Assembly: GCA_964016885.1 (NCBI GenBank)
Contig: OZ024741.1
Location: forward strand, 312,728,001-312,792,000
Reading direction: 5' to 3'
Length of the DNA stretch: 64,000 nucleotides
From: Eledone cirrhosa
Lineage: Eukaryota
The notes beneath the pieces are model-generated. The model did not search any database. It had not been told where the DNA came from and saw only the letters and a program-made list of their open reading frames with translations. The stretch's first letter is position 1. Each line of letters starts with the position of its first letter. Positions 1-64,000 of the stretch are shown piece after piece. Position numbers and translations under genes: made by a program.

Positions 1-202
1 GTATATTACGTCATTATGTGAAGCGAGAAGAACCCATTCTTGCTATAGAAAAAAACTGCCTATGTTTGTTACGAAAAAATCAGGAGATTAACATTTTATT
101 GAGAATAGCCGAATGATTTCCAGCTACCATATATGGAAAATGATGTTAATAAAAGTAAAATGGTTAAAGATAAATATATAGATATAGATAATTATACATA
201 AA

Positions 203-287
203 TGTGTGTGTGTGCGTGTATGTGTATGTGTGTATGTGTGTGTGTGTGCGTGTATATGTGCGTGTGTTTTTCTGTGTGTGTGTGTGT
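203..287. repeat. Imperfect (TG)n microsatellite
   Basis: Directly visible tgtgtgtg/tgcgtg/tatgtg run. Confidence 0.9.
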
Positions 288-649
288 AAACCAGAGTTCG
301 AATCAGTGACGCGAAACACGATTATCACTGACAACGAACGTGCAGAGAGAATCCCTTATGGTTGATTCCCAACGTGCTAGAAATATCAGTCAGGCTGTGT
401 AGCATATCCAAGATGTTTTTCTTATTCTTTGATTTTATAGAATTAGGATCAATAAACCTTCCTGAGAATACCCTCAATCCATTGCGCGTGGGACCCCATT
501 TGCTCAGAATAGAGAGAGAGGAGACGGGCTGGAGAGGCGGAGACGATGACAGTGGGAGTTTGGTTTCTCTGTATTCGGAACTGGTGTACAGGTGTGTGTA
601 ATTTTACACTATTAAACTAAAGAATAATTACCCCTATAGACAGGTTACA
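285..649 (+). mobile_element. Possible solo LTR (~365 bp)
   Basis: Starts TGTAAACC and ends GGTTACA (TG..CA with short inverted termini). ATTAAA at 611-616. Flanks tgtg/catg could be a CpG-decayed CGTG TSD. No internal coding sequence. Confidence 0.35.
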
Positions 650-819
650 CATGTTTCACTGACTTTGCCAAATTAACCCTGTCAAATCTTTACTCAGGCC
701 ATTAACTCTTTCTTTAGAGTTGTCCTACCAAAAAAGATTGAACAAGCATAACCATTCCAAGATGGTGAATCTGTAAGTATATATTGCTCTACTTACGTTT
801 CGATGTCAGTTTTCGTTAA

Positions 820-896
820 TGTGTGATGCGCCTAGGAACCAACCAAACAACCATCCAACCACCAAACAAATATCTCTCTTTTATATTATGTATAGA
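820..896 (-). mobile_element. Possible 5' terminus of a non-autonomous Helitron-like element
   Basis: Minus strand reads A|TCTATACATAATATAAAAGAGAGATATTTGTTTGGTGGTTGG, i.e. TC start after A followed by a (TTGG)/(TTTG)-like tract, the layout I recall for small animal Helitrons. No 3' CTAG end identified. Confidence 0.3.
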
Positions 897-1339
897 TTAC
901 TAAACTATTCGTTTGTCTCTGTTCTTTTCTTGCTTTCTATATATATACATCCTTTATTTTTTTTTGTTTTTTTTTAAATATTTACGTGTGTATATATATC
1001 TATGTACGTGTGTATCTCCATATGTGTGCGAGAGCATATACGTATACGTGTACGTATACATATATTTTTTTTTATGTTATACTTTTTATATATTCTAATA
1101 TTATATTTTTTATATATTCCTTCAACCTCAACCCTTTATTTTATTGTTATTAACTCTTTCGTTTTTTAGTTTTATTTTATTTTCATTTTTATTTTAATTC
1201 TTATCTTATTAGTATTCTTAATTTTTCCATGTTCCACCTTTCAGTTTACGGTCTATCTATACCGTAGCATCATTACCAGCATGACAACCATTATTAAAAT
1301 CATTGTGCCATCTGTAATGTTTTTCTTCATGTTAGCTCT

Positions 1340-1454
1340 TATTATTTATTGTTATTCATATTGTTTTCACGTTGTATATGTAAACCCCCGCTGTCACAGT
1401 GTTTTGTATTGTCCCCTATATGTCGGACCTTATGGCCAATAAATATGATCATTA
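1340..1454 (+). mobile_element. 3' UTR fragment of a Tx1-D-like retrotransposon
   Basis: tgtaaacccccg...ttgtattgtcccctatatgtcggaccttatggccaataaatatgatcatta aligns by eye to the Tx1-D 3' end at 58249-58322. Confidence 0.75.
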
Positions 1455-1503
1455 TAATAATAATAATAATAATAATATTAATAATAATAATAATAATAAT
1501 AAT
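1455..1503. repeat. (TAA)n microsatellite, left edge of the array
   Basis: Directly visible. Confidence 0.95.
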
Positions 1504-1688
1504 TGTTTCTACTTTAGGCACAAGGCCAGCAATTACCCAGTGCATTATTGGTACTTTATTTTATCGACCCCGTAAAGATGAAAGGCAAAGTCAACCTCGG
1601 CGGGATTTGAACTCAGATCGTAAAGGGACGTAACTATGCTGGAAAGCAAGGCGCCCGACCCTCTACCGATACTGCCAATCCACCGGCC
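1503..1688 (-). mobile_element. tRNA-derived SINE, copy 1
   Basis: Minus strand has A box TGGCAGTATCGG, B box GAGTTCAAATCC, central GCCTTTCATC...GGGGTCGATAAAATAAAGTACC and tail GGCCTTGTGCCTAAAGTAGAAACA(ATT)n. Four copies in the window. Confidence 0.9.
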
Positions 1689-1740
<52 letters not shown>

Positions 1741-1746
1741 AATAAA
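1689..1746. repeat. (TAA)n grading into (TAAA)n
   Basis: Directly visible. Confidence 0.95.
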
Positions 1747-4184
1747 CAACAAACAAGAAAGATCAGAGTCCTGGTGGAAGAAACGACTGAATGGTCAAAT
1801 CAGGGAAATGAGAAATGACATTGGAAAGCTTGAGTCCCTACTGAATGGGACACTAAAAAACATAGACACTAAAAATAGACTGGAAATAAAGTACAAAACT
1901 AGGAGGAAAAAGCTAAATATTATCATAGAGGAACTGAAGCAACGCATTGTAGCAAAGAGTGCAAAAATTAGGCGATACGAGAGCAGAGTCAGTCAGTATA
2001 GACAGAACCGCATGTTTGAAAACAACCAGAAGATGCTGTTTGGACAGCTTGAAGGGAAATAAAGAGGCAACAACTTGATCCCTGAGGCGGAACAAACTAA
2101 AACATTCTGGAGAGGAATATGGGAGCAGGATGTTAAACATAATGACCAGGCAGTGTGGATTGAGAGTATACAGAAGGAGATTAGTGAACAGGCACACCAA
2201 CAAACTGATTTGAGTATCACAGTTGAAACTATTAAGGGGCAGGCCAAAAAACTAACCCACTGGATATCACCAGGCCCAGATGGTGTGCAGGGGTATTGGA
2301 TTAAAAATATAACATCCCTCCACCCGAAACTGACAACCAAGTTCAATGACTGCTTCATGTCAGGTGAGGTACCAGAGTGGTTGACAAAAGGTACCACAGT
2401 TCTGATAATGAAAGACCGAATCAAGGGTAATGATGTTACCAACTATAGACCTATCACATGTCTGTCTGTAATGTGGAAACTGTTGACAAGCATTATGTCT
2501 GAAGAAATCTACCATCACCTCCACACAAACAAATTGTTACCGGACGAACAGAAAGGATGCCGAAAGAAGTCCCGTGGTACAAAGGACCAGTTACTTATTG
2601 TAGGGATGGTAATGAGTAATTGCAAGATGAGACACACACGTCTTGCCATGGGATGGATAGACTACAAAAGTATGAAGTCCGGGGAAACAGAGTTAACATC
2701 AGCTGGAGAATCCTTGGGAGGCGTGAAGATCAAGAGAGGTATCTTCCAAGGAGATAGTCTGTTCCCTCTGTTGTTTGTCCTTTATCTGATGCCCCTAATC
2801 AGTATACTGCGAAAAGTGAGAGCAGGATACAAGCTGGGAAAGGGAGTGCTTACCATCATTCACCTCCACTTCATGGGCGATCTTAAGCTTTTCGGGAAGA
2901 GTGAGAAGGAGTTGGATGTGCTTCTTGACACTGTCCGTATTTTCAGCAATGATATATGTATGCAATTTGGTATTAGTAAGTGTGGAGTCATTGTGATGAA
3001 GAGAGGGTAAATTGAGCAGAAGTAACGGAATCCAGGTACCAACAGGTGAGATGATAAAGGAAATTGACACCTAAGAAGGATACAAGCATTTGGGTGTTCT
3101 GGAGGCTGATGACATCAAGAACAAAAAAAATGAAGGAATTGTTAAGAACTGAATACATTCGAAGAATAAGGAGCGTAATAAAGTCACATCTGAACAGTAG
3201 GAATGCCATAAGTGCAGTACATTCCCGAGCTGTGTCTATTATTTGGTACAGTGCGGGAATTCGGAGATGGAATGTTGCTGAACAAAAAGAAATGGATAGG
3301 AAGACTAGGGAGCTATTGACTATCTACAACATGTTCCACAAGAGGAGTGATGTCGATAGACTCTACTTAAGGAGATCTGAAGGTGGAAGAGGTCTTATCA
3401 GCATAGAGGACTGTGTTCAGATGGAGAAAAACAACCTACACAAATACGTGACTGATAGTAAGGAGCCAATGCTCAGAACTGTACTGAAGGAGGGGACAAT
3501 AGGCCAGGGGATGTCCAAGGAGGAATTAACAACAAGGAGGAAGAGCAGCTTTCATGAAATATCCCTTCATTGTACCTTCTTTGAGAAAACTGAATTCAGA
3601 GATCCACAGACATGCAACTGGTTGAAAAGAGGAGACCTTAAAAAGCTACAGAAGGAATGCTAATGGCAGCGCAAGAGCAGGCCCTCAACACGAAGTGGTT
3701 GAAACACCATATTTACAAGGAGGAGGCTAGCCCACAGTGCAGGATCTGTGGAGAGAGAGAGGAGACTGTGGGTACCATTGTATCCGAGTGGAAACACCTA
3801 GCCCAGACTCACTATAAGGGCTGAATACATGATGTGATGGGCAGGATGATCCACTGGCACCTATGCAAAGTAAACAATTTACCACATTCTGAGAAGTGGT
3901 ATGATATAAGCCAGAGTCGGTGATAGAAAACGATCAGATGAAGGTGCTGTGGGATTTTAGGATACAGACGGACAAGAAACTGGAACACAATAGACCTGAC
4001 GTGGTGGTTTTGGACAAGGAAAACAGATCGTGCCTGATTGTGGATGTGGCCTGCACATTCGACACGAGATTACAAGAGAAGGAGAGGGAGAAAATTAACC
4101 GATACCAAGACTTAAAGTGGGAGGTAAAAAGGATTTGGAACTGCCATGAAGTCAAATTGGTCCCGATTGTCATAGGCGCACTAG
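1747..4184 (+). mobile_element. R4/Dong-like non-LTR retrotransposon family A, 5'-truncated, degenerate
   Basis: ORF fragments with SPGPDG, NYRPITCL, GIFQGDSL, FMGDLKL (RT), a degenerate CCHC knuckle and HNRPDVVVLDKENRSCLIVDVAC (RLE). Stops, frameshifts and a ~100-bp deletion near 2670. Confidence 0.9.
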
Positions 4185-4412
4185 GAGGCAGAGGGCGGGA
4201 AATCCTCACGATGGACTCAGCTGATAGTCGGATCCGTTCTACACGCGACAGCAGGTGTTCGACATAAACCCAGAAGTCAGCAATGCTCGGACACTGGACG
4301 ATGCATGCAGGGTGGGTTCATCGACCTGCGTGCATCTCGGACATGCCCGGCTCACGGCAACTCCATGCCTGTAGAGTTTATCCCGAACTGACAAAGCTCC
4401 TCGGTAGTACTG
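4185..4412 (-). mobile_element. Internal Tx1-A ORF2 fragment (zf-RVT region), antisense within Dong-A
   Basis: Reverse complement matches ~27105-27335 (ALPVRDKLYRHG...CPRC...HALVQC region). Confidence 0.85.
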
Positions 4413-5114
4413 AAAGACCGAATCAAGAGTAATGATGTTACCAACTATAAACCTATCCCATGTCTGTCCGTAATGTGGAAACTGTTAACGAGCATTGTGT
4501 CTGAGGAAATCAACCATCACCTCCACATACATGTAACTGGTTAAAAAGAGGAGACCTTAAAAAGGCTACAGAAGGAATGCTAATGGCAGCGCAAGAGCAG
4601 GCCCTCAGAACGAAGTGGATGAAACACCATATTTACAAGGAGGAGCATAAGCCAGAGTCGGTGATAGAAAACGATAAGGTGAAGGTGCTTTTAGGATACA
4701 GACGGACAAGAAACTGGAACACAATAGGCCTGACCTGGTGGTTTTGGACAAGGAAAAAAGATCGCGCCTGATTGTAGATGTAGCCTGCCCATTTGACACG
4801 AGAGTGCAAGAAAAGGGGAGGGAGAAAATTAACCGATACCAGGACATAAAGTGGGAGGTAAAAAGGATTTGGAACTGACATGAGGTGAAGGTCGTCCCGA
4901 TTATCATAGGCACACTAGGTACTAACTCAAAGAGTTTCCAAGGATGGTTAAAGAAGATTAGTCCAGCCCCGCTTTTTGGAACACTTCAAAAGGCATGCTG
5001 GGATCTGCAAGAACCCTCCGATACGTCCTGATTATCTGAGGCTGCAGGTAGTGGGTTGATATTCATTTCAACAAACTTTCCAGTTAAATATCATCAATGA
5101 AAGAGACTCAAAGA
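4411..5114 (+). mobile_element. Multiply deleted Dong-A copy with 3' end
   Basis: Consecutive blocks match 2409-2527, ~3610-3725 and ~3905-4185, followed by the 3' UTR ending gagactcaaaga and a TAA tract. Confidence 0.85.
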
Positions 5115-5150
5115 ATAATGATAATAATAACAATAATAATAATAATAGTA

Positions 5151-5232
5151 AGGTAAAAAGAATTTGGAACTGCCATGAAGTCATTTCAACAAACTTTCCA
5201 GTTAACTAACATCAATGACTGAGACTCAAAGA

Positions 5233-5233
<1 letters not shown>
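5151..5233 (+). mobile_element. Miniature Dong-A remnant between TAA tracts
   Basis: aggtaaaaagaatttggaactgccatgaagtca is fused to tttcaacaaac...gagactcaaagaac at a TCA microhomology. Confidence 0.8.
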
Positions 5234-5269
<36 letters not shown>

Positions 5270-6066
5270 GAAGAAGAAGAATAAGGGAAGAAGACGCACG
5301 TGGTGGATAGAAGGTCATGAAATCGCTCCCGTAAGCTTTTGATTTTTAACATATTTAAATCAATTGTGAAATAACAATTCTTAGTAGAAATGATACATAA
5401 ATCACCATATACAAGTTTCAGAAAAAATTGAATCCAGAATATATTGTTATATCGCTCAAATATTCAATTTTGTATTATACATTTTATATTCAAAAAAGAA
5501 AATGGTTATACATGGAAGAAAACCCCCTCTGTTTACACTAAGTTTTAACAAAATGTTTAATTCCAATATTAAGAAAAATGTGTCAACACATATATTAAAT
5601 ATACGCGACAAACGCATAGATACACATATCAAACAAAACTACAGTCTATTCAACAAAACTCAGTAACGACAACGCCATCACTATAGTCACCGCCGCCACC
5701 AATCCATTCATCATTGCTACCACTATCCCATCACCGCCGCCACCACTCCTTCATTGCTACCACCACTATTCCCCCATTACCTTCTGTTAACTTAAGAAAG
5801 GGGAAGGTGGCGGTATCACTAGACAAGGGAGAGGCTAGCAAAAGATATAAATAGATTGACATAGTGACCCGGCCACCGGCCAAACGTCACGACTATGGCA
5901 CTGCTGGCTCCCCCCTTCCCCACCAACACTATAAAAAGCCCCAGCACCACCACCGACATAGCCAACAACAATAACAGGCAACTTCAGCAAAAAGTATATT
6001 ATATTATTAATACATTCATTCTTAAGCCACGCAATGCTCACGTTAAGGAACCACTCATGATAATAA

Positions 6067-9000
6067 CAATTTAAAAACAACAAAAAAGAAAACCCCATGA
6101 CCAAGAAATACCGGGATGGTGGCCGGCGGGGAATAGCCATGTCTCTATGGGAGGACGACATCTCTAATCTTGGTTGACACTCGTCCTAGAAGTGGTAACA
6201 CGAACAGATTACCCCTTGTCGGATAAGGATAAATCGCGACAAAATAAAGTAAATGTCTAATGATAAAATCTCATACCGGATCGGCCGTCACCCGGTTCAA
6301 AAAGGGCCGCGTCCCTCAGAGAGGAACCAGACTGGGGTCTAAAAATCAGCTAATGGTTCAAACCTTCCCATCACTTCGGAGCTGGAGACCTCCCATGACC
6401 GGAATACTCCTACTGTTGGCCCTCCATGCTCACCACCAAGAAATCCAAAGAAAAAGAGAGAAAAATGGTCAAGGGAAGATAATAAAGAAGTCATTGAGGC
6501 TTTCTACACTGCCATGTACTACCCATCAAATACATCGAATACAGAACAGACATATATCAACTGGAAAAAGAAACAACCCTAAAACAGAGGCTATATTGAC
6601 AGTAACAAACTAGCCAATATACGAAGAAATATTGTAAAAAAAAGTTACTAACTGATATAGAAATTGATCAGATCAAGCTATTAGCACAAAGTCAGCGAAG
6701 GAAAAATTAAACATGTGTCAGTGAAAACGAGGTAAATTGTAACACTTTGAATCCCAGGGTTGGGGTGGAACCACTGGCAACAGAACAAATTAAAGAAAGG
6801 ATCGAAAAAGTGGAGGGAGTGCATACTCAAGATGAAAATCCAAATGAAAACAATGAAACCGTAAATGATAAAGAAATGAATGAGAATGAACTTGCCAACT
6901 TGAAGGATGAAATTATGATCGAATGGATGAAAATGAAAGAATCTGACATGGGGGAACGAGACACCCTCCCTAAGATCCAGAACTCCAAACAGGACCAGGA
7001 GATAATACATAAGACTAACATAATTCTCAAAAACATTATCATCACAAACAAACTAAACATTACTAATTTAAATTATCTCTATTATGCATCGGCTAAAGTC
7101 ACCACTCACTTATGTGGAGTGAAGATGAAATAACAAAGGAATTCCCACAAGAAATCTACTTGGTAAGAGAACATCAATCGCCAAATAAACCTTCTCCGAT
7201 CTGACACAGAAATGTTAACAGACTATAAAGTAGGGGAAGATGTTAAACAAACTAAACTTAGAAAATTGAAAAGAAAGTACAGTATAAAATCAACAAGTGA
7301 CATAGACAGGCTGAGAGAAATAATCAAGCAAAAAGTGTCGTCCAAAGCTGCTCGTATAAGACGCTTTGAAAAACGATCTAGATTCTATAAGGACAATAAT
7401 ATGTTCAAAAACAACCAAAGAAACTTCTACAGAAAAATTGGTAAGTCAACAATAACTGCTAAATCAATACCACCCAAGGAGGAAGTGCAATAATTCTGGG
7501 AAAAGATCTGGGCCGAAGAAAAAGTTCATAACATACATACCCCATGGATAGACAGACAAATGAAAGATACAGCTCACCTTGAGGAACAAATATGGGAAAA
7601 TATAACAGTTGAACAGTTGCGTTTGGCTCTAACAAAAACCAGCAAATGGAAAGCATTTTTTGGATAAAAGCATTTTTTGGATAAATGCCTTCACAGAGTC
7701 TCATGAACTGTTAGCCCAACTTTACAATGAAATAGTTAAGGAGCCAGAAAAGATACCATCATGACTAGTTAACGGCATTACATTCCTGCTTCCGAAGAAT
7801 GATGAGACAAACAATCCCAAAAGTTACAGACCGATAGCTTGATTGACCACAATGTATGAAATGTTAACATCAGTCCTAAATGAATATACATATGACCACC
7901 TGATAACAATTGACCTATTTCCCATTGAGCAGAAAGGGTGTAAACGAGGCTCATATGACTGTAAGGATCAGCTTTTGGTTAACAAAATGATACTGGAATA
8001 TTGTCATAATAGACACAAAAATCTATCGATTGCTTGGATAGATTATAAAAAAGCATTCGATAGTTTGCCACACAGTTGGATTGAAAAATGTTTAGAGATT
8101 TTCAAAATATCTCCCGTTGTCAGGCGGTTTTTCTCATTCAGTATGAAGACATGGAAAACGACATTCCTTTTGAATAGTGAAACAAAATCACTGGAAGCTG
8201 GAGAAGTTAATATTAATTGTGGAATTTTTCAGGGTGACTCTTTATCACCGCTTTTATTCTGCATCGCATTTATACCATTAAGTAAAATGCTCAATGAAAC
8301 AAAACATGGATATAAAGTATATGTCAAAACCATTAATCACTTGTTCTACATGGATGACCTGAAACTATTTGCAAATAATGATGAACAACAAGGGCTATTA
8401 TCCACTGTGGAGCAGTTCAGTGATGGAGTTTGGACAAGATAAATGCGCCAAAGCAACGTTCACCAGAAGAAAGCTGCTGAAATGTTAACACATTAATCTT
8501 GATCGGGGGAATGTGATAAGAGAACTTGATCAAGAAACTTACAACTTGATCAAGAAACTTACAAATATCTAGGTGTTTGTGAAGGAGACGGAATCAAGCA
8601 CTCGACAATGAGGGAAAGGATAAGGAAGGAATGTTACCGCAGAGTAAGAGCAATCTTAAGAACGGAATTGAATGCAAGGAATAGGATCGATGCCATAAAC
8701 ACGCTTGCCATTCCAGTAGTAACCTACAGTTACAATGTCATCAACTGGTCAAGCACAGAGATCCGTAGCAATTGGATTATCTACATATCTAAGGGAATCC
8801 CATGATTGGATGATCAAACTCGTTTTGAAACACGAAAGCATCAAAAGATCATACTCCATTACAAAAGATGCACAAAGATACAGCAATGGACTATAAATTT
8901 CAGAAGTCCCATTTACTGCTGAAATGGAAAACACAGAAAAAGCAAAGCAGGTAAAAGTAACTGCAAAGAAAGAACTGCTACAGATACTGGCTACGAAATG

Positions 9001-9746
9001 GCAAGAAAAGACTCTGCATGGAAAATACCCAGAAAGAGCTAACAATCCTGATGTTGACAAAACTTTAACCCATCAGTGGTTGGCATCCTCTGGACTGAAA
9101 TCGGAGACTGAAGGACTGATTATATCAGCACAAGATCATTGTCTGTCAACAAAAAATTACCAAGCCAACATAATAAAAAATGGATGCAACCTATTATGCC
9201 GTGTATGTAAAAAATAACCAGAGACCATTGATCATATAATTTCAATGTGCAGTCCTATAGCTCCAACCGAATACCTAAACAGGCATGACAGAGCTGCACA
9301 ATACATACATTGGATAATGTGTAAGCATTTTGACCTGCCCCATCAAAAGAATTGGTGGGAGCATCAACCACCTCCCATACTTGAAAAAGATCACATCTCA
9401 ATCTTGTGGAACTTCAGCATCCAAACAGCCCGAAAAATAGAGGCAAATAGACCTGATATAATACTGAAGGACTTTAAAAAGAGGGTATGCCTGATAATTG
9501 ATATGTCCGTTCGAATAGACAAGAATGTATCTATAAAAACATTTGAAAAATTGAGCAAGTATAAGGATCGGGAGATAGCAATTGGAAATATGTGGAAATT
9601 GAGAACTAAAATATACCAGTGGTTGTGGGCGCTATAGGAATAATAACTAAGGGGTCTAATGATTACATTACATGGCGGAACTTGTTGTCTCTTGAGGTTA
9701 CAGGTTGTGATAACTCGTATAAATATAAAGCAGGATAAATGCAACT
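6067..9746 (+). mobile_element. R4/Dong-like family B, near full-length, degenerate
   Basis: ATG at 6260, Myb-like REKWSREDNKEVIEAFY, RT (WIDYKKAFDS, GIFQGDSLSP, YMDDLKL), CRVC..H..C, ANRPDIILKD RLE, 3' end gataaatgcaact(ATA)n. 5' boundary approximate. Confidence 0.9.
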
Positions 9747-9768
9747 ATAATAATAATAATAATAATAA

Positions 9769-9928
9769 TTGTTTCTACTTTTTGGCACAAGGCCAGCAAT
9801 TATCCAGTGTATTACTGGTACTTTATTTTATCGACCTCGGCGGGATTTGAACTCAGATCGTAAAGGGACGTAACTATGCTGGAAAGCATGGTTTCCGACC
9901 CTCTACCGATACTGCCAATCCAACGCCC
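9769..9928 (-). mobile_element. tRNA-derived SINE, copy 2 (internal deletion)
   Basis: Same sequence as 1503-1688 but lacking ~27 bp of the central domain. Flanked by TAA tracts. Confidence 0.9.
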
Positions 9929-9945
9929 TAATAATAATAATAATG

Positions 9946-11547
9946 ATTTCTTTATTGGCCAAAAGGGCTGACATCAAGAAAAATCATTACATACGGCACA
10001 GGACGGGACGATGTGGGTTTTGTGCGTGTAAATATTTTTATTATTTATATAAGAAAAGAAAAAAAGACATATATATATATAAACAATAAAAATGAAAATT
10101 GAAAAATGAAAAATTCCCGAATATGGGGGAAACCTCCGAGGGTTACTCGTGGCGAAAATCACACAAAAGACCACGGCCACCCTGACCATCAGGTCGAGCG
10201 CCCTCTCTCAATTTTTCCATTTCTCAAACTACAGACGTATATTCAGAGCGGTCCCGTTCACTCGTACCATTCTTGCTACATTCACCCACCTTTCAACAAA
10301 CTTGCTAGAAATCAGCAGTTGCCTCTCCACCCTGATTTTCCTCTTCAAGTGAAACTTGAAAAAGTTAATTAGGGATTCGCCGAAGAGGAAAGTGTATGTC
10401 TTTAACCCTTTCAACCTTGTCCACCACACAATCTCTTTCGCCATGGCCACCAGGCAGATGAAAACCGCCTGCCCTTCCTCCTCGAAGGAAGACGGCGAGA
10501 CCATCTGCACAATGGGTCAGTCGATAACCGGATCAGTCCTGCACGCGACAGCAGCTGTTCGACATAGCTCCACAAGTCAGCAATGCTCGGGCACTGAACG
10601 AGTGCGTGCACGAAGGTTTCTTCGCTCTGCGCGCATCTCTGACAGGCTCGGCTAACGGCACTCCCGTGCCTGTAGAGCTTATCTCGAACCGGCAGCGCTC
10701 CCTGGTAGCACTGCCAGGCCAGGGATATTTGGAAGTTATCCATAGGCCCTGGGCTGAAAGTTCTCCGGAAGAGAGCAAACAGCTGATCTTCTTCGACGCC
10801 CAGGATCTCTCCGAGAACGTCGTCGTTCTTCCCCTCCACTAGTCCTCTATAGAACGCCGAGGTGGATGTTCCACCGATACTGGTGCCCAGCTGGCAGAGG
10901 GCAGTGAGCGCCTGGAGACATTCCAGTTTCCAAGCGCTATCCCTCGGTCTTTATCTGACCCAGGGCTGCAGCTCCGTCAATGAGACCAGCTGTGGGAAAA
11001 CGTACCTGGCGAACGGCGACCACACCGGTCAAGGAAGCACCAGAGATGTCGCGGCCTCAGCGCATGTTTGCGCATCATCAGCCATGGCATGCCCAATCCT
11101 CCACGCAAGGGGTGCTGACAGCAGATGGAATGTCTGACCATGGGAGCGCGTCCCTTCCACAAAAAAGCGGAAGAGGAAGCGCTCCATTTTGGTGAGAGTT
11201 GGGCCGGTGAGGCGGTAGCAGATGACGGATGCGATGTACGCATTCGCCAATTCCTCCCGCCCTTTCAGGGAGAGCTTCCTCTCGGCCCATTTCTGGGTGA
11301 GGGAGGCCACCTTGTTCGTCACCTCGTTCCACTTTTTCTCCATCTGGAGATCCGGTCCGAACCAGACCCCGAGCAATTTAACTGGTCCGTCCGTCCAACG
11401 CCCCACGATGCTGTCGGACGGCATGGACTTGCCTCTCCAGGTGCCGAGCTGCAAGCCCACCGAGTTTTCCTGGTTTATCTTTGCTCCTGTCACCACTTCC
11501 TATTCCTTGAGAGCGGTTCCGAGCAACTGGACGTGTCTGGTGCTCGA
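9946..11547 (-). mobile_element. Tx1-B retrotransposon, 5'-truncated
   Basis: RT C-terminal half (KINQENSVG, KLLGVWFG), LPVRDKL..C..C..H...C zf-RVT, 3' UTR ending ttggccaataaagaaatc(ATT)n. Confidence 0.9.
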
Positions 11548-11552
11548 TTTAA

Positions 11553-11722
11553 TTATTGGCCACAATATGCTGACATCAATAAAAAACATTACAGACGGCA
11601 CACGACGGCGCAGGATGGTACGATGAGGGTTTTGTGCGTGTAAATATTTTTATTAATTATTAAAGAAAAGAAAAAAAGACATAGAAACATATATATATAT
11701 ATAAACAATAAAAATGAAAATT
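11553..11722 (-). mobile_element. Tx1-B 3' UTR fragment
   Basis: Near copy of 9952-10100. Confidence 0.85.
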
Positions 11723-11844
11723 TGTGGTTAATAAAGAATTTTAATTTATTTTACACCTTTCTGTCCTTTATGACCTTTTTACACGGCCAAAACACACTTT
11801 GTATCATCCTGTGTCGTCTGTAATATTTTTCTTCGTGTTAGCGC

Positions 11845-12337
11845 CGAGGAGGAAGGGCAGGCGGTTTTCATCTGCCTGGTGGCCACGGCGAAAGAGATTG
11901 TGTGGTGGACAAGATTGAAAGGGTTAAAGACAGGCACTTTCCTCTTCGGCGAATCCCTGATTAACTTTTTCAAGTTTCACTTGAAGAGGAAAATCAGGGT
12001 GAAGAGGCAAGTGCTGTCTTCTAGCAAGTTTGTTGAAAGGTGGGTGAATGTAGCGAGAATAGTCCGAGTGAACGGGACCGCTCTGAACATACGCTTGTAG
12101 TTTGAGGAATGGGAAAAATTGAGAGTGGGCGCCTGCCCTGGTGGTCAGGGTGGCCATGGATTTTGTGTGGTTTTCATATATATATATGTTTCTATGTATT
12201 TTTTCTTTTTCGTTTCTTATATAAATAATAAAAATCTTTACACTCACAACACCCACATCGTACCGTCCTGTACCGTCCTGTGACGTCTGTAATGTTTTTT
12301 TTTTTTATGTCATTCTTTGTGGCCAATAAAGAAATCA
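11845..12337 (+). mobile_element. Tx1-B 3' end
   Basis: KEIVWWTRLKGLKT...NGTALNIRL* followed by 3' UTR and tgtggccaataaagaaatc(ATT)n. Confidence 0.9.
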
Positions 12338-12353
12338 TTATTATTATTATTAT

Positions 12354-15300
12354 TGTTCTTTGAGCCTCAGTCATTTATGTTATTTAACTGTAAAGTTTGT
12401 TGAAATGAATATCAGGCCGCTAACTGCAGCCTCAGATATTCAGGACGTATCGGAGGGTTCTTGCTGTTCCCAGCAAGCATGATTTTGAAGTGTTTCAAAA
12501 AGCGGGGCTGGACTAATCTTCTTTAACCATCCTTGGAAACTCTTTGAGATAGTTTCTTTATCGCCTATGACAATCGGGATGATCTTGATTCCATGGCAGT
12601 ACCAAATCCTTTTTACCTCCCACTTTAAGTGCTGGTATCGGTTAATTTTCTCCCTCTCATTTTCTCGCACTCTCGTGTCAAATGGGCAGGCTACATCTAC
12701 AATCAGGCACAATCTTTTTGCCTTGTCCAAAATCACAAGGGTTAGGCTATTGTGTTCTAATTTCTTGTCCGTCTGTATCCTAAAACCCCATAGCACCTTC
12801 ACCTGATCGGTTTCTATCACCGACTCTCGCTTATGCTCATACCACCTCTCAGAATATGGTAAATTGTTTACTTTGCATAGGTACCAGTGGATCACCCTGC
12901 CCAACACAGCATGTCTCCAGCCTTTATAGTGAGTCTGGGCTAGGTGTTTACACTCGGATACAATGTGAGCCACAGTCTCCTTTCTCTCTCCACAGATCCT
13001 ACACAGTGAGCTACCTCCTCCTTGTCAATATGGTTTTTCACCCACTTCGTTCTGAGGGCTTGCTCTTGCGCAGCCATAAGCATTCCTTCTGTAGCTTTTT
13101 TAAGGACTCCTTTTTTTAACCAGTTCCCTGTCTGTAGATCTCTAAATTCATTTTACTTAAATAAGGTACTATGAAGGGATTTCTAAGGAAGGTTGCTCTT
13201 CCTCCTTGGACATCCGTGGTATATTGTCCTCTCCTTCAGTACAATTCTGAATATTGGCTTCCTACTGTCAGTCACGTATTTGTACAGGTTGTTTTTCTCC
13301 ATCTGAACACAGTCCTCTATGCTGATGAGACCTCTTCCACCTTCAGATCTCTTTAAGTAGAGTCTATCGACATCATTCCTCTTGTGGAACATGTTGTAGA
13401 TAGTCAATAGCTTCATAGTTTTCCTATCCATTTTATTTTGTTCAGCAACATTCCATTTCAGAATTCCCGCACTGTACCTACTAATAGACACGACTCGGGA
13501 TTTCACTGTACTTATGACATTCCTACTATTTATGTGATTTTAATACGCTCCTTACTCTCCTAATGTACTCAGATCTTATCAATTCCTTCATTTTTTTTAT
13601 CCTGATGTCATCTGCCTCCAGAATACCTAAATATGTGAATCCTTCTTCAGTGTCAATTTCCTTTATCATCTCTCCTGTTGGTACCTGGATTCCGTTGCTT
13701 CTGCTCAATTTACCCCCTCTTTATCACTAGGAATCCACACTTATTAATACCAAATTGCATACATATATCATTGCTGAAAATACGGACAGTGTCAACAAGT
13801 ACATCCAACGCCTTCTCACTCTTACCAAAGAGTTTAAGATCGTCCATGAAGAGGAGGTGGTTGATGGTAAGCCCTCCTTTTCCCAACTTTTATCCTGCTC
13901 TCACTTTCGCAATATAACGCTCATGGTTATCAGGGCAAGGACAAACAGCAGATGAGACAAACTATCTCCCTCGAATATACCTCTCTTGATCTTCACGCCT
14001 CCCAAGGATTCTCTAGGCATTTGGTTATCCAAGAATGAGGAACCATGTCGAATGCTTTTTTGTAATCTATCCATCCCATGGAATGACCAGTGTGCCACCT
14101 CTTGCAATTCCTCATTACCATCTTATCAATAAGTAACTGGTCTTTTGTACCACGGGACTTCTTTCGGCATCCTTTCTGTTCGTCCTGTGACAAGTTGTTT
14201 ATTTGGAGGTGATGATAGATTTCCTGAGAAACAATGCTTGTTAACAGTTTCCATATTTCGGATATGTGATAGGTCTATATTTGGTAACATCATTACCCTT
14301 CGGTCTTTCATTACCAGAACTGTGGAACCTTTTGTCAACCACTCTGGTACTTCACCCGACATCAAGCAGTCATTGAACATGGTTGTCAGTTTCGGATGGA
14401 GGGATGTTATATTGTTTATCCAATACCCCTGCACTCCATCTGGGCCTGGTATTTTCCAGTTGGTTAGTCTTTTGGCCTGCCCTTTAAGATTTTCAACTGT
14501 GATACTCAAATCAGGTTGTTGGTGTGCTTGTTCACTAATCTCCTTTTGAACTGTCTCAATCCGCATTGACTGACTATTATGTTCAACATCCTGCTCCCAT
14601 ATTCCTCTCCAGAATGTCTTAGTTTGTTCCGTCTCAGGGATAATGTCGTTGACTCTCTCTTTCCCTTCAAGCTTTCCAAACAAGATCTTCATGCGGTTCT
14701 GTTTATACTGACTGACTCTGTTTTAATACCGCCTAATCTTTGCACTTTTTGCTACAATGCGTTGCTTCAGTTCCTCTATGATATTTAGCTTTTTCCACCT
14801 AGTTTTGCATTTTATTTCCAATCTATCTTTAGTGTCTATGTTTTGTAATGTCCCATTCAGTTAGAACTCAAGCTTTCCAATATCTTTTCTCATTTCCTTG
14901 ATTTGACCATTCAGTCGTTTCTTCCACCAAGGTTCTTATATTTCTTGTTGTTGTTTCCTCTCGTTTTTATGCCAAGTAATTTCCTCACCGAATTTGCTGT
15001 TGCATTGAGGATATTGTTGCATTGGTGAAGGTTCCTCGCCTCAAGGTATGGGATGACATTGTTTACCTTAGCTTTTGTTTCTGTTAAGTTTTTCTTGTCT
15101 ACAAATCTTAGGTTCATAGGTTTTCCACTATCATTGTTCATTTCATCTACCATTAAGTTCAGGATATCAACCAAATCTGGTCCTAGCCCGTCAGCATTCA
15201 TCTCCTCAATGGCCATATCTTTGTTCCAGATGTTATTTATTTCAGCATTCAGATCATTGTCTGCTTCGGGTGGTTCCTCCGTTCTCTCAACCTCTTCACC

Positions 15301-15898
15301 TTCATTTCCCACTGGCTCGTTTGCCTGACATACTCCACTCTCCATTTCCAACCTAATCTCTCTGCTCAGTTCCTCCAGTTCCAACTCGCTTATCCATCCA
15401 TTAGTTCTTATTACCCGAGCCTGCCGGGCCAATTTTTGTTCATCTAATTTAAATAGACCAATCTCGTTCCAGATGTTATGCATCTCTTTCCTATAGCCTT
15501 TTTCTATGGAGTTACTTATCAGGTAACATTCCATGACAGTTCTATTCAATTCTTTCGTCCAGTTGGTTCTTGCCCCTTTCCTTCATCTTCTTCCTCCTCC
15601 AACACCAGCAGTATTTGGATGACAGCCAGGTCCCTGTTGCTGGGCCAGGGAGCACTTGCTCGGTGAGAGTATTTCACATGACGTTCCAGTCTCCTTTTCA
15701 CCGTTATTCGAACTGGTTAGGTTCGACATTTAAACACACATATCGAGGATTGGTGAATGTATGGTTACATAACCACCGGTGATTGTAGCGTGGCACCATC
15801 ACGCTGTAGACGAACATAAATAAATAAACAAATAAATAAATAAAAACATGAAAAAAATAAACATAAATTTCATTGTAATGTGTGAATGTCTGACTTAG

Positions 15899-15900
<2 letters not shown>
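12354..15900 (-). mobile_element. Dong-A, apparently full-length but degenerate
   Basis: Myb-like RTNWTKELNRTVMECY at the N terminus, RT, CCHC and RLE fragments, 3' UTR to gaggctcaaagaac(AAT)n. Bounded by TTA tracts at both ends. Confidence 0.9.

Positions 15901-15957
<57 letters not shown>
15900..15957. repeat. (TTA)n microsatellite
   Basis: Directly visible. Confidence 0.95.
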
Positions 15958-15958
<1 letters not shown>

Positions 15959-16143
15959 AGCTGCATTTATCTTGCTTTATGTTCATACGAGTTATCACCA
16001 AGTCACAACCAGTGACCTCAAGAGACAACAAGGTCCGCCATGTTCAAGAAAGAACATACATACTCACACATGCATCTTTAGGTGTTTAGACTTGTGATGT
16101 ACATATATTGACAGAATCTTCCTTAGTATATCGGCAGTTCCCA

Positions 16144-16145
<2 letters not shown>
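15958..16145 (-). mobile_element. Dong-B short 3' fragment, unit 1
   Basis: Last codons (MGTADILRKILSI) plus 3' UTR, between TTA tracts. Confidence 0.9.
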
Positions 16146-16178
<33 letters not shown>

Positions 16179-16180
<2 letters not shown>

Positions 16181-16364
16181 GCTGCATTTATCTTGGTTTA
16201 TGTTCATACGAGTTATCACCAAGTCACAATCAGTGACCTCAACAGACAACAAGGTCCGAAATGTTCAAGGAAGAACATACATACTCACACATGCATCTTT
16301 AGGTGTTTAGACTTGTGATGTACATATATTGACAGAATCTTCCTTAGTATATCGGCAGTTCCCA

Positions 16365-16365
<1 letters not shown>
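16179..16365 (-). mobile_element. Dong-B short 3' fragment, unit 2
   Basis: Same 5' truncation point as unit 1. Confidence 0.9.
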
Positions 16366-16397
<32 letters not shown>

Positions 16398-16398
<1 letters not shown>

Positions 16399-19300
16399 GC
16401 TGCATTTATCTTGCTTTATGTTCATACGAGTTATCACCAAGTCACAATCAGTGACCTCAACAGACAACAAGGTCCGAAATGTTCAAGGAAGAACATACAT
16501 ACTCACACATGCATCTGTAGGTGTTTAGACTTGTGGTGTACTTATATTGACAGAATCTTCCTTAATATATGGGCAGTCCCCATTAGTACTATCTTTTGTA
16601 TTTCTCCTATACGCGGGTTTCCTGGGATTTGCGATAAGTAATCATTAGACCCCTTAGGTATCATTCCTAGGGCGCCTACAGCCACTGGTATTGTTTTAGT
16701 TCTCAATTTCCACATTTTTCAAATTTCTATCTCCAGGTCCTTATACTTTCTCAATTTTTCAAATGTTTTTATAGATACATTCTTGTCTGTTGGAACGGAC
16801 ATATTAATTAGCAGCATACCCACTTTTTAAAGTCCTTCAGTATTATATCAGGTTTATTTGCATCTATTTTCGGTCTGTTTGGATACTGAAGTTCCACAAG
16901 ATTGAGATGTGATCTTTTTCAAGTATGGGAGGTGGTTGATGCTCCCACCAATTCTTTTGATGGGGCAGGTCAAAATGCTTACACATTATCCAATGTATGT
17001 ATTGTGCAGCTCTGTCATGCCTGTTTAGGTATTCGGTTGGAGCTATAGGACTGCACATTGAAATTATATGATCAATGGTCTCTGGTTGTTTTTTACATAC
17101 TCGGCATAATGGGCTGCATCCATTTTTTATTATGTTGGCTTGGTAATTTTTTGATGGCAGACACTGATCTTGTGCTGATATAATCAGTCCTTCAGTCTCC
17201 GATTTCAGTCCAGAGGATGCCAACCACTGATGGGTTAAAGGTTTGTCAACATCAGGATTGTTAGCTCGTATTGGGTATTTTCCATACAGAGGCTTTTCTT
17301 GCCATCTCTTAGCCAGTTTCTGTAGCAGTTCTTTCTTTGCAGTTACTTTTACCTGCTTTGCTTTTTCTGTGTTTTCCATTTCAGCAGTAAATGGGACTTC
17401 TGAAATTTGTAGTCCATTACTGTATCTTTGTGCATCTTTTGTAATGGAGTATGATCTTTTGATGCTTTCGTGTTTCAAAACGAGTTTGATCATCCAATCA
17501 TGGGATTCCCTTAGATATGTAAATAATCCAATTGTTGCAGTTTTCAACGCAACGTCTAACTGGATTAACCCAAGTCCTCCTTCTTTCCTAGGGAGATATA
17601 TTCAATCTGTAACTGCCTTAGGGTGAGGCATTCTGTGCATGGTTAAGAATTTTTTAATTTTTGTATCGAGCCTACGGATCTCTGTGCTTGACGAGTTGAT
17701 GACATTGTAATTTAGGTTACTACTGGTATGGCAATCGTGTTTATGGCATCGATCCTATTCCTTGCATTCAATTCCGTTCTTAAGATTGCTCTCACTCTGC
17801 GGTAACATTCCTTTCTTATCCTTTCCCTCATTGTCGAGTGCTTGATTCCGTCTCCTTCACAAACACCTAGATATTTATAAGTTTCCTCTTGATCAAGTTC
17901 TCTTATCACATTCCCCCGATCAAGATTAATGTCTGAACTTTTCAGCAGCTTTCCTCTGGTGAACGTTGCTTTGGTGGATTTATCTAGTCCAAACTCCATT
18001 TTAATGTTATCACTGAACTGCTCCACAGTGGATAATAGCCCTTGCAATTGTTCATCATTTCTTGCAAATAGTTTCAGGTCATCCATGTAGAACAAGTGAT
18101 TAATGGTTTTGTCATAGACTTTATATCCATGTTTTGTTTCATTGAGCATTTTACTTAATGGTATAAGTGCGATGCAGAATAAAAGCGGTGATAAAGAGTC
18201 ACCCTGAAAAATTCCACAATTAATATTAACTTCTCCAGCTTCCAGTGATTTTGTTTCACTATTCAAAAGGAATGTCGTTTTCCATGTCTTCATACTGAAT
18301 GACAAAAACTTCCTGACAACGGGAGATATTTTGAAAATCTCTAAACATTTCTCAATCCAACTGTGTGGCAACCTATCGAATGCTTTTTTATAATCTATCC
18401 AAGCAATCGATAGATTTTTGTGTCTATTATGACGATATTCCAGTATCATTTTGTTAACCAAAAGCTGATCCTTACAGCCATATGAGCCTCGTTTACACCC
18501 TTTCTGCTCAATGGGAAATAGGTCATTTGTTATCAGGTGGTCATATGTATATTCAGTTAGGACTGATGTTAACATTTTATACATTGGGCTCAAGCTAGTT
18601 ATCGGTCTGTAATTTTGGGGATTGTTTGTCTCATCATTCTTCGGAAGCAAGAATGTAATGCCGTTAGCTATCCATGATGGTATCTTTTCTGGCTCCTTAA
18701 CTGTTTTACTGTAAAGTTGGGCTAACAGCTCATGAGACTATGTGAAGGCATTTATTAAAAAAAAATGTATTTTGTCTTTTCCTGGGGATTTCCCTTTGCT
18801 GGTTTTTCTAAGAGTCAAACGCAACTGTTCAACTGTTATATTTTCACATATGTGTTCCTCAAGGTAAGCTGTATCTTTCATTTGTCTGTCTATCCATGGG
18901 GCATGTATATTATGAACTTTTTCTTCGGCCCAGATCTTTTCCCAGAATTCTTGCACTTCCTCCTGGGGTAGTATTGATTTAGAAGTTATTGTTGACTTAC
19001 CAATTTTTCTGTAGAAGTTTCTTTGGTTGTTTTTGAACATATTATTGTCCTTATAGAGTCTAGATCGTTTTTCAAAGCGCCTTATACGAGCAGCGTTGGC
19101 CGACACTTTTTGCTTGACTATTTCTATCAGCATGTCTATGGCACTTGTTGATTTTATACTGTACTTTCTTTTCAATTTTCTAAGTTTAGTTTGTTTAACA
19201 TCTTCACCTACTTTATAGTTTGTTAACATTTCTATGTCAGATCGGAGAAGGTTTATTTGGCGATTGATGTTCTCTTGCCAAGTAAATTTCTTGTGGAAAT

Positions 19301-19440
19301 GCCTTTGTTTTTTCATCTTCACTCCACATAAGTGGGTGGTGACTTTAACCGATGCATAATAGAGATGATTTAAATCAGTAATGTTTAGTTTGTTTATGAT
19401 GATAATGTTTTTGATAATTATGTTAGTCTTGTGTATTATC
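16398..19440 (-). mobile_element. Dong-B, 5'-truncated
   Basis: 312-aa RT ORF (17712-18650, YMDD), CRVC...HIISMC zinc knuckle, frameshifted RLE. Confidence 0.92.
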
Positions 19441-19487
19441 TTATTATTGTGTATTATCGTATTATCTTATTATTATTATTATTATTA

Positions 19488-21531
19488 CAGTTGCATTTAT
19501 CTTGCTTTATGTTCATACGAGTTATCACCAAGTCACAACCAGTGACCTCAAGAGACAACAAGGTCCGCCATGTTCAAGACAGAACATACATACTCACACA
19601 TGCATCTTTAGTGTTTAGACATGTGATGTACTTATATTGACAGAATCTTGCTTAGTATATGGGCAGTTCCCATTAGTACTATCTTTTGTATTTTTCCTAT
19701 ACGCGGGTTTCCTGGGATTTGCAATAAGTAATCATTAGACCCCTTAGGTATCATTCCCAGAGCGTCCACAACCACTGGTATTGTTTTAGTTCTCAATTTC
19801 CACATTTTTCCAATTTCTATCTCCAGGTCCTTATACTTGCTCAATTTTTCAAATGTTTTTATAGATACATTCTTGTCTATTGGAACGGACATATTAATTA
19901 GCAGCATACCCACTTTTTAAAGTCCTTCAGTATTATATCAGGTCTATTTGCATCTATTTTCGGTCTGTTTGGATGCTAAAGTTCCACAAGATTGAGATGT
20001 GATCTTTTTCAAGTATGGGAGGTGGTTGATGCTCCCACCAATTCTTTTGATGGGGCAGGTCAAAATGCTTACACATTATCCAATGTATGTATTGTGCAGC
20101 TCTGTCATGCCTGTTTAGGTATTCGGTTGGAGCTATAGGACTGCACATTGAAATTATATGGTCAATGGTCTCTGGTTGTTTTTTACATACTCGGCATAAT
20201 GGGCTGCATCCATTTTTTATTATGTTGGGTTGGTAATTTTTTGATGGCAGACACTGATCTTGTGCTGATATAATCAGTCCTTCAGTCTCCGATTTCAGTC
20301 CAGAGGATGCCAACCACTGATGGGTTAAAGGTTTGTCAACATCAGGATTGTTAGCTCGTATTGGGTATGTTCCATACAGAGGCTTTTCTTGCCATTTCTT
20401 AGCCAGTTTCTGTAGCAGTTCTTTCTTTGCAGTTACTTTTACCTGCTTTGCTTTTTCTGTTTTTTCCATTTCAGCAGTAAATGGGACTTCTGAAATTTGT
20501 AGTCCATTACTGTATCTTTGTGCATCTTTTGTAATGGAGTATGATCTTTTGATGCTTTCGTGTTTCAAAACGAGTTTGATCATCCAATCATGGGATTCCC
20601 TTAGAAATGTAAATAATCCAATTGTTGCAGTTTTTAACGCAATGTCTAACTGGATTAACCCAAGTCCTCCTTCTTTCCTAGGGAGATATATTCTATCTGT
20701 ATCTGCCTTAGGGTGAGGCATTCTGTGCATGGTTAAGAATTTTCTAATTTTTGTATCGAGCCTACGGATCTCTGTGCTTGACGAGTTGATGACATTGTAA
20801 CTGTAGGTTACTACTGGTATGGCAATCGTGTTTATGGCATCGATCCTATTCCTTGCATTCAATTCCGTTCTTAAGATTGCTCTGACTCTGCGGTAACATT
20901 CCTTCCTTATCCTTTCCCTCATTGTCGACTGCTTGATTCCGTCTCCTTCACAAACACCTAGATATTTGTAAGTTTTTCTTGATCAAGTTCTCTTATCACG
21001 TTCCCCCGATCAAGATTAATGTCTGAACTCTTCAGCAGCTTTCCTCTGGTGAACGTTGCTTTGGCGCATTTATCTAGTCCAAACTCCATTTTAATGTCAT
21101 CACTGAACTGCTTCACAGTGGATAATAGCCCTTGCAATTGTTCATCATTATTTGCAAATAGTTTCAGGTCATCCATGTAGAACAAGTGATTAATGGTTTT
21201 GTCATAGACTTTATATCCATGTTTTGTTTCATTGAGCATTTTACTTAATGGTATAAACGAGATGCAGAATAAAAGTGTTGATAAAGAGTCACCTTGAAAA
21301 ATTCAACAATTAATATTAACTTCTCCGGCTTCCAGTGATTTTGTTTCAGTATTCAAAAGGAGTGTCGTTTTCCATTTCTTCATACTGAATGACAAAAACC
21401 TCCTGACAACGGGGATATTTTGAAAATCTCTAAACATTTTTCAATCCAACTGTGTGGCAAACTATCGAATGCTTTTTTATAATCTATCCAAGCAATTGAT
21501 AGATGTTTGTGTCTGTTATGACAATCTTCCA

Positions 21532-21532
<1 letters not shown>
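19488..21532 (-). mobile_element. Dong-B, 5'-truncated
   Basis: Near-identical to 16398-18440. ORFs 19954-20922 and 20958-21239. Confidence 0.92.
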
Positions 21533-21571
<39 letters not shown>

Positions 21572-21577
21572 GTTGTT

Positions 21578-22378
21578 GTTCTTTGAGTCTCAGTCATTGA
21601 TGTTAGTTAACTGGAAAGTTTGTTGAAATGAATATCAAGCCACTACCTGCAGCCTCAGATATTCAGGACGTATCGGCGGGTTCTTGCTGTTCCCAGCAAG
21701 CATGCCTTTTGAAGCGTTCCAAAAAGCGTGAAGGAGCCAATTTTCTTTAACCATCCCTGGAAACATTTTGAGATAGTACCTAGTGTGCCTATGAAAATCG
21801 GGACCACTTTGACTTCATGGCAGTTCCAAATCCTTTTTATCTCCCACTTTAATTCCTGCTATCGGTTAATTTTCCCCCTCTCCTTCTCTTGCACTCTCGT
21901 GTCGAATGGGCAGGCCACATCCACAATCAGGCTTGATCTTTTTTCTTTGTCCAAAACCACCAGGTCAGGTCTATAGTGTTCTAGTTTCTTGTCCGTCTGT
22001 ATCCTTAAATCGCACAGCACCTTCACCTGATCGTTTTCTATCACCTACTCTGGCTTATGCTCATACCACTTCTCAGAATGTGGTAAATTGTTTACTTTGC
22101 ATAGGTGCCAGTGGATCACCCTGCCCATCACATCATGTATCCAGCCCTTATAGTGAGTTTGGGCTAGGTGTTTACACTCAGATACAATGTGAGCCACAGT
22201 CTCCTCTCTCTCTCTCCACAGATCCTGCACAGTAGGCTAGCCTCCTCCTTGTAAATATGGTGTTTCAACAACTTCGTTTTGAGGGCCTGCTCTTGCTCAG
22301 CCATTAACATTCCTTCCTTAGCCTTTTTAAGGTCTCCTCTTTTCAACCAGTTCCATGTCTGTGGATCTCTGAATTCAT

Positions 22379-22380
<2 letters not shown>
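21578..22380 (-). mobile_element. Dong-A, 5'-truncated (~0.8 kb)
   Basis: CCHC/RLE region plus 3' UTR. TTA tracts on both sides. Confidence 0.9.
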
Positions 22381-22417
<37 letters not shown>

Positions 22418-25400
22418 GGCGACCTACGTAGTAAATCGTATCATCGTGAGCTCCGCAAATGTTTGTTATTTTCAGTTGTGTAAAATTGCCTTTCATGGAA
22501 AACTTTTATCATTAACTGTATATAAGTGCACATGCATTGTTATCTGAAAAGGACACCCAAAAAGATTGATGTATTGAGCCCAAAATTTAAACTTTTATAA
22601 TTATTAAACAAAAAATGTTCTTTAAAAAACCATGGCTGACTCAGAATCACTCCTTTCTCACAAACTAACACCTCACACCGACACCACCATTGTAAATATT
22701 ACTACGTTTGCCAACACTAAAAATATAAGCAGTAGCAATATTTTTAATTTGTTTCAGGCAGACATTCATTTCCCGCCATTACCAATGACTGCAGGTGTTA
22801 AAGCCGCCACCACCACCACCACCACCGCGACATGTGTGGGCAAAGAAAACACACACCAGACGTGGGCAGAAGTATGGAACCGTGGACGTGTTCTTTGAAA
22901 CACCACAGGAGGCTAGAGAACACTCCATGGCCCCATTAAGAAGTGACGACTTCACACACGTCCCAAGCTATTGTGGCCAGAGACTTGTAAAGATCAGGGC
23001 CACCCACGTTCCACCGGGCATCGAAATTCCCTGGCTAATAGCTGACATCCTCGCCGGCATCGAAGCCAACACCAAGATAATCGAAATAGCGAAAGAAAAG
23101 CAGGAGAACTGGTCCGGATCTGGAATCGATCTCCTGATCCTAGCGGACCAAAAAAGCATTGAGGAGATCCCAGAAGTAATAGACCTCACTGACGGCAGCC
23201 ACCTCACCATAATTGTCGAGGGCAGAAGGCTTAGGTGTGTCGTTTGTGGTGAAGGAACCTACCTAAGTGCTTTCTTCCCTCAGGCTAAAAGTTTAAGGCC
23301 ACCTCTCCTACCCACCCCAGTGACTCAACCATCAACACCACCAGCAGCAGAGATGGCAGCAACAACTGTAGCAGCAACAACAGAAGCAACTGTAACAGCA
23401 ACAACCCCAGCAACAGTAACAAAACCAACACCACCACCACCCAACGCGCCAGAACTAGCACCAGCGTCTACACCATCCACCAAGCAACAACCAAAACTAA
23501 CGCCTGTGGAGGATTTTCCACTCCCCGTCCTATCACAACTGGAGACGGATTGTGACTACGAGGAGTGGGAAACGGTATCAGGAAAAAAGAAAAAAAGAAA
23601 GGATTCTCTTCCTTCCCCTTCCAAAAACAAAATAAAGAAGGAAACAAATAAACTATCAAACAAAAAAGTTAGGACAGACATGCCACCATCCACACCAGCA
23701 TCACCAACCCCATCACCCCAAACACCAACACCATCACCTTCATTAACCCCAACACCACCATCACCTACACCACAAAAGTCACCAAAATGCGAAACAGAAA
23801 CAAACACACAACAAACGCAAACAAAACAAAACAACTAAAACGATACTCACTACACAGCATTAAATTTGAACAACAACCAATTATTACACTACATCCAACA
23901 CAACACCAGCATCACAGAAAAGACTACACAACAACCCAAAAGTTCACACCACCTCCACACATACAAATCACTCGCATCACACAGAAATCGTACATGACAC
24001 TAAAACAAAACTTCCCCAAAGATATCGGAGACTTCCGACAAGCACTCTCCAGGAGGATTTATAAGGACAACCTTCCTGAGGAGGCCACAAGCAGTTAAAA
24101 GGATGGAGAAACCGTCCTTCCTCTACGAGAAGTACGGTAAGTGGTCATTTCCATCTTTTCCACTCCATTTCAACATGACCACACTCAGAATAGGCAGCAT
24201 AAATGCGCGTGGCTTGGGGTCGTCATGGAAGCAGGGCCACCTGCCCAACGACCTCAGGTCACTAAACATAGATGTAGTGGCCATCAGCGAGACCAGAATC
24301 TCCGAAGCACGGGCCTTCACACCGATCTTCGGCGGCTACGATGTGTACGCAACTCCCAGTCGTCTGGGATCGGGGGGTAGAGTTGCTGTGCTTTTTCGAA
24401 GAGGTTTGGATCTTGCCATACGGGCCATCTTCCTGAAGCCAGAAAGTAAGTTGGTGGTGCTGGACGTGACCAGTGGAGACGGGCAAGCTTTCAGGTGAGT
24501 GGCCGACTATGCCCCGACAGGAGCAGGGCGACCTGATTTCTTCCGGCGTCTGGAGACCTTTCTTGCAACGTCTCGCTCTTTAGTGTTAGTGGGCGAATGG
24601 AACGGGATCTTAGATGCACGCTGGGACTGTGTGGGATTAGAGGATAGGGGAGGAGGTTGCAAGAATCTCACCAACCTGCTCAGACGTTTTGAACTGTCTG
24701 ACAGGTACCGACTGGATTTCCCGAATGTGCCAATGTGGACTTGGATAAATCCCATAGGGTCATCCAGATCATATCTAGATAGAGTATTTTGTAGGGAAAT
24801 AGATAGGTCTATCATAGGCTGTCCACAATTCAAGATAGTCAGTTACACGGACCACAAATTCGTGATCTGTGTGCTTGACTTAGATAGGCTTCATAGACGA
24901 GGGCCCGGCTACTGGAAGCTAAACGCGTCCTTACCAGCGCGCAAGTCCTACAGAGACCGGATTAGCGAACTAGTTAAGCGGGCGATGACGGGGGCCATCG
25001 TCAACAACAAGTGGTGGTTTGCTCTGAAAAGAGCAATTAGAATAGAGTCCATTAGGTTTAGTAAGGCTTTAGCAATAGAGAAAAATAGAGCAGAGGGAGA
25101 ATTAGTTAGAAAATTAACCGATGCGCTTAGCAATGGCATCGCGACCGACGTACTTGCGGCGAAATTGGCCCTTGACCAATTCTTCAATGCAAAGCACGAA
25201 GGCTGCCTTATCAGAGCTAGGGTGCGTGCTCTCGGACACGAGGGACGAAAGCCGTTCAATGGGCCCGAGTGGCGGAGGCGCGTCGTGGCAACATAGCCAC
25301 GATCCGGTCTTTGGCGGACCAGGACGGGCGCATGCTACTCGATCCCGGGACTTGTGTGAAGCTTTTCAGCGACACTTCGCACAGCTGTCCGGGGGCGGCG

Positions 25401-27850
25401 GCGGGCCGGATCGAGGGATGGACTTTAGTGTCTACCTCGACGGACTGCCGCGGCTCTCCGCCACTGAGACGGAGTGTTGTGAAAATCCGATAACAGCCGC
25501 TGAAGTACGGGAGGCAATGAGTGGCTGTACAATGGGTAAATCACCTGGTTTGGATGGTCTGCACTATGAACTTTACGTACAAATGCCAGACTTGTTCGGA
25601 GGCCTCTTGGCGGACGTCTACTGCAACTGGCAACAGAACGGGAGAATTCCCAGCTCTGTGAGCCGAGGAGTGGTGGCGCTGCTGAGAAAGGATCCGAACA
25701 AGGGGGATAACATAGATAATTTTAGGCCCATAACTCTGCTAAACACAGAGTTCAAGATTTTGGCCAAGGTGCTGCAAAAAGGTTGGCGCTTGTCGTTGGT
25801 GGTCTGGTGGGAGAGGCACAGACATGCGCCATTCCCGACAGATCCATCCACGATAACCTCCACCTCATCCGATATATCGTAGAGAGGGTAGCTAGGGAAC
25901 CTGGCACGGGTGGGTCCTTGATCAATTTAGATCAGTCGAAAGCTTTCGATAGGGTCGACCATCGTTACCTAGCGGCAGTCCTGAGGGCGGCTGGCTTTGG
26001 GCCCTTCTTCAGAGGCTGGATCGCTCACATGCACAGCGACATCTGCTCTGTGGTGAGAGTTAACGGTCACATTTCGGAACCGTTCAACATCATGCGCTCG
26101 GTCCGCCAAGGATGTTCCCTGTCGTCCCTCTTGTACGTATTGGCTCTCGAGCCATTACTGCACAAACTGGAGACGTTAAGGGGGTCCTGTGCGAACTAGG
26201 ATGCGGAAGCTCCGTGTCAGCATATGCGGACGATGTCACCGTAGTGGTGTCGAACGCCAAACACATCGCGCCGATCGGCACCACACTAAGAGAATACGAA
26301 GCGGTGATACGAGCAATGATCAACCAGGAAAAGTCAGTGGGCCTGCAGCTCGGCAACTGGAGAGGCATGTCCATGCCGTCCAACAGCGTCGTCGAGCGCT
26401 GGACGGGCGGACCGGTTAAATTGCTAGGGATCTGGTTCGGTCCGGACCTCCAAACGGACAAAAACTGGGACGAGCTGACGAGCAGGGTGGCTTCTCTCAC
26501 ACAGAAATGGACGGATAGCAAGCTATCCCTGAAAGGTCGAGCGGAAGTGGCTAACGCGTACATGGCGTCCGTCATCTACTAACGCCTGACCATGGTACCT
26601 TGTCCTAAGCCCCGCCTGACTGCGCTGGACCGGTTGCACTTTCGCTTTTTATGGAAGGGACGCGCTCCGATGGTCAGGAGGTCCATCCGCTGTCAACACC
26701 CGCTACGTGGAGGGCTGGATATACTGTGGCTGATGATGCGCAGACACGCGCTCAGGCTACGATATCTCCACCTCTTCCTCGACGGTGATCAGGTGTGGTC
26801 GCCGTTTGCTAGACACGTATTTTCCCAGCTCGTCTCCTTTACGGAGCTGCAGTCCTGGGTCAAGCGAAGACCGAGAAGGAGCGGTTGGAGACTGGAATAT
26901 CTTCAGGCGCTCACAGCCCTCGACCTATCAGGCAATGTGATCGGTGGAAACTCCACCTTGGCTTTCTATAGATGATTAGTGGAAGGGAAGAGCGACGACG
27001 TACTTGGAGAAACTCTAGGCGTCGACGAAAATCAACTAGCCAATCTCTTCGGAAGAACTTTCGGGCCAGGGCCTATGGACAACTTCAAGAAATCCCTGGC
27101 CTGTCAGTGCTACCAAGGAGCTTTGCCAGTTCGGGATAAACTCTACAGGCATGGAGGTGCCGTCAGCCGGGCATGTCCGAGATGCGCTCAGGGCGACGAA
27201 ACCATCCTGCACGCACTCGTCCAGTGTCCGAGCATTGCTGACTTGTGGGTTTATGTCGAACACCTGCTGTCACGTGTAGGACGGATCCAGCTATCAGCTG
27301 AGTCCATCGTGAGGATTACCCCGCCCTCTTCCTTTAGCCGGGAAGGGCAGGCAGTTTTTATCTGTCTGGTGGACATGGCGAAAGAGATAGTATGGTGGAC
27401 ACGTTTGAAAGGGCTGAAGACGAGCACTTACCTCTTCGGTGATGCCCTGATTAACTTTTTCAAATTTCATTTGAAAAGGAAAATCAGAGTAGAGAGGGAA
27501 GTGCTCTCTTCCCAGCATTTTGTTGAAAGATGGGTGAGAGAAGCAAGTATGGCCCGTGTGAATGGGTCTACTCTAAGTATCTGTCTGTAAATTAAAGGTG
27601 AAAAACTGGGAGAGGGCACTTGCCCTGGTGGTCAGGGTCACTGTGGCCTTTTAATGGGCTTTCACTGTGGCCTTTTAATGGGCTACCTTCGGAAGTCTCC
27701 CCCCTATTGGGGAATTTTTCATTGTTATTTTTTTATTACATCCTCTGTTTTTTTTTACACGCAGAAATGCCCATTTGTACCGTCACGTATTGTCCTCTAC
27801 TGTCCTTAATATCTACTTTATGTAAACCCTTGTGGTTAATAATGCGAGCA
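22418..27850 (+). mobile_element. Tx1/L1-like retrotransposon family A, copy 1, full span, degenerate
   Basis: 5' end ggcgacctacgtagtaaatcg directly after (TTA)n. ORF1 (YGTVDVFF, Pro/Thr-rich tail), ORF2 from ATG 24175: APE (INARGL, AISET, YAP, YLDRVF, TDHK), RT (SPGLDG, KAFDRVDH, YADD), zf-RVT. Ends cttgtggttaataa..(ATT)n. Confidence 0.93.
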
Positions 27851-27853
27851 TTA

Positions 27854-27888
<35 letters not shown>

Positions 27889-27892
27889 ATAA

Positions 27893-28080
27893 GGGCAGTG
27901 GATTGGCAGTATCGGTTGAGGGTCGGACGCCATGCTTTCCAGCATAGTTACGTCTGTTTACGATCTGAGTTCAAATCCCGCCGAGGTTGATTCTGCCTTT
28001 CATCCTTACGGCGTCGATAAAATAATGTACCAGTAATGCACAGGCTATTTGCTGGCCTTGTGCCTAACGTAGTAACAATT
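27893..28080 (+). mobile_element. tRNA-derived SINE, copy 3
   Basis: A box at 27904-27915, B box at 27967-27978, (ATT)n tail. Confidence 0.9.
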
Positions 28081-28102
28081 ATTTATTATTATTATTATTA
28101 TT

Positions 28103-31100
28103 GTTTATTGAAGGTGAAGCCACGCTTCTTATTGCCTCCTGTTTTTTTTCAACACTCTACCTCGTTTTCAACCGTTCTAAACCTTTTATTCAAGTTTTAA
28201 ACTTAATAAAACTTTAGAAGTGACCCACCTAATACAGGGGTTCACTCGTAAATAATACTGCACCGCTTTCCGGGGTGTCGTATGTTGTAAAAATATTATT
28301 TGAAAAAAATTCCTTTCAACATGGAGAACACAAGAAAGCGAGAGAGTGCTGTCAGACAACACAGAGAGAGGGAGACTGTCAACATATCAACAAGACAGGG
28401 TTCCAGCGAAGGTAATTTTAAAAGAAAATATTACGAAGGAAAAGAGGAACAATAGCATTTTTAATGATATTGTTACAGATTTAAAATTACCAAATATTTC
28501 TAACACAAACAACACCAACAACAAGACAATCAATAACAACAGCAACAACAAAAATAACAGTGGTAAGGTGGAGAACGACTATAACAATGACAATAACAAC
28601 AGCCACAACAACAATAATAGTAGGAACAGTATCAACAAAAAACAACAATAATAACAACAGCCACAATAACAGTAACAACAACAACAGTATGAACGAAAAC
28701 AACAACAGCAACAACAGTACCAACGATGACATCAACAATGACATCGATACCTGTAACAGTGATCTCAGCACCACCAGCAAGATCAGTAGCGGCAGCAATA
28801 GTGGTGCTGCTGAAAAGGGGACCACTTCTTTTGCAGGAGTCGCCCGAAATATCGAAACAGTGTTAGTCAGTGAGGCGGAGATGGCAGTCGCAAGTGCCAT
28901 GGTGACAAGAAACGCCAATAGAGTTTCCTTGAAACCTCCACCCAATTTTTTCAAGGACCAGCAGCTACGGTCGGTGACTTACCGCACCGTAAGCAAAATA
29001 TCACATGGGGTGGAGAGAGCCACAGAGGCTCAAATCCAAAAGGCCTTGGGGTGCGTCTGAGCACGCAAAACCCACATCACCCGAGACAGAAAGTACGTCA
29101 CAGTAGACGTACTTTACTCCTCCCCTCAAGAAGCGAAGTCTCACCTTTTGGAAACCCTAAAGAGTGAGGAGATAGTCGTGGTGCCCTCCTACTGCGGGCA
29201 GAAAATTGTGAGGGTCAACTTGGCTGGCCGCGTCTGTCTTTGCTGGAATCGAGGACAGGACGACCATGCTGCTAGTAGAGAAAATAGGGAGAGAGAACTG
29301 GTCAGGTATAGGCATGCAAATGCTTATACAAACTGACCAGGAACGTATCGACGCTATACCCGATATCGTAAACCTCGAGGAAGGACTCCAACTCCCTATA
29401 AGTGAGAAGGTATACGGCCAAAATGTTATCTCTGTGGGTCAAAGGGTCACCGCAGGGCCTTTTGCACGAAGAAGACAGCGAAGTAGAATGCCCCTCTCCT
29501 TCCAATACCTGGTCCGCTGCTACCAAGAGCAGGGCAGGCAACAAACGCAGAAGCCCCTTCCACGGTGAGTAGGAGGGCAACGTCCGTGGAACCCGTACCA
29601 AGGCCACGGACAACTAAAGCAGCAGCGTCAGTAGCGGCAACACCAGTAGCAACACCAGCAACAAAATCGACGGAGAGGGCTCCACTACCACCACCAACAG
29701 CTGTGGAGCACATACCCCTCCCAGACGCCACGAAATCCGACATGGAGTCTGAGGCGGGAGTGAGGTGGCAAACGGTCTGCCACAAAAAAAAGAAAAAACT
29801 AAAACCCCTTAGCTTCACCTCCAAAAGCGAAGGCACACAAAGAGGGGTAAAGGCTGCAAGGAGACTTACAGCAACATCACCACCAACACCATCACCACTA
29901 CAAGCACCACCGCCAACAACAACCACACCAGCACCAGCATCACTAAAGACACCAACAACGCAAACACAAAAAAACATACACACCCAACAGCAACAAGAAG
30001 AAAACAGCAACAAAATCACCCCTCTCCCCAAAAAACTACACAGCCATAATCATGGCAAATAAAGAACTCATACAATATATAAAGCAGCACACAGAAAATA
30101 CTACTACACTCCACCAACACCAAGAACTCCTCCGACAAACATAAGTATCATTGAAATCAAAATAGAACAGTACAAACTTTTAAAACAAAAATTGCCCAAC
30201 CCAGTTGGAGACTTCGGAGGGTCAGTTACCAAGAGGATATACACTGACATCCACTTGGAAACCCCCATGACCAGCCAAAGGGACGGTTCTACTGTCCATT
30301 CACCACACGATCAAGGTAAGTGACCCTTTCTCACTTGACCCGTTTCTCATCCAACATGGCCGTTCTTAGAATAGGCAGTATAAATGCACGTGGCCTGGGA
30401 TCATCTTGGAAGCAGGGTCACCTGCTCAACGACCTCAGTTCAATAAACATAGATGTGGTGGCCATCAGCAAGACCAGAATCTCCGAAGCACGAGCCTTCG
30501 CACCAATCTTCGGCGGCTACGATGTATACGCATCTCCCAACCGTCCTTTTTCGGAGAGGCTTGGATCTCGCCATACGGACCATTTTCTTGGACCCAGAAG
30601 GTAATTCGGTGGTGCTGGACGTGACCGGCAGCGAAGGCAATGCTTTCAGGCTAGTAGCCGTCTACGCCCCAACTGGGCAGGACGGTTAGTTTTCTTCAGA
30701 CGTCTAGAGACCGTTCTTGGAACGTCCCGCTCTTTAGTGTTAGTGGGCGACTGGAACGGCATCTTGGATGCCCGCTGGGATTGTGTGGGGATAGTGGATA
30801 GGGGAGGAGGGTGCAAGAGCCTCACCAACCTGATCAGACGCTTTGAACTGTCTGACAGATATCGACTGGATTACCCAAATGTGCCAATGTGGACAGGGAC
30901 AAATTGTATCGGGTCATCCAGATCGTATCTCGATAGGGTATTCTGCAGGGAACTAGATAAGGCTATTATAATTCGTCCACAATTTAAAGTAGTCGACTAC
31001 ACAGACCACAAATTTGTGATCTGTGAGATCGGCATAGACAAACTTCATAGACAAGGACCCGGTTACTGGAATCTGAACGCGTCTTTCCCGGCGCGCAAGC

Positions 31101-33873
31101 CTATAGAGACCGGATTAGCGTATTATTTAAGCGGGCGTTGACGGGAGCGGTCGTCAACAACAGGTGGTGGTTCGCCCTGAAAAGGGCAATTAAAGTAGAG
31201 TCGATTAGTTTTAGCAACGGACAAGTGATAGAGTAAAATAGAATAGAGGCAGAGCTAGTCAGAAAGCTAGAAGAGGCATTTAGGACAGGCATCGCAACCG
31301 ACGTGCTTGCGGCTAGTTTGGCACTCGACCAATTCTTCAACGCAAAACACGAAGGCTGCGTTGTCAGATCTAGACACGTGCTCTGAAACACGAGGGAACA
31401 AAAGCCGCCTAATGGGCTTGGGTGGGAGAGGCGCGACGTGGCAAAAAAGCCACAATTCGGTCTTTATCTGACCAAAACGGGCGCGTGTTACTCGAAACCG
31501 AGCAGATGTGTGAGGCTTTTCAGCAGCACTTTGCTGAACTGTCGGGAGCAGCGGCGAACCGGATCGGGGTATGGACTTCAGTGCATACCTCAACAGTGTT
31601 GTGAAAAGCCAATAACAGCCGGTGAAATAGGGGAAGCGATGGGTAACTGCACGAGGGGTAAATCGACAGGTTTGGAGGGTCTGCCCTACGAGCTTTATGC
31701 ATTTATGCCAAAGTTCTTCGGTGACCTCTTGGCAGACGTCTACCGCAACTGGCAGCAGAACGGGAGCTTTCCCAGTTTTGTGAGCCGGGGAGCAGTGGGG
31801 AGCAGTGGCGCTGCTTAGAAAAGACCCGAACAAGAGGGATGTTATCGATAATTTCAGGCCTATAACCCTGCAAAAAGCAGAGTACAAGATTTTGGCCAAA
31901 GTGTTAGCAACGAGGTTGGCGCTTGTCGTCAAGGGTCTGGTGGGAGAGGCGCAGACATGCGCCATTCCGGCCAGATCCATACACGACAACCTCCACCTCA
32001 TGCGATACATCGTAGAGAGGGTGGTTAAGGAACCTGGCACGGGTTGGAACCTGATCTACTTGGATCAATCCTAAGTATTCGATAGGGTCGACCATCGGTA
32101 CCTGGCGGCAGTCCTCGAGGCAGCCGGTTTCGGGCCTGTTTTCCGGGTTGGATCGCTGCGATGTACAGCGACATTTGGTCAGGTGTGAGGGTGAACGGTC
32201 ACCTGCCGCAGCCGTTCAGCATCATGCGTTCGGTCCGCCAGGGTTGTCCCCACTCGTCCCTCCTGTACGTGTTGGCTCTCGAGCCGTTACTGCACAAACT
32301 GGGGGCGATGAGGGGCGTCCCATGAGAACTAGGATGCGGGAAATCCGAGTCGACTTACGCCGACGACGTCACCATGCTGGTGTCGAGTACCAGACACGTC
32401 CAGATGCTCGGCACCGCTCTCAAGGAATACGAAGCGGTGACAGAAGCAAAGATAAACCAGAAAAAGTCGGTGGGCTTGCAGCTCGGCACCTGGAGACGCA
32501 AGTCCATGCCGTCCGACAGCGTCGTGGGGCGTTGGACGGACGGACTGGTCAAATTGCTCGGGGCCTGGTTCGGACCGGACCTCCAGATGGAGAAAAACTG
32601 GAGCGAGGTGACGAGCAGCGTGGCCTCTATCACCCAGAAATGTGCCGAGAGAAAGTGGTCCCTGAAAGGCCGAGCGGAGGTGGTGAATGCGTACATCGCA
32701 TCCGTCACCTGCTACTGCCTCACCGTCGTCCCTTGCCCGGTCCCAACTCTCACCAAAATGGAGTCCTCGTCTTCCGCTTTTTGTGGAAGGGACGCCCTCC
32801 CATGGTCAGACGATCCATCTGTTGTCAACACCCGTTGCGTTGAGGACTGGGCATGCCATGGCTGATGATGCGCAAACATGCGCTGAGGCTGCGACGCCTC
32901 TGGTGCTTCCTTGACGGTGAACAGGTGTGGTAGCCGTTCACCAGGCACGTTTTCCCACAGCTCGTCTCCTTGACGGAGCTGCAGTCCTGGGTCAGGAAAA
33001 GACCGACGGATAGCGCTTGGAAACTGGATGTCTCCAGGCACTCACTACCCTCTGCCAGCTGGGCACCAGTATCGGTGGAACATTCATCTCGGCGTTCTAT
33101 AAAGCGACGATGTTCTCGGAGAGATCCTAGGCGTCGAAGAAGATCAGCTGTTTGCTCTCTTCCCGAGAACATTCAGACCAGGGCTTATGGATAACTTCCA
33201 AAAATACCTGGCCTGGCAGTGCTACCGGGGGCGTTGTCGGTTCGAGATAAGCTCTACAGGCACGGATGTTCCGTCAGCCGAGCCTGTTCGAGATGCAGCC
33301 AGAGCGACTAAACCGTCCTGCACGCACTCGTTCAGTGCCCGAGCATTGGTGACTTGTGGAGCTCCGTCAAACAGTTGCTGTCGCGTGTAGGACTCATCCG
33401 GTTATCGAATGAATCCATCGTGCAGATGGTCTCGACGTCTTCCTTCGAGGAGGAATGGCAGTCTGTTTTCATCTGCCTGGAGGCCATGGCCAAAAAGATT
33501 ATGTGGTGGACAAATTTGAAGGTGTTAAAGACAGACGAGAATGGTCCGAGAGAACGGGACCGCTCTGAATATACGTCTGTAGTTTGAGAGATGGAAAAAT
33601 TAAGAGAGGGCGCTTGCCTTGGTGGTCAGGGTGGCCATAGTCTTTTGTCTGGTTTTCCTCACGAGTAACCCTAGGAGGTTTCCCCCCTATTGGGGAATTT
33701 GTAATTGTTTCAATTTTCATTGTTATTGTTTATATATATATGTTTCTATGTCTTTTTCTTTTTCTTTTCTTATATAAATAATAAAAATCTTTAAACGCAC
33801 AAAACCCACATCGTACCGTCCTGTGTAGTCTGTAATGTTTTTCTTGATGTCACTCCTTGTGGCCAATAAAGGA
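28103..33873 (+). mobile_element. Tx1-B, full span, degenerate
   Basis: ORF1 from ATG 28321 with Asn-rich region, SFAGVA and CYLCGSKGH knuckle. ORF2 from ATG 30356 with APE, RT (YADD) and zf-RVT. Ends ccttgtggccaataaagga(ATT)n. Confidence 0.92.
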
Positions 33874-33923
<50 letters not shown>

Positions 33924-33926
33924 CAT

Positions 33927-36900
33927 TTTTGAATGCCATGGTTGACGGAGGCTCGGGTCTGTAAGGTATAGTAATTTTTAACCGCTATAACAATTGTAAA
34001 TTGTTTAAAACTTTTACCAAATTGTAGATAAAATCACCCTACTCCTCGTGAGAGGGGTCTTTCTGCCCGTTATTTGGCCCTTCGGGGTTAAATAACCGCT
34101 TATTGGGGTTTTGTGCCCAATATTCATTTCAAACCAAAAACAAAACATGGCTACAAAAAAGAATTTTCACAAGTCACTCCCACTCATTCCGTCTTCTTGT
34201 TCGTCAATCGTCACTACATCAGAGAGACGATTGTCTGTCTCCCTCCCTTCTCTAAATGTGGTGTCGCCTCTTTCGCAAGCGACACCATTAAAGAAAAAGA
34301 AAAATATAGTTTCTGATAGCTTTCACCAAGAGCACGTGCATACCGTGGAACATTTCTCCATGACGACAACGACGAAAAATGTGTGCGGTAAATACGGAAA
34401 GCCATTTCATTCGTCTGACGTCATGAAGAATAGCAGTAGCAGCCGTAATAACAGCAACAGCAGCATCAGTGACAAGGAAAACACTAGTAGTAGCCGCAAC
34501 AACATCAGCAGCAGCATAAACAACAACAACAGCAGCAGCATCAGTAACAACAACAACAACCACAGCAACAGCGGAGGCGGTGGTCGTAGTACCAGCAGCA
34601 ACAACAAAAGTAACAGCAGCTCTGACGACAACAACAACAACAACAACAAAGAAAAACCAATCTCGTTTGCAGGTATCGCAAAGAACCTGGAAACCATCCT
34701 TATAACAAATGAGGAATTACAGGAAGCAAAGGAGATGGTGACGAAAATCGGACACCGTGCAATCTGCAAGGCAGTAAGCACAAAATCACGTAGGGTTGAA
34801 AGAGCCACAGAGGCTCAAATACAAAATGCCTTAGGGTCTGTATGGCAGCGGAAAACGCATCTCACCCGAGGCAAGAAATATGCCACCGTGGACGTGTTTT
34901 TTGCCACACCTCAGGAGGCAAAGGCTCAATCCTTAGTGACCCTAAGGAGCGAGGAATGATGGTGTTGGTGCACTCCTACTGCGGGCAAAAAATTGTGAGG
35001 ATCAAACTGACCCACGTCCCCCCTCCCGGGATGGCCTCTTCTTGGCTTTCCGCGTCTGTCCTCTTCGGAATCGAGGACAAAACAACTGTACTACAAGTAC
35101 AGAAAAAAGTACGAGAAGATTGGGTTGGCACCTCCATTGAGATGCTAATCCAAACCAACCAGGAGTGCATCGAAGCTATCCCTGTTGTGATAGACTTCGA
35201 TAACGGCACTAAACTGCCCATAAGTGTTGAGGGCAAACGCCCGAAATGCTTTCGCTGTGGATCGAAGAATCACTTCAGGGCCTTCTGCAATGAGAAGACC
35301 CTGAGAAAGGAGAAAATCCCCCTCCTTCCGAAACCGGCTCCACTGCTACCAGCAACAGGACAGGCGGCAACCAGGAAGGATAGGTCCGGAGCACCCATAC
35401 CCACGCCACGGAAATCAAGAACAGCAGCAGCAGTGGAGGTATTACTAACAACAACAGTAATACCAACTGCAGCTGCAACAGAGACTCCACTGCAAACATC
35501 ACCAACAACAACAAGTCAAAGAGTGGAGCTGGTACCCCTCCCCGACCTCACAGAATCGGACATGGAGTGTGAGGTGGGGGAGGGATGACAAAAGGTCGCA
35601 ATAAGGCACAAACGCAGAAGCAGCGCATCGTCGCCTGCGAAAAGGGAGGAAATAAATGAAAAAAGCGTAAAGGCTACTGCAAAGAGTCTTACAGCAGCAA
35701 CAGCACCAACACCATCACCACCCACACTAGCACCACCATCACCAGCGGCGGCAACCCCACCGCCAACAATAACAACACCTTCAACACCACCACCACATGC
35801 ACCAACATCGCAAACACAACAAAACATACACAGCCAGCAACAACGACAAGAAAATAGCAGTTCCACTCCCCACCCCCAGAAAAACAGATGCACAGCAATA
35901 AATACAAACAACAAAAACCTAGTCACTTACATAATTGAACACACAGACATTTCACAGCACGACTACATAATACCAGCACCAATCAAAACACCAACAAACA
36001 TAAGACTGGTAATAGCACAGAAACAATACACAAACATTAAAATGAAATTCGCCAACGCAGTTGGTGATTTCAGAGACCTAGGACACTCAACCGGAGAGTA
36101 TATTCGGATATACTCACAGAAGAGCCGACGACCAGCCGAAGGGACGATTCAACGGTCCCTTCACCAGACGATCAAGTTAAAAGGGATGGAGAAACCATCC
36201 TTCCTCTACGAGAAGTAAGGTAAGTGGTCTTTCTCATCTTTTCCACTCAATTTCAACATGACCTCACTCAGAATAGGCAGCATAAATGCGCGTGGTTTGG
36301 GGTCGTCATAGGTAAAGGGCCACTTGCTCAACGACCTCAGATCACTGAACATAGATGTAGTGGCCAACAGCGAGATCAGAATCTCCGGAGAACGGGCCTT
36401 CGCACCGATCTTCGGCGGCTACGATGTGTACGCATCTCCCAGCCGTCCTGGATCGGGGGGAAGAGTTGCTGTGATTTTTCGGAAAGGTTTGGATCTCGCC
36501 AAACGGGCCATCTTCCTGGACCCAGAAGGTAAGAAGAGACGGGCAAGCTTTCAGGCTAGTGGCTGTCTATGTCCCGACAGGAGCAGGGCGGCCCGATTTC
36601 TTCTGGCGTCTGGAGAACTTTCTAGGAACGTCCCGCTCTTTAGTGTTATTGGGAGATTGGAACGGGATCTTAGATGCACACTGGGATGTGTGGGATTAGC
36701 TGATAGGGGAGGAGGGTGCAAGAGCATCACCAACCTGCTCAGACGTTTTGAACTGTTTGACAGGTACCGATTGAATTTCCCGAATGTGCCAATGTGGACT
36801 TGGTCAAATCGCATAGGGTCATCCAGATCATATCTAGATAGAGTATTTTGTAGGGAAATAGATAGGTCTAGCATAGGCTGTCCACAATTCAAGATAGTCA

Positions 36901-38558
36901 GTTACACGGACCACAAATTCGTGATCTGTGTGCTTGACTTAGATAGGCTTCATAGACCAGGACCCGGCTACTGGAATTTAAACGCTTCCTTACCAGCGCG
37001 CAAGACCTACAGAGGCCGGATTAGCGAACTAGTTAAGCGGCCGTTGCGGGGCCCATCGTCAACAACAAGTGGTAGTTTGCTATGAAAAGAGCCATTAGAA
37101 TAGAGTCCATAGGTTTAGTAAGGCTTTTTTGGCCCTTGACCAATTCTTCAATGAAAAGCACGAAGGCTGCGTTGTCAGAGCTAGGGTGCGTGCTCTCAGA
37201 CACGAGGGGACGAAAGCCGTTCAATGGGCCCGAGTGGCGCAGGCGCGCCATGGCAACAAAGCCACTATGCGGTCTTTGGTGGACCAGGACGGGCGCATGC
37301 TACTCGATCCCGGGAATATGTGTGAAGCTTTTCAGCGACACTTCGCACAGCTGTTCCGGGGCAGCGGCGAGCTTCCCTCTTGTACGTATTGACTCTCGAG
37401 CCATTACTGCACAAACTGGAGACGTTGAGGGGGGTCCCGCGCGAACTAGGATGTGGAAGATCCGTGTCACCATATGCGGAAGATGTCACCGTGGTGGTGT
37501 CGAACGCCAAACACATCGAGGCGATCGGCACTACACTAAGAGTATACGAAGCGGTGACAGCAGCGATGATCAACGAGGAAAAGTCAGTGGGCCTGCAGCT
37601 CGGCACCTTGAGAGGCAGGTCCATGCCGACCAACAGCGTCGTCGGGCGCTGGACGGACGGACCGGTTAAATTGCTACGTGTCTGGTTCGGTCCGGACCTC
37701 CAGACGGACAAAAATTTGGACAAAAAATGGGCGGAGAGGAAGCTATCCCTAAAAGGTCGAGCGGAGGTGGCTAACGCGTACATCGCGTCCGTCATCTACA
37801 ATCGCCTGACCGTCGTACCTTGTCCTTAGCCCCACCTGACTGCGCTGGAGCGTATGCTCTTTCGCTTTTTGTGGAAGGGACGCGCTCCGATGGTCAGGCG
37901 GTCCATCTGCTGTCAACTCCCGCTACGTGGAGGGTTGGGCATGCCGTGGCTGATGATGAGCAGACATGCGATCAGGCTACGACATCTCCACCTCTTCCTC
38001 GACGGTGATCAGGTGTGGTCGCCGTTTGCTAGACGCGTCTTTCCCCAGTTCATCTCCTTGATGGAGCTGCAGTCCTGGGTCAAGCGAAGACCGAGTGGGA
38101 GCGCTTGGAGACTGGAATGTCTGGTGGCCATGGCGAAAGAGATACTATGGTGGACACGTTCGAAAGGACTGAAGACGAACAGTTACCTCTTCGGTGATGC
38201 CCTGATTATCTTTTTCAAATTTTATTTGAAAAGGAAAATCTTGTTGAAAGATGGGTGAGAGAAGCAAGTATGGCTCGAGTGAATGGGCCTACTCTGAGTA
38301 TGTGTCTGTAACTTAAAGGTGGAAAACTGGGAGAGGGCACTTGCTCTGGTGGTCAGGGTCACTATGGCCTTTCAATGGGCTGTCTCCACAAATGTTCCTC
38401 GGAAGTCTCCCCCCTATTGGGGAATTTTCATTGTTGCTTTTTTATTACATCCTCTGTTTTATTTACACGCAGAAATGCCCATTTGTACCGTCCTGTATTG
38501 TCCTGTACTGTCCTTAATGTCTACTATATGTAAACCCATGTGGTTAATAAAGAAAGCA
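33927..38558 (+). mobile_element. Chimeric Tx1: distinct ORF1 (family C) joined to a Tx1-A ORF2, with internal deletions
   Basis: ORF1 with CFRCGSKNHFRAFC (CX2CX4HX4C). From 36177 onward nearly identical to Tx1-A including the 3' UTR. Deletions near 37370 and 38120. Confidence 0.9.
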
Positions 38559-38573
38559 TTATTATTATTAATA

Positions 38574-38702
38574 TAGTTGCATTTATCTTGCTTTATGTTC
38601 ATACGAGTTATCACCAAGTCACAACCAGTGACCTCAAGAGACAACAAGGTTCGCCATGTTCAAGAAAGAAGATACATACACACACATGCATCTTTAGGTG
38701 TT
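38574..38702 (-). mobile_element. Dong-B 3' UTR-only fragment
   Basis: Matches 15958-16086. Confidence 0.9.
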
Positions 38703-38724
38703 TTATTATTATTATTATTATTAT

Positions 38725-40200
38725 TGTTCTTTGAGTCTCAGTCATTGATGTTAGTTAACTGGAAAGTTTGTTGAAATGAATATCAAGCCACTACCTGCAG
38801 CCTCAGATATTTAGGATGTATCGGAGGGTTCTTGCTGTTCCCAGCAAGCATGCCTTTTGAAGTGTTCCAAAAAACGGGACGGGGCCAATTTTCTTTAACC
38901 ATCCCTGGAAACTCTTTGAGATAGTCCCTAGTGCGCCTATGACAATCGGGACCACTTTGACTTCATGGCAGTTCTCCCTCTCCTCTTGCACTCTCGTGTC
39001 GAATGGGCAGGCCACATCCACAATCAGGCACGATCTTTTTTCCTTGTCCAAAACCACCAGGTCAGGTCTATTGTGTTCCAGTTTCTTGTCCGTCTGTATC
39101 CTAAAATCCCACAGCACCTTCACCTGATCGTTTTCTATCACCGACTCTGGCTTATGCTCATACCACTTCTCAGAATGTGGTAAATTGTTTACTTTGCATA
39201 GGTGCCAGTGGATCACCGTGCCCATCACATCATGTCTCCAGCCCTTATAGTGAGTCTGGGCTAGGTGTTTACACTCGGATACAATGTGAGCCACAATTTC
39301 CTCTCTCTCTCCACAGATCCTGCACAGTGGGCTAGCCTCCTCCTTGTAAATATGGTGTTTCAGCCACTTCGTTTTGAGGGCCTGCTCTTGCGCAGCCATT
39401 AGCATTCCTTCTGTAGCCTTTTTAAGGTCACCTCTTTTCAACCAGTTCCATGTCTGTGGATCTCTAAATTCAGTTTTCTCAAAGAAGGTACTATGAAGGG
39501 ATTTTTCATGAAGGCTGCTCTTTCTCCTTGTTGTTATTTCCTCCTTGGACATACCCTGGTCTATTGTCCTCTCCATCAGTACAATTCTGAGCATTAGCTT
39601 CCTACTGTCAGTCACCTATTTGTGCAGGTTGTTTTCTCCATCCGAACACAGTCCTCTATGCTGATAATACATATTCTACCTTCAGATCTCTTTAAGTAGA
39701 GTCTAACGACATCACTCCTCTTGTGGAACATGTTGTAGATAGTCAATAGCTTCCTAATCTATCCATTTCTTTTTGTTCAGCAACATTCTATTTCAGAATT
39801 CCCGCACTGTACCTAATAATTGTTTCTACGTTAGGAACAAGGCCAGCAATTACCCAGTGCATTACTGGTACTTTATTTTATCGACCCCGTAAGGATGAAA
39901 GGCAAAGTCAACCTCGGCGGGATTTGAACTCAGATCGTAAAGAGACGTAACTATGCTGGAAAGCATGGCGTCCGACCCTCTACCGATACTGCCATCGGGA
40001 ATTCACTGCACTTATGACATTCCTACTATTTAGATGTGATTTTAATACGTTCCTTACTCTCCTAATGTACTCAGATCTTATCGATTCCTTCTTTTTTTTT
40101 TTTTTTTGTTCTTGATGTCATCTGCCTCCAGAACACCTAAATATTTGTATCCTTCTTCAGTGTCAATTTCCTTTATCATCTCACTTGTTGGTACCTGGAT
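38725..40200 (-). mobile_element. Dong-A, 5'-truncated, interrupted by a SINE
   Basis: 270-aa ORF with CRICGEREEIVAHIVSEC and HNRPDLVVLDKEKRSCLIVDVACPFD. Confidence 0.92.
39820..39994 (-). mobile_element. tRNA-derived SINE, copy 4, nested in Dong-A coding sequence
   Basis: Same family, 5'-truncated at the A box, inserted at a native taataat. Confidence 0.9.
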
Positions 40201-40232
40201 TATTATTATTATTATTATTATTATTGTTGTTA

Positions 40233-43200
40233 TTCCTTGAATCTCAGTCATTGATGTTGGTTAACTGGAAAGTCCGTTGGATTGAATATCAAGCCACTAC
40301 CTGCAGCCTCAGATATTCAGGACGTATCGGAGGGTTCTTGCTGTTCCAAGCAAGCATGCCTTTTGAAGCGTTCCAAAAAGCGTGAAGGGGCCGATTTTCT
40401 TTAACCATCCCTGGAAACTTTTGGAGATAGTCCCCAGTGCGCCTATGACAATCGGGATCACTTTGACTTCATGGCAGTTCCAAATCCTTTTCACCTCCCA
40501 CTTTAGGTCCTGGTATCGGTTAATTTTCTCCCTCTCCTTCTCTTGCACTCTCGTGTCGAACGGCAGGCCACATCCACAATCAGACACGATCTTTTTTCTT
40601 TGTCCACAACCACCAGGTCAGGTCTATTGTGTTCCAGTTTTTTGTCCGTCTGTATCCTAAAATCCCACAGCACCTTCACCTGATTGTTCTCCATCACCGC
40701 CTCTGGCCTATGCTCATACCATTTCTCAGAATGTGATAAATTGTTTACTTTGCACAGGTGCCAGTGGATCACCCTGCCCATCACATCGTGTCTCCAGCCC
40801 TTATGATGGGTCTGGGCTAGGTGTTTACACTCGGACACAATGTGAGCCACAGTCTCCTCTCTCTCTCCACAGATCCTGCACAGTGGGCTAGCCTCCTCCT
40901 TGTAAATATGGTGTTTCAACCACTTCGTTTTGAGGGCCTGCTCCTGCGCAGCCATTAGCATTCCTTCTGTAGCCTTTTTGAGGCCTCCTTTTCTCAACCA
41001 GTTCCATGTCTGTGGATCTCTAAATTCAGTTTTCTCAAAGAAGGTACTATGAAGGGATTTTCCCTTAAGGCTGCTCTTCCTCCTTGATGTTATTTTCTCC
41101 TTGGACATCCCCTGGCCTACTGTCCCCTCCTTCAGTACAGTTCTGAGCATTGGCTCCTTACTATAGGTCACGTATTTGTATAGGTTGTTTTTCTCCATCT
41201 GAACACAGTCCTCTATGCTGATAAGACCTCTTCCACCCTCAGATCTCCCTAGGTAGAGTCTATCGACATCACTCCTCTTGTGGAACATGTTGTAGATAGT
41301 CAATAGCTTCCTAGTCTTCCTATCCATTTCTTTTTGTTCGGCAACATTCCATCTCAGAATTCCCGCACTGTACCTAATAATAGACACAGCTCGGGAATTT
41401 ACTGCGCTTATGGCATTTCTGCTGTTCAGATGTGACTTCAATACGCTCCTTACTCTCCGAATGTATTCAGTTCTTAACAATTCCTTCATTTTTTTGTTCT
41501 TTATGACATCAGCCTCCAGAACGCCCAAATACTTGTATCCTTCCTCAGAGTCAATTTCCTTTATCATTTCACCTGTTGGTATCTGGATCCCGTTACTTCT
41601 GCTCAACCTACCCCTCCTCATCACAATGACTCCACATTTACCAATACCATACTGCATGCATATATCATTGCTGAAAATACGGACAGTGTCAACAAGCACA
41701 TCCAACTCCTTCTCACTTTTCCCGAAGAGCTTAAGATCGTCCATAAAGAGGAGGTGATTGATGGTAAGCTCTCCCCTTCCAAACTTGTATCCTGCTCTCA
41801 CTTTTCGCAGCATAATGGTCAAGGGCATCAGGGCAAGGACAAACAACAGAGGGGACAGGCTATCTCCCTGGAAGATACCTCTCTTGATCTTCACACTTCC
41901 CAAGGATACTCCAGTTGATGTCAACTCTGTCTCCCAGGACCGCATAATCCTGCCCAGCAACTGTCTGATGTTGTCTGCCACCCTGAAGATCTCCAGGCTT
42001 TTGGTGATCCAAGAATGAGGCACCATGTCAAATGCCTTTCTGTAGTCTATCCATCCCATGGCAAGATCAGTGTGTTTCCTCCTGCAATTCCCCATTACCA
42101 TCTTATCAATAAGTAACTGGTCCTTTGTACCACGTGACTTCTTTCGGCATCCTTTCTGTTCGTCCGGTAACAAGTTGTTTGTATGGAGGTGATGGTAGAT
42201 TTCCTCAGACACGATGCTCGTCAACAGTTTCCACATTACGGACAGACATGTGATAGGTCTGTAGTTGGTAACATCATTACACTTGATTCGGTCTTTCATT
42301 ATCAGAACTGTGGTAACTTTTGTCAACCACTCTGGCACCTCACCCGACACCAAGCAGTCATTGAACATGGCCGTCAGCTTCGGGTGGAGGGATGTTAAAT
42401 GTTTAATCCAATACCCCTGCACACCATCTGGGCCTGGTGATTTCCAGTTGGTTAGTTTTTTGGCCTGCCCCTTAAGAGTTTCAACTGTGATACTCAAATC
42501 AGTTTGTTGTTGTGCCTGCTCACCGATCTCCCTCTGTACTGTCTCAATCCACCCTGCTTGGACATTATGTCTAACATCCTGCTCCCATATTCCTCTCCAG
42601 AATGTTTTAGTTTGCTCCGCCCCAGGGATCAAGTCGTTGCCTCTTTCTTTTCCCTCAAGCTGTCCAAACAGCATCTTCTGGTTGTTGTCGAACATGCGGT
42701 TCTGTTTATACTGACTGACTCTGTTCTCGTATCGCCTGATTTTTGCACTCTTTGCTACAATGCGTTGCTTCAGTTCCTCTATGGTAATATTTAGCTTTTT
42801 CCTCCTAGTTTTGTATTTTATTTCCAGTCTATTTTTAGTGCCTATGTTTTTTAGTGTCCCATTCAGTAGTGACTCAAGCTTTCCTATGACATTTCTCATT
42901 TCTCCGATTTGCCCACTCAGTCGCTTCTTCCACCACGGCTCTGCTCTTTCTTGTCTGTTGTTTCCTCTCGCTTTTATACCAAGTAGTTTCCTCACCGTAT
43001 TTGCTGTTGCTTTGAGGATATTGTTGCACTGGTGAAGGCTCCTCGCCTCAAGGTATGGGATGACTTTGTTTACCTTAGCTGTTGATTCTTTTAACTTTTT
43101 CCTGTCTACAAATCTTAGGTTCATAGGTTTCCCACTATCATTGTTCAATTCAACTACCACTAAATTTAGGGTGTCAACCGAATCTTGTCCTAGCCCGTCA

Positions 43201-43388
43201 GCATTCATCTCCTCAGTGGCCGTATCTCTGTTCCAGGTATTATTTATCTCAGTATTCAGATCATTGTCTGCTTCGGGTGGTTCCTCCGTTCTCAGGACCT
43301 CTTCACCTTCATTTCCCACTGGCTCGCTTGTCTGGCATACTACACCCGCCATCTCCAAGCCATTCTCTCTGCTCAGTTCCTCCAGTTC
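40233..43388 (-). mobile_element. Dong-A, 5'-truncated, best-preserved copy
   Basis: Contains the 951-aa ORF and the 3' UTR. TTA tracts on both sides. Confidence 0.95.
40503..43358 (-). pseudogene. Dong-A RT-CCHC-RLE polyprotein (951 aa open; N terminus missing, frameshift inside the RLE)
   Basis: WKSPGPDG, NYRPITCL, DYRKAFDMVPH, GIFQGDSLSP, FMDDLKL, YKYLG, GGRGL, CRICGEREETVAHIVSEC, HNRPDLVV..DVAC. Continues in another frame (40309-40587). Confidence 0.93.
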
Positions 43389-43389
43389 C

Positions 43390-43438
<49 letters not shown>

Positions 43439-43452
43439 TTATTATTATTATT
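43389..43452. repeat. (TTA)n microsatellite
   Basis: Directly visible. Confidence 0.95.
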
Positions 43453-43659
43453 GGCGACCTACGTAGTAAATCGTATCATCGTGAGCTCCGCAAAGGTTTG
43501 TTATTTCCGTTTGTTAAAAATTGCCATTCATGGAAAATTTTATTGTTAACTGTTTATAAGCACACATACATTGTTTTCCGAAAAGGACACCCACAAAGAT
43601 TGGGGCCTTGTGCCCAAAATTTTAACTTTTATTATTATCAAAAAATTTCTTTGAAAAAA

Positions 43660-45648
43660 ATGGCTACTTCACCTCTGCACGAAGCAGCTGAAAGCCTTCC
43701 TCACAAAATAACACCTCACACCGACACCACCATTGTAAATGTTACTACGTGTGCCAACACAAAAAAAAATATAAGCAGTAGCAATATTTTTAATTTGTCT
43801 CAGGCAGACATTCATTTCCCGCCATTACCAATGACTGCAGGTGTTAAAGCCTCCACCACCACCACCACCGCGACAACCACCACCACCACCACCACCACCG
43901 CGACAACAAAAACAAAAGAAGAAAAAAATAAATTAACTCGTGATGTCGAAATGAAATCAAGCAAAATGGACTCTTCCCCACCAAAGACGACTGACGTCAC
44001 CACCACCACAACTGAAACTAAAATTAATATTAACACAAATAACGATAGCAACAACAACAACAATGACACTATAAAAACCACCCTCAGTTTCGCCAGAGTA
44101 GCAAAACAGTTCGAAGCATTTACAGTAACTCAGGAGAATTTAGAAAATGCCAAACAAATGGTAAAGAAAGATGGGTACAGGGTCAGCCTCACCCCCCACC
44201 TAATAAAATGGAGCATCGGTGCCTATGCACCGTGTCGTATCGGACAATAAATGTAAAATCGCGCCGAGTGGAACGGGCATCCGAGTCCCAAATCCAAAAA
44301 GCTTTGGGACATGTGTGGGCAAGAAAAACCCACATCAGACGTGGGCAAAAGTATGGAACCGTGGACGTGTTCTTTGAAACACCAGAGGAGGCTAGAGAAC
44401 ACTCCATGGCCCCATTAAGAAGTGACGACTTCACACTCGTCCCAAGCTATTGTGGCCAGAGACTCGTAAAGATCAGGGTGACCCACGTTCCACCGGCCAT
44501 CGAAATTCCCTGGCTAATAGCGGCCGCCCTCGCCGGCATCGAAGCCAACACAAAAATAATAGCAATAGCAAAAGAAAAGTAGGAGAACTGGTCCGGATCT
44601 GAGATGGAGCTCCTGATCCAAGCGGACCAAAAAAGCATTGAGGAGATCCCAGAGGTAATAGACCTCACTGACGGCAGCCACCTCACGGTAATTGTCGAGG
44701 GCAGAAGACCTAGGTGTGTCGTTTGTGTTGAAGGAACCCACCTAAGGGCTTTCTGCCCTCAGGCTAAAAGGTTGAGGGCACCTCTCCTAACCACCCCAGT
44801 GACACAACCATCAACACCACCAGTAGCAGAGATGGCAGCAACAACTGTAGCAGCAACAACAGAAGCAACTATAACAGCAACAACCCCAGCAACAGTAGCA
44901 AAACCAACACCACCACCACAACCAGCAAAACCAACACCACCACCACCCAACGCTTCAGAACTAGCACCAGCGCCTACATCATCCACCACGCCACAACCAA
45001 AACTAACGCCTGTGGAGGATTTTCCACTCCCCGGCCTATCACAACTGGAGACAGACTGTGACGACGAGGAGTGGGAAACGATATCTGGAAAAAAAAAAGA
45101 AACCAAAAAAGAAAAAATTCTCTTCCTTCCCCCTCCAAAAACAAAATACAGAGGGAAACAAATAAACTATCAAACAAAAAAGTTAGGACAGATATGCCAC
45201 CATCCACACCAGCATCACCAACCCCATCAACCCAAACACCAACACCATCACCATCATTAACCCCAACACCACCATCACTACACCACAAAAGTCACCAAAA
45301 TGCGAAACAGAAACAAACCCACAACAAACGCAAACAAAACAAAACAACCAAAACGATACACACGACACAGCATTAAATTTGAACAACAAGCAATTATTAC
45401 ACTACATCCAACACAACACCAGCATCACAGAAAATGACTACACAACAACCCCAAAGTTCACACCATCTCCACACATACAAATCACTTGCATCACACAGAA
45501 AACGTACATGACACTAAAAAAAAAATTCCCCAAAGACATCGGAGACTTCCGACAAGCACTCTCCAGGAGGATTTATAAGGACATCCTTACTGAGGAGGCC
45601 ACAAGCAGTGAAAAGGATGGAAGAACCGTCCTTCCCTACGAGAAGTAA
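43660..45648 (+). pseudogene. Tx1-A ORF1 (low-complexity N terminus, RRM-like segment, CX2CX4HX4C knuckle, Pro/Thr-rich tail)
   Basis: MATSPLHE..., SFARVAK, GQKYGTVDVFF, CVVCVEGTHLRAFC. Several frameshifts and stops. Confidence 0.8.
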
Positions 45649-45655
45649 GGTAAGT
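45648..45655 (+). promoter_or_regulatory. Consensus 5' splice donor AG|GTAAGT at the Tx1 ORF1/ORF2 boundary (also at 24137, 30316, 36220, 51259)
   Basis: GGTAAGT is present in all five ORF1-bearing Tx1 copies, 37-40 nt before CAACATG. Function is inferred. Confidence 0.55.
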
Positions 45656-45687
45656 GGTCTTTCCCATCTTTTCGACTCCTTTTCAAC

Positions 45688-48600
45688 ATGACCTCACTCA
45701 GAATAGGCAGCATAAATGCGGGTGGCTTGGGGTCGTCATGGAAGAAGGGCCACCTGCTCAACGACCTCAGGTCACTAAAGATAGATGTAGTGGCCATCAG
45801 CGAAACCAGAATCTCCGAGGCACAGGCTTTCGCACCTATCTTCGGCGGCTACGATGTGTACGCATCTCCCAGCCGTCCGGGATCGGGGGGAGGAGTTTCT
45901 GTGCTTTTTCGGAGAGGTTTGGATCTTGCCATACGGGCCATCTTCCTGGACCCAGAAGGTAAGTTGGTGGTGCTGGACGTGACCAGCGGAGACGGGCAAG
46001 CTTTCAGGTTAGTGGCCGTCTATGCCCCGACAGGAGCAGGGCGGCCTGATTTCTTCCGGCGTCTGGAGACCTTTCTTGGAACGTCCCGCTCTTTAGTGTT
46101 AGTGGGCGACTGGAACGGGATCTTAGATGCACGCTGGGATTGTGTGGGTTTAGTGGATAGGGAAGGAGGGTGCAAGAGTCTCACCGACCTGCTCAGACGT
46201 TTTGAACTGTCTGACAGGTACCGGATGGATTTCCCGAATGTACCAATGTGGACTTGGACAAATCGCATAGGGTCATCCAGATCATATCTAGATAGAGTAT
46301 TTTGTAGGGAAATAGATAGGTCTAGCATAGGCTGTCCACAATTCAAGATAGTCAGCTACACGGACCACAAATTCGTGATCTGTGTGCTTGACTTAGATAG
46401 GCTTCATAGACGAGGACCCGGCTACTGGAAGCTAAACGCGTCTACCAGCGCGCAAGGCCTACAGAGACCGGATTAGCGAACTAGTTAAGCGGGCGTTGAC
46501 GGGGGCCATCGTCAACAACAAGTGGTGGTTTGCTCTGAAAAGAGCAATTAGAATAGAGTCCATTAGGTTTAGTAAGACTTTAGCAATAGAGAAAAATAGA
46601 GCAGAGGGAGAATTAGTTAGAAAATTAGATGAGGCGCTTAGCAAAGGCATCGCGACCGACGTACTTGCGGCGAAATTGGCCCTTGACCAATTCTTCAATG
46701 CAAAGCACGAAGGCTGCGTTGTCAGAGCTAGGGTGCGTGCTCTCAGACACGAGGGGACGAAAGCCGTTAAATGGGCCCGAGTGGCGGAGGCGCGTCGTGG
46801 CAACAAAGCCACGATCCGGTCTTTGGTGGACAACGACGGGCGCATGCTACTCGATCCCGGGCAAATGTGTGAAGCTTTTCAGCGACACTTCGCTCAAATG
46901 TTCGGGGGCAGTGGCGGGCCGGATCGAGGGATGGACTTTAGTGTCTACCTCAACGGACTGCCGCGGCTTTCGGCCACTGAGGCGGAGTGTTGCGAAAAGC
47001 CGATAACAACCGCTGAAGTACGGGATGCAATGACTAGTTGCACAAGGGGTAAATCGCCTGGTTTGGATGGTCTGCCCTATGAACTTTACGTACAAATGCC
47101 AAACTTGTTCGGAGGCCGCTTGGCGGACGTCTACTGCCACTGGCAACAGGACAGGAGAATTCCCAGCTCTGTGAGCCTAGGAGCGGTGGCGCTGCTGAGA
47201 AAGGATCCGAACAAGGGGGATAACATAGATAATTTTAGGCCCATATCTGCTAAACACAGAGTTCAAGATTTTGGCCAAGGTGCTAGCAAAGAGGTTGGCG
47301 CTTGTCGTTGGTGGTCTGGTGGGAGAGGCACAGACATGCGCCATTCCCGACAGATCCATCCACGACAACCTCCACCTCATGCGATACATCGTAGAGAGGG
47401 TAGCTAGGGAACCTGGCACGGGTGGGTCTTTGATCAATTTAGATAGAGTCGAAAGCCTTCGATAGGGTCGACCATCGTTACCTAACGGCAGTCCTGAGGG
47501 CGGCTGGCTTTGGGCCCGTCTTCAGAGGCTGGATCGCTGCCATGCACAGCGACATCTGCTCTGTAGTGAGAGTGAACGGTCACCTTTCGGAACCGTTCAA
47601 CATCATGCGCTCGGTCCGCCAAGGATGTCCCCTCTCGTCCCTATTGTACGTATTGACTCTCGAGCCATTACTGCACAAACTGAAGACGTTGAAGGGGGAC
47701 CCACGTGAACTAGGATGCGGAAGATCCGTGTCAGCATATGCCGACGATGTCACCGTAGTGGTGTCGAACGCCAAACACATCGAGGCGATCGGCACTACAC
47801 TAAGAGAATACGAAGCGGTGACAGGAGCAATGATCAACCAGGAAAAGTCAGTGGGCCTGCAGCTCGGCACCTGGAGAGGAAGGTCCATGCCGTCCAACAG
47901 CGTCGTCGGGCGCTGGACGGACGGACCGGTTAAATTGCTAGGGGTCTGGTTCGGTCCAGACCTCCAGACGGACAAAAACTGGGACGAGGTGACGAGCAGG
48001 GTGGCTTCTCTCACCCAGAAATGGGCCGAGAGGAAGCTATCCCTGAAAGGTCGAGCGGAGGTGGAGAATGGGTACACCGCATCCGTCATCTACTACCGCC
48101 TGACCGTCGTACCTTGTCCTAAGCCCCGCCTGACTGCGCTAGAGCGTTTGCTCTTTCGCTTCTTGTGGAAGGGACGCGCTCCGATGGTCAGGCGGTCCAT
48201 CTGCTGTCAACACCCGCTACGTGGAGGGCTGGGCAAGCCGTGGCTGATGATGCGCAGACACGCGCTCAGGCTACGACATCTCCACCTCTTCCTCGAGGGT
48301 GATCAGGTGTGGTCGCCGTTTGCAAGACACGTTTTTCCCCAGCTCGTCTCCTTGACGGAGCTGCAGTCCTGGGTCAAGCGAAGACCGAGAGGGAGCGCTT
48401 GGAGACTGGAATGTCTTCAGGCGCTAACAGCCCTCGACCAATCGGGCAATGTGATCGGTGGAAACTCCACCTTGGCGTTCTATAGGGGATTAGTGGAGGG
48501 GAAGAGCGACGACGTACTTGGAGAAACTCTAGGCGTCGACGAAAATCAACTAGCCAATCTCTTCGGAAGGACTTTCCGGCCGGGGCCTATGGACAACTTC

Positions 48601-49016
48601 CAGAAATCCCTGGCCTGGCAGTGCTACCGAGGAGCTTTGCCAGTTCGGGATAAACTCTACAAGTATGGAGGTGCCGTCAGCCGGGCATGTCCGAGATGCG
48701 CGCAGGGCGACGAAACCGTCCTGCACGCACTCGTCCAGTGTCCGAGCATTGCTGACTTGTGGGTTTATGTCGAACACCTGCTGTCACGTGTAGGACCTAT
48801 CCAGCTATCAGCTGAGTCCATCGTGAGGATTGCCCCGCCCCCTTCCTTTAGCCTGGAAGGGCAGGCAGTTTTTATCTGTCTGGTGGACATGGCGAAAGAG
48901 ACAGTATGGTGGACACGTTTGAAAGGCCTGAAGACGAGCACTTACCTCTTCGGTGATGCCCTGATTAACTTTTTCAAATTTCATTTGAAAAGGAAAATCA
49001 GGGTAGAGAGGGAAGT
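45688..49016 (+). pseudogene. Tx1-A ORF2 (APE endonuclease, RT, zf-RVT)
   Basis: Long frames 45688-46476, 46496-47407 and 47542 onward carry GDWN, TDHK, SPGLDGLPYE, VRQGCPLS, YADD and CPRC..ETVLHALVQC. Confidence 0.92.
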
Positions 49017-49188
49017 TCCATGTCTGTGGATCTCTAAATTCAGTTTTCTCAAAGAAGGTACTATGAAGGGATTTTCCCTTAAGGCTGCTCTTCCTCCTTG
49101 ATGTTATTTCCTCCTTGGACATCCCCTTGCCTACTGTCCCCTCCTTCAGTACAGTTCTGAGCATTGGCTCCTTACTATAGGTCACGTA

Positions 49189-49189
<1 letters not shown>
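49014..49189 (-). mobile_element. Dong-A internal fragment
   Basis: Matches 41000-41175. Confidence 0.9.
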
Positions 49190-49238
<49 letters not shown>

Positions 49239-51847
49239 TAGTTTTTGTATTTTCTTATCGAAGCATAAGGTACCCACCTAGGTTCCAAGGTGGGAAAACC
49301 TCTCAATATTCGGGCTTTAAGCCCGAATATCCAGATTTATATTCAGATTAACAGATTTATTTTAAAAACCGCTTCTCCATCAAAACAAACAAAAAATGGA
49401 AAATTTCGACCTTGAAACAGTACACAACATACAGGTCAAACGTTCAAGCCTGTCACCAATCCCACTGAATACAGAAAGAAGATAGTAGCAGTACCTTCTC
49501 AAAATGACATCACCACCTCCACCACATACTACACAACAACTCAGAAAAACAACGACACCAACAACCTCATTGTAAACATTATATACAATGTAAACACTGA
49601 TGGCGGCGGCAAGAGCAACGGCAACAGCAACAAACAAAACAACAACAACACCAACAACAAGAGCAAGAACGACAACACCAACAACAAGAGCAATGGACGC
49701 GTCACCTTTGCAGCGGCAGCTGCGAAAACAAAGCGCTTTTTCAATGTGGATATTAGCGATAAGGACCAGCAGTTGGCCCAGGCGTGGAGGTTAATTAAGC
49801 GAGAGAAGTCCTGGGCAAACCTGACCATCCCGGACGGGGAAATTGTGGCCATGCAAAGGAGGACGGTGTACTTTCGATGCATTTCAGTGCAGACACGTAA
49901 AGTGGAACACGCTAGCCAAGCAGAAGTCGAGGCTGCTTTGAGGTGCATCGGAAGTGACATCGAGTACAAAGCAATGGCCAAGCAGTTCGGTACCATCTGC
50001 GTGCTGTTCAAAACCGAGGCCCTTGCTATTAAGCACTCGGTGACCCCCTGCAGAATGGAACGCATATCATGCACCCGTCCCACATGGGCAAAAGGACAGT
50101 AAAGGTCCGCATTTCCAGGATCCCACCAGGAATGAACATATGGTGGCTCCTGGGATGCGTAATCGATAAGGTGACAGACACTACCCTCCTAGATATCAAA
50201 CGGACAGAGAGAGAAGACTGGTCTGGAATGGATTTGGAGATTCTTCTCCAAATGAAACCATCCCGGATTTTGCCCGCCTGCAGGACGGGACAAGAATCCA
50301 ATTAATCAGTGAGGGAGGAAAGCCGCACTGCTTCGTCTGCGGAGAAGCAACACATCTGTAAGCCTTTTGCCCTCAGCTCAAAAATTTACGGGGTCGCAAA
50401 CCCCCTTTGTTGCCAACGCCAGTGTCAGCACGGAAAGTTGCCCCACCAACACTAAAAACAACACCAACAAAGACACAGGTAACACCGCCAACATCAAAAA
50501 CAGCTGGACCAACACCAACACCGAAACCAATCCAAGAGGAAAACGAGGAAAGCTCTCTCACTCCCCCTACCCATCCAATTATACACATAGACAAAACAAT
50601 AAACTCACACACAGACACAGATACACTCACAGCCGCAGACCCTTTGTCTTTCAGCAGCGAAGATGAAGGAAAACCCAAAAGTGCCAAAAAACAGAGAAAA
50701 CTCACCAAAAAAGCCCCAATAAAACACAAAAACATACACAACAAAAAATACAGACGCCACTAACGCAAACACTTCCCCAATAACATCAGCATCAACATCA
50801 ACATTAACACCACCTCCACAATCCCCGAAACGCAACAACCTAAACAAACACAAGAACAAATAAACACACAAATACCTGAAATTGGAGACACCACACCTAC
50901 AACAAACACAGACATACCCGAAACAACACCACCAAAACCATCACCCCCACAGTCACCAAAACGAAAATAAATAAAACCACACCAACAAAATATTAAAAGA
51001 TAAACTGATGGCACTTTGAGCACGAAGCGAGGACATTCAAACAGAGGGAGAGATCTTTGAAATGAGCACATTTTGCGTGCCAGAAGATTTTCTTCTTATC
51101 CGAATGTCGCTCGATTCCTTCAAAGAAATTCGGAAGAGCTTTCCTCAAGACGTGGGAACACCGAATGTTAAACCCACATCGAGACATTTAAAGGGGTTCC
51201 AAAAGAAACCTACCAACCATGGAGATCGAACCACCCGACCTTCACAAAACCCCGAGAGGTAAGTAAACCTTCCATCTCTCTTTTAGCTTTCCAACATGGC
51301 CATATTAAGAGTAGGAAGTTTAAATGTTTGCAGCCTGGGGTCACCCTGGAAGCAGGGTCGCCTGCTCAACGACAATCAGATATTTGGAAATCGATGTGAT
51401 TGCCGTGAGCGAGACCAGAATTTCCGACTCGCGCACACTAGCTCCCATTTTCGATGACTATCAGATCTTCGCATCTTTTAACAGGCCGGGAATGGGAGGT
51501 GGGGTGGCAGTGCTGTTTAGGTCAGGACTGGATCTCGAGGTAAGGTCGATCTTCCGGGACACGGAGCGTAAGTTGGTGGTCTTGGATGTGAGCAGCAGCG
51601 AAGGTGGTGCCTTTAAACTGCTGGCCGTCTACGCCCATACTAGGTACGTCTCGCCCTTTACTGTTAGCGGGGGACTGGAACAGCATCTTACACGCACGCT
51701 GGGATTGTGTGGGAGTAGCTGATAGGAGCGGGTGGTGCAAAAGCCGCTAGCACCTAATCAGCCAGTTCCAACTGTCTGACAGGTATCGACTAGAGTTCCC
51801 CAATACGCCAATGTGGACATGGACCAACCACATGGGGTCATCTAGAT

Positions 51848-54800
51848 CAGTGGTCGCCAACATGGGTTCCGCGGAACCTTGGGGTTCCGTAAAACAAACT
51901 CCGGGTTCCTTTAAAAAATAAATATTTACATTACCATTAATATTTTGGGTTTTCTGAAAAAGGTGCAAAGAAAAGGGGCAATGTATAAATGAACAAGTAC
52001 TATTGTAGTGTAGACAGGTTCTCCACTCCAATTCGTGGAAAACACTACTTTCAGTTTCTCACTTGAATTAACAGAAAAACACTGTTCTGAGATTTGTGGA
52101 AATTGAATACTTTCAATTTCACATCAATTCTTGGAAAGACATAGTTTTCTGAATTCCGAGAATTTGACTACTACTGATAATACACTAATTGAACTTAGAA
52201 ATTGACCAATCACGAACAAGTAAATGTTGGTCGATGACAGCATAACTTTAAACTGAAAACTTCAGTTCAGCGAGGTCTCTCAGCCAAGAGACAGGGTCAG
52301 TTCGCTGTTCTCACAACGTAAGTTCAGTAGAATGTTTTCAATAGAGAACACGTTTTAATCTGCTGCCCTAACAAAAGCTTTGAAGTCGTCTCAAGTTTCC
52401 TCACTGAGTGAACTCGCTTACTAGTCGTTTTCAACATGCATCCAGTTCCACAGACAATTCTAAATAAGAACACGTTACATTCTGTTGTACTTTGCACAGA
52501 AAATATAACGCCTGTAAAGTTTCGACTACTAACAAAGGTAATTTTGTATTCCATGCAGACACTATAAACTTTGCCACACAATTATGTATTCATTTGATGG
52601 CATCTGCATTCACAATTGAGAAATTACTTTATACAATAAATATATATGTCCACAAACATTTGACTAAACTTTATTTGTTCCAATCTAATATATGTTTAAC
52701 GCAGCCTAAAGCCTTCTTATATTATATCTAACTTTCAGTCAAAATAGATAGAAGATATCTGAATTAATTTCCAATACCATCGTCACATCTACACTATCAG
52801 CTGATTTGCATTTTTTGTACCTTTTAGTATGGCGGATATTTATTATATTTACATTACCAATAATATTTTATACGACCCTAAAGTAGTATATGCAGGAAGT
52901 GCTGGACTCTGAAAAAAATTTCTTATAGTTGTTCATAAATTTGCACCTTTTTCAGTAACCCCTAATATTTTAATATTAATATAAGACTTTAAATAATATG
53001 TTTGCCATCCTAAAATGGAGAAATTTCAATTTTTTAAAATTAAAATATTTTTTTAACTAGTTAAGTTTTTCCAAATATCTAAAATTAAAGTTAATTTAAG
53101 TACTTTTTGTAATTAAAAAAACTGTTAATTTCTCTTGTTTATTAATGTCATATTAAAAATGTTAACTGTAGATAAATAACATTGATATGATGTCTACTGC
53201 AAAGAAGCTGAAGTTAGATACCAGCAGTAAGGTTAGACAGTGGTGTGATGATTATGTTAGATATGGATTTCAAAAAGCTGACACTAAAAAAGATACACGA
53301 GATCAGCCCATGTGTTTGCTATGTTCAAAAGTTCTATGAAATAGCTGTTTAAATCCTGCAAAACTTAAAAGACACATTGATACTAATCACACTAATGATA
53401 AAAACAAGTCACTGGAATACTTTACTTCGCTGAAAAACAACATTAAAAATTCACAAGCTAATATGTATGACTTGTTTTGTAAAAAGTCAGATAGAAATAA
53501 AGCTTTAACAAGAACATCTTTTGAGATTTCACATTTGATTGGTAAAAACAAGAAACCATTTACATTAGGAGAACAGTTAATTCTGCCAGAGAATCCTTCT
53601 TTTTGAAAGCTGCAGTATTAAGGACAAAGAAAAATTAAGCCAGTTATCATTGTCAGCAAATACCGTAAAAAGAGGGATAATTGATGTTTCTTCTGATATA
53701 GAAAATCAGATACTAACTGCACTAAAGAAAAGCCCATGTTTTGGACTGCAAGTGGACGAAACTACGAATATTGATAACAAGGCTCAATTAATTTGCTATG
53801 TACGGTTTGTAGACCTTGATAAAAAAGAATTAGTAGAAGAGTATTTGTTTTGTCTGGCATTAGACATCACAACTAAAGGTCAAGATATATTCAATAAAAT
53901 TGAAGAGTATTTTTTTTTAAATGGTGTATCTTGGAGCAAGTTGACTTCAATAACAACAGATGGAGCGGGCTGCAATGACTGGTAAAAATGCTGGTTTGAT
54001 TGCAAAAATTAAAGAACAGACCCCAAATTGTATTTCAAATCCTTGTATGATTCATCGAGAGGTTTTGTGTTAAAAAAAATTCAAAGACAGAGATGCTCAA
54101 ATATTAAATGACCAGCTGAAAGACATTGTCAAAATTATCAATTTGATCCATGCAAGAGCAAAAAATTCTAGAATGTTTGAATCTATTTGTGAATCTTCTG
54201 GAAGTAATTATAATAGATTGTTATTGAACAATGATGTGCGTTGGCTGCCTTTTGGGGATGCTATGAAGAGAGTTTTTGAACTGAGAGAAGATATAATAGT
54301 TTTTCTAAAAAAACAGAATGATGAAAGAGCAAGTGTATTAGAAACCAATGAATGGAATGTGCAACTCGCTTATTTAGTAGACATTTTTGGTGAACTGAAC
54401 AAACTAAATAAGTGTCTTCAGGGTAACAATGCATATATTTTTACTTCAATCAATTTTATTACATATTTTCAATTAAAATTAAACATCTTTATAAAAAGAA
54501 TTGAATCGGACAATTACTTTCAAACCTTGAACAAAGCTTAAAAAGAGAGAAAATGTTGACTCCAGCAATCTAAAGAAGATCATTCTTTCTCATTTAAATG
54601 TGCTTTCCACAGGTTTTTCAGATTATTTTGACTTGATGGAAAAAGATATTGCGAGCAGAAATTTATAGATAAAAATCCCGTTCACCGAGATCGAGCAGTT
54701 AGTGTCAGAAAATGACGCTGGAAATTGTAAAAATTTACTACCTGCCCAATGCTTACATCAGTTGATGGATTTGAATTCAAACGAAGACCTGAAAGTGATA

Positions 54801-55204
54801 TTCGAAAGCAGAAAGAAAGAACTATGGATTGACTTATTCTTGATTGGGGAGTTTAATGAAATCAGCCAACTTGCATTGAAGTATTTGACTTTATTCCCAT
54901 CTATTTGTGCGAAAAATGGTTTTCGCAGTTGGTGGAAATCTGCACAAAGAAGAGGAATAAACTGTCAGCAATTGACGAGTGTATGAGACTGGCATTACCT
55001 AGTGTTGAACCTCGATTTTCTAAACACACTGATGAGGCGCAGCAGCAGAAAAGCCATTGTGTTCGATTACATACAGACACATGAAACACTAAAATAAATA
55101 AATACTTTATTATTTTTTTTGAAAGGTTTTGTACTGTATAGGTTCCGTGAAGAATTCAAAATATTTAGTGGGTTCCTCTGTTTTAGAAAGGTTGGCGACC
55201 ACTG
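51848..55204 (+). mobile_element. hAT DNA transposon, Buster/Charlie type, complete (3357 bp)
   Basis: Perfect 14-bp TIRs CAGTGGTCGCCAAC / GTTGGCGACCACTG. 8-bp TSD ATCTAGAT at 51840-51847 and 55205-55212 (nnnTAnnn). Subterminal GGTTCC repeats at both ends. Confidence 0.97.
53187..55065 (+). pseudogene. hAT (ZBED5/Buster-like) transposase, disrupted
   Basis: BED finger (RQWCDDYVRYGF..CLLC..KLKRHIDTNH), LQVDETT, TTDGA, CMIHRE, VRWL, LAYLVDIF, C-terminal CE..FS motif. Multiple stops and frameshifts; end coordinate approximate. Confidence 0.9.
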
Positions 55205-58200
55205 ATCTAGATCATATATAGACAGGATCTTCATTGGGAAAATATATAGAAATAGTGTAGGCTGCCCACTTTTTAAAACGGTCGCCTATTCAGATTACAA
55301 ATTTGTGATCTGTATGGTCGACCTAGATAAAACGCGTAGGTTGGGACCGGGTTACTGGAAGCTGAACATGCCATTTCCGGCACGTAATGCTTACAGGGAC
55401 CGAGTCAACAGTTTAGTTAATCAAAAGTTGAGAGGGGAGATCATCAACAACAGAGGGTGGGGGCTCTCAAAAGAGAGATTAGAGTAACTTCGATAGAGTT
55501 CAGTAAAGAACTAGCGTTAGAGAAAAATAGAAAGGAGTGGAAGCTGGTAGATAAGTTAGACGAGGCTATTTGTAGTGGCATTGCAACTGACGTGCTAGCG
55601 GCGAGAATGGCATTAGACAATTTCTTCAATGCGAAACACGAAGGTTGTATTGTCAGAGCTAAGGCGCGTACGCTGAGAAACGAGGGAACCAAGGTTGTTC
55701 GATGGGCCCGCGTGGCGGAGGCGCACCGTGGTAATAAAACCAAAATTCGGTCTTTGGCGGTCCGAGACGGACACGAGATAAGCGATTCCAAGCGGATGTG
55801 TGAGGCCTTTCGCCAGCACTTTTCTCGGTTGTTCGGGGAGAGTGACGGGTCAGAGAGAGTAGCGGATTTCAGTCCCTACCCTGACGGCTTGCCGCGCATC
55901 TCGACGGTCGACGCTGAGCACTGCGAAAGGCCAATTACTTCAGCCGAAATTCAGGACGCACTTGTCGGCTGCATGAGGTGCAATTCATCCGGTTTGGATG
56001 GCCTGCCCTACGAGTTTTACGTAAATATGCCAGACTTGTTCTCCGATCTCCTCGAAGCGCTCTACTGCAAATGGCAGCAGAATGGGAGTATTCCCATTTC
56101 TGCGAGAAGGGGAATGGTGACGCTGATAAGTAAAGACGACAACAGGAGGGATACATTAGACAACTTCAGGCCCATAACTCTGCTCAACCCAGAGTTTAAG
56201 ATTTTGGCCAAGGTGTTAACAAAGAGATTGTCGTCGAGGATTTGGTTGGGAAGGCGCAAAATTGCGCAATCCGAGCCAGGTCCATACACGACAATCTCCA
56301 CCTCATGCGATACATCATAGAGAGGGTAGAGTGTAAACCTGGGTTCGGTGGGGCACTGATCAATTTAGATCAATCAAAAGCATTCGATAGGGTCGACCAT
56401 CGGTATCTGGAGGCTGTCCTCAAAGCGTCTGGCTTCGGCCCTATCTTCAGAAGCTGGATCGCTGCAATGGACAGCGGCACATACTCGGTGGTCAAGGTTA
56501 ATGGCCACCTCCCGGAACAATTTCCGCACTCCCGATCGGTCCGTCAAGAGTGCCCTCTCTCTTCCCTTCTGTACTGATTGACTGTCGAACCTTTACTGCG
56601 GAATCTGGAGCTGTTGCAGGGCATCCCGCTCGAACCGGGACGTGGAAGGCCTGTGTCGGCTTATGCGGACGACATCACCATGATGGTGTCGGACACCTAA
56701 GATATCGAGGTGGTCGGCAACTTATTGGAGGAATATGAACGGTCGACGGGAGCAAAACTTCACCCGGAAAAGTCGGTGGGCTTGCAACTCAGCACCTAGA
56801 GAGGCAAGTCCATGCCACCCAAAGGCATCGCTGGGCGCTGGACGGACGGACCGGTAAAGTTGCTCGTGGTTTGGTTCGGGCCAGACCTCCAGGTGGATAA
56901 GAATTGGGACGAGGTAACGAGCAGAGTAGCCAGTCTCATCAATAAATGGGCTGCGAGGAAGCTATCACTGAAAGGTCGCGCGGAGATGGCGAATGCGTAC
57001 ATCGCGTCCGTCATCTACTATCGCCTGACCATCGTGCCTTGACCCCGTCCACGCCTCTTCAAGTTGGAACGGCTCCTCTTCAAATTCTTTTGGAGGAGTC
57101 AATTCCGTTGGTGAGGCGGTCCATCTGCTGTCAGCACCCTATACGCGGAGGGCTGGGCATGCCAAGGCTAATGATGCGCAGACATGCGCTGAGGCTGCGA
57201 CATCTACAGATATTCTGCCTAAACTGTGAACGGGTGTGGTCGACGTTTATCAGACGGGCCTTTCCGTAGCTCGTTTCTTTGACTGAACTGCAGTCCTGTG
57301 TCAAGAAGAGACCGAGACTGGGTGAGTGGCACCTGGAATGTTGCCAGGCACTCACTGCCCTCTACCAAGCGGGCAATGCGATCAGTGGAACTTCTACTCT
57401 CGAGTTCTATAGAGGATTAGTAGTGGGAAAAGTGCGATGAACCACTCGGAGAAGCTTTGGGCCTCGACGAAGTCGAACTGACCAGTCTGTACCGGAGGAC
57501 TTTCGAGCCGGGGACGATGGACAATTTCCAGAAATCCCTCGCTTGGCAGTGCTACCGAGGGGTGGGGGGCACTGCCGGTTCGGTATAAACTCTACAGGCA
57601 CGGAAGTCCTGTCAGACGCATCTGCCCAAGATGCGCACAGAGCGACGAAACCGTTCTGCACGCACTTGTCCAAAGTCCGTGCATTACTGACTTGTGGATT
57701 TATGTCGAACAGCTACTGTCGCGTGTGGAACGGATCCGGCTATCGACCGAGTCCATAGTGAAGATCAACTCGCCACCTTCCTTAGGTCAGGAACAGCAGG
57801 CATATTCCTCAGTCTGGTGGCCGTTGCGAAAGATGTTATATGGTGGACCAGATTGAAAGGACTAAAGACAGACACTTTTCTCTTCGGCCAATCCCTCATC
57901 AACTTCTTCAAGTTTCACCTGGAAAGGAAGGTGAAGGTGGAGAGAGATGTGCTGCCCCCCATTACATTTGCTAAAAGGTGGATGAATGTGGCGAGAATGG
58001 CACGTGTGAATGGGCCTACTCTGACCATGCGTCTATAGGCTAGCTAACTTGAGGAGAGGGGTGCTCTCCCTGGGTGCACTAGAAGCGCAGGGTGGTTCAG
58101 GATTGGTGGGGTACCTAAGTCACCCCTGGGTCGTCCACCCCCTATAGGAGAATTTATTTTGTTATATTTATGCATAGTTTATTTTATATTTTTTTATATC

Positions 58201-58351
58201 TTCATTGTTGAATTGGTCTTGCCATTCTGCACTTTTACTCGACCTTATTGTAAACCCCCACGGTCCCTGTCTTTGTATTGTCCCTAGATGTCGGCCCTTG
58301 TGGCCAATAAATGAAAACATTATTATTATTATTATTAATATTATTATTATT

Positions 58352-61300
58352 GTTTTTATTTTCTCTCATTATTATTTCTGAGATATATGCCGAGTGTCTT
58401 CCCGACACCTAGAGCAAATAAATTCACAGTGTAAGCCAATTAATACATCACATTGATTATAATTAATGAAAAAAACAAAACACAAAAAAAAACAGTATAC
58501 ATATATACTCATGTGCATATGCATATGTAAATACAAGGAGGGATATCAATCTTACAGAGATCGTGTTCTTCTCAATACGTGTGCAGTCCCAGTCAAAACA
58601 ATTTTTTGCACCTCGTGCAGAGAGGGCAAACCAGGAATCATTCGCAAATATTGTTCTGTTCCTTTCTTGATCATACCCAGTCCTCTCACAATCACTGGTA
58701 TTGTAACGGTCTTGAGGTGCCACATTTTCTCAATTTCAATAAGCAGATCTTTATATTTTCGTAGCTTGTCAAACTCTTATGCCGCGATATTGTGATCACA
58801 TGGGATGTTATAGCTATCAACAAACACACATTGTTATGTTGATCTTTTATAATGATGTCAGCTCTATTTGCTTTTATGGTCCTGTCAGTATGTACAGGAA
58901 AGTCCAAGAGAATTGTTACTTTTTCTCCTTCAGTTACAGCCTCAGGGTAATGGTTGTACCACTTGTTTTCAGCTTTGATTTTGTAATGCCGACATATTAC
59001 CCAGTGTAGATATTGGCCAACTCTGTCATGTCTATATTTGTATTCTACTGGTGCTAAAACATTACATCCAGAGACTAAGTGATCTACTGTTTCAACCCCA
59101 GCATTGCAGAATCGGCACTTTGGGTTTATTCCGTTTCTCATCACACTGGCCTGGTAATTACGAGTCAATAAGCTTTGATATTGGGCAGCTAAGATGAAGC
59201 CTTCACTCTCCGCCTTTAGCCCTAAACTACGAAGCCACTGATGGGTGTGCATTTGGTCAACATCAGCTTGTTTGCTACGGGCCACATATTTGCCATGCAG
59301 AGGTTTCTGCTCCTAATTTGATGCTAATTGTCTTTGCCCTTTTGCTTTTGCCAGTCATTTTATGTACCTAGCAGCATCAGTTGCATCAGTTTCTTTAGTC
59401 TGTCCAGCCTGGGTATCAAGCATGAGATCAGTAGCACATTTGTTGCTCTCCTTCAAGATAGAATGAAGCTTATTACTTCTCTCATGCTTTTCAACAAGTT
59501 TCAGCATACAGTCGTTAGTTGTTTCAAGTTATTTGGCCAGTCCAATGATGGTGGTCTTGTAAGCAAGTTCAAATTGGATCAGGCCACGGCCTCCATGAGT
59601 TCTAGGAAGGTAAAGACGATCCACATCTGCTTTTGGGTGGTGCATCCTATTACAGGTCAGTAGCTTACGGACTTTGGTGTCAATTCTTTTTATTTCACTC
59701 ATATTCCATTTCAACACACCGAAGCTATAAGTGACAACTGGGACTGCCAAGGAATTTATGGCTAGGATCTTGTTACGAGCGTTTAGTTCTGATCTCAGAA
59801 CTGCACGTACTCTCCTGTAACATTCTTTCCGTATCCTCTCTTTCATACTTGCATGCTGTATGCCAGAGCCTTCATTAATCCCTAAGTATTTATAGGTTTT
59901 TTCCTGCTCAAGTTCCTTAATGATTGTCTCAGCATCCAATTCAACTGTGTCTGAGTTGACAAGCTTTCCCTTCTTGAAAGTGGCTTTCGCACACTTGTCA
60001 AGTCCAAACTCCATCCTGATGTTATCGCTAAATGTTTTAACTGTCCGCAAAATGACTTCCAGTCGTCATTATCTTTGCAATATAGCTTCAAATCATCCAT
60101 ATAAAATAATTGACTTATTTTTTTGGTGTCAATTCTATAACCTACCCCGTTCTATTAAGCTCGGATGTAAGGGGTATTAAAGCTATGCAGAAAAGCAAGG
60201 GTGAAAGTGAGTCACGCTGGAATATACGACAGTTGATGTTTATATTCCTAGAGCACAGTACCCCAGTGGAATGAGACAATTGGAGATTTGTGTTCCATAA
60301 TGACATATTGTGCTGCAGGAAGTTTGAGATCACAGGTGAGATTTTGAAGTTGTCCAGTGATTTCAGAATCCATGCGTGTGGTATGCTGTCAAAGGCTTTT
60401 TTATAATCGATCCATGCAGAACTGATATTTCTGTGTTTATTATCACAGCTCTCAAGGATCATACGATTAATCAAAAGTTGATCTTTGCAACCATATGTAC
60501 CTCGTCGTCACCCTTTTTGTTCAATGGGGAAAATGATTGTTCTCCAAAAACACGTATGCTTTTTCCACGAGAAGAGAGGTTAATAGTTTATAAGTGGTGG
60601 ACAAGCATGTTATGGGCCGATAGTTTTTTGGATATTTGGTTTCGTTGTTCTTTGGTAGAAGGTAGGTAATGCCACTTGCTATCCAATCAGGTCTATTTTT
60701 TGGATCTTTCATAATTCCATTAAACAGCTTGACCAATATATTGTGAGTGCACGGGAGTGAGGAAAGCCTGAAATTTGGCACCCTGTTGCTATCAGGATAT
60801 TTCCATTTATGAGATTTATTGAGTGCTGTCCTTAAGTCCGCTATAGAGATGTCTTCCCACGCCTGTTCTTCTAAATTTGTGTAGGATTTTTCCAGGCGAC
60901 TAATCAGATTCTACATTAGTATTATATGTCTTCTCATCACTCCAAATCTTGCTCCAGAAGTTTTCAACTTCTTCCCTACTTCTCTATAAAATGACTTGGC
61001 ATTGGATGAGAACAACTTATTTGGCCTGTAGAAGTTGTTTCGCTTCTCTAATCTACGAATTCGTTGGGCTTTTACTTGGACTTTTTGTTTCAGAGATTAT
61101 TTTGTTGAAACTATTGCTTCTCTAGAAGATAGTCCATATTTTCTCTGTAGCTTTCTTACCTTATTGGATCTTATATCATTTCCAGTGGTTAACTCGCCCA
61201 ATAAAGATATTTCTTCTCTCATTACGTCAATTTCCTTTTCGATTCTACTCCTCCAATTTGGTTTACCTCGAATGTTCGACATTTTTTGGGTTTTTTTGGT

Positions 61301-62278
61301 GGTAAACAACTTGTTTCAATTACTCTAGCAGATGCATAAATGATTTCATTTAGCTCAGTAAGATCAGGTTCTAATTCTTCTATGATTTCTTTTGTCATAT
61401 AATTACCAATCATTATTTGTTTTCTATTTTGGATTGTATTTGGGAGTTTTTGAAGTGGTTCTCTATCATTTATATTAGAACGTCTTACTACTGCAAGCTC
61501 ATTCAGTATTTTTTGCTTTAATTCCTTCATAGTCTCCCTGTGTTCTTCAGCAGATGTTTGGTTTTCAATTACTGTTTCTAAGTCCCTCTCCTGGCTATTT
61601 TCAGCAGGTTCAATAGAGCTTCTCATTTCTACAAACCTATTTGTGATTTGGTCAGATGGAGGTCTTTCAGTAAAGACTTGTGACTGGTTACTATCTCCAG
61701 GAGATTCTTCAGTTCTTTCATCATTTATATTTATGTCATTCTCCATAGCCTGCTTGATAGCAGTTAGTTCAGTCTCTGTGAGTCTATTATTTCTGAAGAT
61801 ATACCTCCTTACATTTGCCAACTTATTTCCCTCCATATCACGTCTGCTAGCCTGATTCCGAGTTTTCCAGCTTTTGTAAGTGTGTCTGTCTTGTGATGGC
61901 TTACCTAATGCATAGTAATATGCATATATTACTCCTTTATACTCTTCTCGGGTCCATTTCATCCTTTTAGCTTTTTCTCTTTGGGGTAGTTTCGGTGGTG
62001 GATCTGGAGGGCTCGAGTTGGGGCAATCCCCGATCAAGTGACCATCCAGGTCCATAATTGGAGAAGAGTTTGTGCCAAAGAAGGACTTTTCGATCTCAGG
62101 TTGGCACCTTCCTGAGGGACGCGCTTCCTGATTAACCATAGGAAAAGCGACATGGTATTGTGTATTAATTTTTATTTGTTCATCTCGCAGTACATGCTTG
62201 CGTTATACATGGTATTGGACGTACATGGAAAGTTGCCCGGCTCTTTGGGTCGTGCATTTGCTGGCTGGCACTGAGATC
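58352..62278 (-). mobile_element. R4/Dong-like family C, apparently full-length, degenerate
   Basis: ATG at 62139, Myb-like KRMKWTREEYKGVIYAYY, RT (WIDYKKAFDSIPH, YMDDLKL), CRFC..HLVSGC, ANRADIIIKD RLE. TTA remnants at both ends. Confidence 0.9.
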
Positions 62279-63524
62279 ATTATTACTATTATATCAGTAT
62301 AGTTATGGTCATTGCTGTTGTTGATTGAGGTGATATTGTTATGGTTGCAGCTGTAAGAGGTGTACGAGAATTTTCTCAACTGTTCTTGTGGTTTGAGTGG
62401 TATTGGTGGTGATAGCAGGGAGATTAAAGCTGGGGTTGGGGTCCTGGGAGTGGTGGTGGGTAGGGTGACATTGTAGTTTATAGAGTTTGCTTCTCCGGTG
62501 TTATTTTCTCTCTATTTTGAGTTTGAGGTGTAAATGGGGGGGGGGGGGCTAGTATTCTTTTTTTCTTCCCCTTTGTTCTGTCCTTTGTGTGGGCTCCATA
62601 CAATATATAAATATACATTCACACGTGCATACTTATACACACGTATGTATATGCACACATATATATATACCCACACATTAGACACTGAGAAGGGAGGTAG
62701 GTAGCAGTCAGTGACAGTAGTCTAAAAATAGATTGGGGATTTACTGGTGTGAATGTGTCAGGAAGTGGTTGTGAATGTGGTGGTGGGAGAGAGAAGTGAT
62801 CGTTCAACTGTCCATTTTCCTTTCAAAATCTGAAATTTAGCCACAATAGACCGAAATGTGAAAAAAAAAAAATTGTATTGGGGAAATATTTAAAAATATT
62901 CCACATCTTCAGCCACAAGGATGATTGTATAATAATTAGTCGGATTTTTTTTATTAAACAGAACTTATCCCCGATATAAACTGTGTTTTCCGGTCTATGT
63001 CTGTTTATTTTCTTCAAATAATATGTAAACAGCGATTGTAATGGGTAAATATATAAAAATATTTATACAGTTCTCACAACTAGCGTCGTAGAGAAGTGTT
63101 GAAATAATTTGTCGGGTTTTCGTGTTAGGGAATACCACATTAAACAAAACTTACTCCCCTAAATAGGCACGACTGTTTCTCTTCTTCAAATAGTTTTTGA
63201 GCGAACGTCTGTATATCTGCATGTTTGTTTTGTGTACATTTTTCGTTGTTTATAATACATGTATATGTAATATAATAAATAGAGTTTGTTACTTACATAT
63301 ATCGTTTTCTATTTGTTTTGATTTAAAATTATGAGTAGTGGTGCGGCTGATATTCAGTTTCTTTATTTACACACGATCCGTGTACAACATTTATTTTTTG
63401 TAGATTTCTTTGGTTATGTTTCCACTTCGTTTTCTTAGTGTTTTTATTATTGATTTGTCGATGGTGTTCGATTTATTTCAAATCTTGTGGGGAGCTTCGT
63501 TATGGGCGTCCATGATGGGCGTCC

Positions 63525-64000
63525 TCAGTCCGCCAGAGTTGTCGCCTCTCGTCCCTCTTGTACGTTTTGGCTCTCCAGCCGTTACTGCACAAACTGGGGG
63601 CGATGAGGGGCGTCCCACGCGAACTAGGATGCGGGAAATCCGAGTCAGCTTACGCCGACGGCGTCACCGTGGTGGTGTCGAGCACCAGACACGTCCAGAT
63701 GCTCAGCACCGCTCTCAAGGAATACGAAGCGGTGACAGGAGCAAAGATAAACCAGGAAAAGTCGGCGGGCTTGCAGCTCGGCACCTGCAAAGGCATGTCC
63801 ATGCCACCCCAGAGTGTCGTGGGTCGTTGGACTGACGGACCGGTTAAATTGCTCGGGTTCTGGTTCGGACCGGACCTCCAGATGGAGAAAAACTGGAACG
63901 ATACCGCCTAACCGTCGTCTCTTGCTCCGGCCCAACTCTCACCAAAATGGAGGGCCTCCTCTTCCGCTTTTTGTGGAAGGGACGCGCTCCCATGTTCAGA
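63525..64000 (+). mobile_element. Tx1-B ORF2 fragment (RT), running off the window
   Basis: YVLALQPLL..YADG..KINQEKS..KLLGFWFG, matching ~32230-32810. Confidence 0.88.

Follow-up and report, generated by a model that had tools for sequence, protein, structure and literature searches.

Background

Several microsatellite-targeting and target-sharing LINEs have been described. According to passages of PMC4494074, Kibi and Koshi, APE-type LINEs of the L1/Tx1 kind, occupy (TC)n and (TTC)n, respectively, and crocodilian Tx1 families occupy (TTCC)n or (TTTC)n; Fig. 3 of that paper gives the repeat targets of further Tx1 families. The Kibi and Koshi repeats are named by the pyrimidine-rich strand, like the sense-strand ATT and ATCT of the elements described here, if sense-strand naming is assumed (PMC4494074). 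Dong of Bombyx mori, DongAg and DongBg, members of the R4 clade, encode the same RT-CCHC-RLE protein as the Dong-like elements of this study, and the published 5'-junction primer of B. mori Dong likewise has TAA on the sense strand (passages of PMC3812793 and PMC3774820); an HDV-like ribozyme at the 5' end is a further feature of this group (PMC3774820). TRAS1 and SART1 of B. mori are two LINEs that share one simple repeat in opposite directions; their endonuclease reads 10–12 bp, TRAS1 nicks at T^A, and an endonuclease swap switches specificity (passages of PMC7265360). Keno (APE) and Utopia (RLE) have converged on one target, the U2 snRNA genes, where they use the same site and 3' flank and are not antiparallel; the passages of PMC4640811 describe no shared arrays. 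Octopus annotations list Dong and L1-Tx1 as abundant and recently active (PMC13282606, PMC8967140).

The elements reported here differ from Kibi and Koshi in that they target (ATT)n and (ATCT)n, reside in a mollusc in thousands of copies, and have a target in common with an RLE element. In contrast to known Dong elements, a single genome contains three divergent families, and APE elements lie between their copies; and whereas TRAS1 and SART1 are both APE elements of a telomeric repeat, one partner here is of the RLE type and the target is a dispersed microsatellite. Each ingredient has a precedent (Kibi/Koshi, TRAS1/SART1, Keno/Utopia), and nothing is overturned. The novelty that an earlier note on this DNA had seen in ATT-specific Tx1 elements stands to the extent that a literature search outside Repbase turned up no Tx1 element described as specific for ATT or ATCT (Fig. 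3 of PMC4494074 may name TAA/ATT), while the concept is less new in view of TRAS1/SART1 and Keno/Utopia. Thus (ATT)n appears to be a new target for Tx1-like elements, the microsatellite-targeting habit being already known.

Organization of the array

The window, i.e. the whole 64-kb stretch of DNA that was analysed, belongs to an array of ~73 kb in which TAA/TTA tracts separate LINEs of two types, Dong-like (RLE) and Tx1-like (APE). Its features are as follows.

1403–1450, plus: Tx1-D-type 3' end that marks the left edge of the array, with a flip of polarity in the tract that follows
1455–1502, plus: (TAA)7+(TAA)8 tract
1504–1688, minus: tRNA-type SINE with ATT tail; A/B-box-like motifs, by eye
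1744–5235, plus: Dong-A, 5'-truncated, rearranged
4186–4412, minus: Tx1-A fragment inside the preceding Dong-A
5181–5235: duplicated 3' end of the same Dong-A
5285–9747, plus: Dong-B, near full length, flanked on both sides by TAA tracts
9770–9928, minus: SINE
9946–11722, minus: two Tx1-B copies, 5'-truncated; the flipped block ends on the right near 11722
11858–12336, plus: Tx1-B-type copy, 5'-truncated
12353–15900, minus: Dong-A without ~200 bases of its head
15958–21538, minus: Dong-B in four tandem pieces (15958–16152, 16180–16373, 16397–19442, 19489–21538), each behind a TTA tract
21572–22381, minus: Dong-A, 5'-truncated
22418–27850, plus: Tx1-A from head to tail, ORF1 carrying an internal deletion, flanked on each side by (ATT)n
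27898–28077, plus: SINE, TTA tract on either side
28110–33875, plus: Tx1-B, full length, degraded
33931–38558, plus: Tx1-C, own head and ORF1, Tx1-A-type ORF2, internal deletions
38575–38703, minus: Dong-B 3' fragment
38721–40201, minus: Dong-A, 5'-truncated, holding a SINE (39821–39994, minus)
40226–43389, minus: Dong-A with a 961-codon open frame (40503–43388; RT, CCHC), then an RLE motif
43453–49016, plus: Tx1-A, 3' end lost; APE at 45649–46476, RT and zf-RVT at 47443–49101
49014–49189, minus: internal Dong-A fragment joined to the preceding Tx1-A at its broken end, probably by deletion
49236–58319, plus: Tx1-D without ~70 head bases, split by a DNA transposon
51848–55204, no strand: this DNA transposon, which we take to be hAT-like, with inverted ends and the 8-bp duplication ATCTAGAT
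58377–62900, minus: Dong-C, 5' region running past 62900, head position approximate
63521–64000, plus: Tx1-B, 5'-truncated, running past the window

The hAT-like transposon lies outside the repeat-targeting system. The position given as the right end in the earlier note, 62290, lies inside the array, which is continued by the 5' part of Dong-C, by Tx1-B and by two further Tx1-A copies (L216 and L217), which take it to ~10.1 kb outside the window.

TAA/TTA tracts of at least four units number 24 in the window, seven with TAA on the plus strand (1455–9943) and 17 with TTA (12338–58337), as compared to two in 100 kb sampled as ten 10-kb pieces from arbitrary round positions; the two 50-kb flanks contain two and three such tracts. 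The separation of elements by tracts, which the earlier note had claimed, is thus borne out, as is its strand polarity: between 11858 and 64000, all 11 Dong pieces are on the minus and all seven Tx1 pieces on the plus strand. In the leftward block (1455–11722), three Dong pieces are plus and three Tx1 pieces and two SINEs minus, with TAA on the plus strand. Since this block is flipped as a whole, repeat strand included, the rule is kept when orientation is read against the repeat strand. Exceptions are the SINE at 39821–39994, minus within Dong-A and without a tract, and the Tx1-D-type tail at ~1400–1450, which is plus, yet followed by TAA after a single ATT unit. Comparable arrays are present elsewhere in the genome.

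Tx1-like elements

Genome-wide, Tx1-A heads are preceded by ATTATT in 1651 of 1728 cases and never by the opposite strand (AATAA), which identifies ATT as the target and not the tail alone. Hence the 5' flanks are not of the non-ATT kind that would have reduced ATT to a tail, and orientation relative to the repeat strand is non-random throughout the genome, as the earlier note had proposed. Full-length junctions read (ATT)n|G...C|(ATT)n, in a single phase across the four heads. In samples outside the window, at least three T-rich units were found at the head of 29/29 Tx1-A, 25/29 Tx1-B and 28/29 Tx1-C copies and of 11 of the 18 Tx1-D copies with a head (11 more were without one); none of these sampled copies had A-rich units there. 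Exact ATTATT follows 11739 of 16466 Tx1 tails, or 80% once the 1876 tails of an ATCT/TC family are removed; the opposite-strand repeat follows 33, 17 of these after one ATT. AATAAA occurs 6–9 bases upstream of the first ATT, and only two of the 16466 tails carry A8.

Among 5'-truncated Tx1-A copies (n = 12, excluding L071 and L083 with internal deletions and L068, L079 and L085, which keep the head), a 5' ATT tract was clear in six, partial in one and absent from five, as compared to 95% of full-length copies with a tract; part of the 5' ATT could therefore represent a read-through RNA leader. By eye, no duplication of unique flanks was seen in the ~40 tail-bearing copies of 70 stretches, even at 3' tracts of one to three units; one truncated copy, L078, may carry a duplication of 8 bp.

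The ORF2 products, with matches to PF03372 (7e-14), PF00078 (8e-17) and PF13966 (4e-8), comprise an N-terminal APE, an RT and a C-terminal CCHC; among solved structures, the endonuclease best matches L1 endonucleases, though weakly (E 1e-5). A separate ORF1 with a zinc knuckle is a feature of the Tx1 clade, and one CX2CX4HX4C is present in all four head types; preference for a target sequence, likewise typical of the clade, is evident from the junctions. "Tx1-like" is the supported label, the RT tree being made up of unnamed relatives. Because the ORF2 of Tx1-A and Tx1-C are 92–94% alike, the four independent families of the earlier note reduce to three lineages.

Dong-like elements and their neighbours

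Dong-A and Dong-B have TAA on the sense strand: genome-wide, Dong-B tails run into TAATAA in 3524 of 3722 cases and into TTATTA in none, and among sampled copies the Dong-B head is A-rich in 28/29 and the Dong-A tail in 24/27. At the 5' flanks of Dong-A and Dong-C, TAA tracts are often short or absent, and a reversed SINE head often adjoins. The open frame of Dong-B spans 1112 codons, and the Dong-like elements have no APE. CCHC and RPD..D..K, the restriction-like endonuclease motif, occur in Dong-A and Dong-B and are degenerate in the Dong-C of the window. The RT is nearer to R2 (E 3e-28) than to L1 (1e-14); homologue searches returned unnamed or generic proteins.

Two unrelated kinds of LINE share (TAA/TTA)n genome-wide, nearly always in opposite orientation, in arrays of at least 70 kb. 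In the first 42.4 Mb of contig C1, a Tx1 tail is found no more than 20 kb away from 28 of 35 Dong-B tails (random expectation, 6%), and 27 of these 28 pairs are in opposite and one in the same orientation. Many copies sit in a tract that also serves as the end of another element: of the sampled heads, 65/87 for Tx1 and 23/29 for Dong-B adjoin another array element, oriented as predicted in 64 and in all 23 cases, respectively, supporting the proposal that the elements insert in one another's tracts. This sharing explains both the clustering of Dong and L1-Tx1 into blocks the size of genes and the frequency with which TAA/TTA tracts here turn out to be element junctions.

The SINE and an (ATCT)n family

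Despite its ATT tail, the SINE lies within a repeat tract in only 4 of 29 copies, so the tail alone is insufficient for tract location, and the SINE, listed in the earlier note as a repeat-specific member, has to be removed from that group. Duplications of 9–29 bp, 17 of which begin at ATTAT, flank 21 of the 29 copies, and the duplicated sequence is unique rather than repeat. Mobilisation by the Tx1 elements of this study was considered, as the last 30 bases are alike (by eye), but the SINE duplicates unique sequence and Tx1 does not, so that an RTE-type element is presumably the likelier partner.

The ATCT/TC-family tails mentioned above represent a sister Tx1-like family in (ATCT)n. Its 3' end is nearly identical to that of the ATT families, while its endonuclease, ~62% identical to that of an ATT-family relative, has a different hairpin loop. 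With (ATT)n and (ATCT)n, two targets are added to those of APE-type site-specific LINEs, and the long-open question of APE sequence specificity becomes directly testable by loop swaps.

Origin of the antiparallel arrays

During TPRT, synthesis is primed from the target strand that is antisense to the inserted element; Tx1 accordingly primes from the A-rich and Dong from the T-rich strand. Judged from the sequences, the opposite orientation of Tx1-like APE LINEs in (ATT)n and Dong-like RLE LINEs in (TAA)n is probably due to opposite first nicks. The strand is putatively chosen by the endonucleases themselves, and RNA-tail pairing could contribute. The Tx1 nick would fall at AAT^AAT, a TpA step, with a phase ambiguous by one base; specificity would reside mainly in the endonuclease, and pairing of AUU-ending RNA with the primer would set the register. 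Each insertion would divide one tract into two, both of which slippage may lengthen, and targets would multiply near existing elements to give 70–110-kb arrays. SINE tails and SINE target duplications may provide new short seeds, and the array would later have been reshaped by deletion, by tandem duplication and, at 1455–11722, by a likely inversion.

Alternatively, the Tx1 endonuclease might be loose or nick both strands, with RNA providing the polarity and much of the specificity: an (AUU)n end would prime only from AAT-3'OH, and a read-through (AUU)n leader would supply or anneal to the 5' tract. The duplications flanking the SINE illustrate such priming, the position of AATAAA and the scarcity of A8 suggest RNA cleavage within the repeats, the 5' tract is present in about half of the truncated Tx1-A copies, and SART1 is more accurate when repeat-like RNA anneals to its target (PMC7265360). 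We nevertheless regard this explanation as unlikely, since 25 of 29 ATT-tailed SINEs are outside tracts and truncated copies, without an RNA leader, are still flanked by the repeat at the 5' junction (6–7 of 12 for ATT, 3 of 4 for ATCT), when tracts cover 0.03% of arbitrary sequence.

An array arising mainly by tandem duplication and unequal exchange from few insertions is largely refuted and very improbable. Three tandem Dong-B units of 218–221 bp (15923–16583; 95–96% alike) speak for such events, as do six Dong-B heads that recur every 4.9 kb on contig C2 near 353.6 Mb; however, neighbours belong to different families, same-family copies diverge (two Tx1-A copies 93% alike, Dong-A copies 85–92%) and differ in their 5' truncation points, and dispersed copies, found on many contigs, obey the junction rules as well. 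Still less credence can be given to Tx1 elements devoid of target specificity, whose ATT is a mere tail into which Dong inserts. Nine of 29 Dong-B heads do adjoin Tx1 ends, and the five truncated Tx1-A copies without a 5' tract fit as well, but this leaves unexplained the ATTATT before nearly all full-length heads, with tract length and upstream neighbour differing from copy to copy.

Beyond opposite first nicks at a shared repeat, we tentatively consider, at slightly less than an even chance, that an octopod Tx1-like radiation split microsatellites by retuning the endonuclease: three lineages would read (TAA)n on its A-rich strand, a nested sister would have moved to (ATCT)n via changes at the tip of the hairpin loop, and the ATT lineages would form self-extending antiparallel arrays with Dong throughout the chromosomes. 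If so, this would be an undescribed antiparallel APE/RLE partnership and a natural minimal pair of APEs reading a 3-bp and a 4-bp repeat. In a search that skipped repeats and therefore concerned the body only, contigs of four other organism labels covered the body of Tx1-A.

Organization of the array

The window, located on contig C2 (assembly size 3.0 Gb), contains 24 TAA/TTA tracts of at least four units, seven reading TAA on the plus strand up to position 9943 and 17 reading TTA from 12338. By comparison, 100 kb of sequence from arbitrary sites had 2 such tracts, and the two 50-kb flanks had 2 and 3. Annotation, with natural copies as references, gave the following features:

1455–11722, entire block in flipped orientation
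4186–4645, scrambled junctions in a single Dong-A copy that contains a fragment of Tx1-A and rearranged pieces of Dong-A
11547–11858, mosaic of pieces from Tx1 3'-UTRs, at the right-hand limit of the flipped block
11858–64000, Dong pieces minus (11/11), Tx1 pieces plus (7/7)
51848–55204, DNA transposon, presumably of the hAT class, within Tx1-D, with an 8-bp duplication

The counts for 11858–64000 agree with the earlier note, which had all Dong copies minus and all Tx1 copies plus across 11.8–62.3 kb. Since the block at 1455–11722, which we infer to be an inversion, is flipped as one unit, the orientation rule holds relative to the repeat. The array that the note placed at 1455–62290 (~60 kb) is present, with different limits: it extends from ~1400 to ~10.1 kb beyond the right end of the window, some 73 kb. 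Exceptions are one SINE within Dong-A, which has no tract, and the left-edge Tx1 tail, which runs into TAA. A second, internally deleted copy of the hAT-like transposon (96–97% alike) occurs ~35 kb left of the window (L212:6029–8599).

Identity of the elements

The plus-strand elements encode an ORF1 with one zinc knuckle and an ORF2 comprising APE, RT and zf-RVT domains; the best solved relatives of the endonuclease are L1 domains. Tx1-A and Tx1-C have a common ORF2 (92–94%) and differ in heads and ORF1, while Tx1-B and Tx1-D are about 77–80% and 70–74% like Tx1-A, respectively. Judged by sequence comparison, the set thus consists of three ORF2 lineages with four heads, and not of four separate families as first described. 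On the minus strand, the elements carry a long ORF that combines RT and CCHC with an RPD..D..K motif; their RT is nearer to R2 than to L1. Argonauta hians (67% identity) and Octopus sinensis supply the closest named relatives of the window proteins, making an octopod a likely host. Homologue searches returned no named Tx1 or Dong reference among the relatives, so both clade assignments are based on architecture and target.

Repeat junctions

The earlier note held that non-ATT flanks 5' of Tx1 would speak against targeting. Exact-pattern counts across the assembly found 1728 Tx1-A heads, 1651 preceded by ATTATT and none by AATAA plus 0–2 bases. In samples of best matches outside the window, which are biased towards copies like those of the window, the head came after three or more T-rich units in 29/29 (A), 25/29 (B) and 28/29 (C) copies and in 11 of the 18 Tx1-D copies with a head found; none had an A-rich flank. 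The junctions have the phases ATT|G (head) and C|ATT (tail). Among 16466 tails matching a loose pattern, 1876 of them from the sister (GGCT) family, 11739 continue into ATTATT, 33 enter the opposite strand and two enter A8. Conversely, 3524 of 3722 Dong-B tails lead into TAATAA and none into TTATTA by pattern count in the assembly; in the samples, Dong-B heads (28/29) and Dong-A tails (24/27 with an end present) are A-rich. The antiparallel pattern is thus well supported as real and genome-wide at the junction level.

What counts against strict targeting are the visible 5' junctions of 12 truncated Tx1-A copies (clear tract in six, partial in one, none in five) and the 5' flanks of Dong-A and Dong-C, often short or adjoining a reversed SINE head. 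At L182–L210 and L292–L320 these ends often touch the SINE head with little or no TAA between, possibly because target sequence was deleted where the Dong 5' end joined it. Elsewhere, (GAA)n often lies between the TAA tract and the Dong-B head (L231–L260), and one Dong-A copy (L024) terminates prematurely in a poly(A) run, with TAA repeats behind it.

Arrays across the genome

In the first 42.4 Mb of contig C1, a Tx1 tail is found no more than 20 kb away from 28 of 35 Dong-B tails (random expectation 6%), in opposite orientation for 27 of these 28, and successive Tx1 tails up to 20 kb apart share a strand in 39/43 cases. At 37.10–37.21 Mb, ten Tx1 tails are minus and five Dong-B tails plus. 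The window array is a large example of a general pattern, not a unique locus. The proposal that elements re-use each other's tracts is borne out by their upstream neighbours: 31 Tx1, 17 same-strand SINE, 16 opposite Dong, one opposite SINE and 22 other sequence for 87 Tx1 heads, and 12 Dong, nine opposite Tx1, two opposite SINE and six other sequence for 29 Dong-B heads.

Six Dong-B heads spaced 4.9 kb apart occur on C2 of the same assembly (G000) at 353.616–353.641 Mb. Six identical Tx1 tails of opposite polarity, ~34 kb apart, on contig C4 (94.66–94.83 Mb) are likely one segmental repeat. A protein relative from Patella caerulea (P0161) belongs to 11 clustered proteins with adjacent locus tags, which suggests a tandem, target-specific array.

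The SINE and the choice of strand

The SINE had been counted among the repeat-linked elements; a 5' tract is present in only 4 of 29 copies, and 21 show duplications of 9–29 bp, 17 beginning at ATTAT. It is a passenger of the arrays. Priming likely involves pairing of its AUU tail, which would give Tx1 polarity to SINE insertions in tracts; the tail could seed later Tx1 insertions. The last 30 bases of the SINE (1504–1533) resemble the Tx1 3' end (33845–33875) (CCTTGTG...AGAAA..ATTATT); their target duplications differ.

In target-primed reverse transcription (TPRT), the target strand that serves as primer is the one antisense to the inserted element. If the flanks are target-derived, the primer is therefore the A-rich strand for Tx1 and the T-rich strand for Dong; each insertion would leave repeat at both sides, doubling the local targets. 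That RNA pairing, likely for the SINE, is the main cause of strand choice seems improbable: the SINE has an ATT tail yet lies mostly outside tracts, so such a tail is by itself not enough to restrict an element to them. Together with the truncated copies and with TRAS1/SART1, in which an endonuclease swap changes target specificity (PMC7265360, available text), this SINE control makes it rather probable that the enzyme chooses the strand. Opposite insertion of TRAS1 and SART1 within one repeat (PMC7265360) is a precedent for the Dong/Tx1 polarity, as is the convergence of APE and RLE elements in Keno/Utopia (PMC4640811) for Tx1 and Dong on one repeat, as far as the accessible parts of these sources go.

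Microsatellite targets and a sister family in (ATCT)n

According to the accessible text of the respective papers, Tx1 families target the microsatellites TC, TTC, TTCC and TTTC (PMC4494074), and Dong targets TAA, with one family from a snail (PMC3812793) and TAA on the sense side (PMC3774820). Octopus repeat annotations list Dong-R4 and L1-Tx1 (PMC13282606, PMC8967140, PMC9115989), the available portions giving no target; those of PMC4758252 and PMC3747384 add nothing further on it. No Tx1 specific for ATT or ATCT emerged from the accessible literature; Kojima and Fujiwara (2004), Repbase, and both the supplement and Fig. 3 of PMC4494074 may bear on novelty. On the accessible literature, Tx1-like LINEs on ATT and ATCT appear new, the microsatellite habit of Tx1 being already known.

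Among 20 tails selected for lacking a following ATTATT, eight showed GGCT as a tail variant, with (ATCT)n or (TC)n behind it; this class has 1876 exact matches in the assembly. ATCT was present at the 5' junction of three of four truncated copies, and two full-length heads are preceded by long ATCT tracts, with TC repeats intervening in one case; several of these six copies were picked as tandem pairs, a selection that favours ATCT at this junction. In an RT tree (272-residue piece, at most four copies per family out of 36 qualifying), the sister family is nested in the ATT group, sister to Tx1-D (91/95, not starred), and its clade includes an Argonauta protein. The endonuclease domains of ATT and ATCT families are about 56–62% identical overall. 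Two sister-family copies have the hairpin loops WSNRSGTSRSY and WANSSGTSRSY, the usual ATT-family form being WTNR(I/M)GSSRSY; we hypothesize that this loop may set the target. Sister-family loci on C1 are L402, L413, L414 and L421–L428, including a (TC)n-tailed variant.

Follow-up and report, generated by a model that had tools for sequence, protein, structure and literature searches.

Tx1-type LINEs, which belong to the L1 group, include elements that target microsatellites, such as Kibi with (TC)n and Koshi with (TTC)n (PMC4494074), and L1-Tx1 families have been counted in Octopus vulgaris (PMC13282606). In human L1, the splices that give rise to SpIREs begin within the 5' UTR. They are described as harmful to retrotransposition, and spliced copies are left in the genome (PMC5860796). 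In the Arabidopsis Ty1/Copia element EVD, U1 permits the formation of shGAG, an RNA for structural protein only, and suppresses premature termination of the full-length RNA, which provides a precedent for U1 acting at a retroelement donor independently of splicing (PMC5580714).

Since the copying of a LINE requires unspliced RNA, a strong splice donor should be harmful to the element. In HIV-1 the major splice donor suppresses polyadenylation in the LTR. Suppression of LTR polyadenylation by the retroviral major splice donor has also been described for foamy virus (PMC3694450). The splice-donor motif considered below is real and deeply conserved in one LINE subclade; its function we infer.

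Elements of the window and the motif at the ORF1 stop

The window (the whole stretch of DNA analysed, 64 kb, from a genome of 3.0 Gb) is a nest of non-LTR retrotransposons according to ORF and domain analysis. All five donor-like sites considered here lie inside two-ORF elements whose ORF2 codes for an APE endonuclease, a reverse transcriptase (RT) and a zinc finger. PF03372, PF00078 and PF13966 were matched on ORF2 of two genomic elements (L040 and L237) and also on the window ORFs. ORF1 of L040 (661 aa) carries a C-x2-C-x4-H-x4-C knuckle without a Pfam knuckle match, and the homologous ORF1 of L237 is matched by PF00098. The elements thus have the layout of the Tx1/L1 group: N-terminal APE endonuclease, RT and C-terminal zinc finger in ORF2, and a separate upstream ORF1 with a CCHC zinc knuckle. 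Family A elements are about 5.9 kb long and young (their best matches in the genome search are 97% identical). They show the target-specific insertion of the Tx1 clade, with (ATT)n bordering the 3' end in 10/10 and, for most aligned full-length loci, the 5' end as well, judged by inspection and with no statistic. Given the first-pass annotation and this architecture, we take the elements to be Tx1; our tree holds no named reference element. In that quick tree the families form one clade, and in the endonuclease region A shares 92% identity with B and 59–70% with the other families. A, B and D are therefore not the independent families they were first thought to be, and since the families share one origin, the common motif represents retention, not convergence.

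All five sites are on the plus strand. In copy A1 the donor-like CG|GTAAGT (24135..24142) includes the family-frame ORF1 stop TAA, as read from the sequence and genomic A copies, and is followed by a pyrimidine-rich spacer, CAAC and the ORF2 ATG at 24175 (24143..24177). The family B element carries AG|GTAAGT, read as G-K-TGA with the ORF1 stop at 30321-30323 (30314..30323), and then the spacer and the ORF2 ATG at 30356 (30324..30358). A hybrid copy, with a B-like ORF1 but an A-type ORF1 end and ORF2, has motif, spacer and ORF2 ATG (36258) at 36218..36260. In copy A2 the AG|GTAAGT (45648..45655) contains the family-frame stop TAA (45651-45653), and the spacer leads to the ORF2 ATG at 45688 (45656..45690). 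ORF2 of this copy (APE endonuclease, RT, zf-RVT; 45688..49016) is frameshifted and cut at 49016 by another LINE, and holds a second AG|GTAAGT within the endonuclease coding region (DPEGKL; 45957..45964). The family D site (51257..51266) is AG|GTAAGT with the stop at 51264-51266, reading G-K-TAA in most genomic copies, followed by the spacer and the ORF2 ATG at 51296 (51267..51298).

The positions given in the first-pass annotation are exact: GT lies at 24137 (CG|GTAAGT) and at 30316, 36220, 45650 and 51259 (AG|GTAAGT), a pyrimidine-rich spacer follows each of the five donors, and the ATG of CAACATG comes 38, 40, 38, 38 and 37 nt downstream. The annotation was also right that the frame of the motif relative to the ORF1 end differs among families, but two of its three assignments had been read from frameshifted copies. 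It had ORF1 of copy A2 ending at a TAA in front of the motif. Genomic A copies end in R-TAA with the stop inside the motif in 29/30 loci, and the one exception is A2 itself, a frameshifted copy; the TAA that precedes the motif therefore belongs to the ORF2 frame. Family D, for which a TAA inside the motif had been proposed, ends in GK-TAA like B in 16/20 genomic loci. The GK before the stop in B holds: two codons and then a stop, in phase 1, are present in 20/20 loci, with GK in 18.

GGTAAGT-N24-36-CAACATG has 6,339 matches in the genome versus 107 for the reversed control, and a shuffled 86-nt junction reaches an 8/9 donor match in only 2–14 of 2,000 shuffles. The motif is therefore more than chance.

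Conservation among families and in a distant lineage

The families of this genome were surveyed with a pattern for the ORF2 start alone (CAAC-ATG required), which has 7,858 genome matches, 100 of them listed. Forty stretches were fetched, 20 of them new ORF2 starts among the matches listed and 20 from the same listing, the donor-pattern search and the B and D searches. The pattern missed the ORF2 start of L071, L073, L074 and L141. Seven of 65 junctions, including that of L122, were left out as interrupted or frameshifted, and 58 were kept, some of their loci having been selected by the donor (GGTAAGT-CAACATG pattern).

A donor-like site is located at the ORF1 end in all 58 junctions, representing about 14 families, at 25–47 nt from the ATG and in two codon phases; across the stretches fetched, in which every family has the site, the distance is 25–52 nt. 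From -2 to +6 the column counts are A55, G57, G58, T57, A/G only, A/G only, G57 and T58, and the flanks vary. The variants found among families (GTAAGT, GTGAGT, GTAGGT and CAG|GTAATT) are those tolerated at 5' splice sites, so the motif varies as the 5' splice-site consensus does. That consensus is AG|GTRAGT; scored against it, 24 of 25 elements match at 7–8 of 9 positions, the miss being L263 (see below).

Coding constraint does not account for this agreement, as the consensus match is kept in three codon phases. Families A, E, G, H and I have the motif in phase 2, B and D in phase 1; D and E thus differ in phase even though their ORF1 tails are homologous. In the phase-2 families the last ORF1 codon is AGG in nearly all cases, and positions +5 and +6 fall past the stop. 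The second perfect donor, which A and B carry within the endonuclease region, has been lost from most families and thus provides an internal contrast to the donor at the ORF1 stop. The four-fold-site tree has a length of 4.54 (internal 2.82), and 16/56 four-fold sites in the endonuclease region likewise reach at least 90% invariance, so conservation of the motif within this genome alone is only moderately significant.

Tandem elements with 41% identity in ORF2 were found in animal-type DNA binned in a bacterial MAG. In the quick tree about 1.5 substitutions per site of ORF2 separate the two clades, and ORF1 is about 23–27% identical over its alignable part. In this distant lineage 70/70 ORF1 ends (the loci overlap and copies repeat) have G|GTAAGT behind the TAA, at a distance of 13 nt from the ORF2 ATG. 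This is the third codon phase, in which the stop precedes the donor and lies in the would-be exon. GTRAGT with a U-rich tract occurs again shortly after the ORF2 stop in 42/42 ends of the lineage, including its sister L263 (overlapping loci); no reading frame lies behind this second donor, so a translation signal would not explain it. The main group of the lineage keeps a pyrimidine-TAG acceptor in the 3' UTR in 47/47 matches (overlapping loci). At ORF1 of L263 the motif is absent and an overlapping stop-start TAATG takes its place, with both ORFs intact. The position of L263 in the quick tree would mean one loss of the motif or two gains.

Outside these two clades a 7/9 donor match near the junction was found in only 1/34 distant L1/Tx1-like loci with 22–33% identity, 34 of 59 loci having been kept once those that had no ORF1 of 150 codons or more close to ORF2 were excluded. 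Query P0002 gave only matches of 40–41% identity among the 40 scored in this genome, with no closer lineage seen. No relative was found in viral contigs, and L237, L263 and L033 have no Rfam match. Conservation at the nucleotide level, as the first-pass annotation had suggested, thus has firmer support than the five sites alone could give: about 14 families of this genome, a 41%-identical lineage of another host and the three codon phases.

Acceptors, spliced copies and transcripts

The 3' UTR of A copies was said to contain a candidate acceptor. A T-rich tract followed by ACACGCAG is indeed present in copy A1 (27757..27764, plus strand, CAG at 27762-27764) and in the hybrid copy (38465..38472, plus strand, CAG at 38470-38472), and an acceptor-like site was found in 19/23 A-type 3' ends. 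The proposal does not extend to B, where 0/6 ends have the site and ACACGCAC stands instead. Such sites are present in 4/18 ends of the other families and in 4/5 ends of D, at scattered positions. The frame behind the acceptor of copy A1 reaches a stop after 19 codons, before the 3' end. No acceptor, and hence no conserved intron of the Copia type, is common to the families of this genome; only the distant lineage keeps one. When 16 elements are aligned, 87 AG columns are kept across ORF2, none of which stands out, and the best pyrimidine-YAG ones are in coding sequence. An acceptor at the ORF2 stop was rejected, as this stop reads TAG|G in several families but TAA in A.

Searches for spliced genomic copies required an exact exon end of 15–16 nt; of arbitrary acceptors, the filters let through about 75% for A and about 56% for H and I, and the named A candidates would pass. 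No spliced copy was found in family A, where 18 non-standard junctions passed the filters versus 2,380 intact ones and none joins a candidate acceptor: the 18 consist of point changes and small indels, besides an inversion, a fragment and a single deletion with GG at its end. Five loci were rejected individually. L151 has an in-frame deletion from the donor, but this ends in GG, not AG, shows 1–2 nt of microhomology and is present in a single copy; L278 is no more than a short fragment, L279 is inverted, L280 probably matches by chance, and L281 carries a point mutation. The H and I searches returned one uninformative match each (with no count of intact junctions), and there was no spliced copy among 70 ends of the distant lineage (overlapping loci). 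Spliced genomic copies such as SpIRE-forming LINEs leave were thus not found in these searches.

Contigs of four runs of unrecorded kind were compared with L033:1520-7394. None of the 15 joints listed (there are 602 further ones) begins at the donor, and one contig of run X6 crosses the donor unspliced; depth in these runs cannot rank the parts of the element.

A(A/T)TAAA hexamers number 0–2 in ORF2 of most uninterrupted copies. An upstream AATAAA is present in ORF1 140–570 nt before the donor in most families (none in two B copies), as expected from the A-rich composition.

Possible roles of the motif and comparison with known systems

The motif is probably a 5' splice-site-type U1 site, all readings that involve U1 being taken together. 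Our preferred reading, held tentatively and with somewhat less than even confidence, is that AG|GTRAGT over or next to the ORF1 stop serves as a docking site for U1 snRNP, mostly without completed splicing, and aids the full-length two-gene RNA. U1 snRNP would bind the donor-like motif and, once in place, either keep the RNA from being cleaved and polyadenylated too early or make it more stable, in the manner of the donor of Copia EVD and the major donors of retroviruses. The pyrimidine tract that follows the motif may help to recruit U1 or hold it in a non-splicing state, in line with the roles of TIA-1 and PTB. Docking without splicing fits the data in that no shared acceptor and no spliced copy was found, and in that the distant lineage has a second donor behind its ORF2 stop. 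The small number of poly(A) hexamers in ORF2 weakens this reading, since little is left downstream to protect. The first-pass annotation had offered a U1 site either for splicing out ORF2 or for protection from polyadenylation: the conservation resembling that of 5' splice sites speaks for the U1 site; the two uses stay hypothetical, with no spliced copy found for the first and almost no AATAAA in ORF2 for the second to guard against. Two further observations run against docking, namely the 3' UTR acceptor kept by the distant lineage and the intact ORFs of L263, which has no motif at ORF1.

The main alternative, which appears rather unlikely to us, is productive use of the donor. In part of the transcripts ORF2 would be removed by splicing to an acceptor particular to the family, located in the 3' UTR or outside the element; the resulting mRNA would carry ORF1 only and give a surplus of ORF1p, much as Copia elements do for GAG (PMC5580714). 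The donor is a few nt from the ORF1 stop in every family, so the spliced RNA would retain almost all of ORF1, and this tight coupling fits real splicing better than mere docking. The T-tract-CAG of most A 3' ends, with the early stop behind it in A1, and the distant lineage, with a stop in the exon and a kept acceptor, also favour splicing; yet acceptor-like sites are missing in B, infrequent in the other families and scattered in D, the ORF2 stop offers no common site, and the searches found no spliced copy in A, H, I or the distant lineage. In such a scheme, which we consider doubtful, the LINE subclade would treat ORF2 as a retained intron and switch between a copied full-length RNA and an uncopied spliced ORF1-only mRNA; this Copia-like strategy was not found described for non-LTR elements in the literature searched. 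Docking and productive splicing could coexist, as they do in Copia EVD (PMC5580714), and occasional family-specific splicing, e.g., to the CAG of the A 3' UTR, may accompany docking.

That U1 does not read the motif at all is unlikely, though a case can be made. The sequence would then be a termination/reinitiation context for translation from ORF1 to ORF2, or a stretch inherited with the stop and not yet eroded. TAA, TAG and TGA variants inside the motif are simply the three stop codons in phase-2 families, many four-fold sites are invariant as well, and the TAATG that replaces the motif in L263 suggests that the junction serves translational coupling, like the UAAUG of SART1. However, the motif stays while the stop moves through three phases, phase-2 families keep AGG as the last codon and +5/+6 beyond the stop, the motif survives at 41% ORF2 identity, and in the distant lineage it recurs behind the ORF2 stop, where nothing is left to reinitiate. 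Very improbable is a short intron that removes the stop and the spacer and fuses ORF1 in frame to ORF2. Family A has an AG 14 nt into ORF2 in the matching phase, and L151 carries its in-frame deletion from the donor; against this, the phase fails in B and D, family E has CGA in place of the AG, the intron would be only about 39 nt long in H and about 52 nt in A, ORF2 keeps its CAAC-ATG (although the survey pattern required it), and the L151 deletion has the end, microhomology and single occurrence described above.

That the motif has been retained over an ORF2 distance of about 1.5 substitutions per site suggests the use of U1 snRNP by a non-LTR element. If true, this bears on how LINEs set the ratio of ORF1p to ORF2p and keep a long two-gene RNA whole, and the more than 6,000 sense-strand donors in the genome may also affect host transcripts.

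Like the Tx1-type LINEs Kibi and Koshi (PMC4494074), the elements described here have two ORFs, a zinc-knuckle ORF1 and an APE-RT-zf ORF2; A copies are flanked by a microsatellite, (ATT)n, on both sides. They differ in the conserved donor at the ORF1 stop, which is not mentioned in the accessible text of PMC4494074 and PMC13282606 ("splic" has 0 matches in the latter). Such a donor at a LINE ORF1 stop was not found described in the literature searched, with subscription journals and Repbase entries outside the search. With human L1 they share the presence of splice donors in a LINE RNA, functional there and putative here; in contrast to SpIREs, the donor is at the ORF1 stop and deeply conserved, and no spliced copy was found (PMC5860796). 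The retroviral major donor is U1-bound and the present one a putative U1 site, both on an RNA that is copied unspliced, but the poly(A) site to be suppressed is a defined LTR signal in retroviruses (PMC3694450), whereas none was identified in the sequence here. Copia EVD, an LTR element, has one ORF for a polyprotein, and splicing of its conserved intron has been demonstrated; the present elements have two separate ORFs, no shared acceptor and at most putative splicing. A conserved donor of the U1 type close to where the structural-protein gene ends is common to both (PMC5580714).

Hybrid and deleted copies of family A

The element at 34147-38574 is a hybrid: its ORF1 is B-like until close to the end, where it is fused to an ORF1 tail of A type, and the spacer and ORF2 that follow are likewise of A type. 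Since a comparable hybrid is found elsewhere in the genome (L092/L143), the sequences suggest that ORF1 is swapped. A full-length A copy in the same genome (L151:3502; G000:C4:91550986) carries a 346-nt in-frame deletion running from the donor-like site at the ORF1 end into the endonuclease region. As the 3' end of this deletion is GG, it probably arose through microhomology.

Shared motifs and nested elements

A second GTAAGT is located about 309 nt downstream, within the endonuclease codons GKL (24446, 45957-45964 and 51568 in the window), and occurs only in families A, B and D. Two features are common to the 3' UTRs of these families and of others: CCTATTG(G/A)GGA, placed 5' of a U-rich tract, and the terminus GTGGY(N)AATAAA. 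Further families have (TATC)-like repeats at their ends in place of (ATT)n.

Single-ORF reverse transcriptase LINEs (1744-4185, 12334-15382, 38703-43389 and others), presumably R4/Dong-like, are nested with the Tx1-like copies, and both apparently use common (ATT)n targets. Element D is split by an insertion (51850-55204) containing an ORF (54173-54541) that resembles a hAT-type transposase fragment.

The distant lineage and its sister family

Many contigs of the bacterial MAG record CAXXMW01, the source of the distant lineage (L232-L273), consist of head-to-tail arrays of eukaryote-type LINEs, which points to host contamination.

In this lineage the ORF2 stop is followed by another GTRAGT, the second in the element, together with a U-rich tract, and a pyrimidine-TAG acceptor-like site is kept about 250 nt beyond it (L237:8469-8760 and related loci L232-L273). 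In the sister family, L263, TACTAAC precedes a tract and TAG (L263:4430-4860). This arrangement has the appearance of an intron retained in the 3' UTR of a LINE.

L263 has no donor-like site at the ORF1 end; its ORF1 stop and ORF2 start overlap as TAATG (L263:955-975), resembling SART1, where stop-start coupling is of the same overlapping kind.

Follow-up and report, generated by a model that had tools for sequence, protein, structure and literature searches.

Among the systems described so far, those closest to the element analysed here are retrotransposons whose 5' ends have been altered by splicing and LINEs that have exchanged their ORF1. The SVA_F1 (MAST2) and chimpanzee pt_SVA_D6 (STK40) subfamilies are described as splice-born, with 84 and 94 copies, respectively (PMC6139936), and mRNA/LINE-1 chimeras, together with the RAP1GDS1/L1PA2 source element, are known from 17 rare events in which host exons replace the promoter or add one (PMC13174262). 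In the parts of the literature consulted, recombination, template switching and nested insertion are the usual explanations for exchange of ORF1 or of the 5' end, while spliced LINE copies, such as the SpIREs of human L1 (spliced LINE RNA that has been retrotransposed), are taken to be evolutionary dead ends (PMC4120745, PMC5860796). For the ORF1 shuffling of the Jockey superfamily in particular, DNA or RNA recombination and nested insertion are offered, and splicing goes unmentioned in the portion of that report consulted (PMC4120745). As regards insertion site, the Tx1 families Kibi and Koshi target microsatellites, namely (TC)n in the case of Kibi and (TTC)n in that of Koshi (PMC4494074), and recently active L1-Tx1 families have been listed for Octopus vulgaris (PMC13282606). 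Splicing from LINE to LINE as a route of ORF1 exchange was not described in the titles and abstract openings that we searched, a set lying outside subscription journals, Repbase reports and supplements; the precedents SVA_F1 and the mRNA/L1 chimeras, as far as these sources were consulted, splice host exons, and none was found that joins one LINE to another.

Structure of the hybrid element

The window, i.e., the whole 64,000-nt stretch of Eledone cirrhosa DNA that was analysed, is a stack of LINEs within (TTA)n/(TAA)n tracts, and it contains an old, decayed full-length copy in which the 5'UTR and ORF1 of a family C are joined to the ORF2 and 3'UTR of a family A (Table 1). A sequence-only reading of this locus had proposed that the C-type ORF1 ends where the exon of a B-homologous donor would end, that A-type sequence resumes after the CAG of the neighbouring copy A1, and that everything downstream is A-type, and comparison with natural copies confirms the break and both flanks. 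The C-type ORF1 terminates precisely at the exon side of the native C donor. Sequence 5' of the break is homologous to the exon-side flank of the B donor at 30315/30316, and sequence 3' of it corresponds, at about 89%, to A1 from 24093-24095 onward and to A2 from 45607-45609 onward. The 5' part has 85.5% identity to a young copy, and 36179-38558 is entirely A-type (82-95% to the young copy, with three internal deletions in the ORF2/3'UTR part). Stops and frameshifts interrupt the reading of ORF1 in this copy. The segment immediately past the break is read in A's native ORF1 frame and adds about 14 codons, and the hybrid-family ORF1 stop (36221-36223) overlaps the retained A donor. At the second position past the break the window copy has a point change of its own, the family letter being present in 25 of 27 other hybrids compared. 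The hybrid carries two homologous segments in tandem, namely C's last 41 nt before the donor followed by the corresponding segment of A, and thus is not the product of an in-register crossover.

Table 1. Features of the hybrid element and comparator sites, in window coordinates
Feature	Position	Strand	Remarks
Hybrid C/A LINE (L1/Tx1-like), full-length copy, old and decayed	33929..38558	+	Delimited by comparison with natural copies
(TTA)n flanking the hybrid element	33875-33922 and 38559-38570		
Family-C 5'UTR and ORF1	33929..36176	+	Start codon 34147-34149
Hybrid junction	36175..36178	+	Break 36176/36177
A-derived 43-nt segment	36177..36219	+	A's 42 nt from CAG to donor, plus one G
A's consensus donor at ORF1 end, kept in the hybrid	36220..36225	+	
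A-type spacer, pyrimidine-rich	36226..36260	+	Ends with ORF2 start codon 36258-36260
A-type ORF2 and 3'UTR	36258..38558	+	EN, RT and zf-RVT in intact copies
Comparator, native A1	24092..24142	+	CAG 24092-24094, 42-nt segment, donor 24137
Comparator, native B, ORF1 end	30275..30321	+	Donor 30316; homologous to native C
Comparator, native A2	45606..45655	+	CAG 45606-45608, donor 45650
Comparator, ORF1-end donor of distant family D	51259..51264	+	

Other elements share the TAA/TTA tracts, in the window and at L099-L118. They comprise elements that we take to be Dong/R4-like by the RT motif, such as the minus-strand one at 40236-43389, and another LINE at 7000-9666, and for the most part they are oriented opposite to the Tx1-like elements. 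A 64% hit in an Octopus sinensis gene model points to a host that is probably an octopod. At 15923-16583 there are three tandem 221-bp units, each composed of a (TAT)n tract and a LINE 3' end.

Copy number, coding capacity and founding of the family

It is confirmed that the window element belongs to a full-length hybrid LINE family. The count of junction copies, a check proposed in the sequence-only reading, establishes the junction as multi-copy, with 2252 exact matches to the longer junction pattern and 2364 to the C 20-mer extended by the base that follows it in the hybrid; native A has 2273 exact matches and unrecombined C has 66. Of the 30 genome loci that match the C ORF1 end best, the hybrids, among them the window copy, number 28 and the native C copies 2. 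Five arrays were examined, all with full-length hybrids standing head to tail and co-oriented with (TTA)n between them, and the full-length copies inspected by eye start right after (TTA)n.

Several young hybrid copies have both an intact ORF1 (696-698 aa) and an intact ORF2 (1139 aa), and divergence in the A part is 0.8% among 12 young copies. ORF2 contains an N-terminal APE-type EN (PF03372), an RT (PF00078) and a C-terminal zinc motif (PF13966), with L1 ORF2p as its closest PDB matches (E about 1e-51). The 697-aa ORF1 bears a CCHC knuckle of the form C-X2-C-X4-H-X4-C, and gave no Pfam match and no homologs in the database search. A separate ORF1 with a CCHC knuckle is a feature of LINEs of the Tx1 clade (L1 group). 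The hybrid ORF2 is L1-like, and the label Tx1 for its putative clade is that of the sequence-only reading.

Hybrids carry one extra G, 7-9 nt past the break (2252 copies with it, 5 without), which is present in 27/27 old hybrids and in 4 native A copies. The single junction and single extra G point to one founding event for the whole family. In the tree of upstream sequence, 41 hybrids and one recombinant C form a single group with support of 93/92 (14 of 75 rows dropped), and the downstream tree leaves hybrids and old A copies unseparated (7 of 75 rows dropped). Since the three of the five G-less hybrids that entered the downstream tree are scattered there, the hybrids without the G are likely secondary losses.

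Some further diversity was seen within the family. The youngest hybrid subfamily (L099-L118) has both of its donors weakened, to 8/9 and 7/9 consensus, while young A keeps both; it also has five residues altered in the A-derived 14-codon tail and an ORF1 with about 45 changes per 1450 nt relative to older hybrids. Native-type C copies, L046/L276 (G000:C2:81652155) and L315, carry hybrid-lineage alleles in 5' ORF1, and are likely to reflect in-register recombination back from hybrid to C.

Anatomy of the junction

A test put forward with the original reading was that unrecombined C copies should carry the donor hexamer at the break, and this is what was found: the 20-mer plus hexamer accounts for the 66 exact genome matches (a few of them B-type), and the donor lies at the break in 30 of the 30 native-type loci read, among them 2 B-type and 1 5'-truncated. 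The donor agrees with the consensus at 9/9 positions and is one of two 9/9 sites among the 345 GT sites of the one native C copy scanned. On the A side, CAG stands immediately before the resume point and is included in the pattern matched by the 2273 A copies. The acceptor is mediocre, at rank 24/56 and 21/46 among YAG sites by pyrimidine content. The last two bases before the break, AG, are common to both parents, and no base after the break is.

The reading frames of the parents differ at this point. In native C, B and D the stop lies two codons past the donor, and in A it falls on the donor, in another phase; in the hybrid, the C ORF1 runs into A's last 14 codons and stop, for which the extra G is required. 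The longest open frame is that of phase 1 for 25 of 28 hybrids and for 21 of 30 native C copies. The two exon-side bases and the donor hexamer are invariant at 8/8 positions across A, B, C and D (one copy each), compared with 4/38 positions in the upstream flank and 5/24 in the downstream flank. A reads this core in a frame unlike that of B, C and D, and an older family, E, retains a weaker version of it. A 10-nt identity surrounds the C and A donors and offers an in-register crossover site, which is unused in the hybrid and shows a crossover in 0 of 63 native-C loci.

Splice-like signals were also noted elsewhere in these elements. The spacers of D and E contain a strong pyrimidine tract with an AG at its end, just ahead of the ORF2 start codon, i.e., an acceptor-like site (window 51259-51290; L123-L151; L231 5590-5650), which in D is located 28 nt past the donor. 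A second consensus donor lies inside the endonuclease region of ORF2 (window 36529 and 45959) and is 9/9 in native C and A. A predicted tectonic-3-like gene model of Octopus sinensis (P0049) includes 61 aa of this endonuclease, a fragment with its end exactly at the codon where the ORF2-internal donor lies. Two 5'-truncated native C copies, L038 and L199, start about 14-22 nt before the ORF1-end donor, and their starts could mark a truncation hotspot.

Tandem loci and a candidate source

The survey of possible substrates covered 63 of the 66 native-C loci, the two B-type and one truncated locus being left out. The first element after native C is a co-oriented A 5' end in 11/63 loci, and an A acceptor lies within about 7.5 kb of native C in 8/63, in keeping with the suggestion of the original reading that co-oriented stacking supplies a C-then-A substrate. 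An example of a native tandem locus is G000:C2:46.713-46.725 Mb, on the minus strand. One of the 4 extra-G A copies sits 6.2 kb behind a full-length native C, a coincidence for which we calculate a chance of about 1.4% (8 loci; 4/2273 copies). The C element of this locus has three minority alleles common to most hybrids and is without five alleles that are near-fixed in hybrids; C haplotypes are mosaic. We regard the locus as a candidate source of the hybrid.

Search for further splice-like products

Whether other chimeras break at the ORF1-end donor and resume after an AG had been posed as a further check, and in this respect the expectation of the sequence-only reading failed: no second splice-compatible junction was found at any ORF1-end donor in the genome with exact-match patterns, which cover part of the possible joins. 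The C donor gave 0 other products, and the C and B donor patterns together gave 8 matches, i.e., 7 point mutants and 1 deletion, with no splice product. For the A donor in its old and young forms there were 6, 3, 0 and 2 matches, none of them spliced, which consist of point changes, small indels, one inversion-like join and one microhomology deletion. The B donor gave 4 matches, all mutants, the D donor 1 match, a mutant, and the search for other partners at A's acceptor 2 matches, both mutated copies. The stronger acceptor of D gave 0 genomic products, and the ORF2-internal donor gave 42 matches with one foreign join, whose relatives lack AG. Products of the A-to-A, hybrid-to-A, C-to-C, B-to-A, any-to-D and short-intron kinds were likewise absent from these searches, despite many co-oriented arrays; since A-to-A arrays are common and their product would be in frame, the absence of an A-to-A product counts against splicing.

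Several candidates were examined and set aside. L210 is a long join starting exactly at a donor, with a 3-nt microhomology, and is not splice-compatible. L231, the foreign join just mentioned and a second long join that begins exactly at a donor without being splice-compatible, connects the ORF2-internal donor to the old family E, and the relatives without AG at that point are 70-88% alike. L025 joins donor+2 to a site after CAG and is not a clean splice, and L155 is a deletion inside a hybrid. A short intron reaching from the ORF1-end donor to the next AG, some 50 nt further on, was considered as the donor's function, and was rejected because only in A would it keep the frame and no genomic product of it was found. 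A two-step route via a 5-nt microhomology and later slippage has 0 intermediate copies; one single copy, L067, has a 4-nt duplication.

Old copies very often carry internal deletions, 40 nt to 2.9 kb in size and with microhomology of 1-3 nt, and young copies seldom do. Taken as a whole, the deletions suggest a post-insertion deletion process that is active in this genome.

Origin of the founder

We favour, at a probability of roughly 0.6, a founder made by cis-splicing of a C read-through RNA to the CAG of an A element and then retrotransposed, and our confidence is somewhat higher that a splicing-dependent route of one kind or another was involved. Transcription would have read through from a C element into a co-oriented A downstream, the ORF1-end donor of C would have been spliced to a CAG that served as a cryptic acceptor close to the A ORF1 end, and the spliced RNA would have been retrotransposed in cis by the A ORF2 encoded on the same RNA. 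Such a product would keep the C ORF1 minus its last two codons together with A's stop, spacer and ORF2, and so would be autonomous. The extra G, which the A parent may already have had or which was acquired at founding or soon afterwards, would bring the tail into the frame native to A. The steps that we infer are read-through transcription, use of the donor and acceptor, and cis-retrotransposition; the hybrid structure, the native C donor, the native A CAG, C-then-A stacking in (TTA)n and the intact young copies are all observed directly.

The same sequence would result from a DNA deletion of about 6 kb between C and a stacked A, repaired at the 2-nt AG microhomology, with the match to the donor arising by chance; an RT jump, either on read-through RNA or from one RNA to another, would give the same picture. 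The microhomology caveat had been raised at the outset, and it stands: among 86 deletion events in element copies, 59 of them clean, a 2-nt ambiguity is the commonest class (22/59), and GT-AG compatible deletions make up 2/59. Multi-kb joins between neighbouring elements also occur, for example in L307 and L308, where C ORF2 is joined to the beginning of an A-type ORF2 region downstream; GT-AG was found in 0/27 rows of such joins, about ten of which read as real, with the rest being reference mis-assignments. The join of L210 at the donor by microhomology and the lack of other spliced products in the searches favour a deletion as well. What weighs against it is the precision of the break, which we evaluated with a null in which all possible C-to-A joins are weighted by the genome's own microhomology spectrum in five window sizes. 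The chance of a cut at the donor with AG is 0.21-2.2% under this null, and that of a cut at the donor with YAG is 0.05-0.16%, although these are not clean p-values, because the windows are an assumption on viability and the site was picked for its donor-like appearance. A deletion would moreover have passed over the 10-nt in-register identity nearby, a far better crossover, and the C-then-A(+G) locus persists undeleted, as a candidate source only. We therefore hold a deletion origin to be possible, if rather unlikely.

The exact donor alongside a weak acceptor would also be accounted for by trans-splicing of C and A RNAs, or by capture of a released C 5' exon through ligation or an RT jump from truncated A cDNA onto its AG end. 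In fission-yeast telomerase RNA, a 5' exon is set free by cleavage that goes no further than the first splicing step, which lends the capture variant a precedent. In the part of the mRNA/LINE-1 study consulted, exon/L1 junctions coincide with donors, in some cases with no L1 acceptor, and trans-splicing is favoured (PMC13174262). With a cis substrate available at 8/63 loci, however, a trans step is unneeded, and the exact-match searches gave no other 5' modules of C, A, B or D ending at the donor on foreign 3' parts, which leaves this route improbable in our estimate. Insertion of a 5'-truncated A into C at the ORF1 end, a type of nested insertion proposed for ORF1 shuffling in the part of the Jockey report consulted (PMC4120745), could draw on the existence of 5'-truncated copies that start near the ORF1 end, such as L038 and L199. 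We give it very little credence: the full-length copies inspected by eye start after (TTA)n and the break site has no such tract, the relic search (tail, target duplication, rest of C) returned one locus, without C-ORF1/A upstream, and the coincidence with the donor would remain chance.

These weights are a matter of judgement, resting on the consideration that a rare cryptic splice needs no C-side coincidence and that only products with both an ORF1 and the ORF2 start can found a family. The splice origin put forward by the sequence-only reading thus seems likely, with the donor in native C, the C-then-A loci and the low probability under the null on its side, and the absence of recurrent chimeras in the searches against it. 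As the searches gave no second splice-compatible chimera at an ORF1-end donor, splicing is best taken as the explanation of a single event rather than as a recurrent route. A broader notion, in which the ORF1-end donor and head-to-tail stacking in (TTA)n make ORF1 a spliceable cassette, with the host spliceosome acting as a recombinase that transfers ORF1 together with its promoter to the ORF2 of a neighbour, seems doubtful to us.

Discussion

The two parents, the product and tandem loci that are plausible substrates all stand in one genome, and the hybrid outnumbers its ORF1 parent about 34-fold (2252 vs. 66 exact matches, for patterns of different length). Should the splice be real, an autonomous LINE family can arise through host splicing in a single step, with microsatellite targeting as the source of the substrate. 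Even if the founder arose by deletion, the family is a clean natural ORF1 swap in which ORF1/ORF2 compatibility can be tested.

The known systems, each compared as far as its source was consulted, resemble the hybrid in different respects. Kibi and Koshi are, like it, two-ORF APE-type LINEs, and they have microsatellite targets (PMC4494074); the putative target of the hybrid is (TTA)n. Jockey ORF1 shuffling likewise places the ORF1 of one lineage on the ORF2 of another, with the difference that the parents were not caught beside the product (PMC4120745). SpIREs share with the proposed founder the copying of spliced LINE RNA into the genome, but the splice lies within one element and damages the promoter or ORF1 (PMC5860796), whereas the hybrid joins two families and has expanded to 2252 copies. 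The mRNA/LINE-1 chimeras have junctions at donors, a coding-competent LINE downstream and a proposed origin by cis- or trans-splicing, but they involve host exons, and no ORF1 exchange between LINE families is described in the part of that study consulted (PMC13174262). The closest parallel in outcome is offered by SVA_F1 and pt_SVA_D6, in which a 5' module is joined at an exon end, splicing is the inferred cause and a multi-copy subfamily was founded; they are, however, non-autonomous, and their 5' module is a host first exon (PMC6139936). Of the hallmarks of the SVA_F1 type, the hybrid has the parent donor at the end of the 5' module and the AG before the 3' module, and lacks the host exon and the non-autonomy; both of its parts are LINE, the module is a whole ORF1, the ORFs are intact in young copies, and the family exceeds 2200 copies.
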